The notes below the pieces were generated by a model. It was not told the DNA's origin. It ran no database searches and saw nothing but the letters and a program-made list of their open reading frames with translations. From the NCBI GenBank assembly GCA_028715415.1, contig JAQURX010000005.1, positions 64,043 through 128,042 of the forward strand: a stretch of DNA of 64,000 nucleotides, read 5' to 3'. Positions 1 to 64,000 of the stretch are shown here, in pieces (positions within the stretch are counted from its first letter, which is position 1; every line of letters starts with the position of its first letter). Position numbers and translations under genes: made by a program. This DNA is from Candidatus Omnitrophota bacterium. Its GTDB lineage: Bacteria > Omnitrophota > Gorgyraeia > Gygaellales > Profunditerraquicolaceae.

Positions 1-429
1 CGGGAGAACTGTCATATAAACAGTTGATACCAGAGGAGCTGTACCTGCAGGGATATAAACCCCCACCCTTTCAAGTGGAGTAAAATTCTCTCCCAAAATA
101 ACCCCATCCCCATCCTTAATTCTCCAGGATTTCTTGATAGTCTTACGATAAAAACGATTTACATTCTCAATAATTACTTTTAAAGTAGAGACAAAGTTAG
201 GGCTGATATTTTGATAAGCGCCACTAATTTCAATCTCCGAGACTTTAAGCTGCCTTAAGGATAATTTTACACGATCAAATTTTTTCGTATATTTCAATAA
301 TGCTTCATCCCCCAAGACACGCACATCATCAATAATCTTTTTGACTTTGTCTTCAACGCGTTTCTGCCTTTGGGACCCACGATTGTATATTTTTTCTAAT
401 TCTTTACTGGTAAACCTAATAACTTTCAT
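1..429 (-). CDS. hisD: Histidinol dehydrogenase, N-terminal part (gene continues beyond window start)
   Basis: Minus-strand translation from ATG at 429 gives MKVIRFTSKELEKIYNRGSQRQKRVEDKVKKIIDDVRVLGDEALLKYTKKFDRV...GVYIPAGTAPLVSTVYM, typical HisD N-terminus; start overlaps alaS stop (ATGA). Not in ORF track because partial. Confidence 0.6.
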   Translation of the reverse strand, partial: MKVIRFTSKELEKIYNRGSQRQKRVEDKVKKIIDDVRVLGDEALLKYTKKFDRVKLSLRQLKVSEIEISGAYQNISPNFVSTLKVIIENVNRFYRKTIKKSWRIKDGDGVILGENFTPLERVGVYIPAGTAPLVSTVYMTVLP

Positions 430-3044
430 TTTTTGTATTCCTTGACTAAAGTTTTAATTTTTTCAAAAACTAACTGCAATCCCGCTGGGTTATTGCCTCC
501 TGCCTGGGCAAAATCTTTTCTTCCACCGCCATTTCCCCCGATTTCTTTTGCTGCTTCCTTAATAAAAATTGAAGCATCAAAGCCTTTTTCACATAAATCT
601 GGAGTTACGCCAATAACAAGAAATGCCTTATCAGAACTTCCGGAACCTAAAACAATTATTGAATTATTAGTTTTTTCTTTAATTAAATCTACGTTTTTTC
701 TTAACAAATTCATATCTAAATTATCAATAATTTTAGTTATTACCTTTACCCCGTTTAAATCTTCAGCCTCATTAGCCAAAGAATCGATAGATGACTTAAG
801 ATTATCCATTTTTTGAGAATTAATCTGCTTTTCTAATTCTTTAATTTTATCAACTTTTTTCTGTGTTTCTACAGCAGCACTTTCAACTGAAGTATTTAAT
901 GAAGAGCAGATATCTTTAAGATAAGATTCCTCATTTTTAATTATTCTATAAGCATTTATCCCGGTTGTTGCCTCAATCCTTCGGATTCCGCTTGCAATAG
1001 AGCCTTCAGAAATAATCTTAAATAAACCTATTTGGCCGGTTGCGTTAAGATGAGTCCCGCCGCAAAATTCTTTTGAAACCTTATCAACCGAAACTACCCT
1101 GACTTTTCCTTCATATTTTTCACCGAAGAACGCAAGCGCGCCTGTCTTTTTTGCCTCTTTTAATAACAATTGTTTAGTTTCAAGGGATAAATTTGATAAA
1201 ACATAACCATTAACCACTTCCTCAATCCTGCTTAACTCATCATTATTAATATTTTTAAAGTGGGTAAAATCAAAACGGAATTTAATATTATCAACCAGCG
1301 AACCCTGCTGCTGAACATGCGTACCTAAAACTTTTCTTAGAGCCGCCTGTAAAAGATGCGTTGCAGTATGGTTTCTTGCAATACTAAGCCTGCGCTCTAT
1401 ATCTACGTCAGCAGTTATGGAATCAGACTTTTTAAAACTTCCGGATTTTACCTTTCCAATATGAATAACAACTTTTCCACTCTTTTGCGTATCAGTAACT
1501 TCAAAAATATTTTTTCCTTTAATAATTAAACCTGTATCTCCAATCTGGCCGCCAGACTCAGCATAAAAAGAAGTCGTATCTAATATTATCTGCGCTTCTT
1601 CACCTGAAGAAATTGCTTTAACCTGGGTATTATTCTTAATAATCCTTAAAATCTTAGCTTTTGTAGAATATTCTTTGTAGCCAACAAATTTTGTTTCTTT
1701 AATATCAGAATCCAGGCCTTTTAAATCAAACACATCGCCTTTCATTGAACTTTGCGATTTTGAACGCGTCTTTTGCCCTTCTAACTCTTTATTAAAAGAT
1801 TCAACAGAAACCTGGATTTTGTGTTTTTCCAGCCAATCTTTTGTTAATTCAAATGGGATTCCGTATGTATCATGTAATACAAAAGAAATCTTCCCGGCTA
1901 ACTCAGGGTTTCCTTCTTTTGGCAATACGGAAAATTTCTCTTTAAATAAAGTTGAGCTGGAGTTTAAAGTATTAATAAAATTCTTTTCTTCCGAAAGAAT
2001 AATATCTGCGATATTTTCTTTACGCTTAGCCAAATCAGGGTATGGCTCTTTCATGATTTGAACAACAACAGGAACCAACTTGTAAAGAAACGGTTCTTTC
2101 TGGCCCAAAGACCTTAAATGAAGCAAAGACTTACGGATCATTTTTCTGACAACATAGCCGCGTGATTCATTTGAAGGCAAAATTCCATCATAAATTGAAA
2201 AGGTTACGGCGCGGATATGATCGCTGATTGCATAGATTAAATCTTTACGATTTTTATTCTCAACATGTGCCGCAATCTCTTTAGTCAGCGGTTTAAATAA
2301 ATCAGTCTCAAAATTATTCTGGACTCCTTCAATAACCGCGGTTAACCGCTCTAAACCCATCCCTGTATCAATATTTTTATTCGGCAAAGGCTCTAACAAA
2401 CCGCTTTCTTTACGGTTAAACTGCGTAAAAACCAGATTCCAGACTTCAACAAATCTTCCACAACTGCAGCTAGGATCACAAGTTGTTTTCTTACAGCCAA
2501 CATTGCTGCCAAAATCATAGAAAATTTCAGAGCAAGGCCCGCATGGCCCATTCGGGCCCTTTTCTTTTGCCTCTTGAGGCCAAAAGTTATCTTTATCACC
2601 CAACTTAATTATTTTATTAACCGGTATCTTTATTGAATCGCGCCAAATTCTGTAGGCTTCGTCATCATCTTTATAAACAGAAACCCATAATTTTGATTCA
2701 TCAATCTTCAGCTCTTTAGTCAAGAATTCCCACGCCCAGCCAATCGCCTCTTCTTTGAAATAATCCCCGAAAGAAAAGTTTCCCAGCATTTCAAAAAAAG
2801 TATGGTGGCCGATAGTTTTCCCTACTTTTTCCAAATCATCAGTCCTCAAACAGCGCTGAGAGGTAGCAGCCCTTTTAAAACCAGAATCGAATCCTAAAAA
2901 TTCTTTTTTAAACTGATTCATCCCGGCAGGAGTGAATAATACAGTAGGATCATCCTTGGGAGCGAGTGAATCGCTTTCAATTATCTTATGTTTCTTAGCT
3001 TTAAAAAAATCAAGAAACTTCTTTCGTAGGATATCTGCTTGCAT
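426..3044 (-). CDS. alaS: Alanine--tRNA ligase
   Basis: 872 aa; class II aaRS core, HxxxH/CxxxH zinc editing motifs (HTATHLL, CGGTH), C-terminal DHHA1-like region. Confidence 0.95.
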   Translation of the reverse strand: MQADILRKKFLDFFKAKKHKIIESDSLAPKDDPTVLFTPAGMNQFKKEFLGFDSGFKRAATSQRCLRTDDLEKVGKTIGHHTFFEMLGNFSFGDYFKEEAIGWAWEFLTKELKIDESKLWVSVYKDDDEAYRIWRDSIKIPVNKIIKLGDKDNFWPQEAKEKGPNGPCGPCSEIFYDFGSNVGCKKTTCDPSCSCGRFVEVWNLVFTQFNRKESGLLEPLPNKNIDTGMGLERLTAVIEGVQNNFETDLFKPLTKEIAAHVENKNRKDLIYAISDHIRAVTFSIYDGILPSNESRGYVVRKMIRKSLLHLRSLGQKEPFLYKLVPVVVQIMKEPYPDLAKRKENIADIILSEEKNFINTLNSSSTLFKEKFSVLPKEGNPELAGKISFVLHDTYGIPFELTKDWLEKHKIQVSVESFNKELEGQKTRSKSQSSMKGDVFDLKGLDSDIKETKFVGYKEYSTKAKILRIIKNNTQVKAISSGEEAQIILDTTSFYAESGGQIGDTGLIIKGKNIFEVTDTQKSGKVVIHIGKVKSGSFKKSDSITADVDIERRLSIARNHTATHLLQAALRKVLGTHVQQQGSLVDNIKFRFDFTHFKNINNDELSRIEEVVNGYVLSNLSLETKQLLLKEAKKTGALAFFGEKYEGKVRVVSVDKVSKEFCGGTHLNATGQIGLFKIISEGSIASGIRRIEATTGINAYRIIKNEESYLKDICSSLNTSVESAAVETQKKVDKIKELEKQINSQKMDNLKSSIDSLANEAEDLNGVKVITKIIDNLDMNLLRKNVDLIKEKTNNSIIVLGSGSSDKAFLVIGVTPDLCEKGFDASIFIKEAAKEIGGNGGGRKDFAQAGGNNPAGLQLVFEKIKTLVKEYKK

Positions 3045-3046
3045 TT

Positions 3047-3508
3047 TTAACTTAAAGCCTCATAAATTATTTCAGGAGAAAATCCACGCCTCAGAAGATA
3101 TCCGTAAATCCTTCTTTTAACTACTTGCGGGTCAATCCCCTTAAGCTTGCTCAGCCTTTCTTCAACAATTGACTTAACTACTTCGCTTTCCGAATAATCA
3201 GAAGCAACTTTTTTTACCTGGCTATCAATAATTTTTTTACTAATGCCCTTTAGTTTAAGCTCGCTACAAATTCTGCGTAATCCTAATTTGCGATTAATGC
3301 GGGACTTAATCCAAGCCTTACTAAACTTCTCATCGTCTATGAATTCTTTTTCTTTAAGGAAATCAACTACCTGAGAAATTACATTACTGTCAAATTGCTT
3401 TCTTCTTAACCTGTCACGCAATTCATTCTCGCTGCGCAAACGGAATTTGAGCAGTAAGAAAGCATATTCCTTTGCTTTTTGAATAGCCTCTTCGTTATTT
3501 ATTCTCAC
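3047..3508 (-). CDS. recX: RecX family regulatory protein
   Basis: 153 aa, three-helix repeat RecX-like sequence; sits in conserved recA...recX-alaS neighbourhood. Confidence 0.7.
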   Translation of the reverse strand: MRINNEEAIQKAKEYAFLLLKFRLRSENELRDRLRRKQFDSNVISQVVDFLKEKEFIDDEKFSKAWIKSRINRKLGLRRICSELKLKGISKKIIDSQVKKVASDYSESEVVKSIVEERLSKLKGIDPQVVKRRIYGYLLRRGFSPEIIYEALS

Positions 3509-4988
3509 TTTTTATCACATAGAATCCGCGAGAGGTCCTGATTAAACAATTGCCTTTTGAATCTTTAATAATTCTTTTATAATCAGCTAAATTCTTAACT
3601 GGCTGCTTATTAATTTCCAATATTATTTCGCCTTGGTTTAATCCGGAATCATCAGCAGGGCTCCCTGGCTCAACATCAGTAATTAAAACTCCAGCTCTTT
3701 CTTCTATCCCAAATCGCCTGCTCATTTCAGGGCTAAGATCTTGGACCTGCAAACCACGCCAGCTAGGCTCAGATTTTTCTTCCATGCCTTCAAATGAATC
3801 TGAAGTCAGGTTTGAAGGCCTTTCACTTATTACTACTTCAAAAACCATTTCCTTCTTATCCCTTAAAACAGCTACTTTTACCCTGCTGCCGACTTCAGCC
3901 TTGCCAACACTATCTAATAATTCTTTCACATTATTAATAGTCTTGCCGCCAAATGATTTTATAATATCTTTATCCTTTAAACCGGCTTTCATTGCCGGCC
4001 CATCTTCCAAAACCTTGGCTACCAAAACCCCATTCTTACTGGAAGCTCCGAAATAGCCCGCTAAATCTTCAGTTAAATCCTGGACAGTAATACCCAGCCA
4101 GCCATAGAGGATCTTTTTCCCCTCTTTTAACTTAGTCATAATTCTTTTTGCCCTGTTAGCAGGGATAGCGAAACCCACCCCTTGATAACCACCGCTCGTA
4201 GAGAATATCGCTACATTGATCCCTACAACTTCACCCTTAAGATTAACTAAAGGCCCCCCTGAGTTGCCGGGATTAATTGCAGCATCGGTTTGTATTAAAT
4301 CATTGTAATCCCTATCCCGGGAAAGCATATTTCCAAGGCTGCGGTGCAAAGCTCCAATCACCCCCGCAGTTACTGTCGGTTCGGGATTTTGCATTGCAAA
4401 ACCAAAAGGATTTCCTATTGCAACTACCCATTGGCCGATTTTTATATCATCAGAATTACCGAGAGAAATAAAAGGCAGATTATGTGCATTGATTTTAATA
4501 ACCGCTAAATCTGACCGCTCATCTCTTCCTTTAACTTCGCCTTTAAACTGCCTTCCGTCAGGAAGATTAACTGTGATCTTATCAGCACCATTAATTACAT
4601 GCTCATTAGTTAAAATATAACCTTCAGCGTCAATAATTACTCCTGAGCCTAAACCTGATTGCTTAAACTCTCTATCCGGCATTTCCCCGAAAAAATCGTC
4701 AAAAAAACTTCTAAAGGAATCGTTCTCTTCAAAAGGAGAACCGCGAAAAGGGCTGGACCGGTAAACTCTTTTTGTGCTTTTAATCTTCTCTGTATGTTCA
4801 GTACTTATCGACACAACTGCTTTCCCCGCTTTTTCCGCCACTTTAATTACCGCATTCTCAAAATCAGTAGAAACTGTTTCCGATTTGTTAAGGACAGTGG
4901 GTTCTGCGCCTTCAGCAAAACCAAAAAAGCCCAAACAAACCCCAATAGCCAAAAAGGATAAACCAAGCAAAAGGCTTCTTATTTTCAT
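3495..4988 (-). CDS. htrA: Periplasmic serine endoprotease DegP/HtrA family (trypsin domain + 2 PDZ)
   Basis: Signal peptide, catalytic triad context incl. GNSGGPL, two PDZ-like segments. Confidence 0.9.
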   Translation of the reverse strand: MKIRSLLLGLSFLAIGVCLGFFGFAEGAEPTVLNKSETVSTDFENAVIKVAEKAGKAVVSISTEHTEKIKSTKRVYRSSPFRGSPFEENDSFRSFFDDFFGEMPDREFKQSGLGSGVIIDAEGYILTNEHVINGADKITVNLPDGRQFKGEVKGRDERSDLAVIKINAHNLPFISLGNSDDIKIGQWVVAIGNPFGFAMQNPEPTVTAGVIGALHRSLGNMLSRDRDYNDLIQTDAAINPGNSGGPLVNLKGEVVGINVAIFSTSGGYQGVGFAIPANRAKRIMTKLKEGKKILYGWLGITVQDLTEDLAGYFGASSKNGVLVAKVLEDGPAMKAGLKDKDIIKSFGGKTINNVKELLDSVGKAEVGSRVKVAVLRDKKEMVFEVVISERPSNLTSDSFEGMEEKSEPSWRGLQVQDLSPEMSRRFGIEERAGVLITDVEPGSPADDSGLNQGEIILEINKQPVKNLADYKRIIKDSKGNCLIRTSRGFYVIKSENK

Positions 4989-5004
4989 ATATCCTCCTTT
5001 TTAA

Positions 5005-6069
5005 CTAAGCTGCAGATGCAACTTTTTTTCTTACTTCTTTTTCAATCTGATCTTGTATTTTCTGTTGTTCTTTTAATAATTTGATTGCGGCTTCCCGGCC
5101 CTGGCCAAGTTTTTCATTCTGAAAAGACAGCCAAGTTCCTGATTTTGCGATAATTTCCAGATTAATCGCAGCATCTAAAATTGCGCCGGTTTTAGATATT
5201 CCTTCATTATGCAAAATCTCAAATTCTGCCTCTTTAAATGGAGGTGAAACTTTATTTTTTACTACCCTTACTCTCACTCTTCCGCCGATAACGCTATCGC
5301 CTTCTTTCAAAGTTGCAATTCTCCTGACATCCAATCTTACTGAAGAGTAAAATTTAAGAGCGCGGCCACCCGGTGTTGTTTCCGGAGAACCAAACATAAC
5401 TCCAATTTTTTCTCTTAACTGATTGATAAAAATAACACAAGTCCTTGACTTACTGATTGCTCCAGTAAGTTTACGGAGTGCTTGAGACATAAGCCTTGCC
5501 TGAAGGCCGATATGAGAATCTCCCATTTCACCTTCAATTTCAGCTCTTGGCGTAAGGGCTGCAACTGAATCAATTACAACCATATCAACGGCGTTTGAGC
5601 GCACAAGAGTTTCTGCAATTTCTAATGCCTGTTCGCCTGTATCAGGCTGAGAAATTAAAAGATCATCCAAATTTACTCCGATTAACTTGGCATATGTTGA
5701 ATCAAAAGCATGTTCAGCGTCAATAAACGCGGCAACGCCACCTTTTCTTTGAATTTCTCTAATCGCAGTTAAAGTAAGCGTAGTTTTTCCCGAAGCTTCA
5801 GGCCCAAAGATTTCAACAACCCTTCCTCGCGGTAATCCACCTACACCTAAAGCCAAATCCAGAGTTAATGCTCCCGTAGGGATTGCATCTACATTAATCT
5901 TTACAGCTTGCCCAAGCTTCATAATTGAGCCTTTGCCAAACTGCTTTTCAATATGGCTTAAGGCTAATTCCAGCGCCTTTTGCCTGTCAGATAGATTCTT
6001 TGTTTCTTCCTTAACTGCAACATTAGAATTTTCCGTTTTCGCTGGATGCGTTTTCTTTTCTATAGACAT
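5005..6069 (-). CDS. recA: Recombinase RecA
   Basis: 354 aa; Walker [10 protein letters not shown], canonical RecA core sequence throughout. Confidence 0.97.
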
Positions 6070-6236
6070 TTAACTCCTCCAATTTTATATAGTTAATAGA
6101 AGATGATATTATATCTTAGACCGCTTTTCCTGTCAAACAAATTAAGGATCCATTTTGTTTTCCTCCTTCCTGCTATCAATAGACGAAAAGGTAGGCTAAA
6201 TCTAACAAAAAAACTAGTTTATCAGCTTCTGAAACA

Positions 6237-7436
6237 TTGACATTGTTCTTAAAATATGTTAGATTTACTGCTATGGACGAAATCACCAAATTAAAGCAGG
6301 AATTGGTTCAGACAAAAAACGAGCTTAATATTTTGTATGAAGTATCCAACGCAATGAGGACTACTTTAAAGCTCGATGAGATCCTTTATATTATCCTTAC
6401 AGGCGTAACAGCCCATACTGCCTTAGGGTTTAATAGGGCGCTCTTATTTCTCGTAAACGAAAAAGACGGCCTTATTGAAGGAAGAATGGGTATTGGGCCT
6501 GAAACTGGCGAAGAGGCCAATCGGATTTGGAATCAGATAGACCAGGAAAAGATGGATATGGATGACCTTATCAATAATTACAAATTCTCAAACCATGTTT
6601 CCGGATCGGGTTTTAATCGTCAAGTCCAACATTTAAGGATATCACTGCAAGAACGTAATAACGATTTACTTACTATGGCAGTCCTGGAAGGTATGCCCTT
6701 ACATCTTACAAGAGAAACTATACAAAGCTATAAAAGCTCTCCTATAATTCAAATACTTAAAAGCGAAGAATTAGTGCTTATCCCACTAAAAGCAAAAGAT
6801 AAAATCAACGGATTAATCGTAGCTGACAACTTTATAACTAAAAAACCAATCAGTAAAGACGATTTGCGCATGTTAATCATGCTTGCCAACCAGGCGGGCC
6901 TTGCAATTGAAAACTCCCAACTTTTTGAGAAAACATTCTTGCGCGCACACATGGATTCCTTAACTGAGCTTTGGAATCACGGGTATTTTCAGTTTCTTTT
7001 ACAGTCTGAAATTGAAAAATCAAAAATAATGTCTCTTCCCTTAAGCTTAATCATGCTTGATATTGATGATTTTAAGATTTATAACGACACTCTCGGGCAT
7101 CAAGACGGAGATAGGATACTTAAAGAATTAGCGATACTACTTAAAAACCAATCAAGAAAAATGGACTTTGTCTGCAGATACGGTGGAGAAGAATTTACTA
7201 TAATCCTACCAAAAACAGACAAAAAAGAAGCATACCTGATTGCAGAACGTATCAGAATGGATATTGAAAAACAGAAATTTATGCAAGAAGGAATTTTCCC
7301 TCAGAAGAAATTAACGGCAAGTTTAGGCTTGGCAAGCTTTCCTGAGGATGGGACTACACCCCAAGAATTACTCTCCGCAACAGATAAAACACTTTATATC
7401 GCTAAAAATAAAGGAAAAAACAGAACCTGCTGTTAA
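6237..7436 (+). CDS. GAF domain-containing diguanylate cyclase (GGDEF)
   Basis: C-terminal RYGGEEF active-site motif; N-terminal GAF-like region; true start may be the internal ATG at 6273 (MDEITKL). Confidence 0.85.
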   Translation: MTLFLKYVRFTAMDEITKLKQELVQTKNELNILYEVSNAMRTTLKLDEILYIILTGVTAHTALGFNRALLFLVNEKDGLIEGRMGIGPETGEEANRIWNQIDQEKMDMDDLINNYKFSNHVSGSGFNRQVQHLRISLQERNNDLLTMAVLEGMPLHLTRETIQSYKSSPIIQILKSEELVLIPLKAKDKINGLIVADNFITKKPISKDDLRMLIMLANQAGLAIENSQLFEKTFLRAHMDSLTELWNHGYFQFLLQSEIEKSKIMSLPLSLIMLDIDDFKIYNDTLGHQDGDRILKELAILLKNQSRKMDFVCRYGGEEFTIILPKTDKKEAYLIAERIRMDIEKQKFMQEGIFPQKKLTASLGLASFPEDGTTPQELLSATDKTLYIAKNKGKNRTCC

Positions 7437-10400
7437 ACAGGTTCTGCCACAGCAACATCAGGCGATTTTTCTTCTTTCTTCTTATCCTGCGAAAATTTTA
7501 CAGAAACAATCTTTGAAACTCCGGACTGCTGCATGGTAATCCCATACATGACATCCGCGTTAGCAATTGTCTTTTTGTTGTGAGTAATCACGATAAACTG
7601 TGAGCCGGTTGCAAATTCCTGAAGCGCCCTGCTAAACCTGTCTACATTTGCCTCGTCAAGAGCTGCATCAATTTCATCTAAGATGCAAAACGGCGACGGC
7701 TTTACCTTAAAAATCGCGAAAATTAAAGCAATTGCTGACATTGATTTTTCCCCGCCGGAAAGCAATAAAACATTCTGCAGCTTTTTACCCGGAGGCCTGC
7801 AGATAATTTCAATACCTGACTCTAAAGGATCCTGTTCATCAATGAGGAATACCTGTGCATCTCCACCATTAAAAAGCATTTTAAAGTAATTCCTGAATTC
7901 AACACTTACCTTCTCAAAAGTCTCCAAAAACATTTGTTTTGTTGTCCTATTAATCTTTAGAATAGCCTGATGCAATGATTCTTTGGCCGAAAGCAAATCT
8001 GTCTGCTGCTGGATCAGGAAATCATACCGCTTTTTTAGCTCATCATATTCTTCAATTGCAACTAAGTTAACAGAACCGTAAGAATTAACTTTTTCTTTTA
8101 ACTTCTCAATTTCCTGAGAAATTAAAGCTACATCCACTTCGTAAGTTAAATCTGGCTGCGCCTCCAGATCAACGCTATATGACTGTAAAAGCCTGTCTTT
8201 TATGGTTGAATATTTATAATCAATGTCTTTATCCTGCATCTGCAAACTATATAAACAGTCTTTTAGAGAATCCAATTCCCTCCTATCAGAATCAATCTTA
8301 GAGACAACTCCCGAAGTCCCCTCTGAAACCTCCCGGTACTTCTTTTCCACTTCAGTCAAAACCTTTGATTCTTCTTCAATCTTCTTGCTGCTGTCTTGAA
8401 TCTTTGCTTCACATTCACTAATCTCATTAATTAAAAAATCTTCTTTAGCTTTTGATTCAATTATCTGTTTTTCCGAATTAGCTAAGTTGTCCTTATCTCT
8501 TAAAAAAGCTTCGTTTAAAAGATTAAAGGTTGCCTCGTCAGAATAAATTCGCTTGTTTAACGAATCAAGTTCGGTTTTTATCTGAGTTATGGCTACCAAA
8601 AGCCCTTCTCTTGTCTTGGCGCTTTCTGAGATGTTGCCTTCCTCTTGCAAAATCAAATCTTCAGATTGACGCTCAAGGCTACAAAGTTCTTCAAGATGAA
8701 GTTTTGAAACTTCAATATTAGTAGTCAAAACAGTTATTTCTTTAATTACATCGCTTAACTCCAAAACAATAATATCTTCTTCCTCTTTAATCTTATTAAA
8801 CTGCTCTTTAATCGTTGAATAAGTAGTCTCTTTATTAGCAAGAGCAATCTCCTGATTACGCAATTCTTGCTGCAATCCGTTAATTGAAGAATTCAATTCA
8901 TTAATTTTAACTTCTTTGCCAGATTTGGAAATTTTTAAAGCATCCACATCCAATTGCAGCTTACTTATTTTTTCATCAATTTTCTGGGTATCTAACTCAA
9001 TAGGCTTTGCTTCTCCAGAAAGCTTGAAACTTGCTCCTTGAAAATTAGCCTTATCCTGCTCGCTTAAATTAACATTATCTTTAATTTTTATCACCAATCC
9101 ACTCACATTATCAACTGGAAGCTTATCTAAATAAATAACAGCATTCATTGCTTCGCTGATATCTTCATATTTAGTCTTGAATTTCTCTAGAAACTCACGA
9201 TGAGACTCAAGAGTCAATCTTTGGCGGTCTAATGCAAGAATATCCGCGTTAATCTTATCTAAAACCAAGTTCTCCTGGCCTAATTCATTCTTAGCTGTAT
9301 TTAATTTTAGGTTAATTTCATCAACTATCAAACGCAAGGCCTCAACTTCCTGGGTAACAGTCTCCAGGCTTGCATCAATAATAACCTTTTCTTCGTAAAC
9401 TTTTGCCTTCTCAATATCAAGCCTTTTTCTTCTTGCTGTAAAAATTTGCTCCTTTGAATTAAAGTCAGCTATTTCGTTCTTTGTATTTGAAATTTTTGCC
9501 GCCAAATCAATAATCTCCCTTTTTTTGCTGGCAATCGTTTCCAAGGCCTGTTTGATTTTTAAAGACAAATCGGTTAATAAGCTATCCTTTTCACTTAAAG
9601 TTAGGCTTTTCTCCTCAATAGTTTTCTTTAAACCGTCATATTCAATTTTTACGTTGTTTAATTTCTCCTCGTCAACAACCAACTTGTTTCTTGCCTGCTC
9701 AACTTGAGCTTCTAAGTATTCTTTATTAGCAACCAACTCGGCAATTTTTTCTTTATTAAAACTTATGCGTTCGCTATTCCTGATTACCTGATTTTCTAAA
9801 TTCAATATCTGGTTTTTTGACTGCATGATGCTGTCTTCAAAGCCTTTTAATTCAGCCTGCCGATTTGCTATCTTAGCTTCCAATTCCGAAATAGAATTTA
9901 TTAATTCTGCCTCTCTTAATTCAAGCTTCTTAAGCTGGTTAATGATTTCATCTTTTTTTAGTAAAAATTCTTTTTTCTTTACGACGGCTAAAGTTACGTC
10001 TTTAGATTTTAGCTCCTCAAATACCTCTTTATACCTGCGTGCTTTATTAGCCTGCCTCTCAAGGCTGCCTATTTGGCGCTTAACTTCAACAACAATATCA
10101 TTCACACGCAGAAGATTCTGCTCAGTTTCTTCAATCCTCCTAAGAGTTTCTCTTTTTTGAGCTTTATATTTAGTAATTCCGGATGCTTCATCAAAAACCA
10201 TTCTCCGGTCTTCAGGTTTTGAACTTAAAATTAAATCAATCTTCCCCTGAGCAATAATAGAATAACTCTCTGCTCCAATACCGGTACCTAATAATAAATC
10301 CAAAATATCTTTAAGGCGCACTACTGTTTTATTAAGCAAGTACTCGCTTTCCCCTGAACGAAAGATTCTCCGGGTGATCGCCAGTTCCGAGCAATCATAA

Positions 10401-10675
10401 TTAAAAAACTTTGACTCATTATCAAAAGTTAGTGTAACTTCCGCCATACCTAAAGGTTCTTTTAAATCAGTCCCGTTAAAAATTACATCTTGCATATCAG
10501 ACCCGCGTAAAGATTTCGCAGATTGTTCTCCCAAAACCCAACGAATAGAATCAAAGATATTAGACTTCCCGCAGCCATTGGGCCCAACTACGGCAGTAAT
10601 CCCAGGCTCAAAATGCAAAATTGTTTTATCGCAGAATGATTTAAAACCAACTAATTCTAATTTTTTAAAATACAT
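7433..10675 (-). CDS. smc: Chromosome partition protein Smc
   Basis: 1080 aa; N-terminal Walker A GPNGCGKSN, long coiled coils, hinge, C-terminal LSGGEKS signature and Walker B ILDEIDAALD. Confidence 0.9.
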   Translation of the reverse strand: MYFKKLELVGFKSFCDKTILHFEPGITAVVGPNGCGKSNIFDSIRWVLGEQSAKSLRGSDMQDVIFNGTDLKEPLGMAEVTLTFDNESKFFNYDCSELAITRRIFRSGESEYLLNKTVVRLKDILDLLLGTGIGAESYSIIAQGKIDLILSSKPEDRRMVFDEASGITKYKAQKRETLRRIEETEQNLLRVNDIVVEVKRQIGSLERQANKARRYKEVFEELKSKDVTLAVVKKKEFLLKKDEIINQLKKLELREAELINSISELEAKIANRQAELKGFEDSIMQSKNQILNLENQVIRNSERISFNKEKIAELVANKEYLEAQVEQARNKLVVDEEKLNNVKIEYDGLKKTIEEKSLTLSEKDSLLTDLSLKIKQALETIASKKREIIDLAAKISNTKNEIADFNSKEQIFTARRKRLDIEKAKVYEEKVIIDASLETVTQEVEALRLIVDEINLKLNTAKNELGQENLVLDKINADILALDRQRLTLESHREFLEKFKTKYEDISEAMNAVIYLDKLPVDNVSGLVIKIKDNVNLSEQDKANFQGASFKLSGEAKPIELDTQKIDEKISKLQLDVDALKISKSGKEVKINELNSSINGLQQELRNQEIALANKETTYSTIKEQFNKIKEEEDIIVLELSDVIKEITVLTTNIEVSKLHLEELCSLERQSEDLILQEEGNISESAKTREGLLVAITQIKTELDSLNKRIYSDEATFNLLNEAFLRDKDNLANSEKQIIESKAKEDFLINEISECEAKIQDSSKKIEEESKVLTEVEKKYREVSEGTSGVVSKIDSDRRELDSLKDCLYSLQMQDKDIDYKYSTIKDRLLQSYSVDLEAQPDLTYEVDVALISQEIEKLKEKVNSYGSVNLVAIEEYDELKKRYDFLIQQQTDLLSAKESLHQAILKINRTTKQMFLETFEKVSVEFRNYFKMLFNGGDAQVFLIDEQDPLESGIEIICRPPGKKLQNVLLLSGGEKSMSAIALIFAIFKVKPSPFCILDEIDAALDEANVDRFSRALQEFATGSQFIVITHNKKTIANADVMYGITMQQSGVSKIVSVKFSQDKKKEEKSPDVAVAEPV

Positions 10676-10687
10676 AATGGGATCCCC

Positions 10688-10867
10688 CTAGTTATGTTCA
10701 GAGATATTTTCAATCCAAGCGTCAATCTTATCTTTCTTAAATCGCCACTGGCCAACCAACTTAACTGCAGGAATTTTTTTATGTTTAAGCCAGTCATAAA
10801 TAGTCCTACGCGTGACTTTTAAATAATCGGACAAATCTTCAATAGTCATCAATCCATTATTAACCAT
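10688..10867 (-). CDS. Small HTH_17/excisionase-family DNA-binding protein (59 aa), immediately upstream of smc
   Basis: Minus-strand ORF not in track (<60 aa): MVNNGLMTIEDLSDYLKVTRRTIYDWLKHKKIPAVKLVGQWRFKKDKIDAWIENISEHN; classic LxVSxxTIYxW HTH; SD AGGTGA 4-5 nt upstream. Confidence 0.55.
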   Translation of the reverse strand: MVNNGLMTIEDLSDYLKVTRRTIYDWLKHKKIPAVKLVGQWRFKKDKIDAWIENISEHN

Positions 10868-10891
10868 ATTTTCACCTAACCTTTTGATATT

Positions 10892-10919
10892 ATTATATTA
10901 AGGCATGGTAAAATGTCAA
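10892..10919 (-). promoter_or_regulatory. Near-consensus sigma70 promoter (TTGACA-N16-TATAAT) for HTH-smc operon
   Basis: Minus strand reads cTTGACAttttaccatgccttaaTATAATaatatcaaaaggttaggtgaaaatATG. Confidence 0.45.
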
Positions 10920-11024
10920 GGAAAATCTTTACATTCTTTGACATTTATGTTCAGAAAGGATTGTTTCTTATGGTTTGGAGTCTATTTAGGTAATTACTTG
11001 TAGCAGAGACAGTTACAACAATAA

Positions 11025-11357
11025 CTAGATATTATTTTCTATTTCAAAAACCTCATTTTCATTAAAAAAATAGATTCTTTTATTAGCTTTTATTTTATCG
11101 GGAGTAATAACTAGAAATTCATTTGATTCAAAGATTGCTAAAACAGGCTCATGAATTATATCAGAAAGGTTTTCGTTAAGTTCCTCTCCGACACAAACAT
11201 TTGAAATTACAAATCTTTTTACACGATTACTAAACGAACGCACGCTGATCATTTTTATATCAGTATCTTTTACCTGCCAACCGGTAATTGACTCTGCAAA
11301 TTTTTTTAAAATCTCTCTTGAATGCTCAACAGCCGGCAACAACTGTGTCTCATTCAT
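11025..11357 (-). CDS. Hypothetical protein (about 110 aa from MNETQ start)
   Basis: ORF 11025..11399; internal ATG (MNETQLLPAVEH) preceded by AGGAGG, favoured over the track start, which lies in the repeat. Confidence 0.4.
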   Translation of the reverse strand: MNETQLLPAVEHSREILKKFAESITGWQVKDTDIKMISVRSFSNRVKRFVISNVCVGEELNENLSDIIHEPVLAIFESNEFLVITPDKIKANKRIYFFNENEVFEIENNI

Positions 11358-11373
11358 AATTACCTCCTTGCTA

Positions 11374-11481
11374 TTTGTCATTCCCTCTAACTTTGTCATT
11401 CCCGCGAAAGCGGGAATCTACGCTATAGCCTGGATCCCTGCTGGAGTTTATCCCTGCGAAAGCAGGGACAGGGATGACAAC
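11374..11481. repeat. Palindromic repeat element: half-site + hairpin A (ATTCCCGCGAAAGCGGGAAT) + complex hairpin-B variant
   Basis: tttgtcattccc...tgtcattcccgcgaaagcgggaatctacgctat...tggatccctgctggagtttatccctgcgaaagcagggacagggatgacaa; same B variant recurs at 24107-24160. Confidence 0.85.
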
Positions 11482-11630
11482 TCAATAAAAAAAGCAATTC
11501 CTCGTGATTGAAGAATTGCTTAAAAATCCAATTACTCTTTTTCCCATCACCACCTCCTCGTTTAACTGAGGACGTGCTATTTTATTGCCATTCTCATTAT
11601 ATGCTAATTTGAAAAAAAGTAAACAAAAAA

Positions 11631-11697
11631 ATAGGGACACATCCTATTTATTTTGTTAAATCGTCCTACAAAAAAACAACCTAGGATGTGTCCCTAT
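11631..11697 (-). terminator. Long stem-loop (15-bp stem ATAGGGACACATCCT / AGGATGTGTCCCTAT, ~37-nt loop) followed by a T-rich run on the minus strand; putative terminator of the PilZ gene
   Basis: Perfect 15-bp inverted repeat directly 3' of the 11703 stop; minus-strand downstream sequence is tttttttgtttacttttttt. Confidence 0.4.
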
Positions 11698-11702
11698 ATA
11701 TT

Positions 11703-12047
11703 CTAATATTTATTCTGGGAGGAGATTGTTCTTAAGACTAAGGGGATTGGTTTTAGTTTTTGGCCTTCTAACTTTACACCAAGTTTGAAAGAATCATTTC
11801 CAGTTGGATGTATCCAGATTACCTTGCCTTTTGTGCGGATAGACTCTCCATTATCAGGCATTGCCAACCATAAATCCAAAGTACTTCCTACGCTGACGTT
11901 ATCCTGAGTAATCAAACAAAGGCCGTCTTGGCTTATGTCGTTTGTTTTAGCAATACCGGAAGAATTTTCGTTGTTTAGACGGTAGGTGACAGACAATGGG
12001 ACCATGAATCTAACGCTTTCCCGTTTTTCATTAAAAAGGTGGCTCAT
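11703..12047 (-). CDS. PilZ domain c-di-GMP receptor protein
   Basis: RxxxR (RESVR) and DxSxxG (DISQDG) motifs at the spacing typical of PilZ. Confidence 0.7.
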   Translation of the reverse strand: MSHLFNEKRESVRFMVPLSVTYRLNNENSSGIAKTNDISQDGLCLITQDNVSVGSTLDLWLAMPDNGESIRTKGKVIWIHPTGNDSFKLGVKLEGQKLKPIPLVLRTISSQNKY

Positions 12048-12160
12048 CAGCTCCCCTTTCGTAATTCACCGTAGTAAGTTTAACTTGAATTTATACAGAT
12101 TACAAGGTAAAGAGGCCTTAAAAAGAAAACGCTTTCTTTTTACCTATTACATTGGCAGGC

Positions 12161-13363
12161 TTACTTATTAAGCCCTTCTTTAAATCTTTTTGTCAAGGCT
12201 GGAACAATCTCAAAAACGTCTCCCACAACTCCATATGTAGCAACTTTAAATATAGGAGCTTCGGGGTCTTTATTAATCGCAACAATGATTTTTGATGATT
12301 GCATTCCAACTAAATGCTGGATTTGGCCGGAGATTCCGCAGGCAATATATATTTTAGGGGCAACTGTCCTTCCAGTCTGGCCAACTTGATGAGAATACGG
12401 CATCCACCCGGCATCTACCGCAGCGCGAGACGATCCTACGGCAGCTCCAATTGCATGAGCAAGCTCTTCTAAAATCTTAAAATTCTCTTTTGCGCCCATG
12501 CCCCTTCCACCGGAAACAATGATATCCGCTTCCGCAATATTAACAAGCGATTCGATCTCTTCAACTATATCTATTAATTTCGTGCGGGAAGCATACAGTG
12601 TTTTATCAAAACTCTCCTTGATAATCTTTCCCTTGCGATGCTTATCAGGAGCCATTGGCTGCATTACTTTGTGCCTTACTGTTGCCATCTGAGGGCGGAA
12701 ATTAGGGCTAATGATAGTAGCCATAATATTTCCGCCAAAAGCTGGTCTTGTTTGAAGGAGTATTTTTTTCTCAGGGTCAATATCTAACCCTGTGCAATCT
12801 GCTGTAAGGCCTGCCTTAATATTAATCGCAACTCTTGAGATTAATGAGCGGCCGATTGCAGTTGCACCGCACAGCAGGATTTCTGGTTTGTACTTCTTTA
12901 TTAACTCAACAAGGATATTTGTATAAGGCTCGTCTTGGAAATTAGCAATCTCCGGCGCTTGGACAAGATAAATATTATCAGCACCATGCCAGACTAACTC
13001 ATCCAATTGATCATCAAGATCATTCCCGATCAAAACACCGCTTACCTGGCAATTTAATTTTTTGGAAAGCTCCTGCGCTTTTCCAAGAAGCTCATAGGAA
13101 ACAGACTGCACTTTACCGTTTTTCTGTTCAATAAAAACCCAAATTCCTTTGTAATCCTTGATATTCGGCAAAACACAAGTATTCTGAGGCTTCTCCAACA
13201 AAATTGCCTTAAATTTACATGCGCTTACGCAAGCTCCGCAAAGATTGCATTTATTAAAATCAATGACTGCTTTCTTATCTATTATGCGTATCGCACCAAA
13301 CGGACAAGTTTTTACACACAACGAACAACCAGTACATTTTTCAATAATAATTTGAATGGCCAT
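12161..13363 (-). CDS. etfA: Electron transfer flavoprotein alpha subunit with N-terminal 2x[4Fe-4S] ferredoxin domain
   Basis: CTGCSLCVKTCP and CNLCGACVSAC clusters, then ETF-alpha FAD-binding domain. Confidence 0.85.
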   Translation of the reverse strand: MAIQIIIEKCTGCSLCVKTCPFGAIRIIDKKAVIDFNKCNLCGACVSACKFKAILLEKPQNTCVLPNIKDYKGIWVFIEQKNGKVQSVSYELLGKAQELSKKLNCQVSGVLIGNDLDDQLDELVWHGADNIYLVQAPEIANFQDEPYTNILVELIKKYKPEILLCGATAIGRSLISRVAINIKAGLTADCTGLDIDPEKKILLQTRPAFGGNIMATIISPNFRPQMATVRHKVMQPMAPDKHRKGKIIKESFDKTLYASRTKLIDIVEEIESLVNIAEADIIVSGGRGMGAKENFKILEELAHAIGAAVGSSRAAVDAGWMPYSHQVGQTGRTVAPKIYIACGISGQIQHLVGMQSSKIIVAINKDPEAPIFKVATYGVVGDVFEIVPALTKRFKEGLNK

Positions 13364-13365
13364 AT

Positions 13366-14148
13366 TTAATGAACCTCATTCTTAAGTAAATCTACCAGCT
13401 GCTTAGCAATTTCAGGGGCTTCCCCTTTGAGCATCTGTCCGCCTTCTCTTTGAGGAGGCGTAAAGATCTTTACAACTTGGGTTGGCGAACCACAAAGCCC
13501 TATATTCTGAGCATCAAGCCCGAGTTCTTTTTGTGTTAAAACAGTAATTTTAGCACTTTTTGACTTCATTATCCCCTTTAATGAAGGAAGACGCGGCTCA
13601 TTTATCTCTTTAACTACAGTAAGAAGTGCCGGTAATGGAGTTTCAATTACTTCAAAACCTTCTTCCATCATCCTTTCAACGCGCATTATTTTTTCTTTTA
13701 CTTCTTCAATCTTTTTTACGTAAGTTACTTGAGGAATATTTAAATGTGTTGAGATTCCAGGGCCTACCTGCGCAGTATCTCCATCAGTAGCCTGTTTTCC
13801 ACAAAGCACTAAATCAAATTCTCCCAACTTTTTAATTCCACCCGCCAAAGTATAGCTGGTTGCCCAAGTGTCACTTCCTGCGAAAGCGCGATCGCATAAT
13901 AAAACACCTTCATCAGCACCTAAAGAAATTGCTTCTCTTAACGCAGCATCAGCCTGAGGAGGGCCCATAGTTATAACAGTAACTTTTCCGCCAAATCTTT
14001 CTTTAAGCCGGATTGCTTCTTCAATCGCATACATATCAAAAGGATTAATTATAGACTTAACACCTTCCCGGATTAAAGTATTTGTTTCCGGATTAATTCT
14101 TACTTCGGTTGTTTCAGGAACCTGTTTAATACAGACAATTATATTCAT
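13366..14148 (-). CDS. etfB: Electron transfer flavoprotein beta subunit
   Basis: 260 aa; MNIIVCIKQVPET... canonical EtfB N-terminus. Confidence 0.85.
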   Translation of the reverse strand: MNIIVCIKQVPETTEVRINPETNTLIREGVKSIINPFDMYAIEEAIRLKERFGGKVTVITMGPPQADAALREAISLGADEGVLLCDRAFAGSDTWATSYTLAGGIKKLGEFDLVLCGKQATDGDTAQVGPGISTHLNIPQVTYVKKIEEVKEKIMRVERMMEEGFEVIETPLPALLTVVKEINEPRLPSLKGIMKSKSAKITVLTQKELGLDAQNIGLCGSPTQVVKIFTPPQREGGQMLKGEAPEIAKQLVDLLKNEVH

Positions 14149-14149
14149 A

Positions 14150-15301
14150 TTACTTAGCCGCTTCCTTAATTACTTCTTTTCCAATAATATCACGCTGAAT
14201 CTGATTAGTTCCCTCGTATATCTGGGTGATTTTTGCGTCCCTGACATATTTTTCAATTGGATAATCTTTCATATAACCATAGCCGCCAAACAACTGCATT
14301 GCATCCAGCGTAACTTTCATCGCTACGTCAGATGCGTACATTTTTGCCATTGCTGACTCTTTTGAAACTCCGGTTATCCCCGCATCAACCATTCTTGCGG
14401 TTCCATAAACCAAACCTCTCGCAGCCTCAACTTCTGTTGCCATATCAGCAATCATCCATTGAATTCCCTGATTACTGGCAATTGATTTATCAAATTGGCG
14501 CCTTTCTTTTACATATTTTACCGATAAATCTAAAGCACCTTGAGCAATCCCTAATGCCTGAGCAGCAACTCCGGGACGCGACATATCAAAAGTTCTCATC
14601 GTCACAATAAATCCCATTCCTTCTTTGGATAAAAGATTAGTAGCTGGCACCTTGCAATCAGTAAATATCAATTCTCTGGTTGAGGAAGCGCGAATCCCAA
14701 ATTTATCTTCTTTTTTCCCAAAGGTAAAACCGGGAGTACCTTTTTCAACAATAAATGCTGAAGCTCCTCGTGCACCCTTAGCCTTATTAGTCATTGCAAT
14801 TACCACATAAGTTTCCGCATCCCCGCCATTAGTGATAAAATGCTTAAGGCCATTTATAACATAATGATCTCCCTCTTTTTTCGCGGTAGTTTTAATAGCA
14901 GAGGCGTCCGATCCTGCTTCCGGCTCAGTAATCCCAAATGCAGCTACCTTTTTCCCGCTGGCTAAATCAGGAAGATATTTTTTCTTCTGTTCTTCGTTTC
15001 CAAAAAGCACGATTGGAAAAGTACCTAGCGCAGATGCGGCATAGCAAACAGCAATCCCTCCGCAAGCCTTTGAAAGCTCTTCAGTCGCAAGGCATAAATT
15101 CATTACATTTATACCCATTCCGCCGTATTCTTCCGGGATAAATAAGCCAAAAAGGCCTGCTTCAGCAATAACTTTAATTACTTCCCAAGGATATTGTTCG
15201 GATTGATCATATTTAGCGGCAACAGGACGAATTTTTTCATCAGCAATCTTGCGTGCTAAATCTTTAACCATCTTTTGTTCTTCAGTCAGCAAATAATCCA
15301 T
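14150..15301 (-). CDS. Acyl-CoA dehydrogenase (butyryl-CoA dehydrogenase-like)
   Basis: 383 aa; ACAD N/M/C domains; YEGTNQIQ C-terminal motif; gene order bcd-etfB-etfA. Confidence 0.9.
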   Translation of the reverse strand: MDYLLTEEQKMVKDLARKIADEKIRPVAAKYDQSEQYPWEVIKVIAEAGLFGLFIPEEYGGMGINVMNLCLATEELSKACGGIAVCYAASALGTFPIVLFGNEEQKKKYLPDLASGKKVAAFGITEPEAGSDASAIKTTAKKEGDHYVINGLKHFITNGGDAETYVVIAMTNKAKGARGASAFIVEKGTPGFTFGKKEDKFGIRASSTRELIFTDCKVPATNLLSKEGMGFIVTMRTFDMSRPGVAAQALGIAQGALDLSVKYVKERRQFDKSIASNQGIQWMIADMATEVEAARGLVYGTARMVDAGITGVSKESAMAKMYASDVAMKVTLDAMQLFGGYGYMKDYPIEKYVRDAKITQIYEGTNQIQRDIIGKEVIKEAAK

Positions 15302-15351
15302 TACTCCCCCCTATGTTTAAATTTGAATTTATGATTTTATCACAGCGAACT

Positions 15352-15807
15352 TTAATTTGCAATATTTTTTACCAAAGCGATTTCCTGACAATTGGGGAAT
15401 TTGGGGCAGTTAATACACTCCGCCCAAATTTTATGAGGCAGGTCATCATGCTTGATTCTCTTAAACCCTAGTTTATTAAAATATTTCTGGTGATAAGTTA
15501 GGACAAAAACCCTTTTAGACCCAAGTTCCTTGGCCTCTTTGATACAAACTGATATTAATTCCTTCCCAATTCCTCTGCCCTGAAACCTTTCCTGGACAGC
15601 AAGTGATTTTATTTCTGACAAATCCGACCAGGAAATATGCAAAGCCGCACAACCTACAATTTTCTTCCCGTCAACATATACCCAGAAATCTCTTATACTT
15701 TCATAAAGCTCGTTTAAAGAACGAGGCAGCATCAAATCTTTATCTGCGAATGTATTAATTAAGCCCTGAATTTCTTTTATGTCACCGACTCTTGCTTTTC
15801 TTATCAT
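15352..15807 (-). CDS. GNAT family N-acetyltransferase
   Basis: 151 aa; acetyl-CoA binding motif region QGRGIGKELI. Confidence 0.7.
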   Translation of the reverse strand: MIRKARVGDIKEIQGLINTFADKDLMLPRSLNELYESIRDFWVYVDGKKIVGCAALHISWSDLSEIKSLAVQERFQGRGIGKELISVCIKEAKELGSKRVFVLTYHQKYFNKLGFKRIKHDDLPHKIWAECINCPKFPNCQEIALVKNIAN

Positions 15808-17051
15808 TTTTTTCCGTTTGCTTGTTTTATCTCAGTCTTTTTCGCTACAACAACTATCCCTGAATCAGAAACAGTAAATCGTTTCTTATCCTCTTCAGGA
15901 TCATAGCCGATAACCATGCCCTGAGGAATAATTACATCTTTATCAATGATTGCCCTTTTAATTTTTGCATAGCGCCCGACGTTCACGCCTTCCATTAAAA
16001 TAGAATCGTATACTTCGGAATAACTGTTAATGCGCACATTTGGCGATAAGATTGAACGCTGCACCCTTCCTCCGGATACAATACACCCCCCGGAAACTAT
16101 GGAATCAAGCACCAAACCGATTCTACCTGTGACCTCGTCTCCTGCAAATACCGTTTTAGCAGGCGGGAATTGTTCTTGAAGCGTTCTTGTCGGCCACTCT
16201 TTATCGTATAAATTAAATGTAGGATCAACCTGAACTAAATCCATATTTGCTTCATAATAAGCATCAATTGTCCCAATATCTCTCCAATAGGGCTGCAAAC
16301 CTCTTTTATTCTCATCGTCAAAATTGTAAGCTGCGATTTTCAAGTTCTTCTTTAACATCTGAGGGATAATATCCTTGCCAAAGTCATGGTTTGAAGCGCT
16401 TTTCTTTGCGTCTTCCTCCAATTCATGGACGATAACAGGATGCTTAAAGACATAAATCCCCATAGATGCATAAATCTTATCGGGTTTAGAGGGGATAGTT
16501 TTTGGTTTTGCTGGTTTTTCCTGAAAACCGATTACCATCCCTGATTTATCTACCTCAATTACGCCCAATTGAGAAGCCATTTCTTTTTCCACTTCAACAA
16601 CGCCTACGGTTAAATCCGCATCTTTTTCACGATGGAAATTAACCATTGTAAAATAATTCATTTTATAAATATGGTCTCCGGCAAGTATCAAAACATCTTT
16701 AGGATGGTCCATTTCAAGCGTATAGAGGTTTTGATAAATCGCATCCGCTGTTCCCAAATACCAGGAGTCCCCGATTCTCTGCTGGGCTGGCAGGATTTCA
16801 ATATATTCGCCTAACTCTGAAGAAAGGATATTCCATCCAAGACGTATATGCCTTTGCAAAGAAGCTGATTTGTATTGAGTAAGAAGGTAAATCTTGCGCA
16901 TCCCTGAATTAATACAATTGCTCAAAGTAAAATCAATAATCCTATAGATGCCTCCAAACGGAACTGCAGGCTTAGTGCGATCCTTTGTTAAAGGGTACAG
17001 CCTCTCTCCCTTGCCTCCAGCCATAATAAAAGTTAAAACGTTTCCTGTCAT
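15804..17051 (-). CDS. glgC: Glucose-1-phosphate adenylyltransferase
   Basis: 415 aa; GGKGERLYPLTKDRTKPAVPFGG nucleotidyltransferase motif plus left-handed beta-helix C-terminus. Confidence 0.85.
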   Translation of the reverse strand: MTGNVLTFIMAGGKGERLYPLTKDRTKPAVPFGGIYRIIDFTLSNCINSGMRKIYLLTQYKSASLQRHIRLGWNILSSELGEYIEILPAQQRIGDSWYLGTADAIYQNLYTLEMDHPKDVLILAGDHIYKMNYFTMVNFHREKDADLTVGVVEVEKEMASQLGVIEVDKSGMVIGFQEKPAKPKTIPSKPDKIYASMGIYVFKHPVIVHELEEDAKKSASNHDFGKDIIPQMLKKNLKIAAYNFDDENKRGLQPYWRDIGTIDAYYEANMDLVQVDPTFNLYDKEWPTRTLQEQFPPAKTVFAGDEVTGRIGLVLDSIVSGGCIVSGGRVQRSILSPNVRINSYSEVYDSILMEGVNVGRYAKIKRAIIDKDVIIPQGMVIGYDPEEDKKRFTVSDSGIVVVAKKTEIKQANGKK

Positions 17052-17647
17052 CTTATAAATGCCCCCATAATTCCGCGCCTGATCATCATAACTGCAATTG
17101 CGGCTAATAAGATATACATAATTTTAGAAAAAGCGCGTGTGCCACTTTCACCTGTATATTTAATTAGGATATCAGATTTCTCTAGAGTAATCCAGACAAT
17201 AAGCATATTAATCGCCAACGAAACAAAAGTAGCTAACGTTCCGTAGGTATCCAACACTATTAAGGTAGTTGTTAAAACAGCTGGCCCGGTGATTAATGGA
17301 GTCCCCAGAGGAAACACACCTACATCTTTATCATGATTGCTAACCATAAGCCCTTTACTTGCCCCGGGTAGGAGCAGACGGACAGAAATTACAAATAAAA
17401 GCATACCGCCTGCAATCTGGAAATCAGAGATAGTAATACTTAGCAGATTAAGCACCCACTTGCCGACAAACATAAAAGCCACAGCCATAAGCGTTGCGGT
17501 TACAACAGAATCAACTACAATTTTTTGTTTGTGTTTCTTATTGAGCCCTTCGGTAAGAGAAAGAAAAAGCGGAACATTGCCAATGGCATCCACAGCAACA
17601 AAGATCGGAATGAAGCTTAAGATGAATGGCTCTAATGATTTAAACAT
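17048..17647 (-). CDS. MarC family (UPF0056) integral membrane protein
   Basis: 199 aa, about six TM segments, MarC-like N-terminus. Confidence 0.6.
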   Translation of the reverse strand: MFKSLEPFILSFIPIFVAVDAIGNVPLFLSLTEGLNKKHKQKIVVDSVVTATLMAVAFMFVGKWVLNLLSITISDFQIAGGMLLFVISVRLLLPGASKGLMVSNHDKDVGVFPLGTPLITGPAVLTTTLIVLDTYGTLATFVSLAINMLIVWITLEKSDILIKYTGESGTRAFSKIMYILLAAIAVMMIRRGIMGAFIR

Positions 17648-17690
17648 ACTAATTATTTTAGTATAGTTTTAGAAAAAGGCAAGACTAAAT

Positions 17691-17924
17691 TTAGATGTCC
17701 AGCACATCTTTTATAAAAGGCTGCTCCCTTGGAAGCGGCCTAAGCGGCTCTTCATTTGACAAAGGCGGCTTAATGGTATTATTAAGATTTTCTATAGACT
17801 TATCCTGCTGCATACTTCTGATATTAACAGAAACCGGCTTCTTTTTGTTAATAGATAAACCGAGGATAAACAAGATTAATAAAGTAACTGTAATTACCCC
17901 AATAATAACATCTCTGCTTTTCAA
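17691..17924 (-). CDS. Small membrane-anchored hypothetical protein
   Basis: 77 aa, single N-terminal TM helix; last gene of the pilin-like operon. Confidence 0.3.
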   Translation of the reverse strand: MKSRDVIIGVITVTLLILFILGLSINKKKPVSVNIRSMQQDKSIENLNNTIKPPLSNEEPLRPLPREQPFIKDVLDI

Positions 17925-17928
17925 TTAA

Positions 17929-19614
17929 TTACCCTCCCATATCCTGCCATATTGGCCTAGTTGTCCAGGTTGGAGTAGCTGAATAATTTGTAAGATAAGG
18001 AAAGTATGGAGGGGCAGTCCCCGAAATCATTCTTGCATCATACACAAAATTCCTGCCATAACCATGCGTATTAGTTGTCCCGCTAAACTGGCCAAAGGCT
18101 CCATAATTATCAGTAATTACACCTCCAAGCAGAGTTGCAATTCCCTTAGGAGCTCCCGAATCATAATTTTGGACTGTAAAAACTCCGTTAGGCGCCATAA
18201 CTACTCCGTGTATTTCAATATTATTTGGGGCGCCAGAGCTTATTTCTACATTTCCATTCCAGGAAAGCAAACCTAATACATTAGAATACCCGCTAGCATT
18301 AAGCGAAGGCGAAGTATTATATTGTTCATACCTAATGTGGCTTGAAATAACTGCATTGTTATTAGCCGCAACAGTAAGATTAGAATTATGATTAACCGTT
18401 CCAGAAATAGCATTAATGCTTGATGCAGAATAAATCAACACACCTTCTCCTCCTGCCCCTTTTGGCAAACCACAATATGTATTCGTGCCGCTTCCATCAA
18501 CAACTGTAGTAGTATTTGCCGCATAATTAGCAGTAATTGTAGATATGTTTCCGCCCCGATTAATTGTATAAACTGCACTGTCTCCGGAACTACCCAATGT
18601 GATATTTGAATCGCCTCTAATATATATACCACCCGTTAAACAACTTCCATCATTAGGCACATATACTCCATTCGAACTTGGAACCGATAATGTTCCTAAA
18701 GCCTGATCTCGCATTTCAGTTTGAGTAACCGATGTAGGAAGCGTATTTACCGGAGAATTCCTTTGAAAGCCATTGGAGAAATTTGGCACATCAATAGTAC
18801 CATTGTGATCATTGGCAAGCGATTTTGTATTCCCGTTATTGTAATAATTAGCCAGATTATCAACCTGTGTAACAACTCCTCCGGAAAACTGCGGATTGTA
18901 AGCAAAAGAAAAACGCGTGTTAGTGGAAACTGGGCCGGAAAATTGGGTATTACCTGTAAACCATACCAATCCTCCATTTTGCATAGTATGGTTATTTGTA
19001 AAAAGCGCAAAACGCGCGAAATTGTTTCTTGTGATATCTACAAAAAAAGAACCTTGCGCCAATCTGACGGATTTTTGTATTGCGGTAAGAAAATTATTTG
19101 ATGTTCCTATAGATTCTATTCTATAGTTGTAAAAAAACCTATAAGCAACAGACCCATTATTAATCGGATTAGCACCGGCAGTTACAACCAACGTAGCTGC
19201 ATAACTGCCATTTACTCCTGTATTAAGCCCTGCCATTGTATTAATAGTAAGCCTTGCTTCTCCTCCTGCAACTGTAAACGCGGGATTAGGAGCATTTGTC
19301 CCATAATCCCTTAAAAAACCCAATGGATCATTATTAGTAACATAGGCGGTCAACAGCGCCCCGTTTGTCACATTAAGCATGTTCGCATTTAAATTTACCC
19401 CTGATCGAATTCTCAGCTCTGCATAAGCATTAGCTGCTCCTGCATCAGCAAGGTTTTGGGCTTGGATAACTGCTTTTTCTACACGAGCATACCTGCTTTC
19501 AGAAAGGATATTAGAAAAGTAAGCACCAACTAAAATAAGAATTCCGGTTATAAGCAAAAGGCTTATTATCAAAACCATCCCTTTTTTATTAGTTTTTCTT
19601 TTCATGGGAGCCAA
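17929..19614 (-). CDS. PilX-N-domain-like pilus-associated protein, large N/G/T/S-rich extracellular domain
   Basis: N-terminus KKGMVLIISLLLITGILILVGAYFSNILSESRYA resembles PilX_N; 561 aa, low-complexity Asn/Thr/Gly-rich body. Confidence 0.5.
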   Translation of the reverse strand: MAPMKRKTNKKGMVLIISLLLITGILILVGAYFSNILSESRYARVEKAVIQAQNLADAGAANAYAELRIRSGVNLNANMLNVTNGALLTAYVTNNDPLGFLRDYGTNAPNPAFTVAGGEARLTINTMAGLNTGVNGSYAATLVVTAGANPINNGSVAYRFFYNYRIESIGTSNNFLTAIQKSVRLAQGSFFVDITRNNFARFALFTNNHTMQNGGLVWFTGNTQFSGPVSTNTRFSFAYNPQFSGGVVTQVDNLANYYNNGNTKSLANDHNGTIDVPNFSNGFQRNSPVNTLPTSVTQTEMRDQALGTLSVPSSNGVYVPNDGSCLTGGIYIRGDSNITLGSSGDSAVYTINRGGNISTITANYAANTTTVVDGSGTNTYCGLPKGAGGEGVLIYSASSINAISGTVNHNSNLTVAANNNAVISSHIRYEQYNTSPSLNASGYSNVLGLLSWNGNVEISSGAPNNIEIHGVVMAPNGVFTVQNYDSGAPKGIATLLGGVITDNYGAFGQFSGTTNTHGYGRNFVYDARMISGTAPPYFPYLTNYSATPTWTTRPIWQDMGG

Positions 19615-19637
19615 CCTTTCATTTTTATAAATCTTAA

Positions 19638-20252
19638 CTAATGAGTTTCTATAACAGGGTTATTAGTTAAAGTTGTATCATAATTACGCAACATAACCCT
19701 TGAAGTTAAGGTAAACGGTAATCTATTCCTGTCAGATGCCGGCCTGTCTGAAGTTGAAATCGTAACAAGTATAATCGGGCAATCAGCTGCTGGAGTAGTG
19801 CAGGTATATGTAGCACAAGTAGCGCAACCAGCCCGGAAACTAACTGCACTAACGTAATTTGCCACAACCAACTCGGCATCCGTTCCCTCTTGATAAAGCA
19901 ACTGCTGAGAATTATTAGGATCAATCCTAAAAGTCGCTAATCTAAGAGTGGTAATATTTCCTGTTGCATCTAAAACAGGCACATAAAAATCAATCTGCTG
20001 ATTAGCATTAGAAATATTAACGCCATATATACCGCCAGCAGTCCATTGCCTACATGATTGCCTTAGGGCTTGAGCAATTCTATCCATACCCTTTCTGGCT
20101 TCTCTTTGCTCTGCAGATTGATGCATCCCAACTCTCCAACTCGTATTAGACATAGTAAATATGCCAAGCGCCGCAACTAACAGAGCAACAACTATGCCCA
20201 CCGAAATCATTAACTCAATTAAAGTATGCCCTCTATTCATATTAAACACCAT
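19638..20252 (-). CDS. Type IV pilin-like protein (prepilin N-terminal cleavage/methylation motif)
   Basis: MNRGHTLIELMISVGIVVALL = G|HTLIELM class III signal peptide. Confidence 0.6.
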   Translation of the reverse strand: MVFNMNRGHTLIELMISVGIVVALLVAALGIFTMSNTSWRVGMHQSAEQREARKGMDRIAQALRQSCRQWTAGGIYGVNISNANQQIDFYVPVLDATGNITTLRLATFRIDPNNSQQLLYQEGTDAELVVANYVSAVSFRAGCATCATYTCTTPAADCPIILVTISTSDRPASDRNRLPFTLTSRVMLRNYDTTLTNNPVIETH

Positions 20253-20748
20253 AATTTGGAACCAATGTTATTAATTCTATCGGAGAATCATACCTGCCGT
20301 TTCCATTTGTATCTTCAGCACCTGTGACATCTCCATCTAAATTTGCATCTTCTCCAATAATGCTATTTTTATTCCTAAATGAAGCCACTACCCTGACACG
20401 CAGAAGTAACCGGTCAATTACCACACCAACTTCAATCCTTCCTATTCCGATATTGTCCCCTGCAACACCGCTACCGCTCGGGATAAGAAAAGTTGTCCCA
20501 TTTAGCGCAGTAATGGCATCATAGCTTAAATTTTGCATCTCTTCCATGCGGGACTGGCAAGTATTAATTGCGATAGTTGAGTTTTTGCTTAACGTAGAAA
20601 GTAAAGAGGTATTTGCCAGCACAAGCAGGATGCCACTCATCGTGAAAGCTAAAATTCCAAGGGCCAAAAGTACCTCTGCCAATGCAAAAGCCCTATTCCC
20701 AGCTTTCTTCTTTCTTATTCTACTGCAAGCAGTTAAATTATCCTTCAT
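20242..20748 (-). CDS. PilV-like minor pilin / pseudopilin
   Basis: NRAFALAEVLLALGILAF N-terminal hydrophobic segment with Glu at +5, similar to PilV GFSLIEVLVAL. Confidence 0.5.
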   Translation of the reverse strand: MKDNLTACSRIRKKKAGNRAFALAEVLLALGILAFTMSGILLVLANTSLLSTLSKNSTIAINTCQSRMEEMQNLSYDAITALNGTTFLIPSGSGVAGDNIGIGRIEVGVVIDRLLLRVRVVASFRNKNSIIGEDANLDGDVTGAEDTNGNGRYDSPIELITLVPNYGV

Positions 20749-20793
20749 AATAAAAGTATACCATGAAAAAATACCGTTTTAAACTACTAACTG

Positions 20794-21546
20794 TTAAATT
20801 ATCGATTTTAATAGGTTCTGTGTATATTCTTCCATAGGCGCGCTGAATATCGCCTTAGATGAATTCTGCTCAACAATCCTGCCATTCTGCATGACAATTA
20901 CTTTATCGGATAGATACTTAATCACCGCTAAATTATGACTGATAAAGATATAGGTAAGGCTTAATTCTCTCTTTAATTTAGTAAATAATTCCAACATTTC
21001 AGCCTGAATTGTCAAATCAAGTGAAGAAATCGGCTCATCCAAAACAAGGAACTTTGGATTACTGGCAAGTGAGCGCGCGATACAAATCCTCTGGCGTTGG
21101 CCACCGGAAAATTCAATCGGGTATCTGCCAAGAACGGAATTTTCCAAACCAACCATATTTAACAATTCCATTGCTTTTGAGTGGAAACGCCCCTTCTCAA
21201 CAATCTTGTGGATTAAAAGCGGCTCAGACAATATATCAATAATTCGCATTTTAGGGTTAAGGCTATTATAAGGATTCTGAAAAATTATCTGTACGTCCTT
21301 CCTGAAATTATTTATCAATGAACTGTTAAAAACCACTTCTCCGCTGGTCGGTTTGATTAAATCAAGGATGACCTTTGCAAGGGTAGTTTTTCCAGATCCG
21401 GATTCTCCAACGATTCCTAATGTTTCAAATTGCCCTACCTCAAAGCTTATGTTATCAAGCGCCTTAACTATACCGCCTTCAGATTTAAATAATCCACGCT
21501 CAACTATAAAATCTTTGGAAACATTCTTTATCTGGACGATATTCAT
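20794..21546 (-). CDS. oppF: Oligopeptide/dipeptide ABC transporter ATP-binding protein
   Basis: Walker A GESGSGKTT, LSGGQRQR signature, Walker B. Confidence 0.85.
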   Translation of the reverse strand: MNIVQIKNVSKDFIVERGLFKSEGGIVKALDNISFEVGQFETLGIVGESGSGKTTLAKVILDLIKPTSGEVVFNSSLINNFRKDVQIIFQNPYNSLNPKMRIIDILSEPLLIHKIVEKGRFHSKAMELLNMVGLENSVLGRYPIEFSGGQRQRICIARSLASNPKFLVLDEPISSLDLTIQAEMLELFTKLKRELSLTYIFISHNLAVIKYLSDKVIVMQNGRIVEQNSSKAIFSAPMEEYTQNLLKSII

Positions 21547-22337
21547 AATCTACCGATTAATTGATAAGCCCGAATTAATTCTTTTGTATGAAAATGCACG
21601 GGCGAATTAAAAATCCTCTCTGTTTGGCCGGACTCAACAATTTTGCCTTTATACATTATATAAACCCTATCCGCTATTTTACGCGCGATTGCCAAATTAT
21701 GAGTAATAAAAAGAAGCGAAAACCCGAATTCTTTTTTCAGATTAACCAATAAATCAAGTATCTGGGATTCAATTGTTACATCAAGTGAAGTGGTCGGCTC
21801 ATCTGCAATCAGAAGTTTTGGTTTTAAGGCTAACGCCATTGCGATAAAAGCCCTTTGGTTCATCCCTCCAGAAAGCTGATGCGGATAATCATACATAACT
21901 CTCTCCGGGTCCTTAATCCTTACCAGCCTAAGCAAATCAAGTGCCACATAATAAGCTTCTTCTTTAGGCTTATCATTATGAAGCATTATTGCTTCCATTA
22001 TTTGATTGCCGATTGTGTAAACCGGATTTAAGTAGCTCACTGGCTCTTGGAAAATATAAGCAATTTCCTGCCCCCTTACTTTTACCAGTTCGCTTTCCCT
22101 TAACCCTGATAAATCTACGCCATTAAAAATGATACTTCCACTGGTTAACTTTGCATTCTTAGGTAAGATTTTAGTTACCGACAAAGCGCTTATGGTTTTA
22201 CCCGATCCCGATTCCCCTGCTAAAACAACAATTTCATTATTTCTAATACTTAGATCAACTCCATCAACAGCGCTGATAGACTGCCCTCCTAAATCAAATT
22301 CCACTTTTAGATTATTAATATCCAATAGATTAGCCAT
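21543..22337 (-). CDS. oppD: Oligopeptide/dipeptide ABC transporter ATP-binding protein
   Basis: Walker A GESGSGKT, LSGGMNQR signature. Confidence 0.85.
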   Translation of the reverse strand: MANLLDINNLKVEFDLGGQSISAVDGVDLSIRNNEIVVLAGESGSGKTISALSVTKILPKNAKLTSGSIIFNGVDLSGLRESELVKVRGQEIAYIFQEPVSYLNPVYTIGNQIMEAIMLHNDKPKEEAYYVALDLLRLVRIKDPERVMYDYPHQLSGGMNQRAFIAMALALKPKLLIADEPTTSLDVTIESQILDLLVNLKKEFGFSLLFITHNLAIARKIADRVYIMYKGKIVESGQTERIFNSPVHFHTKELIRAYQLIGRL

Positions 22338-23128
22338 TATCCGATCTTCTTTTTTAAACCTTCACTTAAGAAATTAAAACCTAATATAGTAACAAGAATT
22401 GCCAAACCCGGGAAAACCGTAATCCACCAGGCGACTCCTAATGTTGATTTTGCCTCAATAAGAATATTACCCCAGCTGGGGACAGGCGGTTGAACACCAA
22501 GTCCTAAGAAACTTAAACCCGACTCTAGAAGAATTGCTCCCGCAATACCCAAAGTTGCATTAACTAATACCGGCCCAATTGCATTCGGGATTAGGTGCCG
22601 AGATATTATCCTAAAATTTGAGGCTCCGATTGCTCGCGAGGCTTGGATAAACTCTCTTTCTTTCAGCGTCAGTATTTCAGCTCTGACAAGCCGTGCGACA
22701 CCCATCCAACTGGTTAAACCGATGATAATCATAATATTAAAAATCGACGGCTCAAGCATTGCCACAACAGCCAAGATTAAAAAGAACGTCGGAAAACAAA
22801 GCATAATATCAACAAAGCGCATAATAATCATATCAATTAACCCGCCGTAAAAACCAGCTATTGAGCCTAAAATCAGCCCAAGCAGAGTTGCAATGCCAAC
22901 TGCAATTAAACCGATGCTTAAAGAAATTCTTGCCCCATAGATAATCCGGCTTAATATATCCCTTCCTAAGCTATCAGTCCCCAATAAATGTTTGGATGAC
23001 GGAGCCATAAGTAGATTATTCTGGTCAATAATTGAAGGTTCATATGGACTGATTATCGGCGCAAAGATTGCAATCAGGCTAAAAAAACCAATAATTATTA
23101 TTCCCGCTAACAAAGCTTTGTTTTTCAT
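22337..23128 (-). CDS. oppC: Oligopeptide ABC transporter permease
   Basis: 263 aa, BPD_transp_1 permease with EAA-like loop. Confidence 0.85.
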
Positions 23129-24099
23129 TTTTTAAACCTTACCCTTGGATCAACATACGCATAACTGATATCAGCGATTAAATTCCCAAGCATTGTTAAA
23201 ACTGCACCCAAAACAACTTCAGCCATAATCAATGGATAGTCACGCGTCATTACAGCTTCATAAAATAAACGGCCGATACCCGGAAGAGCAAAAATTGACT
23301 CAAAGATAACACTTCCTCCTAAAAGCCCGGGAATTGATAAACCTAAAATAGTAACAATCGGCATAATTGCATTTCTAAGCGCGTGTTTATAAAGAACCAC
23401 ATTTTCCGGTAAACCTTTTGAACGGGCTGTATAAATATACGGCTGATTCAAAACTTCAATCATACTTGAACGCATATATCGGGAAATTCCCGCCAAGCCT
23501 CCGATGCATGAAACAAAAACAGGCAGCATCAAATGCCTGCTTAAATCTGCAATTTTCCCCCAAAAGCTATAATATTCAAAATCCAAAGAAGTGATTCCGG
23601 AAATTGGCAGCCATCCTAATGTTATCCCGAATAAATTCATCAGAAGCAAAGCCAGCCAAAAAGTAGGCATGGCAAAACCGATAAAAACAAAGATAGTCGT
23701 GATTTTATCAAATGCCTGATTTGGCCTGATTGCGCTTCTTACTCCCAATGCAATTCCAAGAATAAGAATTATTATTAAAGATAGGACATTTATAACTAAA
23801 GTTATGGGGATTTTTTCCAGGATTTTATTTAAGACTGGGCGGCCATCGCTAAATGAATTGCCAAAATCAAATTTAACCAACTTTTTAACCCAATTAAAAT
23901 ATTGTTCATGCAGAGGCTTATCAAGGCCATATAATTTCTCAAGCCTATGGCGGACCTCTAAAGAAACCTTAGGGTTAAGCGATTGCTGAATCTCAGTAGG
24001 CTTTCCCGGGGCAAGATGAATAATAAAAAAACTAATAATCGTAATGCCGAAGAAAATCGGCAGAAGCATCAATAATCTTTTCGCTAAATATTTAATCAT
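23125..24099 (-). CDS. oppB: Oligopeptide ABC transporter permease
   Basis: 324 aa DppB/OppB-type permease. Confidence 0.85.
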
Positions 24100-24106
24100 A
24101 TTTTAC

Positions 24107-24284
24107 TGGATCCCTGCTGGAGTTTATCCCTGCGAAAGCAGGGACAGGGATGACAATCGCATGTCATTCCCGCGCCCTTCTGTCATTCCCGCGTTCTTCA
24201 TGTCATTCCCGCGAAAGCGGGAATCTACGCTATTTAGTGGATCCCTGCTTTCGCAGGGATGACATTGCCCTGCAGGGATGACAG
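24107..24284. repeat. Composite palindromic element filling the oppA-oppB intergenic region
   Basis: B-variant hairpin + three TGTCATTCCCGCG(CCCTTC) half-sites + hairpin A + hairpin B + extra CCCTGCAGGGATGACA. Confidence 0.85.
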
Positions 24285-24288
24285 CTTC

Positions 24289-25911
24289 TTATCTACTAGA
24301 TATTACCGTCTTATATCTTTGCTTTCCTAGAGGCACCCACCAATCAATGAAATTATATCCAATGCCAATCGGCTCAAGTTTCACACCTTGGAAACGGCTG
24401 TGCAAAACAGACAATCCATCCGGAACATACAAAAACATATAAGGCTGTTCATCGTAAAGTATTTCCTGGATTCTATGGTAACAAGCTTTTCTCTCTTCCT
24501 GATTAAATGTCCTGCGCGCGGAAGTTAATAAGTTATCAACCTCTTCATTTTTATAGCCGATAAAATTAAATTCACCTTCTTTTGTTTTTGATGAATGCCA
24601 AATATCAAAATTATCCGGCTCGCGACCCAGCCCCCAGCCAAGCAAAACCGATTCAAAATTTTTCTTATCAATAAATTCTGTTAAAAATACACTCCATTCC
24701 AAAACTTTTACATTAACTTTTATTCCTACATCCTTGAGCCTGCGCTGAATAATTTGCGCAACTTTCAGTCGTTCTTCATTGCCCTGATTGGTAATAATTG
24801 TAAATTCAAACCTTTTCCCATCTTTTTCAAGCCAGCCATTCTTATTAATCCAACCGCACTCTCTTAATAATTCTTTTGCTTTTTTAGAATCAAATTGAGC
24901 GGGTTTTACCTTATCATTAAATGCCCATGAATTTGGGACAAACGGCCCTGTGCAAATCTTGCCTAATCCTAAGAGCACAATATTGATTATTTCATTTTTG
25001 TCTACAGCATAATTAAGCGCCTGCCTGACTCTTTTATCCTTAAACTTAGGATTGTTCAAATTAAATCCTAAATAGATATAAGTAAAACTCGGCACTTTAA
25101 ATTTGCGATAATTCTTCTGGAAGAAAGGCGTGTCTGTTTGACGGGTAAATTGCAATGGGGTAAGCCCGGCAGAATCAAGCCCTTGCGTCTGCAGCTCTAA
25201 AAAAATAGTTGATTCATCAGGAATTACCCTGAATATTTCACGGTCAAGATAAGGCCTGTGTTCAAAATAATTTCGGTTTGAAGCTAATTCTATCTTCTCC
25301 TGGCTTTTCCATGATTTAAATTTATAAGGGCCGGTGCCGATAGGATGACGGGAGAATTTCGTTGTATTTAAATCCTCTTTTTCTAAAAGATGCTTCGGGA
25401 TAATTGACATCCCCCAGCTGGCAAGGCCCGGAGCAAATGGTTCTTTGTAAGTAACTTTAACGGTATAATCGTCAATCACCTCTAAAGACTTAATCCTTTC
25501 AAAATCCCCACTGTAGGGCGTCCTGATTTTAGGGTCAATTAATTTCTGGTAGGTAAACTCCACATCCGAGGCAGTAAAAGGAAACCCATCGTGCCACTTA
25601 ACATTTTTTCTTAAATGAAAAATTATGGTTAACCCGCCGTCTTTTATCTCCCAGCTTTCCGCCAGATCTCCAACTAAATTTATATCTTTATCATACTTAA
25701 CTAACCCGTTAAAAATCAGCCCGCTTGCTGACTGGGAAGCGGAATCGGAAGCAAGTAACGGCAAAAGATTCCTTGCGTCAGCAATTGAACCTGAAACAAT
25801 AGCATCACCATAATCTTTTGCAAAACTTTGGGAAAGAAATACAAACAAAAAAGCTACCAAGAAAATCGGTAGCTTAAATTGTTTTATTACTGTAACCTTT
25901 GAGTTATTCAC
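24289..25911 (-). CDS. oppA: ABC transporter substrate-binding protein, family 5 (OppA/DppA-like)
   Basis: 540 aa, signal peptide, SBP_bac_5 sequence features. Confidence 0.85.
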   Translation of the reverse strand: MNNSKVTVIKQFKLPIFLVAFLFVFLSQSFAKDYGDAIVSGSIADARNLLPLLASDSASQSASGLIFNGLVKYDKDINLVGDLAESWEIKDGGLTIIFHLRKNVKWHDGFPFTASDVEFTYQKLIDPKIRTPYSGDFERIKSLEVIDDYTVKVTYKEPFAPGLASWGMSIIPKHLLEKEDLNTTKFSRHPIGTGPYKFKSWKSQEKIELASNRNYFEHRPYLDREIFRVIPDESTIFLELQTQGLDSAGLTPLQFTRQTDTPFFQKNYRKFKVPSFTYIYLGFNLNNPKFKDKRVRQALNYAVDKNEIINIVLLGLGKICTGPFVPNSWAFNDKVKPAQFDSKKAKELLRECGWINKNGWLEKDGKRFEFTIITNQGNEERLKVAQIIQRRLKDVGIKVNVKVLEWSVFLTEFIDKKNFESVLLGWGLGREPDNFDIWHSSKTKEGEFNFIGYKNEEVDNLLTSARRTFNQEERKACYHRIQEILYDEQPYMFLYVPDGLSVLHSRFQGVKLEPIGIGYNFIDWWVPLGKQRYKTVISSR

Positions 25912-25913
25912 CC

Positions 25914-26288
25914 TTAAGGAGTTTTTTTAGGTGTTTCCTGTGTTGCTGGTGTTTTAGGCTCTTCTTTTTGCGGTGTTACTTGCTGGGTTGTTGTTGCTGC
26001 TGTTGCTGCTGGCTGAGCAGCCTGTGTTACAGCTGCAGGCTTTACCCCTCTCATCAACGATTTGCTCTGCCTAACAGACATAATCGCTAAAGATAAACAG
26101 GTTATAAAGAAAATTACACTTAAAACACTTGTTGAGCGCGTAAGGAATTCATTGGTTTTTGTACCAAACATAGACTCAACACCCGCGAAACTCTCAACTA
26201 AACCGCCGCCTCTTCCTCTTTGAACCAAAACCAAAACAATCAATAATATACAAACAATTACATGGACCGCAATAATCAAAATTATCAT
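25914..26288 (-). CDS. secG: Preprotein translocase subunit SecG
   Basis: 124 aa, two TM helices with QRGRGGG loop; conserved tpiA-secG order. Confidence 0.75.
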   Translation of the reverse strand: MIILIIAVHVIVCILLIVLVLVQRGRGGGLVESFAGVESMFGTKTNEFLTRSTSVLSVIFFITCLSLAIMSVRQSKSLMRGVKPAAVTQAAQPAATAATTTQQVTPQKEEPKTPATQETPKKTP

Positions 26289-27058
26289 TTTCTAACCTCA
26301 CTCGCTTTCTTTACAATTTCGGTAAATGACTCTACTTTAAGGCTTGCACCACCTACTAAAGCCCCATCAACGTCAGGCTGACTCATCAACTCAGTAGTAT
26401 TTTCCGGTTTTACGCTTCCGCCATATTGAATTCTAATCTCATTAGCTGTGTTTTCATTATACATCTTTTTTAACAAATCACGAATATATTTATGTGCTTC
26501 CTGAGCCTGTTGAGGCGTTGCAGTCTTTCCAGTGCCAATTGCCCACACAGGTTCATAAGCGATAACAACTTTTAAAGCATCGGTTGCGCTAACATCTTTA
26601 AGCCCGCCTTTAACATGATCTTCTAAAACTTTAAAGGTAAGATTCTTTTCTCTTTCTGCTAAAGTTTCCCCTACGCACATAATTGGCGTCAAGCCATGTT
26701 GCAAGATAGCTTTTAATCTCTTATTTACTGTCTCATTGGTCTCGCCGAAGAACTGCCTGCGCTCGGAATGCCCTATGATAATATATTTACAACCGGCATC
26801 TTTCAACATCTTACAAGAAACTTCCCCTGTAAATGCGCCTTCATCCTGCCAATAAGCATCCTGTGCCCCTAAAGCAATATCAGTTTCAATTATTACTTCA
26901 TTAACTTCGCTTAATGCGGTATATGGAGGGCATAAAACTACATCGACATTAAGGCTGTCAACCTTAAAAATCTCTCTTTTTAAGCCATTTGCCAGCTCAA
27001 TTGCTTCATTAATTGTTTTGTACATCTTCCAGTTTCCCGCGATAATTATTTTTCTCAT
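26285..27058 (-). CDS. tpiA: Triosephosphate isomerase
   Basis: 257 aa; [11 protein letters not shown] and GHSERR motifs. Confidence 0.95.
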
Positions 27059-27059
27059 C

Positions 27060-28241
27060 TTATTTCTCCGTAAGTGCCGCGACCCCGGGAAGAACCTTGC
27101 CCTCTAAGAATTCAAGGCTTGCGCCTCCGCCGGTTGAAACATGAGACATTTTATCATCAACTTTAAACTTAGCAACTGCAGCAGCAGTATCTCCCCCGCC
27201 GATAATTGAAGTGCATTTAAGAGTAGCGATAAATTTAGCGACTTCCGCTGTCCCTTTACTAAAAGCATCCATTTCAAAGATTCCTAACGGGCCATTCCAA
27301 ACTATTGTTTTTGCATTCTTTAGCTCAGATTCAAATAATACAATTGTCTTTGGGCCAATATCAACAGCGATTTTACCATCAGGAATATTCTCGCCTACAA
27401 TTTCAGACTTCGCATTAGCATCAACAGTTTCAACAACCAAGTTATCTATGGGTAACAAAATCTTCTTCTTTAATGAATCTGCTTTTGCAAGAATTGATTT
27501 TGCTAAATCAATCTTATCTTTCTCTAATTTTGAATTTCCTATCGGTTTACCCTGGGCTTTTAAGAAAGTATATGCCATACCGCCGCCGATAATAATCGCA
27601 TCACATTTTGGCAATAAATTCTCAATCATTCCTATTTTATCCGAAACTTTAGCTCCACCTAAAATTGCTACATACGGATGGGCTGGATTCTGTGTGGCAT
27701 CTCCTAAATATTTAATTTCCTTCTCTAAAAGAAAACCTGCGGCAGCCTTCAAGTAATGAGCAACACCCTCAGTTGAGGCATGGGCGCGGTGTGCAGTCCC
27801 AAAAGCATCATTAACATAAACATCTCCTAAGCTTGCCAGCTGTTTGGCAAAATTCGCATCGTTAGCTTCTTCTTCAGCGTGAAATCTTAAATTCTCTAAA
27901 AGGATAATTCTCTCTTTAGCAGCATCAATTTCTTTTTTAACTGCATCGCCAACACATTCATTAATAAATTTAACCGGTTCACCCAATAAATCCTTTAACC
28001 TGTCAGCAACCGGCTTAAGGCTGTATTTTGCAACAACTTTGCCATCCGGCCTGCCTAAATGACTCATTAAAACTAATTTTTTTGCTCCATTTTGTAAAAT
28101 GTATTTTATGGTTGGAATTGTGGCTTTAATTCTTGTATCATCGGTAATCTTTAACTCAGCATCTTGCGGGACATTAAAATCAGCACGCATTAAAACAGTT
28201 TTATTCTTTAAGTCTAAATCTTTAATCGTGATTTTTGCCAT
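27060..28241 (-). CDS. pgk: Phosphoglycerate kinase
   Basis: Canonical PGK sequence. Start set at [11 protein letters not shown] (ATG 28241), preceded by GGAGGATAAACAA; the track start 28256 adds MEDKQ and would leave almost no leader after the predicted promoter. Confidence 0.93.
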
Positions 28242-28267
28242 TTGTTTATCCTCCATTTGAAGCGTTT

Positions 28268-28343
28268 AATATATATTAAATACAATAATTTGTCAAGAAA
28301 AAACCTCAATATACCTTGACAAAGCCCTGCAATAGGATATACT
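28268..28343. promoter_or_regulatory. Back-to-back divergent sigma70 promoters (pgk on minus, exosortase on plus) whose -35 hexamers form the palindrome TTGTCAAG-N18-CTTGACAA
   Basis: Minus: TTGACA(28296-28291)-N17-TATATT(28273-28268). Plus: TTGACA(28316-28321)-N16-TATACT(28338-28343). Confidence 0.45.
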
Positions 28344-28383
28344 TATATTCCTATTAAAATAGTTTAAAAAGTTCAAATTTACC

Positions 28384-29202
28384 ATGATAAATCTTAACTA
28401 TATAATCTGGGCACTTATCGCAACCCTATATGCCCCAACATTCTACTTCCTTTATCGTTCAGGCTGGGAATATATTGACTATACCCATGCTTATTTCATT
28501 TTACCTGTCTCTTTAGGGCTTATTTGGTATAAGCGGGCTTACCTAAAGAAAGCTTTTGATAAATCAATCCCTACTGTTGTTTCAAAAACAGGCCTGGCGC
28601 TTTTTATTGCTTCAGCTGCGCTCTTTATTATTGGCTATAGAAATGGTTTTAATTTTATTGCTACATTCTCCCTCATACCTCTTTTATTCGGCTTATCACT
28701 TTATTTATATGGCAGAAAAGTAACCAGAGCCTTAGTTTTTCCTTTTTCCTACCTTTTCTTGCTTGTTCCTATTCCAAGCGGGATATTAGACAGTATTACT
28801 GTTCCCATGAGATACGGAATTTCAGTTCTCACCGAAATTATACTTAAAACATTTAACTATCCAATAACCAGAGAGGGCTTGCTTTTAAAACTACGAAGCC
28901 ATGAAATTTATATGGGCGCTCCTTGCAGCGGGTTCCGATCGCTTATCACAATGATTTCTTTAGGGCTTGTATACGTATATTTAAGCAAGAATAACCGGAA
29001 AAATAAGATTCTTCTCTTATCATCAATTATTCCGTTTGCTTTAATCGGAAATCTCATAAGAGTAGTCTCAATGTGTTTGGTAACTTTTTATTTTGGCGAT
29101 TCAATTGGCCAAAAATACCATGACATAAGCGGATATATGATTTTTGTTTTCCTTATTCTTGGTTTAGTCGGTTTGGAAGCATTACTTAATAAACGAAAAT
29201 GA
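28384..29202 (+). CDS. Exosortase family protein (EpsH/XrtA-like polytopic membrane transpeptidase)
   Basis: 272 aa, ~8 TM; conserved Cys in APCSGFRS and downstream Asn/Arg in GNLIRV, as in exosortase/archaeosortase active sites; adjacent to four PEP-CTERM genes. Confidence 0.6.
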   Translation: MINLNYIIWALIATLYAPTFYFLYRSGWEYIDYTHAYFILPVSLGLIWYKRAYLKKAFDKSIPTVVSKTGLALFIASAALFIIGYRNGFNFIATFSLIPLLFGLSLYLYGRKVTRALVFPFSYLFLLVPIPSGILDSITVPMRYGISVLTEIILKTFNYPITREGLLLKLRSHEIYMGAPCSGFRSLITMISLGLVYVYLSKNNRKNKILLLSSIIPFALIGNLIRVVSMCLVTFYFGDSIGQKYHDISGYMIFVFLILGLVGLEALLNKRK

Positions 29203-29834
29203 AAAATAAAAAAGAAATTCTAGTTATAGCAGTTCTTTTATTCTCCGTCGCTGTAAGCTTCGGGATTCCAAAACCAAAATACGAAAGCCTTAATATATTA
29301 TCAAAAATTGACGTGCCATGGAGAACCAATTACTGGATTAGCCAAGACGTATCAAATAAATTTGACACTCGGGACCAGCGATATAACTTTATCGGTAATA
29401 TCTTCGGCCGCGCTTACGTTAACAGGTTAGGCGAGAGATTGCTTTTCTTAATCTTAGATGCGGGGAATTTCCATAATCCAAAGGTTTGCTTTGGAGGTTC
29501 AGGATATAAAATTAGTGACTTCGCTGACACTCAACTAAAAGTTGGAAACAAGGTTTTTGTAGCTAAAACACTTTATGTTCAAAAAGAATCAGAAAATACG
29601 CTACTTGTTTACTGGATCTGCATTGATAAAAAGATTGTAAACTGGGGTGGACAAAAGATACTTGAATTCTGGAATACATTATTGAATAAAAAGAAAGCGG
29701 GATTAATGCTGCGGCTTGAAATCCCTACAACCGAAGGAAACATTCCAAACGCTCAAAGACTTGCCAATGAATTCCTCAACGAAATCGCTTCAAACATCAA
29801 ACCCGACCAAGCCGAATACCTCTTTGGTAAATAG
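29199..29834 (+). CDS. EpsI-like exosortase-associated periplasmic protein
   Basis: 211 aa, N-terminal TM anchor, translationally coupled to the exosortase (ATGA overlap). Confidence 0.4.
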   Translation: MKNKKEILVIAVLLFSVAVSFGIPKPKYESLNILSKIDVPWRTNYWISQDVSNKFDTRDQRYNFIGNIFGRAYVNRLGERLLFLILDAGNFHNPKVCFGGSGYKISDFADTQLKVGNKVFVAKTLYVQKESENTLLVYWICIDKKIVNWGGQKILEFWNTLLNKKKAGLMLRLEIPTTEGNIPNAQRLANEFLNEIASNIKPDQAEYLFGK

Positions 29835-29860
29835 CATTTCTTAATTAGTATAATAATTCT

Positions 29861-30037
29861 GGATCCCTGCTTTCGCAGGGATGACAAACTATACTCCAAA
29901 TCTTAACTGTTTTTTATGCCATCTAAGCGTCTTTTATGTCATTACCTGAACCTTGTCATTCCCAGAACCTTGTCATTCCCTGAACTTTGTCATTCCCTGA
30001 ACTTTGTCATTCCCGCGAAAGCGGGAATCTACGCTAT
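29861..30037. repeat. Repeat element: hairpin B, 47-bp spacer, four tandem CTTTGTCATTCCCTGAA half-site units, hairpin A
   Basis: ggatccctgctttcgcagggatgacaa ... cttgtcattcccagaaccttgtcattccctgaactttgtcattccctgaactttgtcattcccgcgaaagcgggaatctacgctat. Confidence 0.85.
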
Positions 30038-30328
30038 ATCCTTATATAAATCTCTCCAATGGGAATTTCTTTTCTCAATCAACTCAATCTTCCAAACTCT
30101 TTTCCACTTTTTTATACATTTCTCACGAATAATCGCACTATTGATATCTTCCGCTATTTCATAGTAAACTAAATCGTGGACACGATATTTTTTAGTAAAT
30201 CCTTCAATAATATCATTTTTATGTTCGTATACCCTTAACAACAAATTATTAGTAACCCCAGTATATAACGTACCTTTCTTTCCGCTTGCCATAATATATA
30301 CATAATAACTTTTATCCATATCTGTCAT
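30029..30328 (-). CDS. GIY-YIG nuclease-domain protein (UPF0213-like, ~96-99 aa)
   Basis: YYVYIMASGKKGTLYTGVTNNLLLRVYEHKN = GIY-YIG motif with conserved R and E. Last three codons and TAG lie inside hairpin A; annotated ATG lies inside a TGTCATTCCC half-site, so the true start may be the M at 30319. Confidence 0.75.
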   Translation of the reverse strand: MTDMDKSYYVYIMASGKKGTLYTGVTNNLLLRVYEHKNDIIEGFTKKYRVHDLVYYEIAEDINSAIIREKCIKKWKRVWKIELIEKRNSHWRDLYKDIA

Positions 30329-30425
30329 TCCCGCGCCCTTCTGTCATTCCCGCGCCCTTCTGTCATTCCCGCAAAAGCGGGAATCTACGCTATATAGTGG
30401 ATCCCTGCTTTCGCAGGGATGACAA
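30323..30425. repeat. Repeat element: 3x TGTCATTCCCGCGCCCTTC + hairpin A (GCAAAAGC loop variant) + hairpin B
   Basis: tgtcattcccgcgcccttctgtcattcccgcgcccttctgtcattcccgcaaaagcgggaatctacgctatatagtggatccctgctttcgcagggatgacaag. Confidence 0.85.
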
Positions 30426-30428
30426 GAG

Positions 30429-30941
30429 TTAATTTAACCCAAACCTTGGCTTAGGTGGCTCAGGTGGTGGCTCAAGCAGCTTCTTTATTGCTTCAAAGAT
30501 TACTTGGATATCTGTTTCGTGCAGCTGATACTTTCTTTCTAATTCTTCCAACTTCTCTGCTAATTCTTTATGCGTAAGAAGCAACTCTCGAATTCTTACA
30601 AAAGCCCGCATTATAGCGATATTAACCTGAACCGCTCTTTCAGAATTAAGAACACTTGAAAGCATCGCTACTCCTTCTTGAGTAAAAACATACGGTGTGC
30701 TTGAAGAATGTTTTAATAGCTTAAACCGGTCACAATTTGTGACCAGTTCGTTTTTCTCTTTTTCTGATAAACTAAACATAAAATCTCCTGGGAAACGATT
30801 ACGATTTCTCTTTACTGATTGATTCAATACCTTTGTTCCAATCCCATACAACTCCGCCAAGTCTCTATCCAGCATAACCTTTTTACCTCTTATCACTAAA
30901 ATCTTCGCAGCTACTGCCTCAACAATCAATTCTTTTCCCAT
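30429..30941 (-). CDS. ORF6N-domain (KilA-N-related) DNA-binding protein, paralog 1
   Basis: Start moved to MGKELIV (ATG 30941) with AAGGAGGAAGAAAAT upstream; shares VMLDRDLAELYG...RFP.DFMF...PYVFTEQGVAMLS.VLNS..A.QVNIAIMRAFV..RE.LLTHKELA.KLEELERKY with paralog 2. Confidence 0.65.
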   Translation of the reverse strand: MGKELIVEAVAAKILVIRGKKVMLDRDLAELYGIGTKVLNQSVKRNRNRFPGDFMFSLSEKEKNELVTNCDRFKLLKHSSSTPYVFTQEGVAMLSSVLNSERAVQVNIAIMRAFVRIRELLLTHKELAEKLEELERKYQLHETDIQVIFEAIKKLLEPPPEPPKPRFGLN

Positions 30942-31087
30942 ATTTTCTTCCTCCTTATGCCCAGCAAGGGCACACTGGCGCAAATCCGATAAGCGCCAGG
31001 TGCTACAACAATAGACGAAGAAACTTGCAAAATCTAACACAAAAAAAGCAAAAAAAAGCGGAGAGAATTTCTTCTCTCCGCTAATAT

Positions 31088-31168
31088 TTCATTCCCGCGA
31101 ACGCGGGAATCTACGCTATTTAGTGGATCCCTGCTTTCGCAGGGATGACAACTTCTACAGGGATGACA
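31088..31168. repeat. Repeat element: hairpin A (GCGAACGC variant) + hairpin B + 2x CAGGGATGACA
   Basis: tcattcccgcgaacgcgggaatctacgctatttagtggatccctgctttcgcagggatgacaacttctacagggatgacagttg. Confidence 0.85.
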
Positions 31169-31174
31169 GTTGTA

Positions 31175-31825
31175 TTAAGCTTTCTTTCTTTTAATACGTG
31201 AACCTACAGCTAAAGCTCCACTACCTAACAAAAACAACGCCGAGCTAATTGGCTCTGGAGTTGTTACTACATTTGCATCATGTGAAGGTGGATTAAAATA
31301 CCAGCCGTTTTGATTATTTTCATCAGAGCTTCCATAAGCATCAAAATGGAATTTTAAACCTGAATTAATGAAATCGGTGATTGAAACCGGTATTCCAATC
31401 GTTGTACCAGCAGCTACATCACCAATGGTATATTCTGTCCATTTTGCTGTCCCCTCTGGCCAAAAGATACTATGTGGAGGCAAATAAGTGTGACTTCCTG
31501 TATTAGTAAAGCTGGAATAATAATATGGTGTGGTATTAACAGTTAATTTCCAAGGCTCTGTTGGAGATGAAGTCCCCGGAATAGACAAAACAAGATGTGC
31601 ATCAAAAATAGTAGCGTCGGCAGTATTCTGGAAATTTAGAGTAAAACTCGGATTATGAGTTAGGTCACTTTCTTCTAGCCAAGGGTCACTTGAAATACCG
31701 ACTTCCTCAGCTCCCGGAATACTTAACCAAATCTTAGCCTTACCACCGTTATTATCAGGAGGAGTTGCCCAAGCTGAACCAGCAACAAAAAACAAACATA
31801 CAAGCGTTAAAAATAGTTTTTTCAT
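31175..31825 (-). CDS. PEP-CTERM sorting-domain secreted protein
   Basis: Signal peptide; C-terminus TTPEPISSALFLLGSGALAVGSRIKRKKA (PEP motif, TM helix, basic tail). Confidence 0.7.
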   Translation of the reverse strand: MKKLFLTLVCLFFVAGSAWATPPDNNGGKAKIWLSIPGAEEVGISSDPWLEESDLTHNPSFTLNFQNTADATIFDAHLVLSIPGTSSPTEPWKLTVNTTPYYYSSFTNTGSHTYLPPHSIFWPEGTAKWTEYTIGDVAAGTTIGIPVSITDFINSGLKFHFDAYGSSDENNQNGWYFNPPSHDANVVTTPEPISSALFLLGSGALAVGSRIKRKKA

Positions 31826-32490
31826 CTTACACCTCTTCGTTTTCTTAATCCAACTAATGCGGCTCCGCCTAACAAAAACAACGCACTGCTAATCGGTTCA
31901 GGAGTTGCGGTAATTTTAGTCGTAAAAAATCTCTGGCAATATAAATCATTTCCGCCATTTGTCCAAATCCATTTAGCATTATTATCAATATTAGGATAAT
32001 CTATGTTCCATTTTCCACCATAACCCTGCCCATCATAGGCAAGCTCATCTATAACTCCAAAATTATGAAAATCAAATTGCTCAAGGCGCACTGTCCAATC
32101 AGTTGCGTTGGACAATAAATATTGCGTTCCATTTGCAAACTTAAACCCGCTGCCAGACAATGTAAAATCGCCAATAAAGCCAGCTAAATTAGTTATAGTA
32201 GCAGCACCCAAAACAGTCAAATAATAATCGTGTCCCGGAGTAAGCTGTGTGCTGAAATGAGTTTGAGCGGAATCAGGATCGGGATTAGCGCTTGAACCGC
32301 CGGTTATTAATTGAGCATTCAAGAAATTGGCATCCGTATCATTAATCCAGACGGTAAATTGCCTATCAACAACTACATCCCCTGATAATGTTACTGTAGA
32401 AGCATAAACTGGAGTAAATACGACGAGGGAAATCAATGCAACTAAAAATAATTTAAATTTCATTGGAACCTCTTTGTTTCGGGTTATCAA
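31822..32490 (-). CDS. PEP-CTERM sorting-domain secreted protein
   Basis: C-terminus TATPEPISSALFLLGGAALVGLRKRRGVR. Confidence 0.7.
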   Translation of the reverse strand: MITRNKEVPMKFKLFLVALISLVVFTPVYASTVTLSGDVVVDRQFTVWINDTDANFLNAQLITGGSSANPDPDSAQTHFSTQLTPGHDYYLTVLGAATITNLAGFIGDFTLSGSGFKFANGTQYLLSNATDWTVRLEQFDFHNFGVIDELAYDGQGYGGKWNIDYPNIDNNAKWIWTNGGNDLYCQRFFTTKITATPEPISSALFLLGGAALVGLRKRRGVR

Positions 32491-32618
32491 TTTAGAATTA
32501 CGAAAATCCCGGAAGGATATTTCAACTTTATTATACTAAATCTGACGTACCTGTCAACACTTTTTTAATCTATTTATAAACGAATTTATAAATCAAATTA
32601 GGAAGGAATATCCCTCGC

Positions 32619-32741
32619 TGTCATTCCCGCAGAAGCGGGAATCTACGCTATATAGTGGATCCCTGCTTTCGCAGGGATGACAACTTCTACAGGGATGACA
32701 ACTTCTACAGGGATGACAACTCCTGCAGGGATGACAAATAG
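32619..32741. repeat. Repeat element: hairpin A (GCAGAAGC) + hairpin B + 4 tandem CTTCTACAGGGATGACAA units
   Basis: tgtcattcccgcagaagcgggaatctacgctatatagtggatccctgctttcgcagggatgacaacttctacagggatgacaacttctacagggatgacaactcctgcagggatgacaaatag. Confidence 0.85.
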
Positions 32742-33398
32742 TTAAACCTTCTTTTTTAACCTCACCCCAATCGCCAGCGCCCCGCTTCCTAACAAAAATA
32801 ACGCACTGCTTATCGGCTCAGGCGTAGCTTTAACAGATAAATATGCAGATGGAGGATATTCTAACGATCTAAATGCTACAAAAGGCTGCCCAGGAGCAAG
32901 AATATCCTGCTCCTCTTTCCTTATATTAAAACCAACATAACTTTTACCAGAGCTAATTAAATCATGAACAACAGAAGTAACATCATAATTAAGCGTAGAT
33001 TGATCATTGAATGTAATTGAACCAATGATGTTGCCGCGGGCGTAATCATCAAAGTCTAAGTATCCATCGCCAGCATAAGAATAGATACCTAACGTGTATG
33101 GAAAAGGCCCAAGGCACTCTTCAACCGTTAAATTCAGGCTTGCAGCAATAAATGAATTTTCAATACTTGAAAGAGGAAATTCAAAAAGCGCTCGTGAAGC
33201 AGAACCATTCATATTCATTGCCTGCGGATAACCAGTTGAATTTATATAATCCCCTTGCCCGTCAAACAGATTTGGATATTTACCATCAAAAACAGTTCCA
33301 TCAACCACTGGCGAAACATCAAAAGCCTGTGCATGCAATATAGGTAAAAATATTAAACTACAAAATAATACTGCTATATTTAGAATTCTTGAATTCAT
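32742..33398 (-). CDS. PEP-CTERM sorting-domain secreted protein
   Basis: C-terminus KATPEPISSALFLLGSGALAIGVRLKKKV. Confidence 0.7.
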   Translation of the reverse strand: MNSRILNIAVLFCSLIFLPILHAQAFDVSPVVDGTVFDGKYPNLFDGQGDYINSTGYPQAMNMNGSASRALFEFPLSSIENSFIAASLNLTVEECLGPFPYTLGIYSYAGDGYLDFDDYARGNIIGSITFNDQSTLNYDVTSVVHDLISSGKSYVGFNIRKEEQDILAPGQPFVAFRSLEYPPSAYLSVKATPEPISSALFLLGSGALAIGVRLKKKV

Positions 33399-33400
33399 AT

Positions 33401-34243
33401 TTATCCTTGTTTTCTTTTTCGTAATTTACGCGCTGCAAACAATCCGCTTCCCAATAAAAATAACGCACTGCTTACCGGCTCGGGAGTAACTGAAACATTA
33501 AAATTATCAAAATAAGCTTTACTTGTTCCACCTTCCAAACCAAAACCTGCGCCGAAAGTTTCTGCGGCAAGTAAAATCTTAAAGTCAGTTATATCCGGAT
33601 ATTGCACCTTAAAATCAGTTACTGTATCTTGGACCAAATCACCTTCTTGATCAACAATAGTATTCCCCGAAAGATCAGTAATCCTCATTGTTAAAGTTCC
33701 ACTTCCAGAAGCATCATAATCATACCAAATAGTGCCATCCGTTTCACTTCCTAATCTGGGATAAAGATAACCATTTCCGCTTCCACCTTCTAAAATATAA
33801 TTAGCAAATGTAGTCTGGCCTTTATTTACTTCTGGCCCGGCGCAGAAAATATATGCAGGACTTTCTAAATCACTCGGCCAAAATGCCAGCCCCATCCACA
33901 AATCGCTATCTTTGGTTGTCAAGGGGTTAAAATGAAAATCAGTTCTTGCCGAGAAATTATTATCTAATCCAAATGAAGACTGAGACCTTATCAATGACAA
34001 AGCAGTCTCGTATGTCTTGCTCCAGCCATTTTCATAGCCCGAAGGATTGACGAATTCAAAATGTCCATTTTGATCAACAGAATACAATCTCTCAGGTGTG
34101 CTCCCGCCGTAAAAACCATCCTCCCAAACCGCGGAATTAAAGAGATTATCATTAAAATCATCCGACCAGCCGCTTGTTGCCATTGCCGTTGCAGGTAAAA
34201 CAAATAAACCGCACAATATTAAACCAAAAACAAATCTTTTCAC
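33401..34243 (-). CDS. PEP-CTERM sorting-domain secreted protein
   Basis: C-terminus SVTPEPVSSALFLLGSGLFAARKLRKRKQG. Confidence 0.7.
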   Translation of the reverse strand: MKRFVFGLILCGLFVLPATAMATSGWSDDFNDNLFNSAVWEDGFYGGSTPERLYSVDQNGHFEFVNPSGYENGWSKTYETALSLIRSQSSFGLDNNFSARTDFHFNPLTTKDSDLWMGLAFWPSDLESPAYIFCAGPEVNKGQTTFANYILEGGSGNGYLYPRLGSETDGTIWYDYDASGSGTLTMRITDLSGNTIVDQEGDLVQDTVTDFKVQYPDITDFKILLAAETFGAGFGLEGGTSKAYFDNFNVSVTPEPVSSALFLLGSGLFAARKLRKRKQG

Positions 34244-34344
34244 TGTTCCTCCCTTAGTTGATTGAAAAAGTATTTATAAAGTTTTTTAATAATTCAAAAG
34301 TTATTATAAGAATTTACTGCTCAGTGTCAAGAAAATATTTTTTT

Positions 34345-34410
34345 CTGTCATTCCCGCACCCTTCTGTCATTCCTGCATCCCATCTGTCATTCCCGCGAAA
34401 GCGGGAATCC
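34345..34410. repeat. Repeat element: 2 degenerate half-sites + hairpin A (no B partner)
   Basis: tgtcattcccgcacccttctgtcattcctgcatcccatctgtcattcccgcgaaagcgggaatcc. Confidence 0.8.
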
Positions 34411-34434
34411 ATCTTGAAGTCACAATTTGTGACC

Positions 34435-34989
34435 TCAAGAATGAAACCCTATCTTAGGCTTCTCTGGTACCGAAGACGTAGTCATAAGCTGCTTGATAAC
34501 CTCGAGTATCATCTGAACATCTTTCTCGTGTAAGTTATACTTTCTCTCTAGTTCTTCAAGCTTTTGCGCTAATTCTTTGTGTGTCAATAAAAACTCCCGC
34601 AGCTTAACAAATGCACGCATAATCGCAATATTAACCTGAATAGCCTTATCTGAATTTAATACAGTAGAAAGCATTGCCACACCCTGCTCAGTAAATACAT
34701 AAGGAAGATATTTGATATTTCTCCCTCTTGTTATTGTAATAACTTCTTTATCTTCAATATGTTCGTTCAAGGTCGCAATTTGCGACCTTGAAACTCCTAC
34801 CTCCTCTTTATTCAACTGGAACATAAAATCTGCTGGGAATCTTTTTGCATTTCTTTTTACCTGCTCATTAAGTCTTTTTACCGACACCCCATACAACTCC
34901 GCCAAGTCCCTATCCAGCATCACTTTTCTTCCTCGTATAAACAGAATCTTTGTCGCCACCACCTCTGCACTAACTATGTCTTTTGTCAT
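34435..34989 (-). CDS. ORF6N-domain (KilA-N-related) DNA-binding protein, paralog 2
   Basis: 184 aa; GGAGG SD upstream of ATG at 34989; ORF6N core conserved with paralog 1. Confidence 0.65.
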   Translation of the reverse strand: MTKDIVSAEVVATKILFIRGRKVMLDRDLAELYGVSVKRLNEQVKRNAKRFPADFMFQLNKEEVGVSRSQIATLNEHIEDKEVITITRGRNIKYLPYVFTEQGVAMLSTVLNSDKAIQVNIAIMRAFVKLREFLLTHKELAQKLEELERKYNLHEKDVQMILEVIKQLMTTSSVPEKPKIGFHS

Positions 34990-35067
34990 AATAATTCCTC
35001 CTTATACACCAATAGACGTAAAAACAACCAAAATCTAACTAACTTTTTTATGAAGGGACTGGTCCCG

Positions 35068-35137
35068 ACTGTCATTCCCGCCCCTTCTGTCATTCCCGCC
35101 CCTTCTGTCATTCCCGCGAAAGCGGGAATCTACGCTA
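35068..35137. repeat. Repeat element: 2x TGTCATTCCCGCCCCTTC + hairpin A
   Basis: tgtcattcccgccccttctgtcattcccgccccttctgtcattcccgcgaaagcgggaatctacgctattt. Confidence 0.85.
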
Positions 35138-35173
35138 TTTCATTTTAACCCAATCTATGTTATAATCCTCTCC

Positions 35174-36850
35174 ATGAAACTTAAAACAACCCTACTTCTA
35201 ACTCTTCTAGCGCTTCTACTCCCAGTCCTCACAACCGCCTCTGATACAGACGAATGGTATCCTTACGTCATTCCTGAAAAATTAGACCAAAACTCACCCC
35301 TTAATATAGGTAAGCTCGTCTTAGACGCCCCTGCAGGTAAACATGGCTTTGTTAAGGTAAAAGAAGGACATTTTTATTTTGAAGATGGTACTAGGGCAAA
35401 ATTTTGGGGGACAAACCTTTGTTTTGATGCAAACTTTCCTACTAAAGAACAAGCAAAAATATTAGCCGACCGCATCGCCTATTTTGGCTTTAATGCTGTG
35501 CGCCTGCATCATATGGATTTTTACTTTGAACCTCGGGGGATTTTCGAAGACGTCTGCCCTGCCTTTAAAGACCCACAAATGAAAAAAACAGACGTCTTAA
35601 GCAAAAAACAGTTAGAAAAACTTGATTATTTTATTTACCTATTGAAACAACGAGGAATTTACATTGATATGAATTTATTGGTTGCTCGCCACTTTACTGA
35701 AGCTGATGGCGTGGTTGATGCGGCAATGTTAGGCATGGCTGCAAAACCATATTCAATGTTTGACAAAAAGTTAATTGAGTTACAGAAAAAATACGCCAAA
35801 GATTTACTCACTCACTACAATCCTTACACCAAACTACGCTACTGTGATGATCCTGCAGTTGCGCTTGTGGAGATTATTAATGAAACTACTCTTTCTAAAA
35901 AGGATCCAAAAACAATGCCAGATTATTATAAGAATCAACTAACTCAAACAACAGAATCTACAGATAACATTGAAAAGAGATATTACACTGAAATAATGAA
36001 ATCCTTAAAAAAAGATATCGGAGTAAAATGCCCTATTACTGGATCTCAATATTCCAGCACAAATGCATTAGAACCCTGCGACTTTATTGACAAACACGCA
36101 TATTGGGATCATCCCAAATTTCCCAACAAACCTTGGGATAAAAATGATTTCCGAATCCATAACAAATCTGCTCTTCTTGATAAAAAACTTGGCATTATTA
36201 AACTATTAATTGAGAAATCGCCTTGTAACTTGAAACCTGAAACTTGCAACCGTAAACCCTACACAGTTACTGAATGGAATCATTGCTACCCTAACCAATA
36301 CGCTTATGAAACACCAATTATCTTAGCATCTGAAGCCCTAAGAAACAATTGGGATGGATTATTTCAATTTAATTTTAGTGGAGGATGGAAACTTGAACCG
36401 GATTTTACTAAAATTGAAAGTCATTTCAACACTATTGCTAACCCCCAACAATTAATCCTGAACTCATTAAGCAGTTTAATTTTTCTTAAAAATGAAGAAA
36501 ATGAAACTTCTCTTAATAATGGAGCATATACTATCAATTCTCCTGATTTAAACGCTATCATCGGCTTTATAAAAGATAAACCTCAAGCACTTGGTCCCTT
36601 CACTATAACCACTGATCAAGATGGCGTAGTTGCACTTCTTAAGAATAATAATCAATATATATTATTTGCGATAAGCGAAGTAAAGAATACTGATTCTGGA
36701 TGGAACAAAGAAGGAAAATTTAACTGGGGCAAACCACCTGTGCTTCTTAAACGAATCAACGTTACAGTTCAATACAACGGTAAAACCATTCCTACAGATT
36801 TCTCAAAATCTCCCTATTGCGTAATTCCTACAATAACTGACACACAATAA
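35174..36850 (+). CDS. Secreted clan GH-A (GH5-like) TIM-barrel glycoside hydrolase
   Basis: Signal peptide; NAVRLHHMD, IINET (candidate acid/base NE), HAYWD and TVTEWNH (candidate nucleophile E) resemble GH5 signature regions; family assignment tentative. Confidence 0.45.
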   Translation: MKLKTTLLLTLLALLLPVLTTASDTDEWYPYVIPEKLDQNSPLNIGKLVLDAPAGKHGFVKVKEGHFYFEDGTRAKFWGTNLCFDANFPTKEQAKILADRIAYFGFNAVRLHHMDFYFEPRGIFEDVCPAFKDPQMKKTDVLSKKQLEKLDYFIYLLKQRGIYIDMNLLVARHFTEADGVVDAAMLGMAAKPYSMFDKKLIELQKKYAKDLLTHYNPYTKLRYCDDPAVALVEIINETTLSKKDPKTMPDYYKNQLTQTTESTDNIEKRYYTEIMKSLKKDIGVKCPITGSQYSSTNALEPCDFIDKHAYWDHPKFPNKPWDKNDFRIHNKSALLDKKLGIIKLLIEKSPCNLKPETCNRKPYTVTEWNHCYPNQYAYETPIILASEALRNNWDGLFQFNFSGGWKLEPDFTKIESHFNTIANPQQLILNSLSSLIFLKNEENETSLNNGAYTINSPDLNAIIGFIKDKPQALGPFTITTDQDGVVALLKNNNQYILFAISEVKNTDSGWNKEGKFNWGKPPVLLKRINVTVQYNGKTIPTDFSKSPYCVIPTITDTQ

Positions 36851-36904
36851 TGTCATTCCCGCGTCCCTTTTGTCATTCCCGCGAAAGCGGGAATCTACGC
36901 TATT
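36851..36904. repeat. Repeat element (half-site + hairpin A) filling the 50-bp gap between convergent genes; candidate bidirectional terminator
   Basis: tgtcattcccgcgtcccttttgtcattcccgcgaaagcgggaatctacgctattt; TagA stop codon (36900-36902) lies inside the element. Confidence 0.8.
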
Positions 36905-37649
36905 TCTTCCCAACCTTCTGCTTCAACACCAACCAAAAAAACTGCATATCATCAATTAAATATCGTTTCCAAAGCCTTTTAGGCTCCATAAGAATACGCC
37001 AAAACCACTCAAAACCAACTTTCCTCATCCACAAAGGAGCCCTTTTAACAACTCCTGCCTCAAAATCAAAACTCGCTCCTATCCCTATCGACAAAGGAAC
37101 TTTGTATTCATCTCTATACCTATAAATCCATTTTTCTTGCTTAGGAGTCCCTAAACCTACAAATAAAATATCCGGTTGAACCTCTTTAATCAATTCAATA
37201 ACTTGCCTATTCTCGACTTCATCTTTTTCAAACCCAAAAGATGGACAATGCGCTCTTACAATATTTATCCCACGGTATCTATTCTTAAAAGCCTTCTCCA
37301 CGCTTTCAACTGATCCCAGCCTGCCACCTAAAAAGAAAATTCTCAGTCCTTTATCGCTTGCTACTTCGCATAATTTTGGTAAAAGATCTGAACCGGATAT
37401 CTTCTCTTTTATTCCTTTCCCAAGAAATTTAGATAGCCAAATAATCGGCATTCCGTCAGTCAAAACCAATGCAGCATTATCGTAAACCATTTTTAAATCA
37501 GAATCTCTCTGCAACTGCATTAAATGATCAACATTAGGAGTTACAATAAAATGATACTTATCTTTACAAAAAGATAAACTAATACTTTCCTCTATGGCCT
37601 CAATAAAAGTAACATTATCTATTTTTGCTCCACAGATATCTATTTTCAT
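36900..37649 (-). CDS. WecB/TagA/CpsF family glycosyltransferase
   Basis: 249 aa; RIFFLGG...PKQE motif region typical of TagA/WecG. Confidence 0.8.
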   Translation of the reverse strand: MKIDICGAKIDNVTFIEAIEESISLSFCKDKYHFIVTPNVDHLMQLQRDSDLKMVYDNAALVLTDGMPIIWLSKFLGKGIKEKISGSDLLPKLCEVASDKGLRIFFLGGRLGSVESVEKAFKNRYRGINIVRAHCPSFGFEKDEVENRQVIELIKEVQPDILFVGLGTPKQEKWIYRYRDEYKVPLSIGIGASFDFEAGVVKRAPLWMRKVGFEWFWRILMEPKRLWKRYLIDDMQFFWLVLKQKVGKK

Positions 37650-38377
37650 TAATTTCTACTAAATTTGTATTTAATAACTAAAATAAATAACTTAAATCCA
37701 TCAATAATATATCGCTTAAACATCCTTTTAGGTTCAATAATTATGCGCCACAGCCATTCGAGGTGTATCAAACGCATGAATTTGGGAGCACGTGGGATGG
37801 TTCCAGACAAAAAATCCAATAATGCACCCACACCTAAACATAATCTAGGATTTAAATGTTCTCTATTTCTTGCAATCCATTTCTCTTGCAATGGTACACC
37901 CATAGCAACAAAGAGAACATCTGCTCCAGAAGAATTTATCTTCTCAATAACTTGATTATCATCCTTAAAATATCCTGAATGAGTCCCAACAATGGTAATA
38001 TTGGGAATTTTCTTACGCATATTGTCTGCTGCTTTTTTTGCAACCCCTTCCTTACCACCAAGGAAGAAAATTTTATATCTAAATTCGGTTAATTTTTCCA
38101 TTAAAACTGGACAGAAATCTGTTCCATTACAATTATCCAGCATTTTCTTGCCAAAAAACCAAATGATAAGTCGTAAACCTACGCCATCAGGGAGAACCAT
38201 GTCAGCGTTATTAAGCACATTAATATACTCATTATCTGTAAAAGATTTATAAACACAATCTGAATTCAAAAAGAAAACGGTTGACCTTTTTTTCAGCTTT
38301 ATGAAATTCATCACCGAATCAATGGCTTCCGAAAAATGTAAAATATTGCAATTTAGCAAAATAAATTTTACCATCAT
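37649..38377 (-). CDS. WecB/TagA/CpsF family glycosyltransferase (second tandem paralog)
   Basis: 242 aa; KIFFLGGKEGV, GVPLQEKW. Confidence 0.8.
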   Translation of the reverse strand: MMVKFILLNCNILHFSEAIDSVMNFIKLKKRSTVFFLNSDCVYKSFTDNEYINVLNNADMVLPDGVGLRLIIWFFGKKMLDNCNGTDFCPVLMEKLTEFRYKIFFLGGKEGVAKKAADNMRKKIPNITIVGTHSGYFKDDNQVIEKINSSGADVLFVAMGVPLQEKWIARNREHLNPRLCLGVGALLDFLSGTIPRAPKFMRLIHLEWLWRIIIEPKRMFKRYIIDGFKLFILVIKYKFSRN

Positions 38378-38378
38378 T

Positions 38379-39491
38379 TTATGTTCGCCATCCTGAAATA
38401 AATTTAAAAAACTTTGGAGAGAATTTTTGGATTAAAAATCCAAAAATCAAACAAATAGATATTGTAAAAATTATGTTTAAACAAAACAATAAAAATAAAT
38501 CTAAACTACAAGTAGGTAAGTATAATCTAAATAAAAGCTTGCGCATTATTGTCATGATTGGTTCATGTGTAGCAAATATAAAAAATGAAAAAAACGAAAG
38601 TTTTCTCAATAGGCCAACGTCTTTCAACCCACTATTCATCAAATTCAAGAAAAAAAGAACCCAAATTATAACAAACAAATTATGTAAGATTCGGCTAAAA
38701 CCAAACTTACCAAAAATTGCTATTAAATGAGCCTCAAACAAAGCAGAAACAACACTTAAAAACAATATCTGTTTCTTAAACCTTAGAATTTTTTTAAAAT
38801 CGAATTTGCTTATAGTTAAATAACCTCCTACCGCGAAAAAAAATAGTGGCGTAAAATGCCCAAAACCACTAAGAAACAATCTAAAAGGAATAGCCACTCT
38901 CGATAACCATAGTATTCCTAGAATAATAAGTGTAATCCTAGAGAAATTCTTTAATAAGTACTGTAGAATAGGAGCAATTAATACACACAAGAATAAATCC
39001 CTAAGAAACCAGAATTGGGAAACAAACGGCCATCTAGTAATACCAAGAATAGCATTTATAATAGAAAATATATTTGCATCCGGTAGCTTCCAATGACCTT
39101 GAGTAAAAAAATTACTGAGGCATGGTGTTTTATTGCAAAAATAAAGAAAAATAAGGATAATCGAGTTCCAGAATACTAAAGGAACTATAATGGTAGAAAC
39201 GCGTGATCTAAGCTTTCTAAAATAATCATCTTTTGTTAAATAATTTCTAAAAAAAAGTAACCCTGAAATAATAAAGAAAACTGGAACTGCAGCCCTAACT
39301 ACAGTATTAGTTATTAACGCAACCAAATATAAAAGCCAATAATCTTGTTGAAACGAATATGTAACATCAGAAAATCTAATTTTAAAATTGTTAGAATGAA
39401 TTAACACTATACAAATAATAAGTAAAAACTTCAAAACATTTATATTCCATAAATATTCAGTCTCGGGTGAATGATCAAATTTATTTTTCAT
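38379..39491 (-). CDS. Acyltransferase family 3 (OatA-like) membrane protein
   Basis: 370 aa, ~10 TM, N-terminal FLLIICIVLIHS motif. Confidence 0.6.
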   Translation of the reverse strand: MKNKFDHSPETEYLWNINVLKFLLIICIVLIHSNNFKIRFSDVTYSFQQDYWLLYLVALITNTVVRAAVPVFFIISGLLFFRNYLTKDDYFRKLRSRVSTIIVPLVFWNSIILIFLYFCNKTPCLSNFFTQGHWKLPDANIFSIINAILGITRWPFVSQFWFLRDLFLCVLIAPILQYLLKNFSRITLIILGILWLSRVAIPFRLFLSGFGHFTPLFFFAVGGYLTISKFDFKKILRFKKQILFLSVVSALFEAHLIAIFGKFGFSRILHNLFVIIWVLFFLNLMNSGLKDVGLLRKLSFFSFFIFATHEPIMTIMRKLLFRLYLPTCSLDLFLLFCLNIIFTISICLIFGFLIQKFSPKFFKFISGWRT

Positions 39492-39493
39492 TC

Positions 39494-40708
39494 TTAATTA
39501 TTTAGCTTTTCATATAAGTCATTCAAAACTTTTTCTGGAACAAATTCAGCAATTGAAGACACACAATTCACTTTCGAATACCTTTCTCTATTTATCACTA
39601 CTTTATTAATACTATTTGTCAATTCTTCAACAGTCCCTGAATAAGCAATCTCTCCTGAGAAACCCGCTGTTATTACTCTCTCGACCTCTCCTACGCAAGT
39701 TGAGACTACTGGTAACCCAGAACCTAATGCCTCTAAAACACTAATTGGCATACCTTCAAAGTTACTTGTTAAGACAAAAACATCGGAAGCCCTATAAAAA
39801 TCCGCAACAATCATTTGCGTCAAATTTCCTAGTAAATAAACACAGTTTCTTAAATTATGCTTATCAACGTAGCACTCTAATTGACCACGTAAATTTCCAT
39901 CTCCTACTATAATAAGTACTGCATTATCATTTTTTTCTCTAAATTCAAGGAAGGTTTCTACCAATTTCATAGGGGCCTTTTGAAGCTGAAGCCTACCAAC
40001 AAATAAAACCCAAGGACCATTACTAGTTATAATTTTAAACTCCTTTTCCAAACGGTTCTTTATTAATTCGCTTTTTTCAACGTTCAATGGAAAAAATACT
40101 TTACTATCTACCCAAGTAGGAATAAATTTCATTTTATTCTTTAGTTTAGGGTATCGTTTATTATAGAAGTTTAAACTATTTATATTAACTGAAAAAATGA
40201 AATTAAACTTATCTAAAATTATACTTTCCAAAAAGTAATAAAGTTTAGGAAAATTACTCCACAAAACCTCACTATTGCCTTTTTTAAGTTGCTTTAACAT
40301 ATCATTATGGATAACAAAAACTTTTTTTGACTTCCATTTCAAAAATAAAATTGCTGGTTCAATTCTATTAAAGAATAATACCGATTTTGGAATAAGCTTT
40401 AAATGGAAAAGTAGAAAAAGAGTAAAACGTAATGACAAAGGAACTAATGATTTAATATTTTCGTTTTCTTCAATAAATAATGGATAAAAATAAATACTTT
40501 TACCATCAAGCTCAATTTTTTGTAGAATCCTAACTTTTCGTATATTATTATCTGAAGTAACACCAATGTAAAAAAACGTAAAATTCGATGGTGCATATTT
40601 TATTATGCCTTTAATAAAAGACTCAACCCCACCAACCTTAGGACCCAAAGGGTCAGCAGGATGAATAACTGTAACAATATTTCTATTATTTAATTGCGGA
40701 AATCTCAT
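39494..40708 (-). CDS. Glycosyltransferase family 4 (GT-B)
   Basis: EGMPISVLEALGSGLPVVST EX7E-type motif. Confidence 0.8.
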   Translation of the reverse strand: MRFPQLNNRNIVTVIHPADPLGPKVGGVESFIKGIIKYAPSNFTFFYIGVTSDNNIRKVRILQKIELDGKSIYFYPLFIEENENIKSLVPLSLRFTLFLLFHLKLIPKSVLFFNRIEPAILFLKWKSKKVFVIHNDMLKQLKKGNSEVLWSNFPKLYYFLESIILDKFNFIFSVNINSLNFYNKRYPKLKNKMKFIPTWVDSKVFFPLNVEKSELIKNRLEKEFKIITSNGPWVLFVGRLQLQKAPMKLVETFLEFREKNDNAVLIIVGDGNLRGQLECYVDKHNLRNCVYLLGNLTQMIVADFYRASDVFVLTSNFEGMPISVLEALGSGLPVVSTCVGEVERVITAGFSGEIAYSGTVEELTNSINKVVINRERYSKVNCVSSIAEFVPEKVLNDLYEKLNN

Positions 40709-41837
40709 TAAATATCCTTGGAATTTGAATTTTCCAATTCAAAATATTAAAGTTTTCGTTAACCCTACAAAATCCCTTTTCACCCATAACTTTCCTTAAC
40801 TCATCGTTCTTTAATATATTTGATAACCTTGAAGAAAACAATTCAACATCTCCAAAAGGCACCAAATATCCGGTTTCATTATCCTTAATAATTTCTGCAG
40901 GTCCACCGTTATTAAAAGACACGACAGGCAAAGAATAGCTCATGCCTTCTATAATACAATTTCCAAATGGCTCATTAAAAGAAGTTAACATTAAAACATC
41001 AGCTACCAACAAAAACTCTTCAATATTATTAACATGACCGGGCATCATAACATTATCTTGAAGATTAAGATTATCAACAAGTTTTAGAAAGAATTCTCTT
41101 AACTCGCCATTTCCAAGGAAAACAAAACAAACATCTTTTCTTTGCAACAAAATCCTTTTCAATATTTCAATTGCTAAATCGTATCTTTTTTCACTTCTAA
41201 ATGCTGCAATCATCAAAACAATATATTTAAAATTCTCTAAGTTCAATTTTAATTTCAACAAATTCTTTTCTGTTTTATCAAGATTTGTCATTTTTTTAAC
41301 TTCAATACTATTTTGCAAAATAAATATTCTCTTGTTTCTTGGTAAAGTTTTCGCGGTAAATTCAGAATTAGCTATAAAAAAATCAACGAATAAATGATAA
41401 AATATTTTTTTAAGAAACCAAAACTTACTATGTAGAGATGCCCATCTTTCATACCAAATAACTTTTACTCCAAAAATTTTCGAAAACATTGCAGCATAAA
41501 AACGTTCTAGCCCAAACTGAACAATTACACAATCAATCTTATAATTTTTTATAATTTCTTTAAATATAAAATAATCTTTTATTAAATTGAATTTATATAA
41601 CTTTTTAGTAACAAAAGTTATCTTACATTTCTTAAGCTCAGTAACATAAACAGGTTCATTCAAAGAGCCTACATTAATACTGTTTTTGTATACATTGAAA
41701 CAAGAACGTACATCTTGAACCAGCCAAACAACAGAATAACCCTCCTCCTGCAAAATCTCAGTCAAATGAAAAGAAAGTTTTTCAACAGTTGAAAAAGTAT
41801 CACTTAAAAAACCAGGTATCAATAAGACATTTTTCAT
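40686..41837 (-). CDS. Glycosyltransferase family 4
   Basis: EPFGNCIIEGMSYSLPVVSFNNGGPAEII. Confidence 0.8.
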   Translation of the reverse strand: MKNVLLIPGFLSDTFSTVEKLSFHLTEILQEEGYSVVWLVQDVRSCFNVYKNSINVGSLNEPVYVTELKKCKITFVTKKLYKFNLIKDYFIFKEIIKNYKIDCVIVQFGLERFYAAMFSKIFGVKVIWYERWASLHSKFWFLKKIFYHLFVDFFIANSEFTAKTLPRNKRIFILQNSIEVKKMTNLDKTEKNLLKLKLNLENFKYIVLMIAAFRSEKRYDLAIEILKRILLQRKDVCFVFLGNGELREFFLKLVDNLNLQDNVMMPGHVNNIEEFLLVADVLMLTSFNEPFGNCIIEGMSYSLPVVSFNNGGPAEIIKDNETGYLVPFGDVELFSSRLSNILKNDELRKVMGEKGFCRVNENFNILNWKIQIPRIFNEISAIK

Positions 41838-42922
41838 CTCTTAATAATCCCTATCTCTTTATAAAAATTTAGAGTTTTGGTAGCTACTTCAATCCATGAC
41901 AACTCATTTTTAGTCATATGAAAAGAATTCTTACCCATAAGAAGTCTTTTTTCTTTGTTTTTAATCAAAAAAATCACTTTTTCTGCCAAAGAATTAATAT
42001 CGCGAGGAGAAATAATAAAACCAGTAACTCCATCTTTAACTACTTCCGGAAGACTCCCTACGCTTGTAGCTATAACAGGTTTTTTAAAAGCGTAAGCAAT
42101 CGGGACAATTCCACTTTGAGAAGCTTCAATATAAGGCAAAACAACTAAACAGCATTTCTGAAAGAGTTGAGAGACTTTATTATTATCTATATAAGAATTT
42201 ATTATTTCAAAGCTTGTTCTGTTTACAATTAGCTTTTCATACTCCTTAAGCAATTCTCCTTCACCAGCTATACAAATCTTAATATTTGGAATTTCTTTTT
42301 TTATCAACGGTTCTGCTTTAATTAAATATTGGAGCCCTTTGTATTCGAGAATCCTACCAAAAAAAAGAACTGTTGCTTCCTCCTCTTCAATAAGCTGATT
42401 ATCAATCCTACTAAAAATTGAGAATTCGCCATGCGGAATTACTGCAACTTTTTTTAAATCTGCCTTATATTTACGTATAAACTCATCTTTTATCTTATTT
42501 CCATGGACAATAAATCCATCGGCAAACCTAATTATTCTTTCCCTTAAAGGCAAAATAGATGTCATCTTATCTCCTTCATGCGGAGTAACATCATGTATAG
42601 TTACAATTAATTTACTTTGTTTATTAAGCAGAGGAAGAAGAAAATTAAACCATACATTTCCACCTTGAACATGAATAATACTGGGTTTCAATTTATTAAG
42701 CTTTAAAAAAACACCGCTTATTACAAAGAAATTTATAGGATTACTCATTCTCCGATATTTAAAAGTTTTTAGCTTCAATAAACTGCTAATCTGACTAGAA
42801 TATTTACACGCTAATCTTTCAGGTACAAACAAGACTATTTCAGTCCCTTCCAAATCAGCTAAAGCATTAGCTAATTCAATAGTATACTCAATATACCAAA
42901 AAGCTACCAATGCCACTTTCAT
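41834..42922 (-). CDS. Glycosyltransferase family 4
   Basis: EASQSGIVPIAYAFKKPVIATSVGSLPEVV. Confidence 0.75.
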   Translation of the reverse strand: MKVALVAFWYIEYTIELANALADLEGTEIVLFVPERLACKYSSQISSLLKLKTFKYRRMSNPINFFVISGVFLKLNKLKPSIIHVQGGNVWFNFLLPLLNKQSKLIVTIHDVTPHEGDKMTSILPLRERIIRFADGFIVHGNKIKDEFIRKYKADLKKVAVIPHGEFSIFSRIDNQLIEEEEATVLFFGRILEYKGLQYLIKAEPLIKKEIPNIKICIAGEGELLKEYEKLIVNRTSFEIINSYIDNNKVSQLFQKCCLVVLPYIEASQSGIVPIAYAFKKPVIATSVGSLPEVVKDGVTGFIISPRDINSLAEKVIFLIKNKEKRLLMGKNSFHMTKNELSWIEVATKTLNFYKEIGIIKR

Positions 42923-44175
42923 GAAAAATCCTCAATTAATCTCAAAAGTTTAAATCTTAACTTAGCTAGTATTCTAAAATATATATTTCCAAAATAATTT
43001 AGTAAAAAATACTTGAAAAAAACATTTTTTGACAAAAAATTATTAGACAAAATTAATGAATTATACCCCAAACTTGAATCAATATTTAAGAACTTTTTGT
43101 ATTCACCTAAGAGAAAGGCTTTGCGCCATCCGTATGCACCAGTTTTGAATTTTACCTTTTCTAACTGAGAACGCAAAACTTCTTTTTTCTCGATATGATT
43201 TAAATAAATACACCCATTTTCAACACATTTATCTAACAACTGTGACCCTTTAGACGTTCGGGCGATACCAATTGAAGTACCTTGATTATCTTCGCTAAAT
43301 CGTGGCAACCAAGCATCTCCTATTGAAATATCACCTTCTCGTCCAAATAAATCATCACAAACAAAACAGTAATCAGAAATAAAATAATAATTAGCAAAAT
43401 ATTTATTCCAATACTCTTTTGAAGGCAAAAATCTATCCTGTCCAGAGCAAGAAATAGACATTCCTCCCGGCCAGCCCCTGCCCCTATAATCTAACTTTTT
43501 TACCGATTCTTTTTTGATTTTATATTTATCCAAAATAAAATCGGTTCCTTTAAAATTAGGAACGTTTCCACAAAAAATCGTAATAACGTATTTAATTTTA
43601 GTATGTAGTTCGGGCAGAAATTCCATTGCTTTTTTTAGTCCCTTTACGTGACACGGTAAACCTATATAAAGACAATCCTCACTTTTCCTCTTAGCAATCT
43701 CTTTAAGAATTACATTTAAAGAGACAGGGCAATATTTTGCGCCCTTATTTTTCATAATATCCTTTACTGTAGTACTTAGCGTGGCTCGATACCGCAATGG
43801 ATTATCTTCATTTGGAATAACATTAACAACGCTACTTACGATTCCTTGTTCAAGACAAAAACTACTTATAGCTGTAGCTAATCCTCCAGAAGTTGATTCA
43901 ATCCGTAAATGATAATTTGCTGAGCATCCGTAAAAACAATACTGCATAGAACCAAAAAAATCATTAGGGTTTTCAATTCCTTTTAAGAGCGAATTCTGAG
44001 GGCAAATATTTAGACATAGACCACACTCTGAACAAATAGATTCATCAATTTTAGGAAGATTGATTCCCTGCTCAAAATCTTCCTTTATTTGAATAGCATC
44101 GAGTGGACACACACTGTAACAAGTACCACAACCAGTACAAATTCTTTTTTTTGTAATCTTATCTAAAATACTCAT
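42919..44175 (-). CDS. Coenzyme F420 hydrogenase/dehydrogenase beta-subunit-like Fe-S protein (polysaccharide-locus type)
   Basis: N-terminal CTGCGTCYSVCP and CSECGLCLNICP ferredoxin motifs plus FrhB-like C-terminal domain; the usual partner of a pyruvyl transferase. Confidence 0.65.
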   Translation of the reverse strand: MSILDKITKKRICTGCGTCYSVCPLDAIQIKEDFEQGINLPKIDESICSECGLCLNICPQNSLLKGIENPNDFFGSMQYCFYGCSANYHLRIESTSGGLATAISSFCLEQGIVSSVVNVIPNEDNPLRYRATLSTTVKDIMKNKGAKYCPVSLNVILKEIAKRKSEDCLYIGLPCHVKGLKKAMEFLPELHTKIKYVITIFCGNVPNFKGTDFILDKYKIKKESVKKLDYRGRGWPGGMSISCSGQDRFLPSKEYWNKYFANYYFISDYCFVCDDLFGREGDISIGDAWLPRFSEDNQGTSIGIARTSKGSQLLDKCVENGCIYLNHIEKKEVLRSQLEKVKFKTGAYGWRKAFLLGEYKKFLNIDSSLGYNSLILSNNFLSKNVFFKYFLLNYFGNIYFRILAKLRFKLLRLIEDFS

Positions 44176-45440
44176 TTAAAAATTCCCATATTCTCAAAAA
44201 TATGACTGATATTCTCTAAAGCTCTTCCTTTTTGAGTAGCTGCATTTTTTTTTAAAGAATAAGTAATGTTTTGGTAATCATTTTCAACTTGTTCCACCAA
44301 AATTAAAGTTTTTTTCATAACCTCGCTTAAATTATTTTCTCTTATGTTTACAATATATTGAGATAGACCCATTTTATCTCCTATTAACCCCTCAAATTTA
44401 TCGTTATATGACCAACAAATAACTGGAACTCCCGAACTAATTGCTGCAACTGCGGCATGCATACGAAAAGTAATTAAAAAATGCAACCTTGCAATTATGC
44501 CTTTCAAAATTGCTCCATTATAATATTCTGGTAACAACGTAATATCGTTTTTATTTTTAACAGCTTTATAGATTTCTTTACAGACTTCTAGATCATCATT
44601 ATCTACAGAAGAAATTACATGAGGAATCAATAAAACTTTAAACTTGTAATTCTCAATTAGAATATCAATGACACCAGCAACGGAACGTATATACTCTTTT
44701 TTCATATCTGCATTACTAGCATTATCAGGAAACCATTTATATACTATAGCGCTAGGAGACAAACCAATTAACTTGGAGTTTGGTAAAATAACATTCTTAA
44801 ATAAAACATTTTCCGCTCCCTCAATATCAGGTTCCAATAATAAAGCATTATCGGTTCCCAAAACTAAATTTTTTCTTAAAAACTTGTGTCTAATCATATA
44901 GTCGAAACTTCTTTCTTCTCTTAACACAATTACATTTGCTTTAGACAATATAAAACGAGTTAAAAATAAATTGATTCTTCCTTTGATAGGACCGATAGTT
45001 TGACCCAGTAGAATAATTTTCTTTTTAGCAATCATTCCACAAAAAAGAGAATAAAGACGCAGATACAAAGATAAAACCGTATAATCTGTACTAATACCAT
45101 CACCACTTAAATCAACAATAATATCACAATCATTATAAGCGTTTAGTGATTCATGTTTTGATTTCATCTTAACAAAGCGAGAAAATACGAGAAAAACAAT
45201 ATTCCAAATTACGCTTCTAATAAAAACTAACTTATTTTTCTTTTGACCTACCCAATAATCGTTTAAGAAATTTATTTTCTTATTTTTTATAATTTTTTTG
45301 CATTCCTCTTTCTTATTTGTAAGCACATTAAGTTCAAAATCACAAAAATTATTCGAAATCCCTTCATAAACTCCAAGTAACATTGCAAACTCGCCGTTAT
45401 TGAAAATATTACCTGTTCCAGTTATTAGTATTTTCTTCAT
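44172..45440 (-). CDS. Polysaccharide pyruvyl transferase family protein (CsaB/WcaK-like)
   Basis: 422 aa; PS_pyruv_trans-like sequence; co-located with the FrhB-like gene. Confidence 0.6.
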   Translation of the reverse strand: MKKILITGTGNIFNNGEFAMLLGVYEGISNNFCDFELNVLTNKKEECKKIIKNKKINFLNDYWVGQKKNKLVFIRSVIWNIVFLVFSRFVKMKSKHESLNAYNDCDIIVDLSGDGISTDYTVLSLYLRLYSLFCGMIAKKKIILLGQTIGPIKGRINLFLTRFILSKANVIVLREERSFDYMIRHKFLRKNLVLGTDNALLLEPDIEGAENVLFKNVILPNSKLIGLSPSAIVYKWFPDNASNADMKKEYIRSVAGVIDILIENYKFKVLLIPHVISSVDNDDLEVCKEIYKAVKNKNDITLLPEYYNGAILKGIIARLHFLITFRMHAAVAAISSGVPVICWSYNDKFEGLIGDKMGLSQYIVNIRENNLSEVMKKTLILVEQVENDYQNITYSLKKNAATQKGRALENISHIFENMGIFK

Positions 45441-46891
45441 TATAAATTATTTTTTTTAATCGAGATAAGCTTAAAAACTGCAGCACTAAATAAGCATAAA
45501 AACCCAGAAAAAACGAGCGTAAGCCGAAATCCCCACCCTATTAAACCGTGCAACCAACAACACGCTATGCCTATCCCAATCGAACGAGAAAGTAACCATA
45601 TTGTAGAATCATTACTAAAAGGAAACTTGAAATACGCAAAAATTGTTCTCAAAAGAAAAAGCAAAAACATCAAAAACCCTAATAAACCGGCTTCTGCAGC
45701 GTATAGTAAATATATATTGTGAACCGGATCGGGGATCCTAACTGAAACCCTATCTGAAGTAGTATCATACTTGGGTGCCACAAGAACATAATTATTCATC
45801 CCTACACCTAAAATTGGATTATGAGCTATAATATTGAAAGCGACAGAATACATTTTTGGCCTAGCAGAAATTGATCCCAAATCGTTATTAAAACGACTAA
45901 TAATCCTCTTTCCACCTAAAGAAACTGATAAAATAACTGCAAAGAAACAAATCAATAATACAAATTTTGGCAAAGCGATTTTGAAAGAACGTTGTATAAT
46001 AATTAAAAAAATAAAGTAGAATAAACCAATCGAAGTAAACAAGATACCCGCGCGCGAAACGGTAAGAATTAAAGCAAAGCAACCAAGAATAAAAGAAACA
46101 AAAGAAATAACTCTCCATTTTCTTTTTTCGTAAATCATTGAGGCAAAAGCTATAGGAATAACCAAAGAAGAAAACTTTGCAAAACCACTTGAATGACCAA
46201 ATGTACCTGAGGGTCTAAAAATATCTCCAACTACATCAAAAATGTGTACGCCAGCAGGAATTCTAAAAACCGGATGACCAACTAAGAACTCAATTAAAAT
46301 AAAACAAGATTGCAATATAAAGGCAATTAATAAGTTTCTTATAACAAATTTTAAATCATTAAATTCATCAAATAAGATTATAGCCAATAAAAATAACCAA
46401 ATAACTCTAAAAGTATCGATAATTTCAAGCCAAGGCAAAGTCTTATTAACAGCAGGAATCAAAGAAAGTAGTTCAAAAAAGGCAAGACCAAGTAATGGGA
46501 TGATACCACCAAGCACAGAAGAAGAAAATATTTTCTTCTTCTTATAAAAATTACTTCGCGCCAAAACAAAAAAAGAAACAAATAAAAATAAAAAATCGCT
46601 TGTATATATAACTAGCCTGTGTTCAAAAAAATTAATAGGGAATCCTGGATTTATCATTAAATTAAATACAATTAGACCTAGAATCATATTCTTACTATGT
46701 TTAAAGAATAAAGCTATAAACAAAGGAATAAACAATATACCCATGAGAACAAATTGAAAATATTTAAAACGATAAAATAAAGCATTAAAAACAATATTAC
46801 CAACGAACCAAGAAAATATAATAACGATAACGATATTCAAAAAATTATTTTTATTAATCATTTTCGAATGCGATTTGAGGTTTACCTTCAA
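45440..46891 (-). CDS. O-antigen ligase/polymerase (Wzy-like) membrane protein
   Basis: 483 aa, ~12 TM, large periplasmic loop; position in the locus. Confidence 0.5.
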   Translation of the reverse strand: MKVNLKSHSKMINKNNFLNIVIVIIFSWFVGNIVFNALFYRFKYFQFVLMGILFIPLFIALFFKHSKNMILGLIVFNLMINPGFPINFFEHRLVIYTSDFLFLFVSFFVLARSNFYKKKKIFSSSVLGGIIPLLGLAFFELLSLIPAVNKTLPWLEIIDTFRVIWLFLLAIILFDEFNDLKFVIRNLLIAFILQSCFILIEFLVGHPVFRIPAGVHIFDVVGDIFRPSGTFGHSSGFAKFSSLVIPIAFASMIYEKRKWRVISFVSFILGCFALILTVSRAGILFTSIGLFYFIFLIIIQRSFKIALPKFVLLICFFAVILSVSLGGKRIISRFNNDLGSISARPKMYSVAFNIIAHNPILGVGMNNYVLVAPKYDTTSDRVSVRIPDPVHNIYLLYAAEAGLLGFLMFLLFLLRTIFAYFKFPFSNDSTIWLLSRSIGIGIACCWLHGLIGWGFRLTLVFSGFLCLFSAAVFKLISIKKNNL

Positions 46892-48293
46892 TAAATACTA
46901 TTTGTTTAAAATATACCAAACTAAAAATATAAACTAACAATCCAAAAACAATTAGAATTACAAGCGTAAAAATGTTACTTTGTTTTAGAAAAAGCAAAAC
47001 TATGGAAATCGATAAAACCATTACCAAGCTGCTTAAAAAGATTGATTTTAAAGAAGAAAAATACTTTCTCATTTTTAAGTTAATTAAGGGCAATGTAATA
47101 TAATTAGTATAAAACGACCAAGCAACATTAAACAAAGTCAAAGTAAAAACAATCCAAAATATTCCGTTGGCTAAAGCAACGATAATAGAAGCAGCAGTTA
47201 ACAAAGCATGTAATAAACCTAGCCTAAAATGGAGGCCTGCTCTACCTTTAGACAATCTAATATTACCGGTTAGTTGTCCTCCTATAGCCTGCGCTAATCC
47301 ACTAAAACATAACAACTTAACTATAGGAGTGATAGCAATCCATTTATCTCCAAAAACTACTTTCACAAAAACATCTGTTAAAACAAATAATCCAAGCATT
47401 ACTGGAAAAGCAAGAATTGAAACAGCTTTTAGTAAATGAAGATAACCTAAAATTAACTTTTTTGCATCATTTTGAACCTTTGAAAAAACGGGAAAAATAA
47501 CTCTGGTAATAACACCAGAAACATTTTGCAAAGGTACTAACATAAGCTTATAGGCTAGCGAATAAAATCCTAAAGGACCATCGCCAAGAAATTTCCCTAT
47601 TAAGAGGAAATCTAAATTACGAGCAAAATAATTTATTGAGTTAAATCCAACCATAAAAATACTAAATTTAGATATTTCTTTGAGCGCCATCCAAGAAAGA
47701 ATAGCCCTTGGGCGCCAACTCGTAAGCAACCATAAAGAAAAACAATTTACCAAAGTAAAAACGAGAGATTGAATTACTAGACTCCAAACTCCATAACCTT
47801 TAAATGCCAATAATACCGCAAACAAACCAGATATTATTACTGAAACAAGATCGCGAATCATTAAACGTTTAAAATCAAGATTTTTAGTTAATATTGCTTG
47901 AGGAACGACCATTAAGGACGAAAACAAAAAATTAAAAGAAATTATTTTTATAATTAATGTTAACTCAGGCTTATTATAAAAAGCTGCTATAAATGGCGAA
48001 CAAAGAATAAAAAATAAAGTTAATAAAATACCAAAAATAATATTTACCCAAAAAGATGAAGAAAGGTGAATCTCGGTAATTTCTTGTTTTTGAATTAGTG
48101 CGCTACTAATTCCAAATTCTGATATTACAGCTGCAAAACCTGTAAATACTGTTGCCATACCTAGCAATCCAAAATCACTTGGTACTAATAATCTTGCTAA
48201 AATAGCAGTAATGATTAGCTGAAAACCTTGTTTCGAAACTTGAGAAATACCAGCCCAAGTAATTCCTTGCACCGTTTTTTTTCTAATGCTCAT
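46854..48293 (-). CDS. Polysaccharide flippase (Wzx, MOP superfamily)
   Basis: 479 aa, 12-14 TM, N-terminal GISQVSKQGFQLIITAILARLL typical of polysaccharide biosynthesis protein family. Confidence 0.65.
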   Translation of the reverse strand: MSIRKKTVQGITWAGISQVSKQGFQLIITAILARLLVPSDFGLLGMATVFTGFAAVISEFGISSALIQKQEITEIHLSSSFWVNIIFGILLTLFFILCSPFIAAFYNKPELTLIIKIISFNFLFSSLMVVPQAILTKNLDFKRLMIRDLVSVIISGLFAVLLAFKGYGVWSLVIQSLVFTLVNCFSLWLLTSWRPRAILSWMALKEISKFSIFMVGFNSINYFARNLDFLLIGKFLGDGPLGFYSLAYKLMLVPLQNVSGVITRVIFPVFSKVQNDAKKLILGYLHLLKAVSILAFPVMLGLFVLTDVFVKVVFGDKWIAITPIVKLLCFSGLAQAIGGQLTGNIRLSKGRAGLHFRLGLLHALLTAASIIVALANGIFWIVFTLTLFNVAWSFYTNYITLPLINLKMRKYFSSLKSIFLSSLVMVLSISIVLLFLKQSNIFTLVILIVFGLLVYIFSLVYFKQIVFIEGKPQIAFEND

Positions 48294-48451
48294 TTTAAAA
48301 AAAATGAATTAATTTTGGTAGAGTTTATTCTAAACAAAATAACTTTGTTCTATACAATCTGTTTTAAAGTTTAACTCGTTTATTAATTTAGGATTATTTA
48401 AACTATCACAACATCAATATGAAATTTTTATATCTACCTTAACAAGCTTAA

Positions 48452-49528
48452 TTAGATAAAACCAATTTTTTTTAAAATTTGTGAATTATTTCTTAAAATA
48501 ACCCTAAGAAATTTTATTAATGACCAACTCAAAAAAATAATTATACATACCCTAGCAAATATGATTCCTAAATGAACAATAAAAGAATGATCTATACCTG
48601 GAAGAATTTTCTTTACTAAATTCATAAACAATAAATGTGTTAAGAAAATACCGAAAGATATTTGACCTAAATTCGAAACAATATTTTTTCGCATAAATGA
48701 CTTTCTATAAATAATAAATAATAAAATTATACTATTCGCATATAAAAATGAAGAAATCTTTATCTGAGATAAAGCGATTTGCAACAATTTGAATTTAGAA
48801 TTAATCAATTCTGCCTCTATGATTGAGCTCAAAAGAGTAATTATTAAAATAGTAAATAAAAAATACCTTAACCGCAAAAAGGGGTGTAGAATTAGTTCAT
48901 CATTATTTATCCCAATATAAATCCCTAAAGAATAGAAAAATATCCATCCCATGAAAGGAACAGCATAATAAGGAAATGATATTTGAATATTTAGACTAGC
49001 TAGAAAATAGATTAAGATTATATAACTTAGGTTAATAAATAATGCTACCTTTAAAAGCAATTTATTATAATAGAGAAAGAAAATTAACCGAGTCAATAAA
49101 AACAATTGTATTAATACAGGAATAAAGTATAACTGACCTGAAGCCTTACCAAAGAATATCGAAGAACATATATACTTTAGTGAAATTGTATTCTTTCGAG
49201 CAAAGATCAACAAATAGAATGTAGTCCAAATTAAGTACGGAACAAAAACTCCACTTAAGCGTCTCTTTAATAAACTTAATTTAGGAGATATGGATTTTAA
49301 CGAACTAAATCCCATCCAATACCCAGCCACCCATATAAAACCAGCAACTGCAAAATTAAAGACTTGTCTAAAAGCAATATCAAAATTAGCAAAGACATCA
49401 GAATTATTGCTACTATCAAAAGAATGAATACAAACCACAGAGATAATACAAATCCCTTTAAAAAAATCTAATGAAATATCTCTATCTTTCATGTTACGAA
49501 TTCCTGATTTTACAGAAATAACAGTCAC
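48452..49528 (-). CDS. Acyltransferase family 3 membrane protein
   Basis: 358 aa; FFKGICIISVVCIHS. Confidence 0.6.
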   Translation of the reverse strand: MTVISVKSGIRNMKDRDISLDFFKGICIISVVCIHSFDSSNNSDVFANFDIAFRQVFNFAVAGFIWVAGYWMGFSSLKSISPKLSLLKRRLSGVFVPYLIWTTFYLLIFARKNTISLKYICSSIFFGKASGQLYFIPVLIQLFLLTRLIFFLYYNKLLLKVALFINLSYIILIYFLASLNIQISFPYYAVPFMGWIFFYSLGIYIGINNDELILHPFLRLRYFLFTILIITLLSSIIEAELINSKFKLLQIALSQIKISSFLYANSIILLFIIYRKSFMRKNIVSNLGQISFGIFLTHLLFMNLVKKILPGIDHSFIVHLGIIFARVCIIIFLSWSLIKFLRVILRNNSQILKKIGFI

Positions 49529-49890
49529 CTTTTATAATCATCCTCTAAGCGCTCAATATCATCTTCACCGAAATAATCGCCGGTTTGGATTTCAATAAAT
49601 ATTAAATCTGTGGAACCGATATTTTTAATACGATGCTCGCAATTACGGGGGATATCAATATATTGCCCGACTGAAAGCTTATGTACTACACCATTTATTT
49701 CAACTTGCGCTTCTCCATGATGAATGAACCAATGCTCTTCGCGCTTTTTATGCCTCTGAAGGCTAAGGCGGCAGCCCTTAGAAACAGTGATTTCCTTAAC
49801 CTTGTGGTCTTCGCCGTTTAAAAGAACCTTATAATTGCCCCAAGGCCTCTCACCAATAGAAACTAAATATTCTCTTTGATATTCTTCCAT
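49525..49890 (-). CDS. Cupin domain protein (mannose-6-phosphate isomerase type II C-terminal-like)
   Basis: 121 aa; cupin motifs H..H.....E.....G and ...H around HKKREEHWFIHHGEAQVEINGV...CEHRIKNIG. Confidence 0.6.
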   Translation of the reverse strand: MEEYQREYLVSIGERPWGNYKVLLNGEDHKVKEITVSKGCRLSLQRHKKREEHWFIHHGEAQVEINGVVHKLSVGQYIDIPRNCEHRIKNIGSTDLIFIEIQTGDYFGEDDIERLEDDYKR

Positions 49891-49904
49891 AATTTATATA
49901 TTCT

Positions 49905-49983
49905 GGATTCCCGCTTTCGCGGGAATGACATTATTAATAGATTCCCGCTTTCGCGGGAATGACAGCCGCTGCGGGAATGACAA
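49905..49983. repeat. Repeat element, reverse orientation: 2x hairpin A (ATTCCCGCTTTCGCGGGAATGACA) + partial
   Basis: ggattcccgctttcgcgggaatgacattattaatagattcccgctttcgcgggaatgacagccgctgcgggaatgacaatag. Confidence 0.85.
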
Positions 49984-49996
49984 TAGAATAAAGACT

Positions 49997-50263
49997 TTAC
50001 CGCGGAGGTTGAGCGGGCCTTGCAGCATTTCCCTGCTGAACTGGCTGACGCATATTTCTTCCCGATGGCTGATGCGAAAGTATCATAAACATAATGAATA
50101 AAGTAAAAATTATGCATAACGCGCTCAAAGAAACCATCGCTAAACCGATAATTTTGCCAATCTTTTGCAGTTGATTGCCGGGTTTATTAGCAAGATATAG
50201 AACTATGTAACCTAAGCCTAAGACAACTAACGAAAATAGTAACTGCGTAATGGTAAAGCCCAT
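49997..50263 (-). CDS. Small two-TM membrane protein (88 aa) with Pro/Gln-rich C-terminus
   Basis: Start moved to MGFTITQ (ATG 50263), directly preceded by AGGAGGCTGT; the track N-terminus is repeat translation. Confidence 0.5.
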   Translation of the reverse strand: MGFTITQLLFSLVVLGLGYIVLYLANKPGNQLQKIGKIIGLAMVSLSALCIIFTLFIMFMILSHQPSGRNMRQPVQQGNAARPAQPPR

Positions 50264-50281
50264 ACAGCCTCCTTTATTAAT

Positions 50282-50358
50282 AGATTCCCGCTTTCGCGGG
50301 AATGACACCGCTGCGGGAATGACACACTTACTGAATCCCTGCTTTCGCAGGGATGACA
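50282..50358. repeat. Repeat element, reverse orientation: hairpin A + partial A + hairpin B
   Basis: agattcccgctttcgcgggaatgacaccgctgcgggaatgacacacttactgaatccctgctttcgcagggatgacatt. Confidence 0.85.
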
Positions 50359-51948
50359 TTATATCCGCTGATAGATTTTTTCAGGGATTGGGAATGTGCG
50401 ATTATTAAGAATAACTCCCAATATATTAGCTTTCTTCTGCTCTAAAGGCACAATAGCAGCCTTAACAACCTGCCTTCTGGTCTTATTTTCATTAACCACA
50501 AGCACTGTTCCGTCAACATACGCAGAAAGCACAGCTGCATCTTTAAAGCTGATTAAATCCGAGCAGTCAATCAAAACTATCTCATACTTTTCTTTTACGT
50601 GTTTAATTAAATCCTGCATTGCCACAGAATCAAAGAATGTAATTGGATTAAGCTCTGTTTCGCCAGCGCTTAAAACATGAAATTTTGCGTTTAAAGCATG
50701 CACTGCTTTTTCAAACGTAACCTTCCCTTCAATTACATCAGTTAAGCCCGGGCCTTTTAGCGTTTTAGCCTTAACCCCAACTGAAGTAGTATTTCTCAAA
50801 TTAGCGTCAATAATTAAAACTTTATGCCCTGCAGAATTAGACAAATACATCCCCATGTTATGGGCAATTGTTGATACGCCCTCTAACCGCAATGCCGAGG
50901 TTAAAAGAAGCGACTTAAAATTTCTATCTCTCATTATCAGATATATCTGCTCGGAGAGATTATTATAAGCACGCGCAAGCATTGCCTCTCTTTTTGTATT
51001 AACAATTGAAGATTTATGCTTTTTCAATCTTCTCGGGATAAACCCTAAGAATGGCAGGTTTAAATATCTCTCTACTTCAACAGCTGATTTAAAAGTCTGG
51101 TCCAGATATTCACAGGTAAACGCAAGCATGACTCCTAAGAAAACACTCATCACAAAAGCTAAAAGCAAAGTAGTGCTTTTTGGAAGCCCAACCGGCCTTA
51201 AAGGAACAGTTGCCTGCTCAATAATCTTTACTGATGCCGGGCCAATTGCTTCTACGTCTGGAAGCGGCTTTCCATCTAAATTCTTAATCATTCTTTCAAT
51301 ATTATCCTTAAGCTGGATAACTGACTGGTGCTTTTCGCCGTATTTAAGCTGCTGCTCAGCCATTTGCTGTTCAAGGTCAAAGATGACATATGAACGGCTG
51401 ACAACGTTAGCAATGATTGCAGCTCCAACAGGGCTAAAATCCCTTGCGCTTAAGATAAACAGATTCGTGTCTCTTATCGGCTCAACATCTACATGCTGTT
51501 TTAAATCTTCAACAGCAATCCTATATAAAAAAGCCCTTCGCTGGTCTTCAGGCAAGTGCTTAAGTTTAGCGTTAAAGGCTTTTGCACTTAAAATAACATA
51601 CGGCTTCTTTATCAAAGAACAAAAGTTCTTCTCATAATCTAATGGCCGCTGATACAGCCCGATTGCTTTAACCACGCGTTCCATTACCGGATTTGATTTC
51701 ATAATTTCGCTTTGAGTAATTGTAATAGGTGTGTTACGGTCAAGCAGTAATTCCCGATAATAAGTAGCTTCCACCTGTTTTTCCGCAGACACTAACATCT
51801 TTACCTGAGACTGATATACAGGTGTTTTAAATATAAGCCCTACGATAACAGTCGCCGTTACTGTAATAATGGCTGTCAAAACCACCACAATATGGCGGAA
51901 TATTATACGCAGGTAATCCCGCAGTGTTGTTTCGCTATAATTTTCCAT
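50359..51948 (-). CDS. Polysaccharide co-polymerase (Wzz/GumC-like) fused to a BY-kinase-like P-loop domain with degenerate Walker A
   Basis: N-terminal Wzz-like TM and periplasmic domain, second TM, C-terminal ParA/MinD-like domain; Walker A reads LEGVSTIA (Lys to Val); no C-terminal Tyr cluster. Confidence 0.7.
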   Translation of the reverse strand: MENYSETTLRDYLRIIFRHIVVVLTAIITVTATVIVGLIFKTPVYQSQVKMLVSAEKQVEATYYRELLLDRNTPITITQSEIMKSNPVMERVVKAIGLYQRPLDYEKNFCSLIKKPYVILSAKAFNAKLKHLPEDQRRAFLYRIAVEDLKQHVDVEPIRDTNLFILSARDFSPVGAAIIANVVSRSYVIFDLEQQMAEQQLKYGEKHQSVIQLKDNIERMIKNLDGKPLPDVEAIGPASVKIIEQATVPLRPVGLPKSTTLLLAFVMSVFLGVMLAFTCEYLDQTFKSAVEVERYLNLPFLGFIPRRLKKHKSSIVNTKREAMLARAYNNLSEQIYLIMRDRNFKSLLLTSALRLEGVSTIAHNMGMYLSNSAGHKVLIIDANLRNTTSVGVKAKTLKGPGLTDVIEGKVTFEKAVHALNAKFHVLSAGETELNPITFFDSVAMQDLIKHVKEKYEIVLIDCSDLISFKDAAVLSAYVDGTVLVVNENKTRRQVVKAAIVPLEQKKANILGVILNNRTFPIPEKIYQRI

Positions 51949-51971
51949 TACATTCTCCTTTTAAATTTTAA

Positions 51972-52823
51972 TTAAAATATGCCTTCTGAAACGACAATAA
52001 TATCCCCCGGCTGGATAACAGGATCGGCCTTGGGGTTTCCTGACATTGCAGCACTAATATTTATTTTAACAGCGTCGTATCCGCTGCCATCTTTTTTCTG
52101 GCGCAAAATCTTAACTCGGCTGGATGAGCCGTATTTTGTAAACCCGCCTGCGAAAGATATAGCTTTAATAACAGTTGTGCTTTCATCTGCCAAATATGGG
52201 CCCGGACGGTTAACTTCTCCGTAAACAAAAAACTTTCTGCTGCGGGATTCTCTTAATGCAACAGAAACAATCGGGTATTTCATATATCCATCAGCAAGCC
52301 TCTTTTGAACTAAATCCTGAACCTGCGCTAAAGTTAAACCTTTAACTATAACATTACCGATATAAGGAAAATTAATTGAGCCATCGGAAGCAACGGTTAC
52401 TGTATTTAACATCTGGTCAGGGGAAATTATAGATATATCAAGGACATCATCAACACCAGTAACATATTCAGTTGAAGCTGCTTCTTGCGGTTTTACAGCC
52501 TCAGCTACTGCAACAGGCGCTGCAGGCGCTTTAACCTCGCCTAAAGATTGCTCCGGCATGGTTAGAGCTTTTATTTTAGCTGGTGCCTCAAGAGTTGTTA
52601 TTTGCGCAGGAGGAACCTGGCTGGTGATAGCTTGAGCAACCACAGGCTCCTTAGCCTTGGCTTCCTCGCGGACAATTACAGGCTCCTTAAGATTCTTTAT
52701 TTTTTCTGCTACTGCATCCTTGGCAGGGGCTGTCCTGTCAGTTGGCGCTTGCGCGTTAATAGCTTTTGAAAAAACTAAAATCGTCAATAAAACCATAGTT
52801 AATACTAAGAACTTTCTCATCAC
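51972..52823 (-). CDS. Polysaccharide export protein (Wza/EpsE-like, Poly_export + SLBB)
   Basis: Signal peptide, Ala/Pro-rich linker, PGDIIVV SLBB motif. Confidence 0.65.
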   Translation of the reverse strand: MMRKFLVLTMVLLTILVFSKAINAQAPTDRTAPAKDAVAEKIKNLKEPVIVREEAKAKEPVVAQAITSQVPPAQITTLEAPAKIKALTMPEQSLGEVKAPAAPVAVAEAVKPQEAASTEYVTGVDDVLDISIISPDQMLNTVTVASDGSINFPYIGNVIVKGLTLAQVQDLVQKRLADGYMKYPIVSVALRESRSRKFFVYGEVNRPGPYLADESTTVIKAISFAGGFTKYGSSSRVKILRQKKDGSGYDAVKINISAAMSGNPKADPVIQPGDIIVVSEGIF

Positions 52824-52842
52824 ATCCTCCTATTTTTAAAGG

Positions 52843-54249
52843 CTATTTAGCGCCTACGCCAAACACAACTACCGGCATTGTTTTAAAGAATATCTTAAGG
52901 TCAAGCCACAGCGACCAGTTATCTATATATTCCAAATCAAGTTTTACCCATCTATCAAATTCATTAATATTGTTTCTCCCGCTTGCCTGCCACAAACAAG
53001 TTAAACCCGGGCGCATGCTAAGCCTTCGCCTCTGCCACGTCTGGTATTCTTTAACCTCTTTGGGAAGCGGCGGACGCGGCCCAATCAAGCTCATATCGCC
53101 CTTAAATACATTCCAAAGCTGGGGAAATTCATCCAAACTAAATTTCCTTAAAAACTTTCCAATCGGAGTAACCCTCGGGTCATTTTTCATTTTAAAAACA
53201 GGGCCTTGCATTTCATTATGGATGCTTAACTCTTCCAATCTTTGCTCAGCATCCTTATACATTGTCCTGAATTTATATAGCGTAAACGTCCTGCCATTGA
53301 TGCCGCATCTTTTCTGGTTAAAAAATACAGGGCCTTTTGAAGACAGCTTTATAATTATAGAAATTACTAATAAAAACGGGAATAGGACTATAATACCTAC
53401 ACCGGAAACTACAATATCAAAAATCCTCTTTATCAAAAGGTGCCAGACTTTATCAGGAGTTGATTCAAAAGTAAGCATTGGAAAGCCCTGAAGCTCTGTT
53501 TGTTTTGCTTTTGATAATTTAAGCTCAAAGTAATCAACAGCCACGCTTACTTTTAACCCCAGGTTCTCGCAATAAAGCATTATCTCTTCAATTTCATCCA
53601 ACCAAGACCTCGGAGTGATAAAGACTACTTCATCAACTACATGCTTTTTTAATATCTCAGGGATATTCTCAAAAGAACCGATAATTTTACAACCAGAAAC
53701 TTCCTGCCCGATTTTTTCTTTGTCTTTATCAATTAAGCCCAAAATTATTAAGCCCCATTCATCACGCTCTTTAACCAAATCAATAAAATGCTGAGCGCGT
53801 TTACCTGTCCCCACAACCAGCATATTCCTTGTGTTAAAACCTTTTTTTCTAATTGATCTAAAAAACAACACTAACAGAATCTTCTCCGCGCTAACAAGGA
53901 TTGTGGAGAATATTACAATTGAAAGGATAAAAATCCTGCTTATATGGGGAATTTTAAAAACATACGTTATTCCAGCAAATATTAAAAAACCAACGATAGT
54001 AGCTTTATAAACGTTAGAAACGACCTCATAGATTGACTTGGTGCGGATTGATTTATACACACCGAATTTATACAATAACCAGCTTAAAACTAAAGTTATA
54101 ATGGGAAGAAGCCAAAGAAGATCATCAATCTTCCCTTTATAGATGGCTTGCCCTCTAACAAGATAAGCAATAAAGAAAGCCGCGATAATTAAAAAATAAT
54201 CGCAGATAATAATTAAATAAGTTAGAACTTTGTTGTGTTCCTTAAGCAT
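52843..54249 (-). CDS. Exopolysaccharide polyprenyl glycosylphosphotransferase (WbaP/EpsB-type sugar transferase)
   Basis: 468 aa; C-terminal bacterial sugar transferase domain KRIFDIVVSGVGIIVLFPFLLVISIIIKLSSKGPVFFNQKRCG...LYKFRTM. Confidence 0.85.
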   Translation of the reverse strand: MLKEHNKVLTYLIIICDYFLIIAAFFIAYLVRGQAIYKGKIDDLLWLLPIITLVLSWLLYKFGVYKSIRTKSIYEVVSNVYKATIVGFLIFAGITYVFKIPHISRIFILSIVIFSTILVSAEKILLVLFFRSIRKKGFNTRNMLVVGTGKRAQHFIDLVKERDEWGLIILGLIDKDKEKIGQEVSGCKIIGSFENIPEILKKHVVDEVVFITPRSWLDEIEEIMLYCENLGLKVSVAVDYFELKLSKAKQTELQGFPMLTFESTPDKVWHLLIKRIFDIVVSGVGIIVLFPFLLVISIIIKLSSKGPVFFNQKRCGINGRTFTLYKFRTMYKDAEQRLEELSIHNEMQGPVFKMKNDPRVTPIGKFLRKFSLDEFPQLWNVFKGDMSLIGPRPPLPKEVKEYQTWQRRRLSMRPGLTCLWQASGRNNINEFDRWVKLDLEYIDNWSLWLDLKIFFKTMPVVVFGVGAK

Positions 54250-54250
54250 C

Positions 54251-55393
54251 CTAAAATTCCATCCTCAAACCACAAGTAACAGCAGTTCTGATATATTCTC
54301 TTGTTGGAACATTTGAACTTGTATCTGAATAGGTATAATTTAGAGTGGCTTTTAAATTTTTAGTTAAGTCGTAAGTTAAGCCTGCAGCAGCACCCACCAT
54401 TTTATCCGTTGTTTTGGTTGACTCATATTTTCCATTGCCATAAAAAGCAGTAATTGCTGTTCCGAGCCTGCGGGTAAGCTGGCGGCTAAAATTAAGCGAA
54501 CATCTCCAGGAATCAAGAATCTCCTTCGTATATGAATTAGTGTCGTAAAGCTTGGTAAAAGTAAAGGTGTTTGTGGTTGCTTCATCTATTTCATTCGTCA
54601 AAGACAGGAAAATATTCGCTCTTGTGTACTTTGTCCCATCGTAACCCTTAATAAAATCAATCCCCGGCCTTAAATCAGCGTAAAGCTGCCTTGTAAAATA
54701 CTGCCTTAACGCAGGCGCAATTGTATTCTTGCTGGACTTTGGCCCATTTTTAAACTTTCTTTGAGAATAATCATAGTTCATGTAAACAATTGAAGAAGAA
54801 TTAATGGCATAGTTAAGCCCCAGCCCACCTGAATTAAGATATGAATCAGAGATTGAATCCGTAGAATAGGTATACATATTATTTGAATACCTGACGTCTA
54901 AGTTAAGCTGCTTTGAAATATCGCGAAGATAATCAAAATTAATAGCGTTATTATAAAAACTATACCTTCCATCAAGCCTGCCGAATTCGTCTTCAAAACT
55001 GCGCGGCTCAAATGAATGATAAAAACTATCGGCTAAAGTTATCCTTTCATTTTTAGAAAGCTCCAAGAGGTAATTACCCCTTGCTCTTTCTGAAGTATTA
55101 TCAAAATTATGGTTTTTTACATAAAACTGGTGGGTTACATCTGCGCCTAATGATAAGCTTTGGATTCTTCCTTCATAAGTCAAATCTCCGCCTGCAGTAA
55201 CATTGGTGATATTATCATTGATTTTATTGATTGACTCATAGGTTATGTTGTCATCATAAGTCTGGCCAACATTAAAGCGGAATTTCTTATCAATTTTGGC
55301 AAAACAAACTTCTGAAAAACTCATAAATATTATGACAAAAAGACAAAACCGGGTAACCCTTAAAGCGACAGATTCAAAGTAAGCCTTTTTCAA
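54251..55393 (-). CDS. Outer-membrane beta-barrel protein (EPS-locus associated)
   Basis: Signal peptide, alternating amphipathic beta-strand pattern rich in Y/T/N, C-terminal ...GLRMEF aromatic terminus. Confidence 0.5.
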   Translation of the reverse strand: MKKAYFESVALRVTRFCLFVIIFMSFSEVCFAKIDKKFRFNVGQTYDDNITYESINKINDNITNVTAGGDLTYEGRIQSLSLGADVTHQFYVKNHNFDNTSERARGNYLLELSKNERITLADSFYHSFEPRSFEDEFGRLDGRYSFYNNAINFDYLRDISKQLNLDVRYSNNMYTYSTDSISDSYLNSGGLGLNYAINSSSIVYMNYDYSQRKFKNGPKSSKNTIAPALRQYFTRQLYADLRPGIDFIKGYDGTKYTRANIFLSLTNEIDEATTNTFTFTKLYDTNSYTKEILDSWRCSLNFSRQLTRRLGTAITAFYGNGKYESTKTTDKMVGAAAGLTYDLTKNLKATLNYTYSDTSSNVPTREYIRTAVTCGLRMEF

Positions 55394-55520
55394 GATTCCA
55401 TCCTTTTTTTAAGAAACAAAAACCCTTGACTATTATAGAGTTAAGTAAGTTTAGAAATTGGATTAAGAAGTTAAAGTATAACATTTCCAGGCGAAATGTC
55501 AACCTTTTTGTGCTAAATCT

Positions 55521-56015
55521 TTACCTATAATTGCAGAAGCTCAGTGGCAGGGAGAACTCAATACTTCTTAGATGATTGATTACTGCCTGCAAATCATCCT
55601 TTTTTGGAGAAGAAACGCGGATTTTCTCTCCTTCAATCTGGGTTTGGACCTTGATTTTTGACTCTTTTATGATGCCTACAAGCTGCTTTGCCTTATCTTG
55701 GGCAATTCCCATGGTAATTTCAGCAGACTGCCGGATAGTCCCTTCAAAAGCCTTCTCAGGATCACTAAAAACCAAAGATTTAAGCGACACTCCTCTTTTT
55801 GCAAGGCGGGTTGCCAGGATATCCTTGAGCGCCCGGAGCTTGAAGTCGTCGTCGGCAACAAGGATAATCTTATTCTCGGCCTTATCAAAATTAATGCTGG
55901 ACTTTGAATCTTTAAAGTCATAACGCTGAGAAAGCTCTTTTATAGCTTGATTAACCGCATTGTCAACTTCCTGAAGATTGACTTCTGAAACTATATCAAA
56001 TGAAAAATTTGCCAT
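55521..56015 (-). CDS. yajQ: YajQ family (UPF0234) nucleotide-binding protein
   Basis: 164 aa; MANFSFDIVSEVNLQEVDNAVNQAIKE... conserved YajQ N-terminus. Confidence 0.8.
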   Translation of the reverse strand: MANFSFDIVSEVNLQEVDNAVNQAIKELSQRYDFKDSKSSINFDKAENKIILVADDDFKLRALKDILATRLAKRGVSLKSLVFSDPEKAFEGTIRQSAEITMGIAQDKAKQLVGIIKESKIKVQTQIEGEKIRVSSPKKDDLQAVINHLRSIEFSLPLSFCNYR

Positions 56016-56042
56016 TTAATACTCCTTTTATATTTGTCATTC

Positions 56043-56230
56043 CCGCCCCTGCTTCCGCAGGGGTAAACTGCAGCGGGAATCTACGCTATTTAGTGGATCC
56101 CTGCTTTCGCAGGGATGACAATCACATGTCATTCCCACATTATTTGTCATTCCCGCCCCTGCTTCCGCAGGGGTAAACTGCAGCGGGAATCTACGCTATT
56201 TAGTGGATCCCTGCTTTCGCAGGGATGACA
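56043..56230. repeat. Two tandem copies of a variant composite element in which hairpin A carries a nested hairpin (CCCCTGC-TTCC-GCAGGGG) in its loop
   Basis: tgtcattcccgcccctgcttccgcaggggtaaactgcagcgggaatctacgctatttagtggatccctgctttcgcagggatgaca x2, separated by a degenerate half-site (catgtcattcccacatta). Confidence 0.85.
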
Positions 56231-56231
56231 T

Positions 56232-57089
56232 CTATTGCGAAGCAATAAACTTCTTCGGCCTTCTTTTGCTGGTAAACAGCCCCCAATGAGGCTCAACTGA
56301 GGTATCATTCTTCCAAAACTGATCAAATGCCTCAAAATATACAAATGTTACATTCATATCTTCCATAGCCTTAAAGAATTCATTTTGTTTTGCCTCAGAA
56401 GCCTTATGGTCTCCCTGCGTAGGGAATCCGACTTCTTTAAAAATTACAACCCTGTCAGATTGGCAATGTTTATTAAGCCGGTTAAAATATTTCTCTATCC
56501 AAGCTACAGCTTTCTTTGGTTCTTTTACATTGCTTAAAAAAGGATGGCAATTCGGGAAAACCCAGTCCCCTAAATTATAAACTTGATCATTGGAATAATC
56601 GGTTAAGTGTTCTGTTGTTGTCACGGGTTTTTCGGTTAATTCTTTAATCTCCGCAATTGAATTATTTAAAGTTTCTAAATCATATCTAAAATTCAACCCT
56701 TCATTTCCCACGCAATAACCATCAACATAATCTCTTGCCAAAACCGCGCTCATTATCTCTTCTCTTTCGTCAATATCCCAAATACCCATTATAACGCCTT
56801 CAAAACCGGCTTCTTTTGCCAAGCGTGGAATTTGAGCCAAAATTCCGTCGGAACCATAAGTAACAATCCCGCGGAATCCATATTTGTACAAAACATTAAG
56901 GTCAGCAATGATTGATTCTTCTGAAGGAAAACTATTCCTGTTAGGGTCAAAATTAGTAGGGGTATAAGCGACCCACTTTAAATTGTTAATTTTATCTTTA
57001 AACTCCTCAGGTATCCCAGAAAAAGCTAAACCAAAAGAATAAAACAAAACTAACAAGAATAATAAAAAAACTTTATTATATTTTTTCAT
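56232..57089 (-). CDS. Secreted TIM-barrel protein, GH17-like glycoside hydrolase
   Basis: Signal peptide; VGNEGL (NE acid/base-like) and KEVGFPTQG (resembles GH17 ETGWPS nucleophile region); assignment tentative. Confidence 0.4.
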   Translation of the reverse strand: MKKYNKVFLLFLLVLFYSFGLAFSGIPEEFKDKINNLKWVAYTPTNFDPNRNSFPSEESIIADLNVLYKYGFRGIVTYGSDGILAQIPRLAKEAGFEGVIMGIWDIDEREEIMSAVLARDYVDGYCVGNEGLNFRYDLETLNNSIAEIKELTEKPVTTTEHLTDYSNDQVYNLGDWVFPNCHPFLSNVKEPKKAVAWIEKYFNRLNKHCQSDRVVIFKEVGFPTQGDHKASEAKQNEFFKAMEDMNVTFVYFEAFDQFWKNDTSVEPHWGLFTSKRRPKKFIASQ

Positions 57090-57092
57090 TAA

Positions 57093-57830
57093 TTAGATAT
57101 GGAGGCGGCGATAAATTAGATATAGGCCCTTAAGGGTTAGATCTGGATCAATTTTATCAATTTTCTTGCAATATCTGGAAATTAGTTTGATATTCCCACC
57201 GGTTGCGATAACTTTTGCATTCCTCCCAATTTTAGCTTTTATTCTTTGCGAAAGATCATCGGTTAATGAGGCCATGCCGAATATCAAACCGCTTAAAACA
57301 CTTGTTTTTGTTTCCTTGCCGATAAATTCAGTTGGAGCTTCTAATTTAATCTCCGGCAATAACGCCGTCTTTTCAGCCAAGGCTTCCAAAGAAATCCTTA
57401 ATCCCGGCAAAATCATGCCGCCAAGATATTCCTTATTCTTTGAAATCACATCAAAAGTTATTGCTGTGCCAAAATCAATCGCAATTAAAGGCGCTCCATA
57501 CAGGCTTGACGCGGCGAATGCATTTACCAAACGGTCCTGCCCTACCTGCTTTGGCTTGCGGTAGAGATTCTTAATCGGTACTTTTATACTCTTTCCGACG
57601 ACAAAAGGATTGTGCCCAAGGATTTTTAAAATCCCCGATTCCAGCATCTTCTCTGCTTTAGGGACAACGCTGCAGATAATTGCATCATTGAATTCAATAT
57701 CCAATAAATGCTTTTTTAATAAACCAAAATCGTATCTTTTGGTAGGGATAACAAATTTATTTACGATCTTTGAATTCTGAAAAATCGCAAAGTTAATATT
57801 TGTATTTCCGATATCTGCGGTTAATAGCAT
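57093..57830 (-). CDS. coaX: Type III pantothenate kinase
   Basis: 245 aa; MLLTADIGNTNINFAIF and DFGTAITFD motifs. Confidence 0.85.
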   Translation of the reverse strand: MLLTADIGNTNINFAIFQNSKIVNKFVIPTKRYDFGLLKKHLLDIEFNDAIICSVVPKAEKMLESGILKILGHNPFVVGKSIKVPIKNLYRKPKQVGQDRLVNAFAASSLYGAPLIAIDFGTAITFDVISKNKEYLGGMILPGLRISLEALAEKTALLPEIKLEAPTEFIGKETKTSVLSGLIFGMASLTDDLSQRIKAKIGRNAKVIATGGNIKLISRYCKKIDKIDPDLTLKGLYLIYRRLHI

Positions 57831-57831
57831 G

Positions 57832-59805
57832 TTATTTCTTTAACACTCCCATTAGTTCTTTAACCTTATCTCTTAATTCTGCTGCTTTTTCAAATTGCAA
57901 ATTTCTTGCTGCTAATTCCATTTCATATTCCAAATCAGCAATGTACCTGCGCAATTCATATTCGTCTTTCTTCTCACCTGTTAATTCTGCTACGTATTCT
58001 TCTGCCTCAATCAACCCTTCAATCCCTTCTTTAATTGCTTTCTGGATTGAGCGAGGAGTTATATTATTTTTTTTGTTAAATTCTAACTGAATCTTTCTAC
58101 GGCGCAAACTTTCCGAGATTGCCCGTTTCATTGAGCCAGTAATTGTATCAGCGTACATTATCACTGTCCCATTAATATTTCTTGCAGCTCTGCCGGATAC
58201 CTGGATAAGGCTTGTCTCTGAACGTAAAAAACCTTCCTTATCAGCGTCGAGAATTGCAACCAGGGAAACTTCCGGAAGGTCAAGCCCTTCTCTTAACAAA
58301 TTAATCCCGACTAAACAATCAAAATCTTTTTGCCTGAGTTCCTTTAAAATCTTTGTCCGGGTTAGCGTATCAATATCCGAATGTAAGTATTTTACTAACA
58401 AACCCTTCTCTTGTAAATAGGTAGTTAAATCTTCCGCCATTCTTTTGGTTAAAGTTGTAACTAAAACCCTTTCGTTCTTCTTAGCCCTGATTTTCACTTC
58501 ATTAACCAAATCATCAACCTGATTCTCTAAAGGCCTGACAATTATCTCAGGATCGATTAAACCCGTAGGCCGTATTATCTGTTCAATAATTTTTCCTTCA
58601 CTTTTTTTAATTTCATAATCGTTAGGAGTAGCTGATACGTAAATTGTCCGCTTAATCAAAGAATTGAATTCATCAAATTTTAAAGGACGGTTATCAAGGC
58701 AAGATGGCAGCCTAAACCCATACTCAACCAAAGTCTGTTTACGCGCCTTATCCCCTTCATACATTGCCCCTATCTGCGGAACTGTAACATGCGACTCGTC
58801 GATAACCGTAAGAAAATCTCCCTGAAAATAATCAATCAAAGTATAAGGCCTGCTTCCCGAGGGCCGCCCCGAAAGGATACGCGAATAGTTTTCTATGCCG
58901 TGGCAGTATCCAATTTCCTTTAACATCTCCATATCGTATTTTGTGCGCGATTCCAGGCGCTGCGCTTCTAATAATTTGTTCCTGCTGCGCAGATTCTGAA
59001 GCTGTTCTTGAAGCTCAGCCTCAATTGCTTTAATCGCAGAATCAACCCTATCCCCTGAAACAATAAAATGTTTTGCCGGGTAAATTGCAATTTTTTCAAG
59101 CTTTACCAAAATCTCTCCGGAGACAGGGTTAATCTCTGAAATCTTTTCAACCCTATCGCCATTTAATTCAATCCTAAGCGCCTTTTCCTGATAAGATGGA
59201 AACACTTCAACTACATCCCCTCTTACTCTAATTCTTCCGCGGATAAACTCATAATCATTTCTTTCGTATTGAATCTGGACTAATTTTAAGATTAGCTCAT
59301 CGCGGGAAACTGTTTGCCCCTTTTCGACAAAAACAAGCATATCCTTGTAATCTTCCGGGCTTCCTAAATTATATATACAAGAAACCGAAGCAACTATAAT
59401 GACGTCACTACGGGACATTAAAGATGTAGTCGCAGATAAACGCAGGCGGTCAAGCCTATCGTTAATTGCCGAGTCTTTTTCGATATAAGTATCCGTTGAA
59501 GGGATATATGCTTCTGGCTGGTAGTAATCGTAGTAGCTTACGAAATACTCAACCGCGTTTTCCGGGAAAAATTCTTTAAATTCAGAATATAGTTGTGCGG
59601 CTAAAGTTTTGTTGTGAGAAATTACTAATGTAGGAAGGTTGGCTTTTGCAATTACATTGGCAAGGGTAAACGTCTTTCCGGAACCGGTTACACCCAGTAA
59701 AGTTTGCCCAGCCCTGCCGGAAGAAATAGATTCGGTTAATTCTTTGATTGCCTTTGGCTGGTCGCCGCAAGGCTTATAACTTGAAACAAGCTTAAAACCA
59801 GACAA
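57832..59805 (-). CDS. uvrB: Excinuclease ABC subunit B
   Basis: 657 aa; [10 protein letters not shown] Walker A, helicase motifs, C-terminal UvrB/UvrC interaction domain. Confidence 0.95.
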
Positions 59806-60690
59806 TTATTCTACCTCTAAACTCATATCAATTGATTTAACAGAATGAGTTAAATCACCGACAGAGATAATGTCTACTCCGGTTGCGGCAATATCTTTTA
59901 CAGTATCCAGATTAACCCCTCCGGAAGCCTCCAGCTTGGTAGGTGGATGATGGCTCTTAAACTCTGTATTGTTCCTAATCTTAACTGCTTCTTTAATATC
60001 GCTAAGAGACATATTATCCAACATTATTACGTCAGGTTTAAAATAAATTGCGTGTTTAAATTCATCCAGATTCTGGACCTCTACTTCAATTTTAAACCCT
60101 TTTGGCACGCTGGGCAGTTTAGTATAGCCTTCGGTAACTTTTAAATGGTTGTCTTTAATTAAAATCATTTCATCAAGCCCCATCCTATGGCTATATCCGC
60201 CTCCAATCCTGACCGCATATTTCTGCAATTCTCTTAAACCGGGGATAGTTTTGCGCGTATCGGTAATCTTTGTTTTATATGGCTCAATCTTCTCTACATA
60301 TTCTTTTGTCTTAGTAGCAACTGCAGAAAGAAGCGACAAGAAATTAAGCGCGACTCGCTCTGCCGTTAGGATGCTCGCAGCATTCCCTGAAATTTCAGCG
60401 ATAACCTTGCCTTTTTTTAACGGCTTTCCTTCTTTCGCCAAAGCTTTAAACTCAATATTCTTATCGCTTGCCTTAAAAGCCCTCTCTGCAAGCAAAAGCC
60501 CGCAAACAATACAATCTTCTTTAAGTAAAATCTTGGCTTTAATCTCTTTATCTTTAGGGATGGTAAGAAGCGTGGTGATATCTCCATGGCCGATATCTTC
60601 AATTAAAGCATGCTTAAGGATTGAATCAATCTTCTCAACACTCAAAATAGGCAAAGCTTCCTGCAAAAAAGTTTTCTTATTTGAGTCCAT
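59806..60690 (-). CDS. nadC: Nicotinate-nucleotide pyrophosphorylase (carboxylating)
   Basis: 294 aa; QRPRTase N and C domains (TDTRKTIPGLR, MLDNMS). Confidence 0.85.
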   Translation of the reverse strand: MDSNKKTFLQEALPILSVEKIDSILKHALIEDIGHGDITTLLTIPKDKEIKAKILLKEDCIVCGLLLAERAFKASDKNIEFKALAKEGKPLKKGKVIAEISGNAASILTAERVALNFLSLLSAVATKTKEYVEKIEPYKTKITDTRKTIPGLRELQKYAVRIGGGYSHRMGLDEMILIKDNHLKVTEGYTKLPSVPKGFKIEVEVQNLDEFKHAIYFKPDVIMLDNMSLSDIKEAVKIRNNTEFKSHHPPTKLEASGGVNLDTVKDIAATGVDIISVGDLTHSVKSIDMSLEVE

Positions 60691-63346
60691 CTCTGACTCC
60701 TTTTAGTTTTTTGAGCGCGTCGTTAAGCTCAATTAATTTTGCCTTTTCTTTTTCAACGATATCAGCAGGCGCCCTTTTGACAAAATCACTGTTTGAAAGC
60801 ATTTTTTCTTTTGACTGGATATCCGCTAAGGCCTTTTGAATCTTCTGCTCAATTTTTTGCCGGTGCTTATCTATGTCAACAATACCTGCTAAAGGAATAA
60901 CAATGTGCATTCCCTTAACAACGCTGGTAAATTCTCCGCTTGAATGAACATAATGTTCATCAAGAGTTAATTCGTTTACCTTTGCCAAATTCTTTATATA
61001 TCCGGCTAAAGGCTCTAATTGCAATTTATTTGCTTTGGTTCCTGAGAAAATCTTAACCGCAATTAAATCCTGCAATGGAATTTCTAATTCCGAACGCATA
61101 TTCCTGATGGCGTTTACCGCTTCAAAGAATAATTCCATTTTAGCTTCAGATTTCTTATCAATAATATTTTCCTGAATATGCGGCCATGGAGAAACCATAA
61201 TACTGACATCCACTGATTCAGGTGAAGTGTGATTTTTAAGCATCTGCCAGACTTCTTCGGTAACAAACGGCATAAATGGATGCAATGCGCGCAAGAATTT
61301 CTCTAAAATTTTAAACATTACCACCTGATTATGAGCGCTTTTTATCTCGGGCTTGATTAATTCAAGGTACCAATCACAGAATTCATGCCAGAAGAATGAA
61401 TACAAAGCATTTGCCGCTTCATTAAATTTAAAATTTTCTAAATCTTTGTTTACTTCCTTTAACGTTGAGTAAAAACGGCTTAAAATCCAGCGATTAACTA
61501 AATCAAGCTCTTCTTCTTTAAAATAGACGCATAAATCATGCTTTGAAGCGGAAGAGTCAAGATTCATCAAGATAAAGCGCGAAGCATTCCAGATTTTATT
61601 GGCAAAGTTTCTTCCCTGCTCAAACCTTTCTTTTGACAAAAATACGTCTTGGCCCTGGGCGGTGGTTGAAATTAAGCTAAAACGCAGCGCATCTGTGCCA
61701 TATTCATTGATAATATCAAGCGGGTCAATAATATTGCCCAGTGACTTTGACATCTTTTTTCCTTCAATGTCGCGCACAGTGCCGTGGATATAGACATCGC
61801 TAAATGGCTTATCGCCCATAAACTCAAAACCCGACATAATCATACGCGCAACCCAGAAGAAAATTATTTCAGGTGCGGTAACTAACGCTGAGGTCGGATA
61901 GAAATATTTTAACTCATCCTGCTGCTCTTTAGAAGCTTGCGGCCAATAAAATGTTGCAAATGGCCATAACCAACTCGAAAACCAAGTGTCTAACACATCT
62001 TCGTCCTGAATTATATTAGTTGAGCCGCATTTTGTGCACTTATCAGGATGCAGCTTAGAAACCATTATTTCATTACAATCTTTGCAATAATACACTGGAA
62101 TCCTGTGCCCCCACCAAATCTGGCGTGAAATACACCAATCCTGAATATTCTCCATCCAATTTAGATAAACTTTTGTCCAACGCTTTGGATGAAATTTAAT
62201 TTTGTTCTTTTTGACTGCTTCAATTGCCGGCTTTGCCAAAGGCGCCATTTTAACAAACCACTGTTTTGACAAATATGGCTCAATTATGGTATGGCAGCGA
62301 TAACAATGGCCTGCTGATAATGCATGCGGCTCCACTTTTTCTAATAATTGTTTTTCTTTCAAATCTTCCAATATTACTTCACGCGCTTCAAATCTATCCA
62401 TATCCTTGTATTCTCCGGCAAGTTCATTCATGCGGCCATCCGGATACATGACATTGATAAATTCAAGGTTGTGTTTTTTTCCAAAAGCATAATCATTTGG
62501 GTCATGCGCAGGAGTCACCTTTACAGCGCCAGTTCCAAATTTCATATCAACCAAATTATCCGCAATGATTTTTATTTCACGGTTGACTAAAGGCAAGATC
62601 AAAGTTTTACCGACGAGATTCTTATAACGCTTATCCTTAGGATTAACTGCAACTGCAGTATCCCCAAGCATAGTTTCCGGACGGGTTGTTGCGACAGTAA
62701 TAAATTGCTTAGGATTTTCTTTTAAAGGGTATTTTAAATAATAAAGATTTCCTTGAAGGTCATGATGAGGAGCTTCTTCATCAGATAATGCTGTCTGGCA
62801 GCGCGGGCACCAGTTAATAATACGATTTCCCTGATAGATAAGCCCTTTATCATACAGATGCACAAAAGCCTCTTTAACTGCCTCTGAATAGGCTTCATCC
62901 ATGGTAAAACGCGTTCTCGACCAGTCACAAGAAGAGCCTAATTTCTTAAGCTGGCGGATTATTGTAGAGCCATACTGCTCTTTCCAAGTCCACACCCGCT
63001 CAATAAATTTATCCCGTCCTAAATCCTGGCGTTTTAACCCTTCTTTCGCAATGGATTTTTCAACAACGTTTTGCGTTGCAATACCGGCATGATCAATCCC
63101 CGGCATCCACAAGGACTCATCGCCATTCATACGGTGAAACCTGATTAGAATATCTTGTATTGTATTATTTAAAGCATGCCCCATATGTAAAATTCCGGTT
63201 ACATTGGGCGGAGGGATAACTATGCTAAATGGTTTTTTCTTAAGATCGGGCTTTGCCGAGAAATAATTCTTTTCTTCCCAGATTTTATACCATTTATCCT
63301 CAACATCTTTAGGATTGTAACGGCTTGGTATGTCATTAATGTTCAT
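60677..63346 (-). CDS. valS: Valine--tRNA ligase
   Basis: 889 aa; HMGHALN (HIGH), KMSKSLGN (KMSKS), C-terminal coiled coil. Confidence 0.95.
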   Translation of the reverse strand: MNINDIPSRYNPKDVEDKWYKIWEEKNYFSAKPDLKKKPFSIVIPPPNVTGILHMGHALNNTIQDILIRFHRMNGDESLWMPGIDHAGIATQNVVEKSIAKEGLKRQDLGRDKFIERVWTWKEQYGSTIIRQLKKLGSSCDWSRTRFTMDEAYSEAVKEAFVHLYDKGLIYQGNRIINWCPRCQTALSDEEAPHHDLQGNLYYLKYPLKENPKQFITVATTRPETMLGDTAVAVNPKDKRYKNLVGKTLILPLVNREIKIIADNLVDMKFGTGAVKVTPAHDPNDYAFGKKHNLEFINVMYPDGRMNELAGEYKDMDRFEAREVILEDLKEKQLLEKVEPHALSAGHCYRCHTIIEPYLSKQWFVKMAPLAKPAIEAVKKNKIKFHPKRWTKVYLNWMENIQDWCISRQIWWGHRIPVYYCKDCNEIMVSKLHPDKCTKCGSTNIIQDEDVLDTWFSSWLWPFATFYWPQASKEQQDELKYFYPTSALVTAPEIIFFWVARMIMSGFEFMGDKPFSDVYIHGTVRDIEGKKMSKSLGNIIDPLDIINEYGTDALRFSLISTTAQGQDVFLSKERFEQGRNFANKIWNASRFILMNLDSSASKHDLCVYFKEEELDLVNRWILSRFYSTLKEVNKDLENFKFNEAANALYSFFWHEFCDWYLELIKPEIKSAHNQVVMFKILEKFLRALHPFMPFVTEEVWQMLKNHTSPESVDVSIMVSPWPHIQENIIDKKSEAKMELFFEAVNAIRNMRSELEIPLQDLIAVKIFSGTKANKLQLEPLAGYIKNLAKVNELTLDEHYVHSSGEFTSVVKGMHIVIPLAGIVDIDKHRQKIEQKIQKALADIQSKEKMLSNSDFVKRAPADIVEKEKAKLIELNDALKKLKGVRDGLK

Positions 63347-64000
63347 GATTATCTTTCAAAAGCTTATATTCAACTGAATCAACCAGCGCCAACCAGGTGG
63401 CTTCAATAATATTTTCCGAGACTCCGATTGTATTCCATGACTCTTCCTCGTCCTGCGACTGGATAAGAACTCGAACTTTTGCCGCAGTTCCGGCTTTTCC
63501 TTCCAAAACACGCACTTTAAAATCAGCAAGGTGCATTTTTGATAGCGCTGGATAGAAATCCTTTAAAGCTTTTCTTAAAGCATTATCAAGGGCGTTTACT
63601 GGGCCATCGCCTTCTGCAGCTGTGTGTTCTTTGGCGCCTTTGACTTTAACCTTCATAATCGCTTCTGAAGTAATCTTCTTGTCGGATTCCTTTTCCACAA
63701 CAACCCTGAATCCTTCTAATTCAAAGAATTTAGTATATTTCTTAAGCGCTCTTTTAATCAAAAGTTCAAAAGACGCTTCTGCTGCTTCAAAATGATAACC
63801 CTGATATTCCAAATCCTGAAGAAGTTTTAAAATTTTTTTGGTTTTGGGATCCTCTTTACTTAAATCAAGCTCCATTGCTTTGGCGCGCAGGAAAATCCCT
63901 GTCTTTCCGCCTAACTCTGAAACAAGCATTCTCCGATGATTTCCCACTAAACTTGGCTCAATGTGTTCGTAGGTTTTTGGATTCTTCATTACCGCATTGA
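63336..64000 (-). CDS. C-terminal part of citramalate/2-isopropylmalate synthase (LeuA-dimer regulatory domain); gene continues beyond window end
   Basis: No stop upstream of the track ATG before the window edge; GDGPVNALDNALRKAL typical of the LeuA/CimA C-terminal domain. Confidence 0.6.
   Translation of the reverse strand, partial: NAVMKNPKTYEHIEPSLVGNHRRMLVSELGGKTGIFLRAKAMELDLSKEDPKTKKILKLLQDLEYQGYHFEAAEASFELLIKRALKKYTKFFELEGFRVVVEKESDKKITSEAIMKVKVKGAKEHTAAEGDGPVNALDNALRKALKDFYPALSKMHLADFKVRVLEGKAGTAAKVRVLIQSQDEEESWNTIGVSENIIEATWLALVDSVEYKLLKDNHEH

Follow-up and report, generated by a model that had tools for sequence, protein, structure and literature searches.

Tagged hairpin repeats resembling Ssn-related motifs beside a predicted Ssn-family nuclease gene in an uncultured Omnitrophica bacterium

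Described relatives of the repeats

Among the tagged REPs, the Neisseria dRS3 repeat has been placed in the CGTC-1 class, whose tag is often TGTC and which also includes Rickettsia RPE-6 (Di Nocera et al., BMC Genomics 2013, PMC3733652). CGTC-1 units are predominantly arranged as head-to-head dimers with the tags outside, they were reported from five phyla, and no dedicated enzyme was reported for them. More recently, the NTS/SRM repeats were described as single-stranded DNA (ssDNA) sites of SsnA, a GIY-YIG nuclease of about 94 amino acids, and SRMs were found on the flanks of ssnA homologues in different phyla (Chenal et al., Nat Commun 2025, PMC11893778). SsnA acts on ssDNA and does not bind RNA, and mutation of Y6, Y17 and E64 abolished its nuclease activity (PMC11893778). 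The only biological role demonstrated for such a nuclease is to lower transformation by NTS-bearing DNA, in naturally competent Neisseria.

Here we analysed a 64-kb stretch of DNA (hereafter, the window) from a Candidatus Omnitrophica MAG of 37% GC, an uncultured host whose phylum is not among the five of PMC3733652 and is not mentioned in PMC11893778. In our opinion the repeats found in it are very probably Ssn-related motifs (SRM), that is, NTS/dRS3 relatives of the CGTC-1 class, situated beside the gene for their cognate Ssn-family endonuclease.

Repeat units and their arrangement in the window

The initial annotation of this DNA had proposed a family of palindromic repeats at 13 or more loci, 13 of them listed, and the family proved to be real: with at most 2 mismatches, hairpin A (ATTCCCGCGAAAGCGGGAAT) had 12 matches and hairpin B (ATCCCTGCTTTCGCAGGGAT) 10, against 0 expected for either in 100 dinucleotide-preserving shuffles. 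An element is present at all 13 listed loci, which total 1282 bp or 2.0% of the window, in agreement with the proposed share of about 2%; two of the starts that had been given, 56043 and 56153, fall inside units whose true starts are 56035 and 56145, and the copy placed at 31088 has a degenerate tag (TTTC). A scan of the window for TGTCAT returned 44 tagged units, every one within these loci and none outside them. Overall, the full hairpin units number 24 and the truncated half-units about 22, where chance would predict none, and together they form 12 intergenic clusters (Table 1). The claim that all copies are intergenic holds after ORF starts are corrected by the ribosome-binding site, but there are small genes between clusters, and one of them, ssn, has its stop codon inside unit 30005-30037.

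Table 1. Repeat clusters and associated genes in the window
Feature	Position	Strand	Composition or remarks
Cluster 1	11376..11479		half-unit (11376), A unit 11394-11426 (+), long-form B 11430-11479 (-)
Cluster 2	24106..24283		long-form B 24106-24155 (-), two A half-units, A unit 24201-24233 (+), B unit 24237-24264 (-), B half-unit
Cluster 3	29859..30037		B unit 29859-29886 (-), four A half-units (period 17), A unit 30005-30037 (+)
ssn (predicted)	30029..30319	-	96-aa single-domain GIY-YIG protein; start ATG 30319-30317, stop TAG 30031-29
Cluster 4	30323..30424		two A half-units, A unit 30361-30393 (+), B unit 30397-30424 (-)
ORF6N gene	30429..30941	-	KilA-N-like DNA-binding; bracketed by clusters 4 and 5
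Cluster 5	31087..31168		A unit 31087-31119 (+, degenerate tag), B unit 31123-31150 (-), B half-unit
Cluster 6	32619..32741		A unit 32619-32651 (+), B unit 32655-32682 (-), three B half-units (period 18)
Cluster 7	34346..34409	+	two A half-units, A unit 34385-34409; tail CCAT, not CTACGCTAT
Second ORF6N paralogue	34435..34989	-	55-58% identical to the first; bracketed by clusters 7 and 8
Cluster 8	35070..35138	+	two A half-units, A unit 35106-35138
Cluster 9	36851..36903	+	one A half-unit, A unit 36871-36903
Cluster 10	49903..49982	-	A units 49903-49930 and 49937-49964, half-unit
Cluster 11	50280..50358	-	A unit 50280-50307, half-unit, B unit 50331-50358
Cluster 12	56035..56230		two tandem copies of long-form A (+) with B (-), one half-unit between
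Long-form units	11430-11479, 24106-24155, 56035-56089, 56145-56199

In each unit an unpaired TGTC tag is followed by a stem of 8 bp that starts with AT and encloses a 4-nt loop, and by a short tail; the A unit reads TGTC-ATTCCCGC-GAAA-GCGGGAAT-CTA and the B unit TGTC-ATCCCTGC-GAAA-GCAGGGAT-CCA. Of the 14 full A units, 11 carry a 9-nt tail, CTACGCTAT. This layout, with a CGTC/TGTC tag and a 3-nt tail, is that of CGTC-1, and the eight A-B dimers, all with their tags outward, follow the dimer arrangement of that class. The previous description, of a modular REP/MITE-like family of palindromes whose terminal inverted repeats are TGTCAT...ATGACA, holds, and the units fit CGTC-1, the class that contains dRS3 (PMC3733652). 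As for the modules, the A and B hairpins had been recognised correctly, but two further forms had been missed. Half-units consist of the tag and the 5' arm only, repeat with a period of 17-20 and precede full units in about 22 cases; counting the window and the other loci described below, they pile up 5' of full units, on the predicted cut side (36 cases versus 4), which is in neither PMC11893778 nor PMC3733652. Long-form units (n=4) hold an inner hairpin and TAAACTSCAG within the loop, and PMC3733652 describes neither such long-loop forms nor half-units.

We compared the units with the described consensus sequences. A unit 49903-49930 agrees with the Neisseria NTS consensus (CGTCATTCCCGCGMAVGCGGGAATCYRG) at 27 of 28 positions, only the first base being different, and most other A units mismatch at the first and last bases only, which bears out the link between hairpin A and dRS3 suggested in the initial annotation. 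The exact 20-mer is found also in a N. gonorrhoeae paper and at locus L083 (486-508). The published SRM pattern, HGTCWYN(0-2)YYVSBRHN(0-5)WNVSBRGN(0-2)RNCYNB (PMC11893778), matched 10 A units, against 0.03 expected from shuffles, and no B unit of the window. B units nevertheless possess the tag, the 8-bp stem and the 3' C, and exact copies of them lie beside the ssn homologues of L009 and L018; it seems that the pattern is too narrow and not that the B units are alien to the family. The dRS3 architecture ATTCCC-N8-GGGAAT likewise fits the A units and not the B units (ATCCCT...). The oriented hairpin, the (C/T)GTC tag, the ATTCCCGC stem and the C after the palindrome are shared with the NTS/SRM-SsnA system, whereas the window has TGTC in place of CGTC, A/B heterodimers, abundant half-unit arrays and a stop codon within a unit. 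Neisseria dRS3 has a Neisseria host, RS spacers with which it forms NIMEs, and a role as Nf prophage site, while the window comes from an Omnitrophica MAG, as the earlier doubt about a Neisseria origin had anticipated, and holds no prophage genes; the repeats are of the same superfamily as dRS3, but they are not the Neisseria element.

An assembly artefact, with copies arising from collapsed or duplicated reads, had been named as the finding that would undo the family. The source is a MAG, and one 110-bp stretch (56031-56250, containing cluster 12) is exactly duplicated in tandem, the sole place where such an artefact may be involved. However, the twelve clusters have unique flanks, differing unit variants and differing half-unit arrays, and the same units are found in independent assemblies from other phyla. 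Copies that differ in flanks and variants are therefore not an assembly artefact, an explanation to which we assign a practically negligible probability.

Genomic context and folding of the units

Genes flanked by repeats in the window include those for PEP-CTERM surface proteins and a low-GC surface-polysaccharide island, of which cluster 9 marks the left edge and cluster 10 the right edge; clusters adjoining cell-surface genes are also a trait of the NTS/SRM-SsnA system. Cluster 1 is a dimer with outward tags whose end lies 5 nt from the ribosome-binding site of gene 11025-11357 (-), and cluster 5 has the stop codon of gene 31175-31825 on one side and a terminator-like hairpin (31082-31057) on the other. 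The ORF6N gene at 30429-30941 may be cargo of the repeat system or a mere neighbour.

As ssDNA, predicted folding energies are -9.0 kcal/mol for A, -8.6 for B and about -17.5 for the dimers, with z-scores from -4.2 to -5.8. E. coli REPs act at the RNA level in malE-malF, and cluster 2 is in a classic REP position: in an Opp/Nik-type ABC operon, it takes up all of the space that separates the gene for the substrate-binding protein from that for the permease. Since many clusters lie between same-strand genes, the stems are stable and many REPs have been argued to be transcribed (PMC3733652), the units could be thought to work primarily in RNA, terminating or attenuating transcription, or stabilising mRNA 3' ends, between co-directional genes. 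We regard this as improbable: intrinsic-terminator scoring found none of the hairpins terminator-like and no unit followed by a T-run, and an Rfam search of the repeats gave no matches. Moreover, a function in RNA does not explain why the unpaired tag is conserved, why the orientation is strand-specific or why a nuclease gene is linked to the units, and SsnA does not bind RNA; an RNA effect of the units could be a side effect. It had also been remarked that one hairpin presents a GNRA (GAAA) tetraloop as RNA, which is true on either strand but probably beside the point, because the characterised enzyme acts on ssDNA and does not bind RNA (PMC11893778).

The ssn gene, its homologues and the proposed mechanism

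The ssn gene is located within the densest repeat cluster. Its product has a Pfam GIY-YIG domain (E 1.6e-13) and no other, is identical (100%) to a protein recorded at NCBI for a Candidatus Omnitrophica MAG, and shares 54% identity over 89 aa (E 2e-36) with the 94-aa N. gonorrhoeae SsnA orthologue; Y8, Y19 and E66 align without gaps to Y6, Y17 and E64 of SsnA. By homology, the predicted product is an Ssn-family nuclease (cd10448) and a homologue of SsnA. A search of the window returned no second copy or fragment of the gene. The initial annotation did not mention a cognate nuclease gene inside the main cluster.

The gene has repeats on both sides. A unit 30005-30037 contains its stop codon; the 9-nt tail of this unit, read on the opposite strand, gives the final two codons and the stop. 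On the other side, the A half-units of cluster 4 begin 3 nt from the start codon. Unit 30005-30037 and cluster 4 together bracket ssn with the tags outward, B unit 30397-30424 closing the bracket. A small single-domain GIY-YIG gene flanked by its own repeats is characteristic also of the NTS/SRM-SsnA system, and the gonococcal ssn orthologue gene is itself amid 12 NTS units in 1.5 kb; in this linkage to ssn the window differs from CGTC-1 as it was described.

To place this arrangement in a wider frame, we considered 80 metagenome loci encoding ssn homologues of 50-73% identity, with a GC content of 28-68%. The 6-nt tag was present on both sides, outward, in 42 of the 76 loci with enough flank on each side, where about 1 was expected; with a strict hairpin test, a tagged hairpin was found upstream in 33 of 79 and downstream in 27 of 78, the background being 0.04 per 100 nt. 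The gene of an ssn homologue is thus usually bracketed by inverted tagged hairpins. Stem sequences vary among loci yet remain complementary: all homologues of at least 66% identity have ATTCC or ATCCC arms, and no homologue above 63% has ATTCT or ATTGC arms. For the two closest homologues, L003 and L004, exact A-type units lie in the flanks.

These data also bear on the possibility of classical REP/REPINs whose mobilising enzyme, a RAYT (a Y1 HUH transposase of the IS200/IS605 type), has its gene elsewhere in the genome. REP/REPIN-RAYT systems and the BIMEs of Enterobacteria and Pseudomonas look alike in their short extragenic palindromes, inverted doublets and clustering, and in an enzyme gene that is mostly present once and has its own repeats on its flanks, with recognition of ssDNA hairpins; being single-copy, a RAYT gene could lie beyond the 64-kb window. 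However, RAYT-associated REPs are defined by GTAG and not by TGTC/CGTC, no CGTC repeat flanked any tyrosine transposase (PMC3733652), no Y1_Tnp domain was found in unassigned ORFs adjoining the clusters, and the gene bracketed by units, here and in most of the 80 loci, encodes a GIY-YIG nuclease. A Y1 HUH transposase forms a covalent intermediate, whereas a GIY-YIG enzyme is a hydrolytic nuclease, so the resemblance is analogy, not homology, and mobilisation by a RAYT seems very unlikely.

Neisseria Nf filamentous phages reportedly integrate at dRS3, and the units might similarly be mainly integration or recombination targets of another mobile element, as dRS3 is for Nf prophages and their IS110-family recombinase. 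Consistently, PMC11893778 has in its reference list Kawai et al. 2005, on Neisseria filamentous phage integration by the phage's own transposase, and in a Rhizobium plasmid an IS4 element lies inside an SRM dimer. Against this, the genes adjoining the clusters in the window include no prophage, integrase or IS110-type gene, and a search of 50,697 phage records gave no ssn homologue, so that we give this explanation an extremely small probability.

Returning to SRMs with a cognate nuclease, the order TGTCAT-hairpin...ssn...hairpin-ATGACA resembles that of an insertion sequence. The ends of the A-B dimers are the ends of the ssn cassette, and the dimer spacer retains ATAGCGTAG, the last 9 nt of the ssn ORF; the 63-bp dimers, tags outward, look like gene-less, MITE-like derivatives of the cassette, short copies with both terminal inverted repeats of a gene-carrying parent. 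A Rhizobium plasmid offers an analogue: of the subterminal cassette sequence (20-32 nt), its gene-less copies have kept some 20 nt at the 5' end and some 32 nt at the 3' end. Mobility can only be inferred, because no target-site duplication was found at any cluster edge in the window, no clean filled-versus-empty site was found, and three related-locus comparisons gave only indels of the recombination or slippage type. To our knowledge, GIY-YIG nucleases are not known as transposases in bacteria.

The mechanism we propose is taken by homology from the characterised Neisseria and Wolbachia enzymes. In single-stranded DNA, during replication, repair or in incoming DNA, each unit would fold into its 8-bp hairpin; by analogy, Ssn would bind, solely on the tagged strand, the hairpin and the C immediately 3' to it, and would cut a few nucleotides 5' of the TGTC tag, being presumably inactive on duplex DNA or RNA. 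Cutting of ssDNA that bears these sites would probably modulate recombination around the flanked genes, and the repeat clusters themselves would probably undergo rapid turnover. The evidence here consists of sequences, ssDNA folding potential, protein homology and the association of gene and repeats in the window and the 80 loci. A repeat family published in 2025 would thus be present in an uncultured Omnitrophica bacterium, together with the predicted gene for its cognate nuclease.

Repeat units and their published relatives

The repeats of the window are built from two types of tagged hairpin, A and B. The full A unit (33 nt) reads TGTC-ATTCCCGC-GAAA-GCGGGAAT-CTACGCTAT and the full B unit TGTC-ATCCCTGC-GAAA-GCAGGGAT-CCAC, the two differing at two stem positions, each of which is compensated on the opposite arm. 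The core hairpins proposed in the initial annotation were both recovered, ATTCCCGCGAAAGCGGGAAT with 12 occurrences and ATCCCTGCTTTCGCAGGGAT with 10 (at most two mismatches), while dinucleotide-preserving shuffles, taken as the chance expectation, contained neither. Independent repeat finding returned the same families, and all 13 loci listed in that annotation contain the element, adding up to 1282 bp, or about 2% of the window, as had been estimated. For the two loci near 56 kb, the starts are corrected to 56035 and 56145; the tag of the copy at 31088 is degenerate. A TGTCAT hexamer scan found 44 TGTCAT(T)CC units, every one within these loci and none elsewhere in the window. The placement of every cluster is intergenic, as claimed, once ORF starts are corrected by their ribosome-binding sites. 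The earlier interpretation of the repeat family was essentially right; the hairpins and dimers that it described are present, and the family also holds further modules, namely half-units and long forms.

The A and B units form eight A-B dimers in the window, all with the tags outward. The folding energies of the units as single-stranded DNA are -9.0 kcal/mol for A, -8.6 for B and about -17.5 for the dimers (z-scores from -4.2 to -5.8). Full units lie 11 on the plus and 13 on the minus strand, showing no strand bias relative to GC skew. Long-form units were seen also in four of the comparison loci (L005, L007, L032 and L062), and among unrelated metagenome loci the TAAACTSCAG linker is conserved and the inner hairpin variable. 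When contigs of GTDB representative genomes were scanned with the 29-mer comprising A and its tail, only two MAG contigs were found, from Gracilibacteria and Phycisphaerales.

Several other identities were considered. No unit scores as an intrinsic terminator, the regular spacers of a CRISPR array are absent, and a reading as integron attC sites was rejected as well. A search of the whole window against Rfam at the gathering threshold gave no hits, and a literature search with peptides translated from the repeats (e.g. SRFRGND) returned no matching paper.

The anatomy of the units can be compared with that of the CGTC-tagged REPs (Di Nocera et al. 2013, PMC3733652), which carry an unpaired CGTC tag, often TGTC, an 8-9 bp stem beginning with AT, a loop of 4-5 nt and a tail of 3 nt, and mostly occur as head-to-head dimers. 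The same authors treated Neisseria dRS3 and Rickettsia RPE-6 as equivalent to their family CGTC-1; the class as a whole, in their conclusion, lacks a dedicated transposase. The Neisseria repeat was later described as the NTS, CGTCATTCCCGCGMAVGCGGGAATCYRG, which is an oriented dRS3 and the site of the nuclease SsnA (Chenal et al. 2025, PMC11893778). Ten A units match the published degenerate pattern for Ssn-related motifs (SRM), against 0.03 expected, and one A unit is nearly identical to the NTS consensus (see Table). The B units of the window do not fit this pattern; they carry a tag, a stem and a 3' C, and homologues of the nuclease elsewhere are flanked by such units, and the published search pattern therefore appears too narrow, missing this unit type.

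Table. Positions of features in the window and, where a locus is named, in comparison loci
Feature	Position (strand)	Description
Long-form units (four in the window)	11430-11479, 24106-24155, 56035-56089, 56145-56199	Loop consisting of an inner hairpin, then TAAACTSCAG
Etf-ferredoxin fusion	12161-13363 (-)	Etf alpha subunit with a 2x[4Fe-4S] ferredoxin domain fused at the N-terminus; neighbours are EtfB-like and acyl-CoA-dehydrogenase-size ORFs
ssn	30029-30319 (-)	96-aa GIY-YIG protein; between clusters 29859-30037 and 30323-30424
ORF6N paralogues	30429-30941 (-), 34435-34989 (-)	KilA-N-like DNA-binding; 55-58% identical; each bracketed by clusters
Terminator-like hairpin	31082-31057 (-)	Only strong one in the region; abuts cluster 5 (31087-31168)
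Promoter matches, sigma-70 type	34330-34303 (-), 32557-32530 (-)	Perfect (12/12); just downstream of clusters 7 (34346-34409) and 6 (32619-32741), respectively
Inverted A units	36871 (+), 49930 (-)	Tags outward; bracket the polysaccharide island
Polysaccharide island	36900-49890	GC 29-33%, Wzx/Wzy-type; WecG x2, GT1 x3, acyltransferase_3 x2, pyruvyl transferase, Wzy-like polymerase, flippase
NTS-like unit	49903-49930	27/28 positions identical to the NTS consensus
Tandem duplication	56031-56250	Exact, 110 bp, with long-form A + B dimer; could be a genuine tandem amplification or an assembly effect
L001 (Gracilibacteria MAG contig)	1520-1610	Exact A unit and second tagged hairpin, in frame within a 726-aa recG-like helicase ORF
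L084 (Rhizobium sp. CIAT894 plasmid)	880-3400	ssn cassette, then two gene-less copies with subterminal cassette sequence

The ssn gene and its association with tagged hairpins

The initial annotation found the repeats and overlooked a gene inside the repeat region, here called ssn, which encodes a homologue of Neisseria SsnA. SsnA, a single-domain GIY-YIG nuclease of 94 aa, binds the hairpin in ssDNA only; its cut falls a few nucleotides 5' of the hairpin and on the tagged strand alone, and dsDNA and RNA are unaffected (PMC11893778). The ssn protein aligns without gaps to the N. gonorrhoeae orthologue (54% identity, E 2e-36), and its Y8, Y19 and E66 stand opposite SsnA Y6, Y17 and E64, residues mutated in that study. 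The gonococcal orthologue came from a tblastn search of plasmid records, two of which, of chromosome size, contained it; its 94-aa ORF lies in a 1.5-kb stretch with 12 NTS units. An NCBI entry from a Candidatus Omnitrophica MAG matches the protein of the window with 100% identity. Within the window ssn has neither a further copy nor a fragment, phage records gave no homologue, and a PDB sequence search with the nuclease returned no relative.

Half-units start 3 nt from the ssn ATG, and at the other end the A-unit tail CTACGCTAT is the reverse complement of the last two codons and the stop, ATAGCGTAG. Of the 14 full A units, 11 have this 9-nt tail, among them units with no gene nearby, and it forms part of the A-B dimer spacer.

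Concerning other organisms, SRM have been reported near 71% of ssnA homologues and on both sides of 42% (PMC11893778). We compared 80 metagenome loci whose homologues are 50-73% identical to ssn and whose hosts have a GC content of 28-68%, and the recurrent flanking pattern is TGTCAT-hairpin...ATG...stop...hairpin-ATGACA, with stems that vary between loci and keep their complementarity. Under strict criteria (GTC followed by an 8-nt arm, a loop of at most 45 nt and a complementary arm with at most one mismatch, within 100 nt), a tagged unit lies upstream in 33/79 loci and, inverted, downstream in 27/78, against a background of 0.04 per 100 nt per orientation. With the 6-nt tag alone, 42 of 76 loci have outward tags on both sides, about one being expected. 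Arm type tracks protein similarity: ATTCC or ATCCC arms are found in every locus whose homologue is at least 66% identical, and ATTCT and ATTGC arms only in loci with homologues at most 63% identical. The two closest homologues have exact A units at their flanks, and two others have exact B units.

The two ORF6N paralogues of the window were considered as a regular component of the system; this was rejected, since ORF6N adjoins ssn in only 1/80 other loci (L035, where it lies directly upstream). As a separate observation, the two in-frame hairpins within the helicase ORF of L001 translate as ...SVDSRFRGNDKER... and represent an insertion within a gene, of the kind known as RPE in Rickettsia.

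Genomic neighbourhood of the clusters

The window has a GC content of about 37%, a uniformly negative GC skew and nearly all genes on the minus strand, among them alaS, smc, the Etf-ferredoxin fusion, an Opp/Nik ABC operon, genes for exosortase/PEP-CTERM proteins and a polysaccharide locus. One cluster occupies the entire gap between the binding-protein and permease genes of the Opp/Nik operon, eight clusters surround the exosortase/PEP-CTERM genes, and inverted A units bracket the 13-kb polysaccharide island. Clusters adjoin cell-surface genes here as in Neisseria, and the bracketed island resembles the NTS-gene-NTS layout around Neisseria surface genes. The Etf-ferredoxin fusion and its neighbours suggest an anaerobic lifestyle. 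Omnitrophota have small cells and may depend on hosts.

Half-units, cassettes and mobility

By homology with SsnA, the units would most likely fold when the DNA is single-stranded, and Ssn would bind the folded units and nick 5' of the tag. About 22 half-units occur in the window, each with a tag, a 5' arm and a spacer of 5-8 nt, repeated with a period of 17-20 and lacking the 3' arm. Almost always they directly precede a full unit of the same orientation on its 5' side (21, vs 1 on the 3' side). The corresponding numbers for other loci, which belong to several lineages, are 15 and 3. The excess falls on the side on which SsnA cuts. Word searches of the texts of PMC3733652 and PMC11893778 gave no relevant description of half-units or of truncated or tandem forms, and the 5' arrays are a small feature not described in either. 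They may have arisen when a unit was cut on its 5' side and the upstream end was resected 3'-to-5', shortening a direct unit that lay upstream; slippage would then have amplified the product. Alternatively, the stacked 5' halves may themselves have a function: any of them can form a perfect stem with the single 3' arm, which would provide alternative cut sites.

That the dimers may derive from gene-carrying cassettes finds support in two observations: the 3' end of ssn is kept in the dimer spacers of the window, and two gene-less copies on the Rhizobium plasmid pRheCIAT894e keep subterminal cassette sequence beyond the hairpins (about 20 nt at the 5' and 32 nt at the 3' end). On the CIAT894 plasmid an IS4 element is inserted within another dimer. 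Comparisons of filled and empty sites (L037/L057, L006/L020, Rhizobium plasmids K1/93 vs L51/94, and CIAT894 vs BT04) gave no clean case and no direct evidence of mobility, showing only repeat-bounded indels, small arm indels or non-syntenic neighbours; in three comparisons of related loci there were indels alone, and no target-site duplication is visible. Between the close relatives L037 and L057 we found a 112-bp indel ending inside two directly oriented units, and between L006 and L020 arm indels of 5-6 nt, so that the clusters change rapidly through recombination or slippage.

Chenal et al. likened NTS-ssnA-NTS to an insertion sequence, and did not settle how the repeats arose and spread (PMC11893778). 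It is conceivable, and in our opinion rather unlikely, that the hairpin-ssn-hairpin cassette is an active mobile element driven by its GIY-YIG single-strand nuclease, with the dimers as its MITEs and the half-unit arrays as scars of Ssn cleavage, resection, rejoining and slippage. If this were true, it would be a mechanism of transposition or homing without earlier demonstration in bacteria.

For years no enzyme was known for this repeat class, and in 2013 CGTC-tagged REPs, dRS3 and the Rickettsia RPEs were described as having no dedicated transposase. An enzyme partner was supplied by PMC11893778, in which SsnA also reduces transformation of N. meningitidis by NTS-bearing DNA. The system was already explained in 2025, and what is new here is a member in a phylum outside the coverage of that work, which concerned mainly cultured Proteobacteria. 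Ssn enzymes are attractive for applications as programmable ssDNA cutters, and A and B would represent two new candidate specificities. The window is a compact case that brings together the gene, the ends of its cassette, dimers without a gene and truncated half-units. Judging from sequence, the enzyme-site pair would extend to Omnitrophota, an uncultured phylum, and the 80 metagenome loci would widen it to hosts of 28-68% GC; should the half-unit arrays prove to be scars, they would constitute a sequence record of how a very widespread class of repeats proliferates.

Follow-up and report, generated by a model that had tools for sequence, protein, structure and literature searches.

The gap between the oppA-like and oppB-like genes of this Candidatus Omnitrophota bacterium is filled by a cluster of CGTC-1-type repeats that most probably arose by intergenic expansion of an Ssn-related repeat family, whose partner gene, ssn, would be the one lying 6 kb away, and any effects of the cluster on RNA are best regarded as a by-product. 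The window referred to below is the whole stretch of DNA that was analysed, 64 kb in length.

Results

Operon context of the gap

On the minus strand of the window, which has a G+C content of 36.5%, we identified a string of genes that comprises pgk, tpiA, secG, the gene for a family-5 solute-binding protein, and then OppB-, OppC-, OppD- and OppF-like genes. The genes on the two sides of the gap are:

24289-25911, minus strand: oppA-like gene, 540 aa, family-5 solute-binding protein (SBP_bac_5, E 2.6e-100)
23125-24099, minus strand: oppB-like gene, the first permease, 324 aa (BPD_transp_1; best NCBIfam matches to Opp/Nik-type permeases)

The gap occupies exactly 24100-24288 (189 bp), and the minus-strand open reading frames confirm both the coordinates and the gene order of the initial annotation, which had placed it between the binding-protein gene and oppB. 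The start position of OppB is collinear with that of its homologues. Homologues of oppC, oppD and oppF follow downstream of oppB, each overlapping the preceding gene by 1-4 nt, and the genes at all other junctions of the pgk-tpiA-secG-oppABCDF string likewise either overlap by 1-4 nt or stand 1-2 nt apart, the 189-bp gap being the sole exception. Given that the NCBIfam matches of the Opp proteins all fall below the curated cut-off, we leave the substrate of the transporter among the candidates peptide, nickel and opine. The idea that insertion of the repeat had lengthened OppA by six residues (TVISSR) was considered and rejected, as locus L017 has a comparable KTVMQN tail.

Modules that make up the gap

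Repeat modules cover approximately 179 of the 189 bp, as had been anticipated by the description of the gap as filled by a palindromic element, and the non-repeat remainder is limited to about 6 nt beside the oppB ATG and 4 nt beside the oppA stop codon. The modules are of two stem types, alpha and beta, and are arranged as follows:

24106-24155, minus strand: extended beta unit with TGTC tag, outer stem ATCCCTG/CAGGGAT and a CCA tail whose end lies 9 nt from the oppB ATG
24162-24200, plus strand: two tandem free alpha half-sites (starts 24162 and 24181), periods 19 and 20 nt
24201-24227, plus strand: full alpha unit, hairpin A (TGTC, ATTCCCGC, GAAA, GCGGGAAT, CTA)
24228-24237: 10-nt spacer CGCTATTTAG, which separates alpha and beta of an HH dimer (tags outside)
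24238-24264, minus strand: full beta unit, hairpin B (TGTC, ATCCCTGC, GAAA, GCAGGGAT, CCA)
24265-24284, minus strand: beta half-site, TGTCATCCCTGCAGGGCAA on the minus strand, ending 4 nt from the oppA stop codon

The initial annotation had listed a B-variant, which corresponds to the extended beta unit, together with three half-sites and hairpins A and B. We recovered the B-variant, both hairpins and two of the half-sites, but what had been counted as a third half-site belongs to hairpin A, as its 5' arm; nor was the list complete, as the beta half-site at 24265-24284 is missing from it.

The free alpha half-sites of the gap consist of TGTCATTCCCGCG plus 6-7 nt, that is, a TGTC tag, the 5' arm ATTCCCGC, a G and a further 6-7 nt. 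In the extended beta unit an inner hairpin, TCCCTGC-TTTC-GCAGGGA, together with TAAACTCCA takes the place of the loop. A stretch of 51 bp at 11430-11480, 13 kb apart, is identical to this extended unit, and two extended alpha units (56035-56090 and 56145-56200) are homologous to it, with outer stems that are compensatory. The spacer CGCTATTTAG is nearly unchanged in the simple alpha/beta dimers at 30361-30424, 31088-31150 and 32619-32682. Besides folding separately, the alpha and beta units of the gap are able to pair with each other as 29-nt arms that are 83% complementary.

The repeat family in the window

A structural scan of the window, for which the pattern was TGTC followed by an 8-bp perfect stem starting with AT, a 4-nt loop and a 3-nt tail, returned 19 perfect units. 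The window also contains 4 extended units and approximately 12-15 free half-sites; full and extended units together number 23 in 64 kb, or about 0.36 per kb. The 12-mer GTCATTCCCGCG, with at most one mismatch, occurs 24 times in the window compared with 0.11 occurrences expected, and the repeat content of the gap is far beyond chance. The clusters outside the gap, including those that flank ssn, are:

11372-11480: one half-site, an alpha unit and an extended beta unit
29860-30037: 3' side of ssn; a beta unit, four degenerate half-sites and an alpha unit
30323-30424: 5' side of ssn; two alpha half-sites, then an alpha/beta HH dimer
31088-31169: an alpha/beta HH dimer and one beta half-site
32619-32737: an alpha/beta HH dimer and three beta half-sites, period 18
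34346-34411, plus strand: two half-sites and an alpha unit
35070-35132, plus strand: two half-sites and an alpha unit, in a divergent gap
36851-36897, plus strand: one half-site and an alpha unit, filling a 49-bp convergent gap
49904-50358, minus strand: two clusters, both in the reverse orientation, 49904-49982 (two alpha units and a half-site) and 50281-50358 (an alpha unit, a half-site and a beta unit)
56035-56230: an extended alpha unit with its paired beta unit, duplicated in tandem

The two stem types have throughout the make-up given above for hairpins A and B. Every stem cell pairs in the alignment of the units, compared with 16-48% of cells in slid controls, and alpha and beta are distinguished by two compensatory pair changes (T-A to C-G and C-G to T-A). 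The TGTC tag is present in 19/19 perfect units, GTC stands 5' of the stem in every alpha and beta unit, and the base just 3' of the stem is C in all units but one (T at 50332). The tail is CCA in 8/9 beta units and in 2 alpha units, and CTA in the remaining alpha units.

Alpha and beta usually occur as inverted doublets in the HH arrangement with a conserved spacer, and such a doublet can fold as one long hairpin. There are at least six alpha/beta HH dimers, and the four simple ones have the common spacer CGCTATWTAG. In the extended units, two of alpha type (56035-56090, 56145-56200) and two of beta type (11430-11480, 24106-24155), the loop has become an inner hairpin plus (G/A)TAAACT(G/C)CA. 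The free half-sites consist of the tag, the 5' arm and 4-7 nt, and are arranged in tandem, with a period of 17-20, on the tag side of full units.

Relationship to CGTC-1 REPs and the Neisseria NTS

The CGTC-tagged REPs described by Di Nocera et al. 2013 (PMC3733652) have a 5' unpaired tag, CGTC, for which TGTC or CCTC is also accepted, and are present in tens to thousands of copies per genome. Their CGTC-1 type has an 8-bp stem that opens with an A-T and a T-A pair, a loop of 4 nt and an unpaired 3-nt tail that is mostly CCA; it forms mainly HH dimers (tags outside) with conserved spacers, and is intergenic, chiefly in unidirectional or convergent gaps (PMC3733652). The same study equates the Neisseria dRS3 and Rickettsia RPE-6 elements with CGTC-1, also includes repeats of Sphingomonas wittichii, and reports no transposase as associated with CGTC REPs.

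The modules of the gap show all the sequence-level features of this class and, on that basis, are CGTC-1-type tagged REPs, a class that includes the Neisseria dRS3/NTS. Specifically, the units of the window have the variant tag TGTC, an 8-bp stem starting with AT, a 4-nt loop, a 3-nt tail and HH dimers, and they lie mostly in unidirectional or convergent gaps near an upstream stop codon. The term 'REP-like' used in the initial annotation is therefore apt for a palindromic family of REP type, but the family is of the CGTC-tagged kind and not of the enterobacterial GTAG kind. The window also departs from the published description, as clustering is the rule here whereas it was called rare outside Neisseria and Wolbachia, heterodimers dominate whereas CGTC-1 is mostly homodimeric, and an ssn gene adjoins the repeats whereas no associated enzyme was found in that study (PMC3733652).

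The closest likeness is to the NTS, the longer Neisseria form of dRS3, with the sequence CGTCATTCCCGCGMAVGCGGGAATCYRG (Nat Commun 2025, PMC11893778). The alpha unit differs from this consensus, CGTCATTCCCGCGMAVGCGGGAATCYRG, solely at the first and last base. Ten alpha units fit the degenerate SRM motif of the same study, HGTCWYN(0-2)YYVSBRHN(0-5)WNVSBRGN(0-2)RNCYNB, compared with 0.17 expected from Markov simulations, and hairpin A (24201-24227) is a unit that fits. The beta units gave no match to the motif string as written, and the link between beta and Ssn is thus drawn by analogy. As in the NTS, the stem of alpha and beta units alike is preceded by GTC and followed by C, and the repeats form large intergenic clusters. 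Unlike the Neisseria repeats, those of the window include a second stem type, beta, which is paired with alpha in nearly every dimer, as well as extended units with a hairpin nested in the loop; tandem free 5' half-sites are present in the window, whereas the gonococcal ssnA locus (3.3 kb) has none. The host also differs, being a member of the Omnitrophota, a phylum not mentioned in PMC11893778.

A homologue of the nuclease SsnA

SsnA is a 94-aa single-domain GIY-YIG protein with the catalytic residues Y6, Y17 and E64, and its gene typically lies between repeats on both sides (PMC11893778). The protein binds and cuts the NTS as ssDNA and on the tagged strand only, with no binding or cleavage of dsDNA or RNA; cleavage is governed chiefly by the three bases preceding the palindrome, and binding by the C that follows it, and an NTS with loop extensions, or with its hairpin split into two strands, is still cut (PMC11893778). 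Transformation by NTS-carrying DNA is lowered by SsnA (PMC11893778). We identified a homologous gene in the window:

30029-30328, minus strand: ssn homologue, single-domain GIY-YIG gene, 99 aa, approximately 6 kb from the oppA-oppB gap

The product matches Pfam PF01541 (GIY-YIG) with E 1.6e-13, above the curated cut-off. A tblastn search of a plasmid collection matched it to N. gonorrhoeae with E 8e-26 over 95% of the query length, the matches being two N. gonorrhoeae chromosomes filed among the plasmid records. These values lie within the limits used to define SsnA homology in PMC11893778 (coverage >75%, E <1e-10). The gonococcal ORF encodes 94 aa with Y6, Y17 and E64 present, and ten NTS copies lie in the 3.3-kb locus fetched around it, from which we conclude that it is the SsnA orthologue. 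The product of the window gene is 54% identical to it in an ungapped alignment, in which Y11, Y22 and E69 stand opposite Y6, Y17 and E64.

The window gene thus resembles Neisseria ssnA in being a small single-domain GIY-YIG gene with the catalytic Tyr, Tyr and Glu aligned and with repeats on both sides (29860-30037 and 30323-30424). On the 3' side an alpha tail contains the ssn stop codon, and on the 5' side the half-sites and the alpha/beta dimer begin at the annotated ATG. A similar arrangement was found at a metagenome locus, L134, where a 63%-identical ssn homologue has an alpha unit on each side and half-sites on the far side of the downstream unit. Against PDB sequences, the ssn homologue had no match better than a marginal one, to the UPF0213 protein 1ywl (E 0.77); NCBIfam yielded nothing useful, and a scan of 27 ORFs that adjoin the repeats revealed no transposase. 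We presume that 30029-30328, an ssn homologue as judged from these matches, encodes the partner protein of the repeat family.

Relatives and metagenomes

In a species-level genome collection, the closest homologues of OppA are from Candidatus Omnitrophota MAGs, with no more than 76-78% identity. Among the 62 Omnitrophota relatives in which oppB follows oppA, the gap between the two genes has a median length of 23.5 nt and is shorter than 50 nt in 39, many of these being ATGA overlaps. CGTC-1 units are present in one of the 80 loci of relatives (1.15 Mb in total), L027, which has a single CGTC-1 HH dimer inside its own oppA-oppB gap and represents a single event. Since the relatives mostly lack the repeat and have a short gap, the repeat of the window is a lineage-specific expansion and its oppA-oppB copy a derived insertion.

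The gap is at least 80 nt long in 22/62 relatives, and 12 of those 22 fold with z <= -4. These long inserts are unrelated palindromes, for example a perfect 32-bp hairpin in L052. The recurrence of other inserts of this length at oppA-oppB could reflect selection for an intercistronic hairpin; the corresponding control, described below, gave 11% compared with 9%.

A metagenome scan in which the query was the alpha unit plus the first spacer bases returned 68 contigs of 35-68% G+C, none of them from the organism of the window. Free half-sites occur in 14/68 of these contigs, including L123, where three stand in tandem before a full unit. At none of the 68 loci does an OppA or OppB homologue adjoin the alpha-unit copy.

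Placement of the repeats

The repeat family occupies 10/19 of the window gaps of at least 40 bp and, when gaps of all sizes are counted, the occupied ones comprise 8 unidirectional, 2 convergent and 1 divergent. No repeat unit lies inside any confirmed gene of the window. The neighbours of occupied gaps are unrelated to one another, and include PilZ, exosortase, PEP-CTERM, ORF6N, WecG-type glycosyltransferase, cupin, Wzz-like and DUF520 genes. In most occupied gaps the cluster begins 0-5 nt from the stop codon of the flanking gene, in agreement with the report that REPs lie just downstream of coding regions (PMC3733652).

As the repeat fills roughly half of the sizeable gaps whatever the neighbours, its position at oppA-oppB looks ordinary, and its insertion there would have been tolerated because every other junction of the operon is locked by stop and start codons that overlap. 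In the loci of the same relatives, strongly structured gaps make up 6/55 oppA-oppB junctions compared with 59/656 other co-directional junctions (11% and 9%), a rough control for which uniform ORF-based gene calls were used. The initial annotation correctly noted that the cluster occupies the same position as the REPs of malE-malF and hisJ-hisQ, between binding-protein and permease genes; its further suggestion, that this placement points to convergent use of a stable intercistronic hairpin for differential operon expression, finds no selection signal either in the occupancy of 10/19 gaps or in the comparison of 6/55 with 59/656 junctions. The data suit a permissive site better than one under selection. 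The distribution makes adaptation unneeded as an explanation of the placement, and a selected role of the oppA-oppB copy is compatible with it.

RNA-level properties of the gap

The 216-nt stretch of mRNA over the gap is predicted to fold with -92 kcal/mol, compared with -58 for shuffled sequences (z = -7.8), and in this fold alpha is paired with beta; the plus-strand DNA fold of the gap has z = -7.4. No Rfam match was found in 23000-25500 at E up to 1. A scan of 24100-24288 found no promoter-like site and, on either strand, no terminator-like site, and oppBCDF should therefore be transcribed through the gap.

The sequence preceding the oppB AUG is ...GCAGGGAUCCAGUAAAAU. The 3' arm of the extended beta hairpin supplies the sole purine-rich stretch able to pair with the 16S 3' end (-8.5 kcal/mol), and the GGGAUCC located 9-15 nt upstream of the oppB AUG is buried by the RNA fold. 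With the possible ribosome-binding stretch held within that hairpin, lower translation of oppB is plausible, as is some protection of the oppA mRNA segment by the cluster. In E. coli, however, REPs less than about 15 nt from a stop codon reportedly lower the expression of the upstream gene and, as the cluster begins 4 nt after the oppA stop, an effect on OppA could go in either direction. We also identified a 23-codon frame (24096-24167) that starts at a half-site ATG and ends with a UGA overlapping the oppB AUG, which may be a chance occurrence.

Discussion

By analogy with the Neisseria work, we propose that a unit would fold into an 8-bp hairpin when the DNA is single-stranded, that Ssn would bind this hairpin through recognition of the C immediately 3' of the stem, and that its cut, which would depend on the GTC beside the stem, would fall immediately 5' of the unit. 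The layout of repeat, ssn and repeat resembles an insertion sequence. The cluster probably landed at oppA-oppB, the sole loose junction of the pgk-tpiA-secG-oppABCDF string, where its insertion would have been tolerated. There it would be transcribed within the operon as a predicted RNA fold of great stability, which probably lowers the translation of oppB and could also block exonucleases. Any change in opp expression would be a side effect of an element that acts at the DNA level, and not the reason for its presence.

In their position, the repeats of the gap recall the REP/BIME elements of E. coli and Salmonella, which are also palindromic clusters between the binding-protein and permease genes of ABC importers and are co-transcribed as stable RNA hairpins without a U tract (a property that is here predicted). 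The REPs at E. coli malE-malF and Salmonella hisJ-hisQ raise the amount of binding protein relative to permease, and their mRNA-stabilising role has been shown experimentally; they reportedly include the classical REP case of mRNA stabilisation. The enterobacterial elements differ from those of the window in being GTAG-tagged and RAYT-associated, with longer bulged stems, and belong to another superfamily. We consider it fairly unlikely that the cluster has similarly been kept as a shield of the oppA segment against 3'-to-5' exonucleases, or as a processing site, so that binding protein exceeds permease. Such a role would suit a cluster that lies inside an operon without a terminator-like or promoter-like site, has an RNA fold of -92 kcal/mol (z = -7.8), shares the position of the classical REPs at malE-malF and hisJ-hisQ, and has counterparts in the other inserts of at least 80 nt, many of them strongly structured, at this junction in 22/62 relatives. 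However, REPs close to a stop codon are said to lower upstream expression, the repeats fill half of the sizeable gaps of the window regardless of the neighbouring genes, structured inserts are not enriched at oppA-oppB in relatives (11% compared with 9%), the junction is short or overlapping in most of them, 0/68 metagenome loci with the unit adjoin an OppA or OppB homologue, and the protein partner with demonstrated binding and cleavage acts on ssDNA and not on RNA (PMC11893778). A joint reading, which we regard as quite unlikely, is that the cluster was co-opted as an RNA element uncoupling oppA from oppBCDF and that its half-sites also serve Ssn as a split NTS. The oppA segment would then be shielded, the ribosome-binding region of oppB would be hidden in the extended beta hairpin, the 23-codon frame with its UGA on the oppB AUG would set a low, coupled translation of the permease, and the half-site arrays would offer a choice of 5' arms to a single 3' arm and so several cutting registers to Ssn. 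In several relatives, oppA and oppB overlap by ATGA.

That the cluster is an intrinsic terminator or attenuator, at which most transcripts would stop once past oppA, is extremely improbable, for although several GC-rich hairpins stand right after the oppA stop codon, the scan of 24100-24288 found neither a hairpin with a U run behind it on the mRNA strand nor a promoter-like site that would restart transcription of oppBCDF. Very improbable, too, is that the repeats are REPs, REPINs or BIMEs of the GTAG type and, like those of Escherichia and Pseudomonas, owe their mobility to a RAYT (Y1) transposase. The REPIN and RAYT systems of Pseudomonas are said to combine inverted doublets, a single-copy enzyme gene between repeats and lineage-specific expansion, and the window has a parallel to each, with doublets that fold as one long hairpin, a repeat-flanked enzyme gene and an expansion confined to the lineage. 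The units are, moreover, intergenic and clustered, as expected of such elements. Nevertheless, the tag is TGTC in 19/19 units and never GTAG, the stems differ as well, there is no transposase among the 27 neighbouring ORFs scanned, and the repeat-flanked gene is for a GIY-YIG nuclease, whereas RAYT is a relative of the HUH/Y1 transposases. Intergenic expansion of Ssn-related repeats remains our preferred explanation.

The analysis carries a caution, namely that a palindromic repeat between binding-protein and permease genes cannot be taken as evidence of a regulatory role where half of the gaps in the region are filled by it as well. It also provides a compact natural example of an Ssn system outside the Pseudomonadati, with an intact ssn gene within its own repeats. 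The near-identity of alpha to the NTS across phyla, together with its presence in contigs of 35-68% G+C, suggests strong constraint by a protein partner or horizontal spread. Overall, a system known from Neisseria is found, as far as gene and repeat sequences indicate, together with its nuclease gene in the Omnitrophota, the phylum that PMC11893778 does not mention. The window combines two compensatory stem types, loop-extended units and tandem half-site arrays. As SsnA tolerates loop extensions and split hairpins in vitro (PMC11893778), the loop-extended units and half-site arrays could help to test how these repeats multiply.

Half-site arrays and extended units

Tandem free half-sites, each consisting of the tag and 5' arm without a 3' arm, recur with a period of 17-21 nt in the window and in metagenome loci; extended units and a terminator-like hairpin are listed with them:

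24162-24200, 29937-30004, 30323-30360, 32683-32737, 35070-35105: tandem free half-sites, window
L123 4357-4420, L134 about 720-760: tandem free half-sites, metagenome loci
11430-11480, 24106-24155, 56035-56090, 56145-56200: extended units, with an inner hairpin and (G/A)TAAACT(G/C)CA replacing the 4-nt loop
11481-11520: terminator-like hairpin with A/T run (AGCAATTC...GAATTGCT, AAAAAAA just before)

In every case the array is found on the tag side of a full unit, and a single 3' arm could in principle serve as pairing partner for each free half-site of an array. Of the 68 metagenome loci, 14 contain such arrays. We found none in the gonococcal ssnA locus (3.3 kb), and such tandem arrays are not described in PMC3733652 or PMC11893778. 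The outer stems of the extended units are compensatory between the alpha and beta stem types, and the two beta-type copies (11430-11480 and 24106-24155), 13 kb apart, are 100% identical. The hairpin at 11481-11520 is likely a terminator. It is placed between a PilZ-domain gene (11703-12047) and the cluster at 11372-11480, and this repeat copy therefore lies downstream of a likely terminator.

Repeats at gene boundaries

Several reading frames begin or end within repeat units, and two ORF6N-domain genes lie between repeat clusters:

24096-24167, minus: 23-codon reading frame
30029-30328, minus: small ssn-type GIY-YIG nuclease gene, repeat flanks 29860-30037 and 30323-30424
30429-31040 and 34435-34989, both minus: paralogous ORF6N-domain (KilA-N-like DNA-binding) genes

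The annotated ATG of ssn is contained in a half-site tag, and translation may thus start at Met4 instead; at the other end, the reverse-complemented CTA tail of an alpha unit forms the stop codon TAG. The longest-ORF starts of the genes at 11025-11399 and 49997-50359 likewise fall inside repeat units, where GGGAATGACA supplies the ATG, with SFPRKRES and VIPA-type peptides in the translations. Both genes probably have their true start further downstream; in the former, for example, there is a strong AAGGAGG near 11362-11368. Both ORF6N paralogues lie within the region of an exosortase (28384-29202) and a PEP-CTERM protein (31175-34243).

An alpha half-site provides the ATG of the 24096-24167 frame, whose stop codon, TGA, overlaps the ATG of oppB (ATGA). 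Overlaps of this type also join oppA and oppB in several relatives. The frame and its overlap could be due to chance, or could be a remnant of translational coupling.

The oppA-oppB junction in relatives

In L027, from a distantly related member of the Omnitrophota whose OppA is 64% identical, a CGTC-1 heterodimer with tags outside (HH) is nested in a larger palindrome (11780-11859) within the 361-nt oppA-oppB gap; this is the only pair of CGTC-1 form (8-bp stem, 4-nt loop) in the relatives' loci (1.15 Mb), a single event without statistical weight. Strongly structured but unrelated palindromic inserts (z -4 to -15) occupy the oppA-oppB gaps of L019, L030, L031, L052 (a perfect 32-bp hairpin), L056, L063, L065, L071 and L072. 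Because co-directional gaps in the relatives' loci are structured at a rate similar to that of oppA-oppB gaps, these observations suggest that palindromic intergenic elements are generally abundant in these Omnitrophota genomes.

Follow-up and report, generated by a model that had tools for sequence, protein, structure and literature searches.

Peptide-level selection on a tail module that spread through paralogy was described for PEP-CTERM in 2006 (PMC1569441). In the XrtA/EpsH1 system of Proteobacteria, most substrate genes have an operon to themselves, preceded by a long sigma-54 upstream region (PMC1569441). Exosortases or PEP-CTERM proteins are required for polysaccharide-dependent adhesion, biofilm formation or flocculation, and these traits are lost in exosortase and PEP-CTERM mutants (PMC12188702, PMC9850573). 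Here, a 64 kb stretch of an Omnitrophota genome (the window) was analyzed. With a probability of about 0.82 it carries a genuine Omnitrophota exosortase/PEP-CTERM module with some of its own substrates alongside, next to an exopolysaccharide locus, and the 45 nt shared by the substrate tails are the footprint of a modular tail. The sorting system is ordinary in kind, its exosortase belongs to an unnamed subtype, and its proteins are already named in the NCBI annotation. The features are listed in the table.

Table. Features of the exosortase region and the adjoining polysaccharide locus (window coordinates)
Feature	Position	Strand	Remark
Sigma-70-like promoter, TTGACA-16-TATACT, 11/12	28316..28343	+	Upstream of exosortase; consensus match only, function inferred
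Exosortase (EpsH family, 272 aa)	28384..29202	+	Putative catalytic C181, R226, H246
EpsI, exosortase-associated, 211 aa	29199..29834	+	Start overlaps exosortase stop by 4 nt
Small GIY-YIG domain gene	30029..30328	-	PF01541, E 1.6e-13
ORF6N-domain gene, copy a	30429..31040	-	PF10543, E 1.4e-29
Intrinsic-terminator-like hairpin	31057..31082	-	11 bp stem + T run, after P1
P1, PEP-CTERM, choice-of-anchor N passenger, 216 aa	31175..31825	-	Tail encoded 31175-31261
P2, PEP-CTERM, 213 aa from ATG at 32463	31822..32463	-	Stop overlaps P1 start (ATGA)
Perfect sigma-70 consensus promoter, TTGACA-16-TATAAT	32530..32557	-	Before P2-P1 pair
REP-like palindrome cluster + 18-nt tandem units	32621..32736	.	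Between P3 and P2 promoter
P3, PEP-CTERM, 218 aa	32742..33398	-	Passenger weakly CBM96/DNRLRE-like, below cut-off
P4, PEP-CTERM, 280 aa	33401..34243	-	GTG start after AAGGGAGG; near-orphan passenger
Perfect sigma-70 consensus promoter, TTGACA-16-TATAAT	34303..34330	-	Before P4-P3 pair
ORF6N-domain gene, copy b	34435..34989	-	PF10543, E 6e-33
Conserved secreted 558-aa protein	35174..36850	+	Between exosortase region and polysaccharide locus
Wzx/Wzy-dependent exopolysaccharide locus	36900..55393	-	Pfam; continuous
Wzc-like kinase	50359-51948		End of exopolysaccharide locus
Wza-like exporter	51972-52823		End of exopolysaccharide locus
Priming transferase	52843-54249		End of exopolysaccharide locus
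Beta-barrel outer-membrane protein	54251-55393		End of exopolysaccharide locus

A sequence-only reading of the window had named an exosortase-like protein coupled to an EpsI-like one and had suggested HMM searches as a check. The curated HMM cut-offs, passed by exosortase, EpsI and all four PEP-CTERM tails, and the published motif definition bore this out. The exosortase scored 179.5 bits with PF09721 (cut-off 25.7), 132.7 bits with TIGR02602 (cut-off 105.55) and 62.7 bits with TIGR04178 (cut-off 23), and it contains the motifs APC181SG, GN223LIR226 and H246DISG250; a protein of an Omnitrophica MAG at NCBI is 100% identical to it. It forms a clade (n=28) with 27 relatives from Omnitrophota, Brocadia and Nitrospirae, in which the three EpsH motifs of PMC1569441, Cys-x-Gly, Asn-x-x-Arg and His-x-x-x-Gly, are invariant (28/28). 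Assignment to XrtA, XrtB or XrtV was rejected because the curated cut-offs were not reached (score/cut-off in bits: XrtV 170/313, XrtB 160/275, XrtA 137/208), and the 27 relatives likewise reached none of these named subtype models. The best E-values within the clade were 1.6e-60 for XrtV and 3.1e-58 for XrtB; given that the scores lie far below the curated cut-offs, the clade falls outside every named subtype of NCBIfam release 20, against which the comparison was made. EpsI scored 53.4 bits with TIGR02914 (cut-off 42.8) and 59.0 bits with PF11984 (cut-off 26.1), has one hydrophobic segment (residues 6-24) forming an N-terminal signal-anchor helix, and adjoins the exosortase in all eight loci compared (the window and seven relatives).

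The four tandem secreted proteins with near-identical C-termini that had been described (P1-P4) are indeed present, and their tails pass TIGR02595 (cut-off 16) with 19.7, 24.3, 18.4 and 20.7 bits for P1 to P4, respectively; PF07589 gave 21.6 for P1 and 21.3 for P3. The C-termini read TPEP[IV]SSALFLLG[SG][GA], followed by hydrophobic residues and a basic cluster, and thus show the tripartite PEP/helix/basic architecture at the extreme C-terminus. Each protein contains exactly two hydrophobic segments, one N-terminal and signal-peptide-like, the other the C-terminal helix. The floc_PepA model reached 13-14.5 bits on these tails (cut-off 80), and no further tail of this kind was found elsewhere in the 64 kb window. 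The ORF of P2 spans 31822-32490, and its real start is likely the ATG at 32463, which follows an AAAGAGG ribosome-binding site.

The N-terminal domains had been called unrelated. In BLASTP among P1-P4, similarity is carried by the C-terminal tail, with clean matches of ~30-36 residues, and longer alignments show 25-35% identity with E-values of at best 1e-7 to 1e-10. The P1 passenger matches NF038141 (48.7 bits, cut-off 40), and its AF2 model (pLDDT 65) shows a beta-sandwich, for which Foldseek gave weak CBM3-like matches (TM 0.33-0.45). The P3 passenger stays below the cut-offs for CBM96 (21.3, cut-off 26) and DNRLRE (25.8, cut-off 34). P2 has a homologue in L010 (32% identity). For P4, no homologue was obtained in a word-indexed search of 5.8e9 proteins, and in a search of 1.84e9 representatives the only homologue was P0129, a distant one matching over the full length and likewise a PEP-CTERM protein. 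Passengers are very diverse, as 88 tail-bearing ORFs fell into 49 clusters. The passenger domains are tentatively read as small, beta-rich and probably carbohydrate-binding.

P1-P4 are arranged as two bicistronic pairs, P2-P1 and P4-P3; perfect TTGACA-16-TATAAT sites such as those before the two pairs occur four times in the 64 kb, versus 0.11 expected. Seven of the 12 ATTCCCGC-N4-GCGGGAAT palindromes of the window fall in 30.0-36.9 kb. The GIY-YIG gene is a bystander outside the sorting system, as is ORF6N copy a. Both ORF6N copies are diverged direct repeats (65% nt identity over 685 nt), and copy b is 54% identical to an ORF6N gene at the syntenic spot in the related locus L005. The 558-aa protein gave no match in Pfam and NCBIfam searches; homologues of 68-69% identity are placed likewise in L002 and L005, and it may be a GH5-like glycoside hydrolase, given a weak PDB match to GH5 mannanases (E 1.4e-3).

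The sequence-only reading had also linked the sorting genes to Wzc, Wza, priming-transferase and outer-membrane-protein genes 15 kb downstream. The association itself is real and recurs in L002, L005 and L035, where polysaccharide genes adjoin the exosortase locus as they do in the window, but the distance does not hold: the exopolysaccharide locus, complete for Wzx/Wzy/Wzc/Wza, is continuous and starts 2.7 kb past the PEP-CTERM genes, and the four genes named are its far end. According to Pfam, it encodes two WecG-type glycosyltransferases, two acyltransferases, three GT1 glycosyltransferases, an FrhB-like protein, a pyruvyl transferase, Wzy, Wzx and a cupin; TIGR03025 reached 453 bits (cut-off 295). 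With the XrtA-locus-specific models, every score of the exopolysaccharide genes remained below cut-off, so that it is adjacency which links the sorting system to this polysaccharide.

In six of the eight loci, two to six PEP-CTERM genes of the same subclass form an array no more than 10 kb from the exosortase (tails: window 4, L001 5, L002 2, L005 5, L034 6, L036 3). L005 repeats the layout, with exosortase-EpsI, four minus-strand PEP-CTERM genes, ORF6N, a 573-aa protein and WecG. In relatives, AbiEii, transposase or 23S_rRNA_IVP genes lie at the corresponding place. A fully degenerate DNA pattern for PEP[IV]SS[AV]LFLLG was found in 28 stretches among 185,579 species genomes, most of which bear the title of Omnitrophota or of uncultured Planctomycetales/Planctomycetia MAGs, while two are from Nitrospirae and one is from Lentisphaerae; these taxa overlap those of the exosortase clade.

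To the four anchors the sequence-only reading had ascribed conservation at the DNA level, with a nucleotide alignment as a check. In this alignment, the 15-codon motif block was identical at 33-39 of 45 nt (73-87%) between pairs of P1-P4, with exact runs of only 8-19 nt; between P3 and P4, 39/45 nt match and the exact run reaches 19 nt. Summed identity was 209/270, whereas 178.6±7.4 was expected when the same peptides were back-translated with the codon usage of the window, and none of 5000 simulations reached 209. Conservation thus exceeds what peptide and codon usage predict, but the claim holds only in part: the proposed 32-nt consensus is exact in P2 and P3, has two mismatches in P4 and needs more than three in P1.

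Such an excess could reflect anchor DNA acting as a portable homology patch, through which recombination in the tails swaps passengers or gene conversion homogenises the tails. The P3/P4 run, the extreme passenger diversity on a constant tail and the genome-specific look of tails even on orthologous passengers would fit this, as would 43 identical anchor codons where family-wide position-specific codon frequencies predict 28.6±4.8 (p about 0.005). However, RecA-dependent recombination usually needs roughly 20-30 bp of perfect identity, more than these runs offer. Identity moreover falls from 0.77 inside the motif to 0.37-0.40 directly beside it on either side, and since conversion tracts ignore peptide borders, this abrupt end at the borders of the selected peptide counts against conversion. 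In P1 and P3, the most alike tails, 22/27 residues are the same but only 8/22 codons, which is near random synonymous choice. The anchor type is unchanged in all five P1 homologues (orthologues of 57-67% identity, each with a PEP-CTERM tail), and codon identity of tails is only slightly higher within (0.415) than between genomes (0.351). Codon preferences at fixed positions are common to 22-28 genomes (genomes above/below background: GGC 26/2, CCG 22/5, AGY 20/7).

The short runs, the drop in identity and the P1/P3 codons therefore favour selection on the peptide together with old paralogy over ongoing homologous exchange, which we consider unlikely, and the idea of the anchor as a ready substrate for passenger exchange is not supported. 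Peptide-level selection is also indicated by the P1 orthologue in L005, which bears the tail style of that genome. Sharing of tail DNA thus stems mainly from peptide selection, probably as co-adaptation to the cognate exosortase, and the data indicate that the tail module spread by old paralogy alongside. The residual codon excess leaves room for a somewhat more recent common ancestry of P2, P3 and P4 or rare gene conversion. It is very improbable that a mobile or variable island, acquired recently, makes up the PEP-CTERM genes and that they are not native substrates of the neighbouring exosortase: the ORF6N repeats bracketing the cassette, the GIY-YIG gene beside it, the palindrome cluster and the genes found at that position in relatives would suit an island, but cassette GC (0.38-0.39) equals flank GC, a tRNA gene and an integrase are both absent, tail subclass and exosortase clade overlap in carrier taxa, and L005 has the same layout with a P1 orthologue (63% identity) about as diverged as its exosortase (60%), which fits vertical inheritance.

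For the favoured reading, a native module with a modular tail, a mechanism can be proposed from the family and these 64 kb of genome. Two bicistronic operons with strong promoters would express P1-P4, whose N-terminal signal peptides would direct them into Sec export. On the outer side of the membrane, the polytopic exosortase would recognise TPEP[IV]SSALFLLG, and Cys181, with Arg226 and His246, would cut the tail and hand the protein to an acceptor, with EpsI as a presumed obligatory partner. The beta-rich, probably carbohydrate-binding passengers may thereby reach the cell surface or the polysaccharide matrix of the neighbouring locus. The shared 45 nt would be no working recombination site but the footprint of a modular tail spread through old paralogous expansion, its peptide held nearly constant by the cognate exosortase and some position-specific codon preference being common to the lineage. 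By analogy, we infer a role in polysaccharide-dependent adhesion, flocculation or biofilm formation.

Compared with the XrtA/EpsH1 system (Haft et al., 2006, PMC1569441), the locus has in common an exosortase of ~270 aa with Cys-x-Gly, Asn-x-x-Arg and His-x-x-x-Gly, a separate EpsI gene immediately downstream, several PEP-CTERM substrates with unrelated passengers, adjoining polysaccharide biosynthesis and export genes, and tails that are closer within one genome than across genomes. It differs in that the exosortase does not reach the XrtA model and that kinase, exporter, chain-length determinant, glycosyltransferase and outer-membrane protein lie below the XrtA-locus cut-offs. Furthermore, unlike in that system, PrsK/PrsR/PrsT were not found among the examined genes, the PEP-CTERM genes lack an upstream sigma-54 site, and the substrates are encoded in bicistronic pairs with perfect sigma-70 promoters.

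Among named subtypes, exosortase V (NF035943) and exosortase B (TIGR03113) scored best, with alignments over positions 6-270 of 270, and B-type and V-type models also gave the best scores for the separate EpsI, yet the exosortase scores far below both cut-offs. Experimental precedents for the role proposed here from sequence in Omnitrophota are Nostoc punctiforme cyanoexosortase B and Aquincola/Zoogloea PepA (PMC12188702, PMC9850573), which belong to other exosortase subfamilies (CrtB 50.9 vs 300 bits here). Sortase A/LPXTG and archaeosortase A/PGF-CTERM have another motif and another cell envelope; sortase A is non-homologous to exosortase, and archaeosortase only distantly homologous (archaeosortase C 39 bits vs 100). 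Nevertheless, both resemble the system described here in combining an N-terminal signal peptide with a C-terminal motif, helix and basic cluster, in a Cys/Arg/His enzyme, and in placing one tail on many unrelated passengers.

Profile searches assigned the membrane protein of the region to the exosortases, as a full-length match to PF09721 (179.5 bits, cut-off 25.7) was obtained together with scores above the cut-offs of the general exosortase model TIGR02602 (132.7 bits, cut-off 105.55) and of the exosortase/archaeosortase signature TIGR04178 (62.7 bits, cut-off 23). In an alignment of the clade, which comprises this exosortase and 27 relatives (28 sequences), C181-S-G183, N223-L-I-R226 and H246-D-I-S-G250 were invariant, and the EpsH motifs matched by these three are those published by Haft et al. 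(PMC1569441). Five strong hydrophobic segments were obtained in a crude Kyte-Doolittle scan with a strict threshold, the family being polytopic with about 8 TM; of the 241 positions in the 8TM_EpsH model, the profile alignment covered 5-231. The coupled EpsI-like protein proposed in the sequence-only reading was likewise recovered: its gene overlaps the exosortase gene by 4 nt and its product passed TIGR02914 (53.4 bits, cut-off 42.8) and PF11984 (59 bits, cut-off 26.1). A PDB sequence search with the exosortase and EpsI as queries returned no relatives.

The four small secreted proteins P1 to P4 carry a tripartite signal at the extreme C-terminus, consisting of PEP motif, hydrophobic helix and basic cluster as read from the sequence. 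All 39-residue tails scored above the TIGR02595 cut-off of 16 (P1 19.7, P2 24.3, P3 18.4 and P4 20.7 bits), while the PF07589 cut-off of 20.7 was exceeded by P1 and P3 only. Hydrophobic segments number exactly two per protein, a signal-like one at the N-terminus and another at the C-terminus. The signal peptides were recognised by eye from a basic n-region, a hydrophobic core and an A-x-A-like site. Because the models for exosortase, EpsI and PEP-CTERM were all passed, the HMM searches support the exosortase and PEP-CTERM assignments. The mutual BLASTP similarity of P1 to P4 resides in the tail, in agreement with the earlier statement that their likeness is confined to a shared C-terminus. The four genes lie within 5 kb, and no further PEP-CTERM tail was found in the 64-kb window. 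P1 additionally matched the choice-of-anchor N model NF038141 (48.7 bits, cut-off 40). The identification of a PEP-CTERM/exosortase/EpsI system adjoining a polysaccharide locus is thus correct, and it is already reported by public automated annotation: NCBI proteins identical to those of the window are named 'exosortase/archaeosortase family protein [Candidatus Omnitrophica bacterium]' (100% identical to the exosortase), 'PEP-CTERM sorting domain-containing protein' (P4) and 'choice-of-anchor N protein' (P1).

The region starts with pgk and tpiA (minus strand), followed by the exosortase and EpsI genes (plus strand), a patch of REP-like repeats, a GIY-YIG and an ORF6N gene, P1, P2, P3 and P4 and a second ORF6N gene (all minus strand), a gene for a secreted 558-aa protein (plus strand) and the long polysaccharide locus (minus strand). 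P1 to P4 are arranged as two gene pairs, P4 and P3 being 2 nt apart and P2 and P1 overlapping in ATGA. A perfect TTGACA-16-TATAAT promoter lies ahead of either pair, and a strong terminator-like hairpin follows P1. The window has four perfect consensus sites in all, where 0.11 would be expected; the two remaining ones (TTGACA-N16-18-TATAAT) also lie on the minus strand. Sigma-54 promoters, as used before PEP-CTERM genes in Proteobacteria, were rejected, since matches to TGGCAC-N5-TTGCW occurred at chance level and none preceded P2 or P4. Neither an RNA element nor an integration site was detected in Rfam and tRNA scans.

Coordinates of features in the window and, where a locus is named, in fetched loci of other genomes
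Feature	Position	Strand	Remark
Exosortase	28384-29202	+	PF09721, TIGR02602, TIGR04178 above cut-off
GIY-YIG gene	30029-30328	-	99 aa
ORF6N (KilA-N-like) genes	30429-31040, 34435-34989	-	either side of PEP-CTERM cassette
P1	31175-31825	-	
P2	31822-32463	-	
P3	32742-33398	-	
P4	33401-34243	-	
P4 passenger domain	33488-34177		'WSDDFNDN...W' at start, 'YFDNFNV' at end
Perfect promoter of P2-P1 pair	32557-32530	-	TTGACA-16-TATAAT
Perfect promoter of P4-P3 pair	34330-34303	-	TTGACA-16-TATAAT
Other perfect promoters	6108-6136, 10892-10919	-	
Secreted 558-aa protein	35174-36850	+	homologues in L002, L005
Polysaccharide locus	36900-55393	-	continuous
Low-GC centre of the locus	38000-50000		
REP-like palindrome sites	11398-11469, 24126-24260, 29860-30050, 30320-30442, 31089-31168, 32621-32736, 34343-34408, 35084-35129, 36862-36894, 49907-50354, 56097-56226		
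Apparently spurious ORFs in palindromes	29916-30164, 34258-34533, 36850-37125, 49997-50359		'SFPRKRES', 'VIPAKAGI' strings
23S_rRNA_IVP (PF05635) small genes	L034 10839-11213, L005 17082-17438, L004 15762-16079		near exosortase loci

Two families of REP-like intergenic palindromes are scattered through the window, ATTCCCGC-GAAA-GCGGGAAT with 12 copies, seven of which fall within 30.0-36.9 kb, and ATCCCTGC-TTTC-GCAGGGAT with 10 copies. They are often paired, with 17-19-nt tandem units ahead of them (TGTCATTCCC..., TGTCATCCCTG...), had no Rfam match and appear to yield spurious ORFs. The two ORF6N genes are diverged direct repeats (65% nucleotide identity over 685 nt).

It had been proposed that the DNA encoding the common anchor (TPEP[IV]SSALFLLG, hydrophobic helix and basic cluster) is conserved in all four genes and is a ready substrate for homologous exchange of passengers, the parts N-terminal to the sorting tail. 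The 32-nt consensus put forward for it is exact in P2 and P3, has two mismatches in P4 and more than three in P1. Nucleotide alignment of the 15-codon block gave 33-39 of 45 identical positions per pair, with longest exact common runs of 8-19 nt. Summed matches in the block amounted to 209, against 178.6±7.4 expected when the same peptides were back-translated with window codon usage, and 43 codons were identical against 25.9±4.5 expected. Conservation at the DNA level is therefore above chance, although the proposed consensus does not fit P1.

The anchor likeness is read as the probable result of selection that the cognate exosortase exerts at the peptide level, acting on a tail module which would have spread via old paralogous expansion. 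Part of the DNA excess is lineage-wide. Using the 15 codons from one residue before PEP as positions, tails of the window and of the fetched loci L001-L036 were compared; fixed positions favoured GAG for Glu, CCG for the second Pro, AGY for the first Ser, GCG for Ala and GGC for Gly over the locus background (22-28 genomes; genomes above/below background in sign tests 19/7, 22/5, 20/7, 15/7 and 26/2, respectively). With family-wide position-specific codon frequencies, the expected number of identical codons rose only to 28.6±4.8 against the 43 observed (p about 0.005), so that a within-genome codon excess remains; over all genomes, codon identity was 0.415 within and 0.351 between genomes. The preferences recur in about 25 genomes with exosortases of only 55-60% identity, which in an unlikely reading would reflect a nucleotide-level constraint on the signal DNA. 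Translation kinetics at membrane insertion or cassette-like exchange of tail modules would be possible sources of such a constraint. The GGC preference may stem from avoidance of G runs.

The results do not support a role of the anchor DNA in recombination. RecA-dependent recombination is poorly served by a block that is 73-87% identical and has no exact run longer than 19 nt. Identity across the four genes falls abruptly from 0.77 in the block to 0.37 immediately before it, 0.40 over the remaining helix and 0.26 past the stop codon, and P1 and P3, which have 22 of 27 tail residues in common, use the same codon at 8 of these 22, about as in random synonymous choice. In the P1 orthologue of L005, a locus from another genome, distal tail residues are in the style of that locus. 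The idea that the anchor encodes a conserved RNA hairpin was dropped because the palindrome CCGAGC...GCTCGG, which occurs only where the second Ser is TCG (some L005 tails), is absent from P2 to P4.

The 88 tail-bearing ORFs collected fell into 49 passenger clusters. Among them were the P1 orthologue in L005 and a P2 homologue in L010 (32% identical), and none was homologous to the passengers of P3 and P4. All five P1 homologues retain the PEP-CTERM tail. For the P4 passenger, a single distant full-length homologue was found among 1.84 billion representatives (P0129, 36% identity, likewise a PEP-CTERM protein), besides short matches that recur within giant proteins (>2000 aa); judged by these searches, it is essentially a near-orphan. 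Its 'WSDDFNDN...W' and 'YFDNFNV' motifs presumably resemble those of concanavalin-like lectin folds. An AlphaFold model computed without alignment was unusable (pLDDT 36.5). The P1 model (5 sequences) is a beta-sandwich with a moderate core (pLDDT 65), and Foldseek against the PDB gave weak generic beta-sandwich or CBM3-like matches (TM 0.33-0.45, E about 1e-3), which are too weak to assign a function. P3 scored below cut-off with both CBM96 and DNRLRE. Together with the CBM3-like matches of P1, these scores are weak hints at carbohydrate binding by the passengers.

The polysaccharide locus encodes two WecG-type transferases, two acyltransferases, three GT1 proteins, an FrhB-like protein, a pyruvyl transferase, Wzy, Wzx and a cupin, and at its far end a Wzc-like kinase, a Wza-like exporter, a priming transferase (TIGR03025, 453 bits, cut-off 295) and a PF10082 beta-barrel protein. 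The proposed association with exopolysaccharide genes holds insofar as the locus neighbours the sorting genes, but the distance of 15 kb was wrong, as the locus starts 2.7 kb from P4. Models specific for XrtA loci all remained below cut-off (bits/cut-off: TIGR03013 240.7/393, TIGR03018 94.7/231, TIGR03007 40.6/279, TIGR03027 87.6/180, TIGR03016 59/91). Because these scores fall well below cut-off, the locus is of a generic Wzx/Wzy type that happens to neighbour sorting genes and not a classical EpsH1 cluster. Its centre, with glycosyltransferases, Wzy, Wzx and pyruvyl transferase, has a GC content of 0.27-0.32 compared with 0.38-0.40 in the flanks, as is typical of horizontally exchanged serotype-determining cassettes.

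The 558-aa protein had no Pfam or NCBIfam match. Its homologues are 68-69% identical and thus more strongly conserved than the exosortase, and in L002 and L005 their genes always separate the exosortase and PEP-CTERM genes from the WecG end of the polysaccharide locus. Given its weak similarity to GH5 mannanases (PDB, E 1.4e-3), the protein may be a polysaccharide-processing hydrolase.

None of the named exosortase subtypes (all Xrt/Crt models) was reached by the window exosortase (bits/cut-off: XrtV 170.4/313, XrtB 159.6/275, XrtA 137/208; other subtypes lower), and none of the 28 clade members matched a named subtype model better than E 1.6e-60. Relatives at 54-63% identity are named Omnitrophota, Poribacteria, Brocadia and Nitrospirae. 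When the window and seven fetched relatives' loci were compared, exosortase and EpsI genes were neighbours in every one of the eight. In six of these loci (the window and five of the seven relatives, the latter with 2-6 each), tails of the same subclass lay no more than 10 kb from the exosortase, namely 4 in the window, 5 in L001, 2 in L002, 5 in L005, 6 in L034 and 3 in L036; the Brocadia and Nitrospirae loci had no PEP-CTERM tail within 10 kb, also in a looser search. L005 repeats the layout of the window: it has an ORF6N gene at the syntenic position and, adjoining WecG, a homologue of the 558-aa protein with 69% identity. A fully degenerate DNA pattern for PEP[IV]SS[AV]LFLLG, searched in 185,579 species genomes, was found in 28 stretches, most of them in MAGs with the titles Omnitrophota or uncultured Planctomycetales/Planctomycetia, besides two from Nitrospirae and one from Lentisphaerae, with tandem arrays of up to seven tail-bearing genes. 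As the window itself was not among the loci recovered, the species genomes searched do not include its MAG.

Small 23S_rRNA_IVP genes recur near the exosortase loci, in L034 between exosortase and EpsI; AbiEii genes are present in L005 and L036 and a transposase in L036. The exosortase neighbourhood seems to tolerate insertion of selfish or defence genes.

With roughly one chance in eight, and hence as an unlikely joint reading, Omnitrophota and some neighbouring lineages would have a distinct, not-yet-named exosortase subtype with the cognate signal [TVA]PEP[IV]SS[AV]LFLLGG, whose substrates would be small lectin-like surface proteins, many of them orphans, encoded in fast-turnover arrays beside the enzyme, the signal DNA itself being nucleotide-constrained. 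Mildly new are the exosortase clade without named subtype, the clustering of substrates with the exosortase in Omnitrophota and the position-specific codon preferences in the signal DNA. A literature search gave no mention of PEP-CTERM together with Omnitrophica, and the sole co-mention of 'Omnitrophota' and 'exosortase' concerns a planctomycete.

Family membership, motifs, signal architecture, gene coupling, promoter and terminator consensus and conserved neighbourhood are established by computation. By analogy with the family, P1 to P4 would be exported by Sec and retained by the C-terminal helix, Cys181 with Arg226 and His246 would cleave near PEP, and the cleaved proteins would be passed to an acceptor and displayed at the cell surface or within the polysaccharide matrix. 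The system adds a documented PEP-CTERM/exosortase example for Omnitrophota, a phylum that has hardly been studied by experiment, and its compact layout (enzyme, EpsI, four small substrates with consensus promoters and a full polysaccharide locus) could suit heterologous exosortase reconstitution.

Two known systems offer experimental precedents for the biological role: a crtB mutant of Nostoc punctiforme no longer adheres to hormogonium polysaccharide and forms no biofilm (PMC12188702), and PepA of Aquincola moves polysaccharide from the soluble to the bound state (PMC9850573). The window differs from the XrtA-type PEP-CTERM/EPS locus, the equivalog models and sigma-54 sites of which are not matched. 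Whereas the proteobacterial scheme of 2006 comprises PrsK, PrsR and sigma-54 (PMC1569441), sigma-70 consensus promoters precede the PEP-CTERM pairs of the window.

Follow-up and report, generated by a model that had tools for sequence, protein, structure and literature searches.

Many hairpins in the window, a 64-kb (64,000-nt) stretch of an Omnitrophota contig, are preceded by short tandem arrays built from one half of a nuclease recognition site. Each array repeats the 5' half of the hairpin, TGTCATTCCC(GC), which comprises GTC and the 5' stem arm, in 1-4 extra copies, and the complete hairpin that terminates the array holds its sole 3' arm. Judged by its sequence, this hairpin, TGTCATTCCCGC-GAAA-GCGGGAATC, is the Ssn-related motif (SRM/NTS) of the hairpin-nuclease system described by Chenal et al. 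(Nat Commun 2025; PMC11893778). The system itself has thus been known since 2025, and the window is an Omnitrophica member of it. For the cleavage-side half-site arrays and the rules that they obey, we found no earlier description in the literature: the 5' half alone is repeated, one 3' arm is held in common, the side is set by the orientation of the motif, decay of the units is polar, and the arrays occur in many phyla. We regard the arrays, with moderate confidence, as orientation-specific, Ssn-linked duplications and potential split substrates of the nuclease.

SsnA, a single-domain GIY-YIG protein of 94 amino acids in the Ssn nuclease family (cd10448), binds its motif as ssDNA only, with no binding to dsDNA, and cuts a few nucleotides upstream of it, in Neisseria at a distance of about 3 nt or more (Chenal et al., 2025; PMC11893778). 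Cutting is controlled by the GTC that precedes the palindrome, and binding by the C right after it; binding also needs the 3' arm. The NTS loop can be extended or removed and SsnA still cuts. It also cuts a split NTS, in which two oligonucleotides carry one half each, and, provided that the second half is added, an engineered concatemer of first halves (Chenal et al., 2025). The ssn genes are typically flanked by SRMs (PMC11893778). The terms 'tandem' and 'direct repeat' are absent from the main text of that paper, which was the sole relevant match in our literature searches on GIY-YIG proteins with REP sequences and on the motif strings.

A scripted census of the window recorded 24 hairpins of two related types, A (TGTC-ATTCCCGC-loop-GCGGGAAT-C) and, on its own strand, B (TTGTC-ATCCCTGC-loop-GCAGGGAT-C), which often stand head to head as a doublet with outer ends TGTCAT...ATGACA. 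With the published SRM search pattern, HGTCWYN(0-2)YYVSBRHN(0-5)WNVSBRGN(0-2)RNCYNB (PMC11893778), the window gave 10 matches, all of them type A hairpins, while sequences simulated from a first-order Markov model (100 runs) averaged 0.08. The pattern leaves out type B and three variants of A. Hairpin A (TGTCATTCCCGCGAAAGCGGGAATCTAC) differs from the Neisseria NTS consensus (CGTCATTCCCGCGMAVGCGGGAATCYRG) at the first and last positions alone. The directional features, GTC before the palindrome and C right after it, are present in A (TGTC-ATTCCCGC-GAAA-GCGGGAAT-C) and, read on its own strand, in B (TTGTC-ATCCCTGC-GAAA-GCAGGGAT-C).

The 10-mer TGTCATTCCC occurs 28 times in the window, where 0.10 copies are expected, and 0 of 100 dinucleotide shuffles attained a count of 28. 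Its copies are arranged in 13 short tandem arrays (period 17-20 nt), and one complete hairpin terminates every one of them (13/13). Half-sites, 1-4 in number, stand 5' of 13 of the 24 hairpins (54%) and 3' of none (0/24). The repeat unit is the 5', cleavage-side half of the SRM with a spacer of 5-9 nt, mostly pyrimidine; the 3' arm is never repeated (Table 1). Tandem Repeats Finder (TRF) recovered, essentially where a first-pass annotation of this DNA had placed them, five arrays: 29937-30014 (period 17, 4.6 copies, 93% matches), 30321-30372 (period 19, 2.7 copies, 100% matches), 24160-24213 (period 19, 2.8 copies), 35069-35117 (period 18, 2.7 copies, 100% matches) and, on the B side, 32672-32737 (period 18, 3.7 copies). 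It also reported 34343-34396 (period 20). The fourfold array announced at 29935 does have four units, the outermost of them (TGTCATTACC) being degenerate; the threefold array at 24162 comes down to two half-sites, its third unit being the hairpin's own arm. The spacing of about two helical turns was roughly right, given periods of 17-20 nt. Read directly, the segment 29700-30600 runs TGTCATTACCTGAACCT, TGTCATTCCCAGAACCT and TGTCATTCCCTGAACTT twice, directly into TGTCATTCCCGC-GAAA-GCGGGAATC. To these the census added arrays at 34346-34384, 11376-11393, 36851-36870 and 56127-56144, minus-strand arrays at 49965-49982 (-) and 50308-50324 (-), and single extra B half-sites at about 24265-24284 and about 31151-31169.

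Table 1. Half-site arrays, their hairpins and the ssn-like gene in the window
Feature	Coordinates	Strand	Evidence
Array, four 17-nt units TGTCATT[A/C]CC + [CT/AG/TG]AAC[C/T]T	29937..30004	+	TRF, sequence, census
Degenerate outermost unit (TGTCATTACC)	at 29937	+	sequence
Complete SRM/NTS hairpin A (TGTCATTCCCGC GAAA GCGGGAATC TAC), terminates the 29937 array	30005..30032	+	published SRM pattern match
ssn-like gene, putative 96-aa single-domain GIY-YIG nuclease	30029..30319	-	Pfam PF01541
Two identical 19-nt units, TGTCATTCCCGCGCCCTTC	30323..30360	+	TRF (100% matches), census
Hairpin A, loop AAAA	30361-30388	+	SRM pattern
Inverted hairpin B, 8-nt linker after hairpin A 30361-30388	30397-30425		sequence
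Two A half-sites, then hairpin A	24162-24200, 24201-24228	+	TRF, SRM pattern, census
Hairpin B, then one extra B half-site	24237-24265, 24266-24284	+	census
Two A half-sites (periods 19, 20) and hairpin A	34346..34412	+	TRF, SRM pattern, census
Two identical 18-nt units (TGTCATTCCCGCCCCTTC) and hairpin A	35070..35133	+	TRF, SRM pattern, census
One A half-site and hairpin A	36851..36898	+	SRM pattern, census
One A half-site and hairpin A	11376..11421	+	SRM pattern, census
Hairpin A (32619-32646), hairpin B (32655-32683), three 18-nt B units (CTTCTACAGGGATGACAA)	32619..32737	+	TRF, census
Hairpin A variant (TTTCATT...), hairpin B, one B half-site	31087..31169	+	census
Two A hairpins (49903-49930, 49937-49964), one half-site (49965-49982) on the second	49903..49982	-	SRM pattern, census
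Hairpin A and one half-site (50308-50324)	50280..50324	-	SRM pattern, census
One half-site and long-loop A hairpin	56127..56191	+	TRF, census

The window is ordinary chromosome, encoding AlaRS, RecA, RecX, SMC, PGK, TIM, SecG, UvrB and ValRS as well as an exosortase/PEP-CTERM cluster and a polysaccharide locus. By Pfam, no transposase, integrase, recombinase, RAYT, Rep or partition gene was found among its ORFs of at least 110 aa, and Rfam and tRNA scans of the window gave no matches. The array at 34346..34412 adjoins an ORF6N gene (34435-34989, minus strand), and the pair of hairpins at 30361..30425 forms a REPIN-like A+B doublet with its TGTCAT...ATGACA ends outward.

Two SRMs, at 30005-30032 and 30361-30388, bracket the ssn-like gene (30029-30319); the former overlaps the stop codon of the gene. 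They lie in direct orientation, whereas elsewhere the inverted layout is commoner. The encoded protein matches PF01541 over residues 8-80 (Pfam, E=1.6e-13) and has no second domain by Pfam; translation could alternatively start from an ATG at 30328. The protein has an exact match (100% identity) in a Candidatus Omnitrophica MAG, where it is named 'GIY-YIG nuclease family protein'. Its homologues among the matches listed are 64-76% identical, and those that are named, at 65-75%, come from MAGs of Caldiserica, Elusimicrobia, Omnitrophota, Candidatus Daviesbacteria, Nitrospinae and Nitrospirae. NCBIfam and PDB sequence searches with the protein gave no matches. Residues Y8, Y19 and E66 repeat the spacing (11 and 47 residues) of Y6, Y17 and E64 of SsnA, the correspondence being one of spacing and not of an alignment with SsnA; mutations of these three SsnA residues abolish cutting (PMC11893778). 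On these sequence grounds the 96-aa protein would be an Ssn-type nuclease and the putative partner of the hairpins. The first-pass annotation had rightly seen in the motif part of a protein-recognition element, now identified as the SRM/NTS, and in the GIY-YIG protein a candidate partner. The ORF6N proteins, its other candidates, look like putative cargo between hairpins rather than a binding partner.

The architecture extends well beyond this genome. When one genome of each species was scanned for pairs of half-sites separated by 6-11 nt, at least 120 stretches matched; they belong to more than 25 bacterial lineages, including Zixibacteria, Planctomycetota, Elusimicrobia, Omnitrophota, Saccharibacteria and other CPR, Nitrospirales, Coxiellaceae, Rickettsia, Bdellovibrionales, Cyanobacteria, Clostridia and others. 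Matches that looked by eye like in-frame coding-type repeats were excluded (loci L003, L006, L010, L011, L013, L018, L023 and L135), and the matches listed then gave a sample of 164 non-redundant arrays. Among these, a complete hairpin terminates 151 of 164, none of the 284 internal units has a 3' arm of its own, the period falls in the range 15-24 nt (modes 18, 20 and 21), and the longest run is 10 half-sites in a row, i.e., 9 extra. In 127 of the 151 arrays among the matches listed, agreement of the internal units with the hairpin extends to 2 nt or less from the loop boundary. Where the SRM is a variant, the array repeats that variant's own 5' arm, and at one long-loop variant SRM it copies the whole loop and halts just before the 3' arm.

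Arrays are nevertheless optional. Among 158 hairpins sampled regardless of arrays, 10 (6%) have upstream half-sites, against 13 of 24 here, which makes the window genome unusually array-rich. At 80 loci selected for ssn, the usual layout is a sense hairpin 35-60 nt upstream and an inverted hairpin 20-80 nt downstream of the gene, and most of these cassettes have a single hairpin at each end, with few carrying arrays. With about 94% of the unbiased hairpin sample and most ssn cassettes devoid of them, the arrays are clearly dispensable for the system. We infer that they are optional by-products and not an obligatory part of the element.

The arrays are dynamic in copy number, as the first-pass annotation had supposed, and variation was measured among paralogues. 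On one Nitrospirales chromosome, paralogues with common downstream sequence carry 2, 2, 2, 2, 5 and 8 units; Rickettsiales contigs carry 2 versus 4 units, and also 2, 2 and 3. At loci chosen for their arrays, where ascertainment bias is possible, mismatches per 10-mer rise with distance from the hairpin (0.21, 0.36, 0.88 and 1.07 for indices 1 to 4), the units nearest the hairpin being closest to its sequence and the distal ones decayed. In decayed units of the same loci, and under the same possible bias, the GTCAT core is best kept (6-12% mismatch), while the first T mismatches in 30% and the loop-proximal bases in 35-39%. The GTCAT core includes the nucleotides that govern cleavage (PMC11893778). 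Within the window, 24162-24264 and 30323-30424 share 95% identity along some 103 nt that include the array, and the homology between these paralogues begins exactly at the outermost TGTC; the arrays thus seem to have been copied together with the element. The first-pass annotation had also correctly placed them on the outside of an IS-like hairpin element.

We propose that the arrays arise by an orientation-specific duplication that would run from the cleavage-side flank up to the 3' arm, without ever including the latter. Most likely, Ssn would nick the DNA or act as a roadblock, and the growing strand would then realign. Further units would apparently be added beside the hairpin, and the arrays would then lengthen or shorten by slippage and travel with the copied hairpin element. 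Five arrays are clean tandem duplications in place, and their left boundary falls 3-8 nt before TGTC, where the published cut site also lies (PMC11893778). Most arrays, however, give way to unrelated DNA right at the TGTC of their first unit (0-2 nt shared in 116 of 151), and a repeat block that starts at TGTC itself, when the Neisseria cut falls about 3 nt or more upstream, argues against an Ssn-linked origin. Spacer 7-mers were at control level as reverse complements on either side, modestly above control downstream on the same strand (14 vs 4.7; 8 vs 3.8) and in clear excess upstream on the same strand, which is consistent with extra decayed units. The spacers are pyrimidine-rich, and so, less strongly, is the sequence upstream of solitary hairpins. 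Together, the flank, boundary and spacer data suggest that seeding may occur on the cleavage side of the motif and be followed by hairpin-proximal growth through slippage and copying with the element. Two other ideas suit only part of the arrays: a simple tandem duplication of the local flank, which fits only the about 9% of arrays in which the upstream flank reproduces the whole spacer, a share that also speaks against the route proposed here, and a mirror-repeat or triplex, in which the spacer CGCCCTT mirrors the arm TTCCCGC in some arrays and from which many spacers deviate.

In the window, eight arrays are left of plus-strand hairpins and five right of minus-strand hairpins, so that 13 of 13 are on the motif's own 5' side; the half-site at 49965-49982, for instance, is to the right of its minus-strand hairpin in plus-strand coordinates, and the B units of 32619..32737 lie 5' of B as read on the minus strand, its own. 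GC skew is negative throughout, and the window therefore probably lies in one replichore. Under pure replication slippage without Ssn, the polymerase would stall at the stem, the nascent end would realign, and flank and arm would be duplicated neutrally. Because the stem is palindromic, such a stall would duplicate whichever arm the polymerase meets first, and the arrays would track the direction of replication. Their side tracks the orientation of the motif and not the strand, which calls for an orientation-specific agent. By analogy with the published enzyme, Ssn would be the one known feature of the system with the needed property, directional binding with a cut on that side. In viral contigs, moreover, a scan for tandem 3' halves gave 21 matches, none attached to an NTS, and the matching scan for 5' halves gave about 15 genuine arrays in 22 matches. 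Slippage does account for the near-identical units within an array, for copy numbers that differ among paralogues and for the optional nature of the arrays. Also in its favor are a few clean tandem duplications made in place: those of the strict set have 0-1 nt of microhomology, and some examples show apparent CGC/CCGC matches of 3-5 nt. Yet the local flank is not duplicated in about 90% of arrays, and slippage, although the first-pass annotation was partly right to name it, on its own leaves unexplained both the repetition of the 5' half only and the rule of hairpin orientation; as the whole explanation, we consider it unlikely.

A different route would be nested insertion, in which an element, or a fragment reaching from the cut to the apex, enters the hairpin tip and strands the resident 5' arm upstream. 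It would explain why the spacers usually bear no relation to the flank before the first unit, why the block begins exactly at TGTC, and why the units nearest the hairpin are least diverged. Long-loop hairpins with a nested hairpin exist at 56035, 56145, 11433 and 24109 and in other phyla; that of 56127..56191 has the order 5' arm, nested B-like hairpin, TAAACTGCA, 3' arm. They keep this alternative live, but insertion of whole elements would leave orphan 3' arms downstream of arrays, where there are none, the near-identical spacers of each array fit local copying better than independent insertions, and no enzyme that would join the fragments is evident. GIY-YIG nucleases hydrolyze DNA and are not known to form a covalent intermediate. 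We rate nested insertion as quite unlikely. The first-pass annotation had proposed duplex binding sites, either iterons or sub-terminal transposase or recombinase sites, for an ORF6N-like protein or a recombinase. The regular 17-21-nt spacing, the occurrence of arrays, in other genomes, at the outside of an IS-like ssn cassette and the hairpin-flanked ORF6N genes of the window speak for such sites. We reject the iteron reading: the arrays are 13 dispersed intergenic loci of an ordinary chromosome, in a window with no origin and no Rep, transposase, integrase, recombinase or RAYT among ORFs of at least 110 aa. In most ssn cassettes each end has just one hairpin, and an ORF6N homologue was found at 1 of the 144 other loci examined. 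The units stop at the loop and are half hairpins instead of complete duplex sites. They also lack the 3' arm and the post-palindrome C that the published enzyme needs, and SsnA does not bind dsDNA (PMC11893778). Duplex binding sites are thus a very unlikely explanation.

Returning to Ssn-linked duplication, the structure of the units suggests how the nuclease might act on an array. Each half-site keeps GTC and the 5' arm and can thus pair with the single 3' arm in ssDNA. When the region becomes single-stranded, any half-site might pair with the common 3' arm; such a register shift would recreate a long-loop or 'split' substrate, and the Ssn cut upstream of it would fall within a spacer. Shifted-register structures are plausible Ssn substrates by extension from the published split-site and loop-extension results. 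For the 30323 array, shifted registers have predicted energies of -5.9 and -6.6 kcal/mol versus -11.8 for the terminal hairpin; for the 29937 array, whose units keep only TTCCC, they have -2.2 to -3.3 versus -9.3 kcal/mol, the latter for the DNA hairpin predicted in the 111-nt array region. With the terminal tetraloop hairpin far more stable, shifts of register may seldom occur. The arrays may function as multi-register cut sites. We doubt the stronger proposal that the arrays are functional, as a ladder of Ssn cut sites that would release defined 17-21-nt 5'-phosphorylated ssDNA oligonucleotides or set variable ends of the element for its mobilization. If it were true, hairpin-proximal growth would be a polar record of successive chromosomal Ssn events, and the arrays would be the first readout, kept in the genome itself, of how a site-specific ssDNA nuclease acts on its host.

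Among known systems, the window most resembles NTS/SRM-Ssn itself, in the motif, the single-domain GIY-YIG protein of about 95 aa, the NTS-ssn-NTS layout and the intergenic clustering; the concatemer of 'first-half NTS' made by its discoverers is the artificial counterpart of the arrays (PMC11893778). It differs in having 1-4 extra 5' halves with one common 3' arm where the paper has single hairpins, in its host, an Omnitrophica MAG outside the organisms assayed there, and in pairing A with a co-varying B (ATCCCTGC/GCAGGGAT) that lies outside the published pattern. The dRS3 sequences and NIMEs of Neisseria share the core palindrome ATTCCC-N8-GGGAAT and the intergenic clustering, including by surface-protein genes. 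NIMEs are repeat units of 50-150 bp bounded by complete dRS3 palindromes, and not arrays of short half-palindromes as in the window. REP/BIME/REPIN-RAYT systems offer short extragenic hairpins, inverted doublets (A+B), a small nuclease gene flanked by hairpins and ssDNA recognition. The window enzyme is a hydrolytic GIY-YIG nuclease, however, and not a Y1/HUH transposase; no RAYT (Y1, IS200/IS605-type) was found by Pfam among window ORFs of at least 110 aa. To our knowledge, half-site arrays have not been described for REPs. The authors of the Ssn paper draw the REP/RAYT analogy too (PMC11893778). Iterons and the sub-terminal repeats of transposons (Tn7 and Mu ends) are likewise short direct repeats at about two helical turns by a structured or terminal element. 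They are complete duplex sites by a rep or transposase gene, whereas the window units are halves of an ssDNA hairpin site, intergenic in the chromosome and optional.

The known role of Ssn nucleases is in Neisseria transformation only. Duplication on the cleavage side that recurs across many phyla is a natural footprint, and suggests that Ssn, or a hairpin-bound complex, acts on genomic DNA in vivo. The frequency, period and polarity of the arrays could then serve as a cheap computational marker of Ssn activity, and the arrays as natural templates for the 'split-site' programmable cutting of the discoverers of the system. For annotation, they account for a common class of spurious ORFs and of assembly breaks in MAGs. 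The Logan contigs that match the exact neighboring proteins of the window are 1.2-1.8 kb long and broken at the repeats.

The NTS elements, sites related to the published single-stranded DNA hairpin target of the small GIY-YIG nuclease Ssn, are very dense in the window (about 24 hairpins per 64 kb). Across the exosortase/EpsI and PEP-CTERM protein cluster (29860-36900) one occupies most intergenic gaps, the element being absent from those at 31825/31822 and 33398/33401; this resembles the situation in Neisseria, where NTS have been published as clustering around genes for surface proteins. Further along, GC content falls to 0.27-0.32 between 38000 and 50000, against 0.35-0.40 elsewhere, in a segment coding for glycosyltransferases, Wzy and a flippase, an O-antigen-like locus. 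Minus-strand NTS hairpins lie at its right edge (49.9-50.4 kb), so the segment may be an island gained by horizontal transfer. A pair of ORF6N-domain genes sharing 58% identity also have NTS hairpins on either side and look like the cargo of NTS-gene-NTS cassettes; among the 144 other loci compared, just one (L132) contained an ORF6N homologue.

Positions of the repeats, hairpins and genes discussed (window coordinates, except for locus L325)
Feature	Position	Strand	Detail
(G)CGCCCTT(C) spacers	30323-30360		also in L143, L130, L033, L118
(G)CGCCCTT(C) spacers	24162-24180
(G)CGCCCTT(C) spacers	35070-35105
16-nt unit run	L325 2261-2481	- (of locus)	TTTTTGTCATTCCTTC / TTTTTGTTATTCCTTC; at least 10 copies
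ORF6N-domain gene	30429-31040	-
ORF6N-domain gene	34435-34989	-
Perfect 110-bp tandem duplication	56031-56230		1.8 copies, 100% identity
Nested B hairpin	11433-11479
Nested B hairpin	24109-24155
Mechanical ORF	29916-30164	+	crosses array and hairpin
Mechanical ORF	34258-34533	+	crosses array and hairpin
Mechanical ORF	36850-37125	+	crosses array and hairpin
Mechanical ORF	24044-24262	+	crosses array and hairpin

In the half-site arrays (tandem 5' halves, each arm plus spacer, upstream of one complete hairpin), many of the spacers have the sequence (G)CGCCCTT(C), which mirrors the 5' arm TTCCCGC. Together, spacer and arm form pyrimidine mirror repeats (TTCCCGCGCCCTT), which could in principle fold as triplexes onto the GGGAA arm or adopt C-rich structures; the pattern is missing from many other arrays. 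Of the half-site-like arrays seen, the one in locus L325 is both the longest and the most degenerate; it lies upstream of a variant Ssn-related motif that adjoins an ssn gene. The only repeat seen on the 3' side, one 3'-arm-like copy downstream of the NTS in the viral-contig loci L184, L247 and L248, belongs to a conserved family of the form CGTCATTCCCGCG...GCGGGAATCCAG-N11-GCGGCAGGAATCTATCGG resembling the RS/NIME repeats of Neisseria; it represents one family that has propagated, not an array.

Some hairpins contain others. Within the tandem duplication, a B-like hairpin, CCCTGCTTCCGCAGGGG, sits in the long loop of a type A hairpin, with TAAACTGCA after it; two B hairpins carry a second hairpin nested in the loop together with TAAACTCCA, reading GGATCCCTGC TGGAGTTTA TCCCTGCGAAAGCAGGGA CAGGGATGACAA on the plus strand. 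In other phyla (L027, L140, L132, L077, L286), NTS hairpins are followed by a similar motif, GGGGTAAACTCCAGC, which may thus be a second conserved module.

The half-site arrays and hairpins also bear on annotation and assembly. Mechanical ORFs crossing them encode peptides such as SFPRKRES and CHSRESGN, and are likely to yield spurious 'hypothetical protein' calls in metagenome-assembled genomes. Short-read contigs of this organism (L001, L024) are likewise broken at these repeats.
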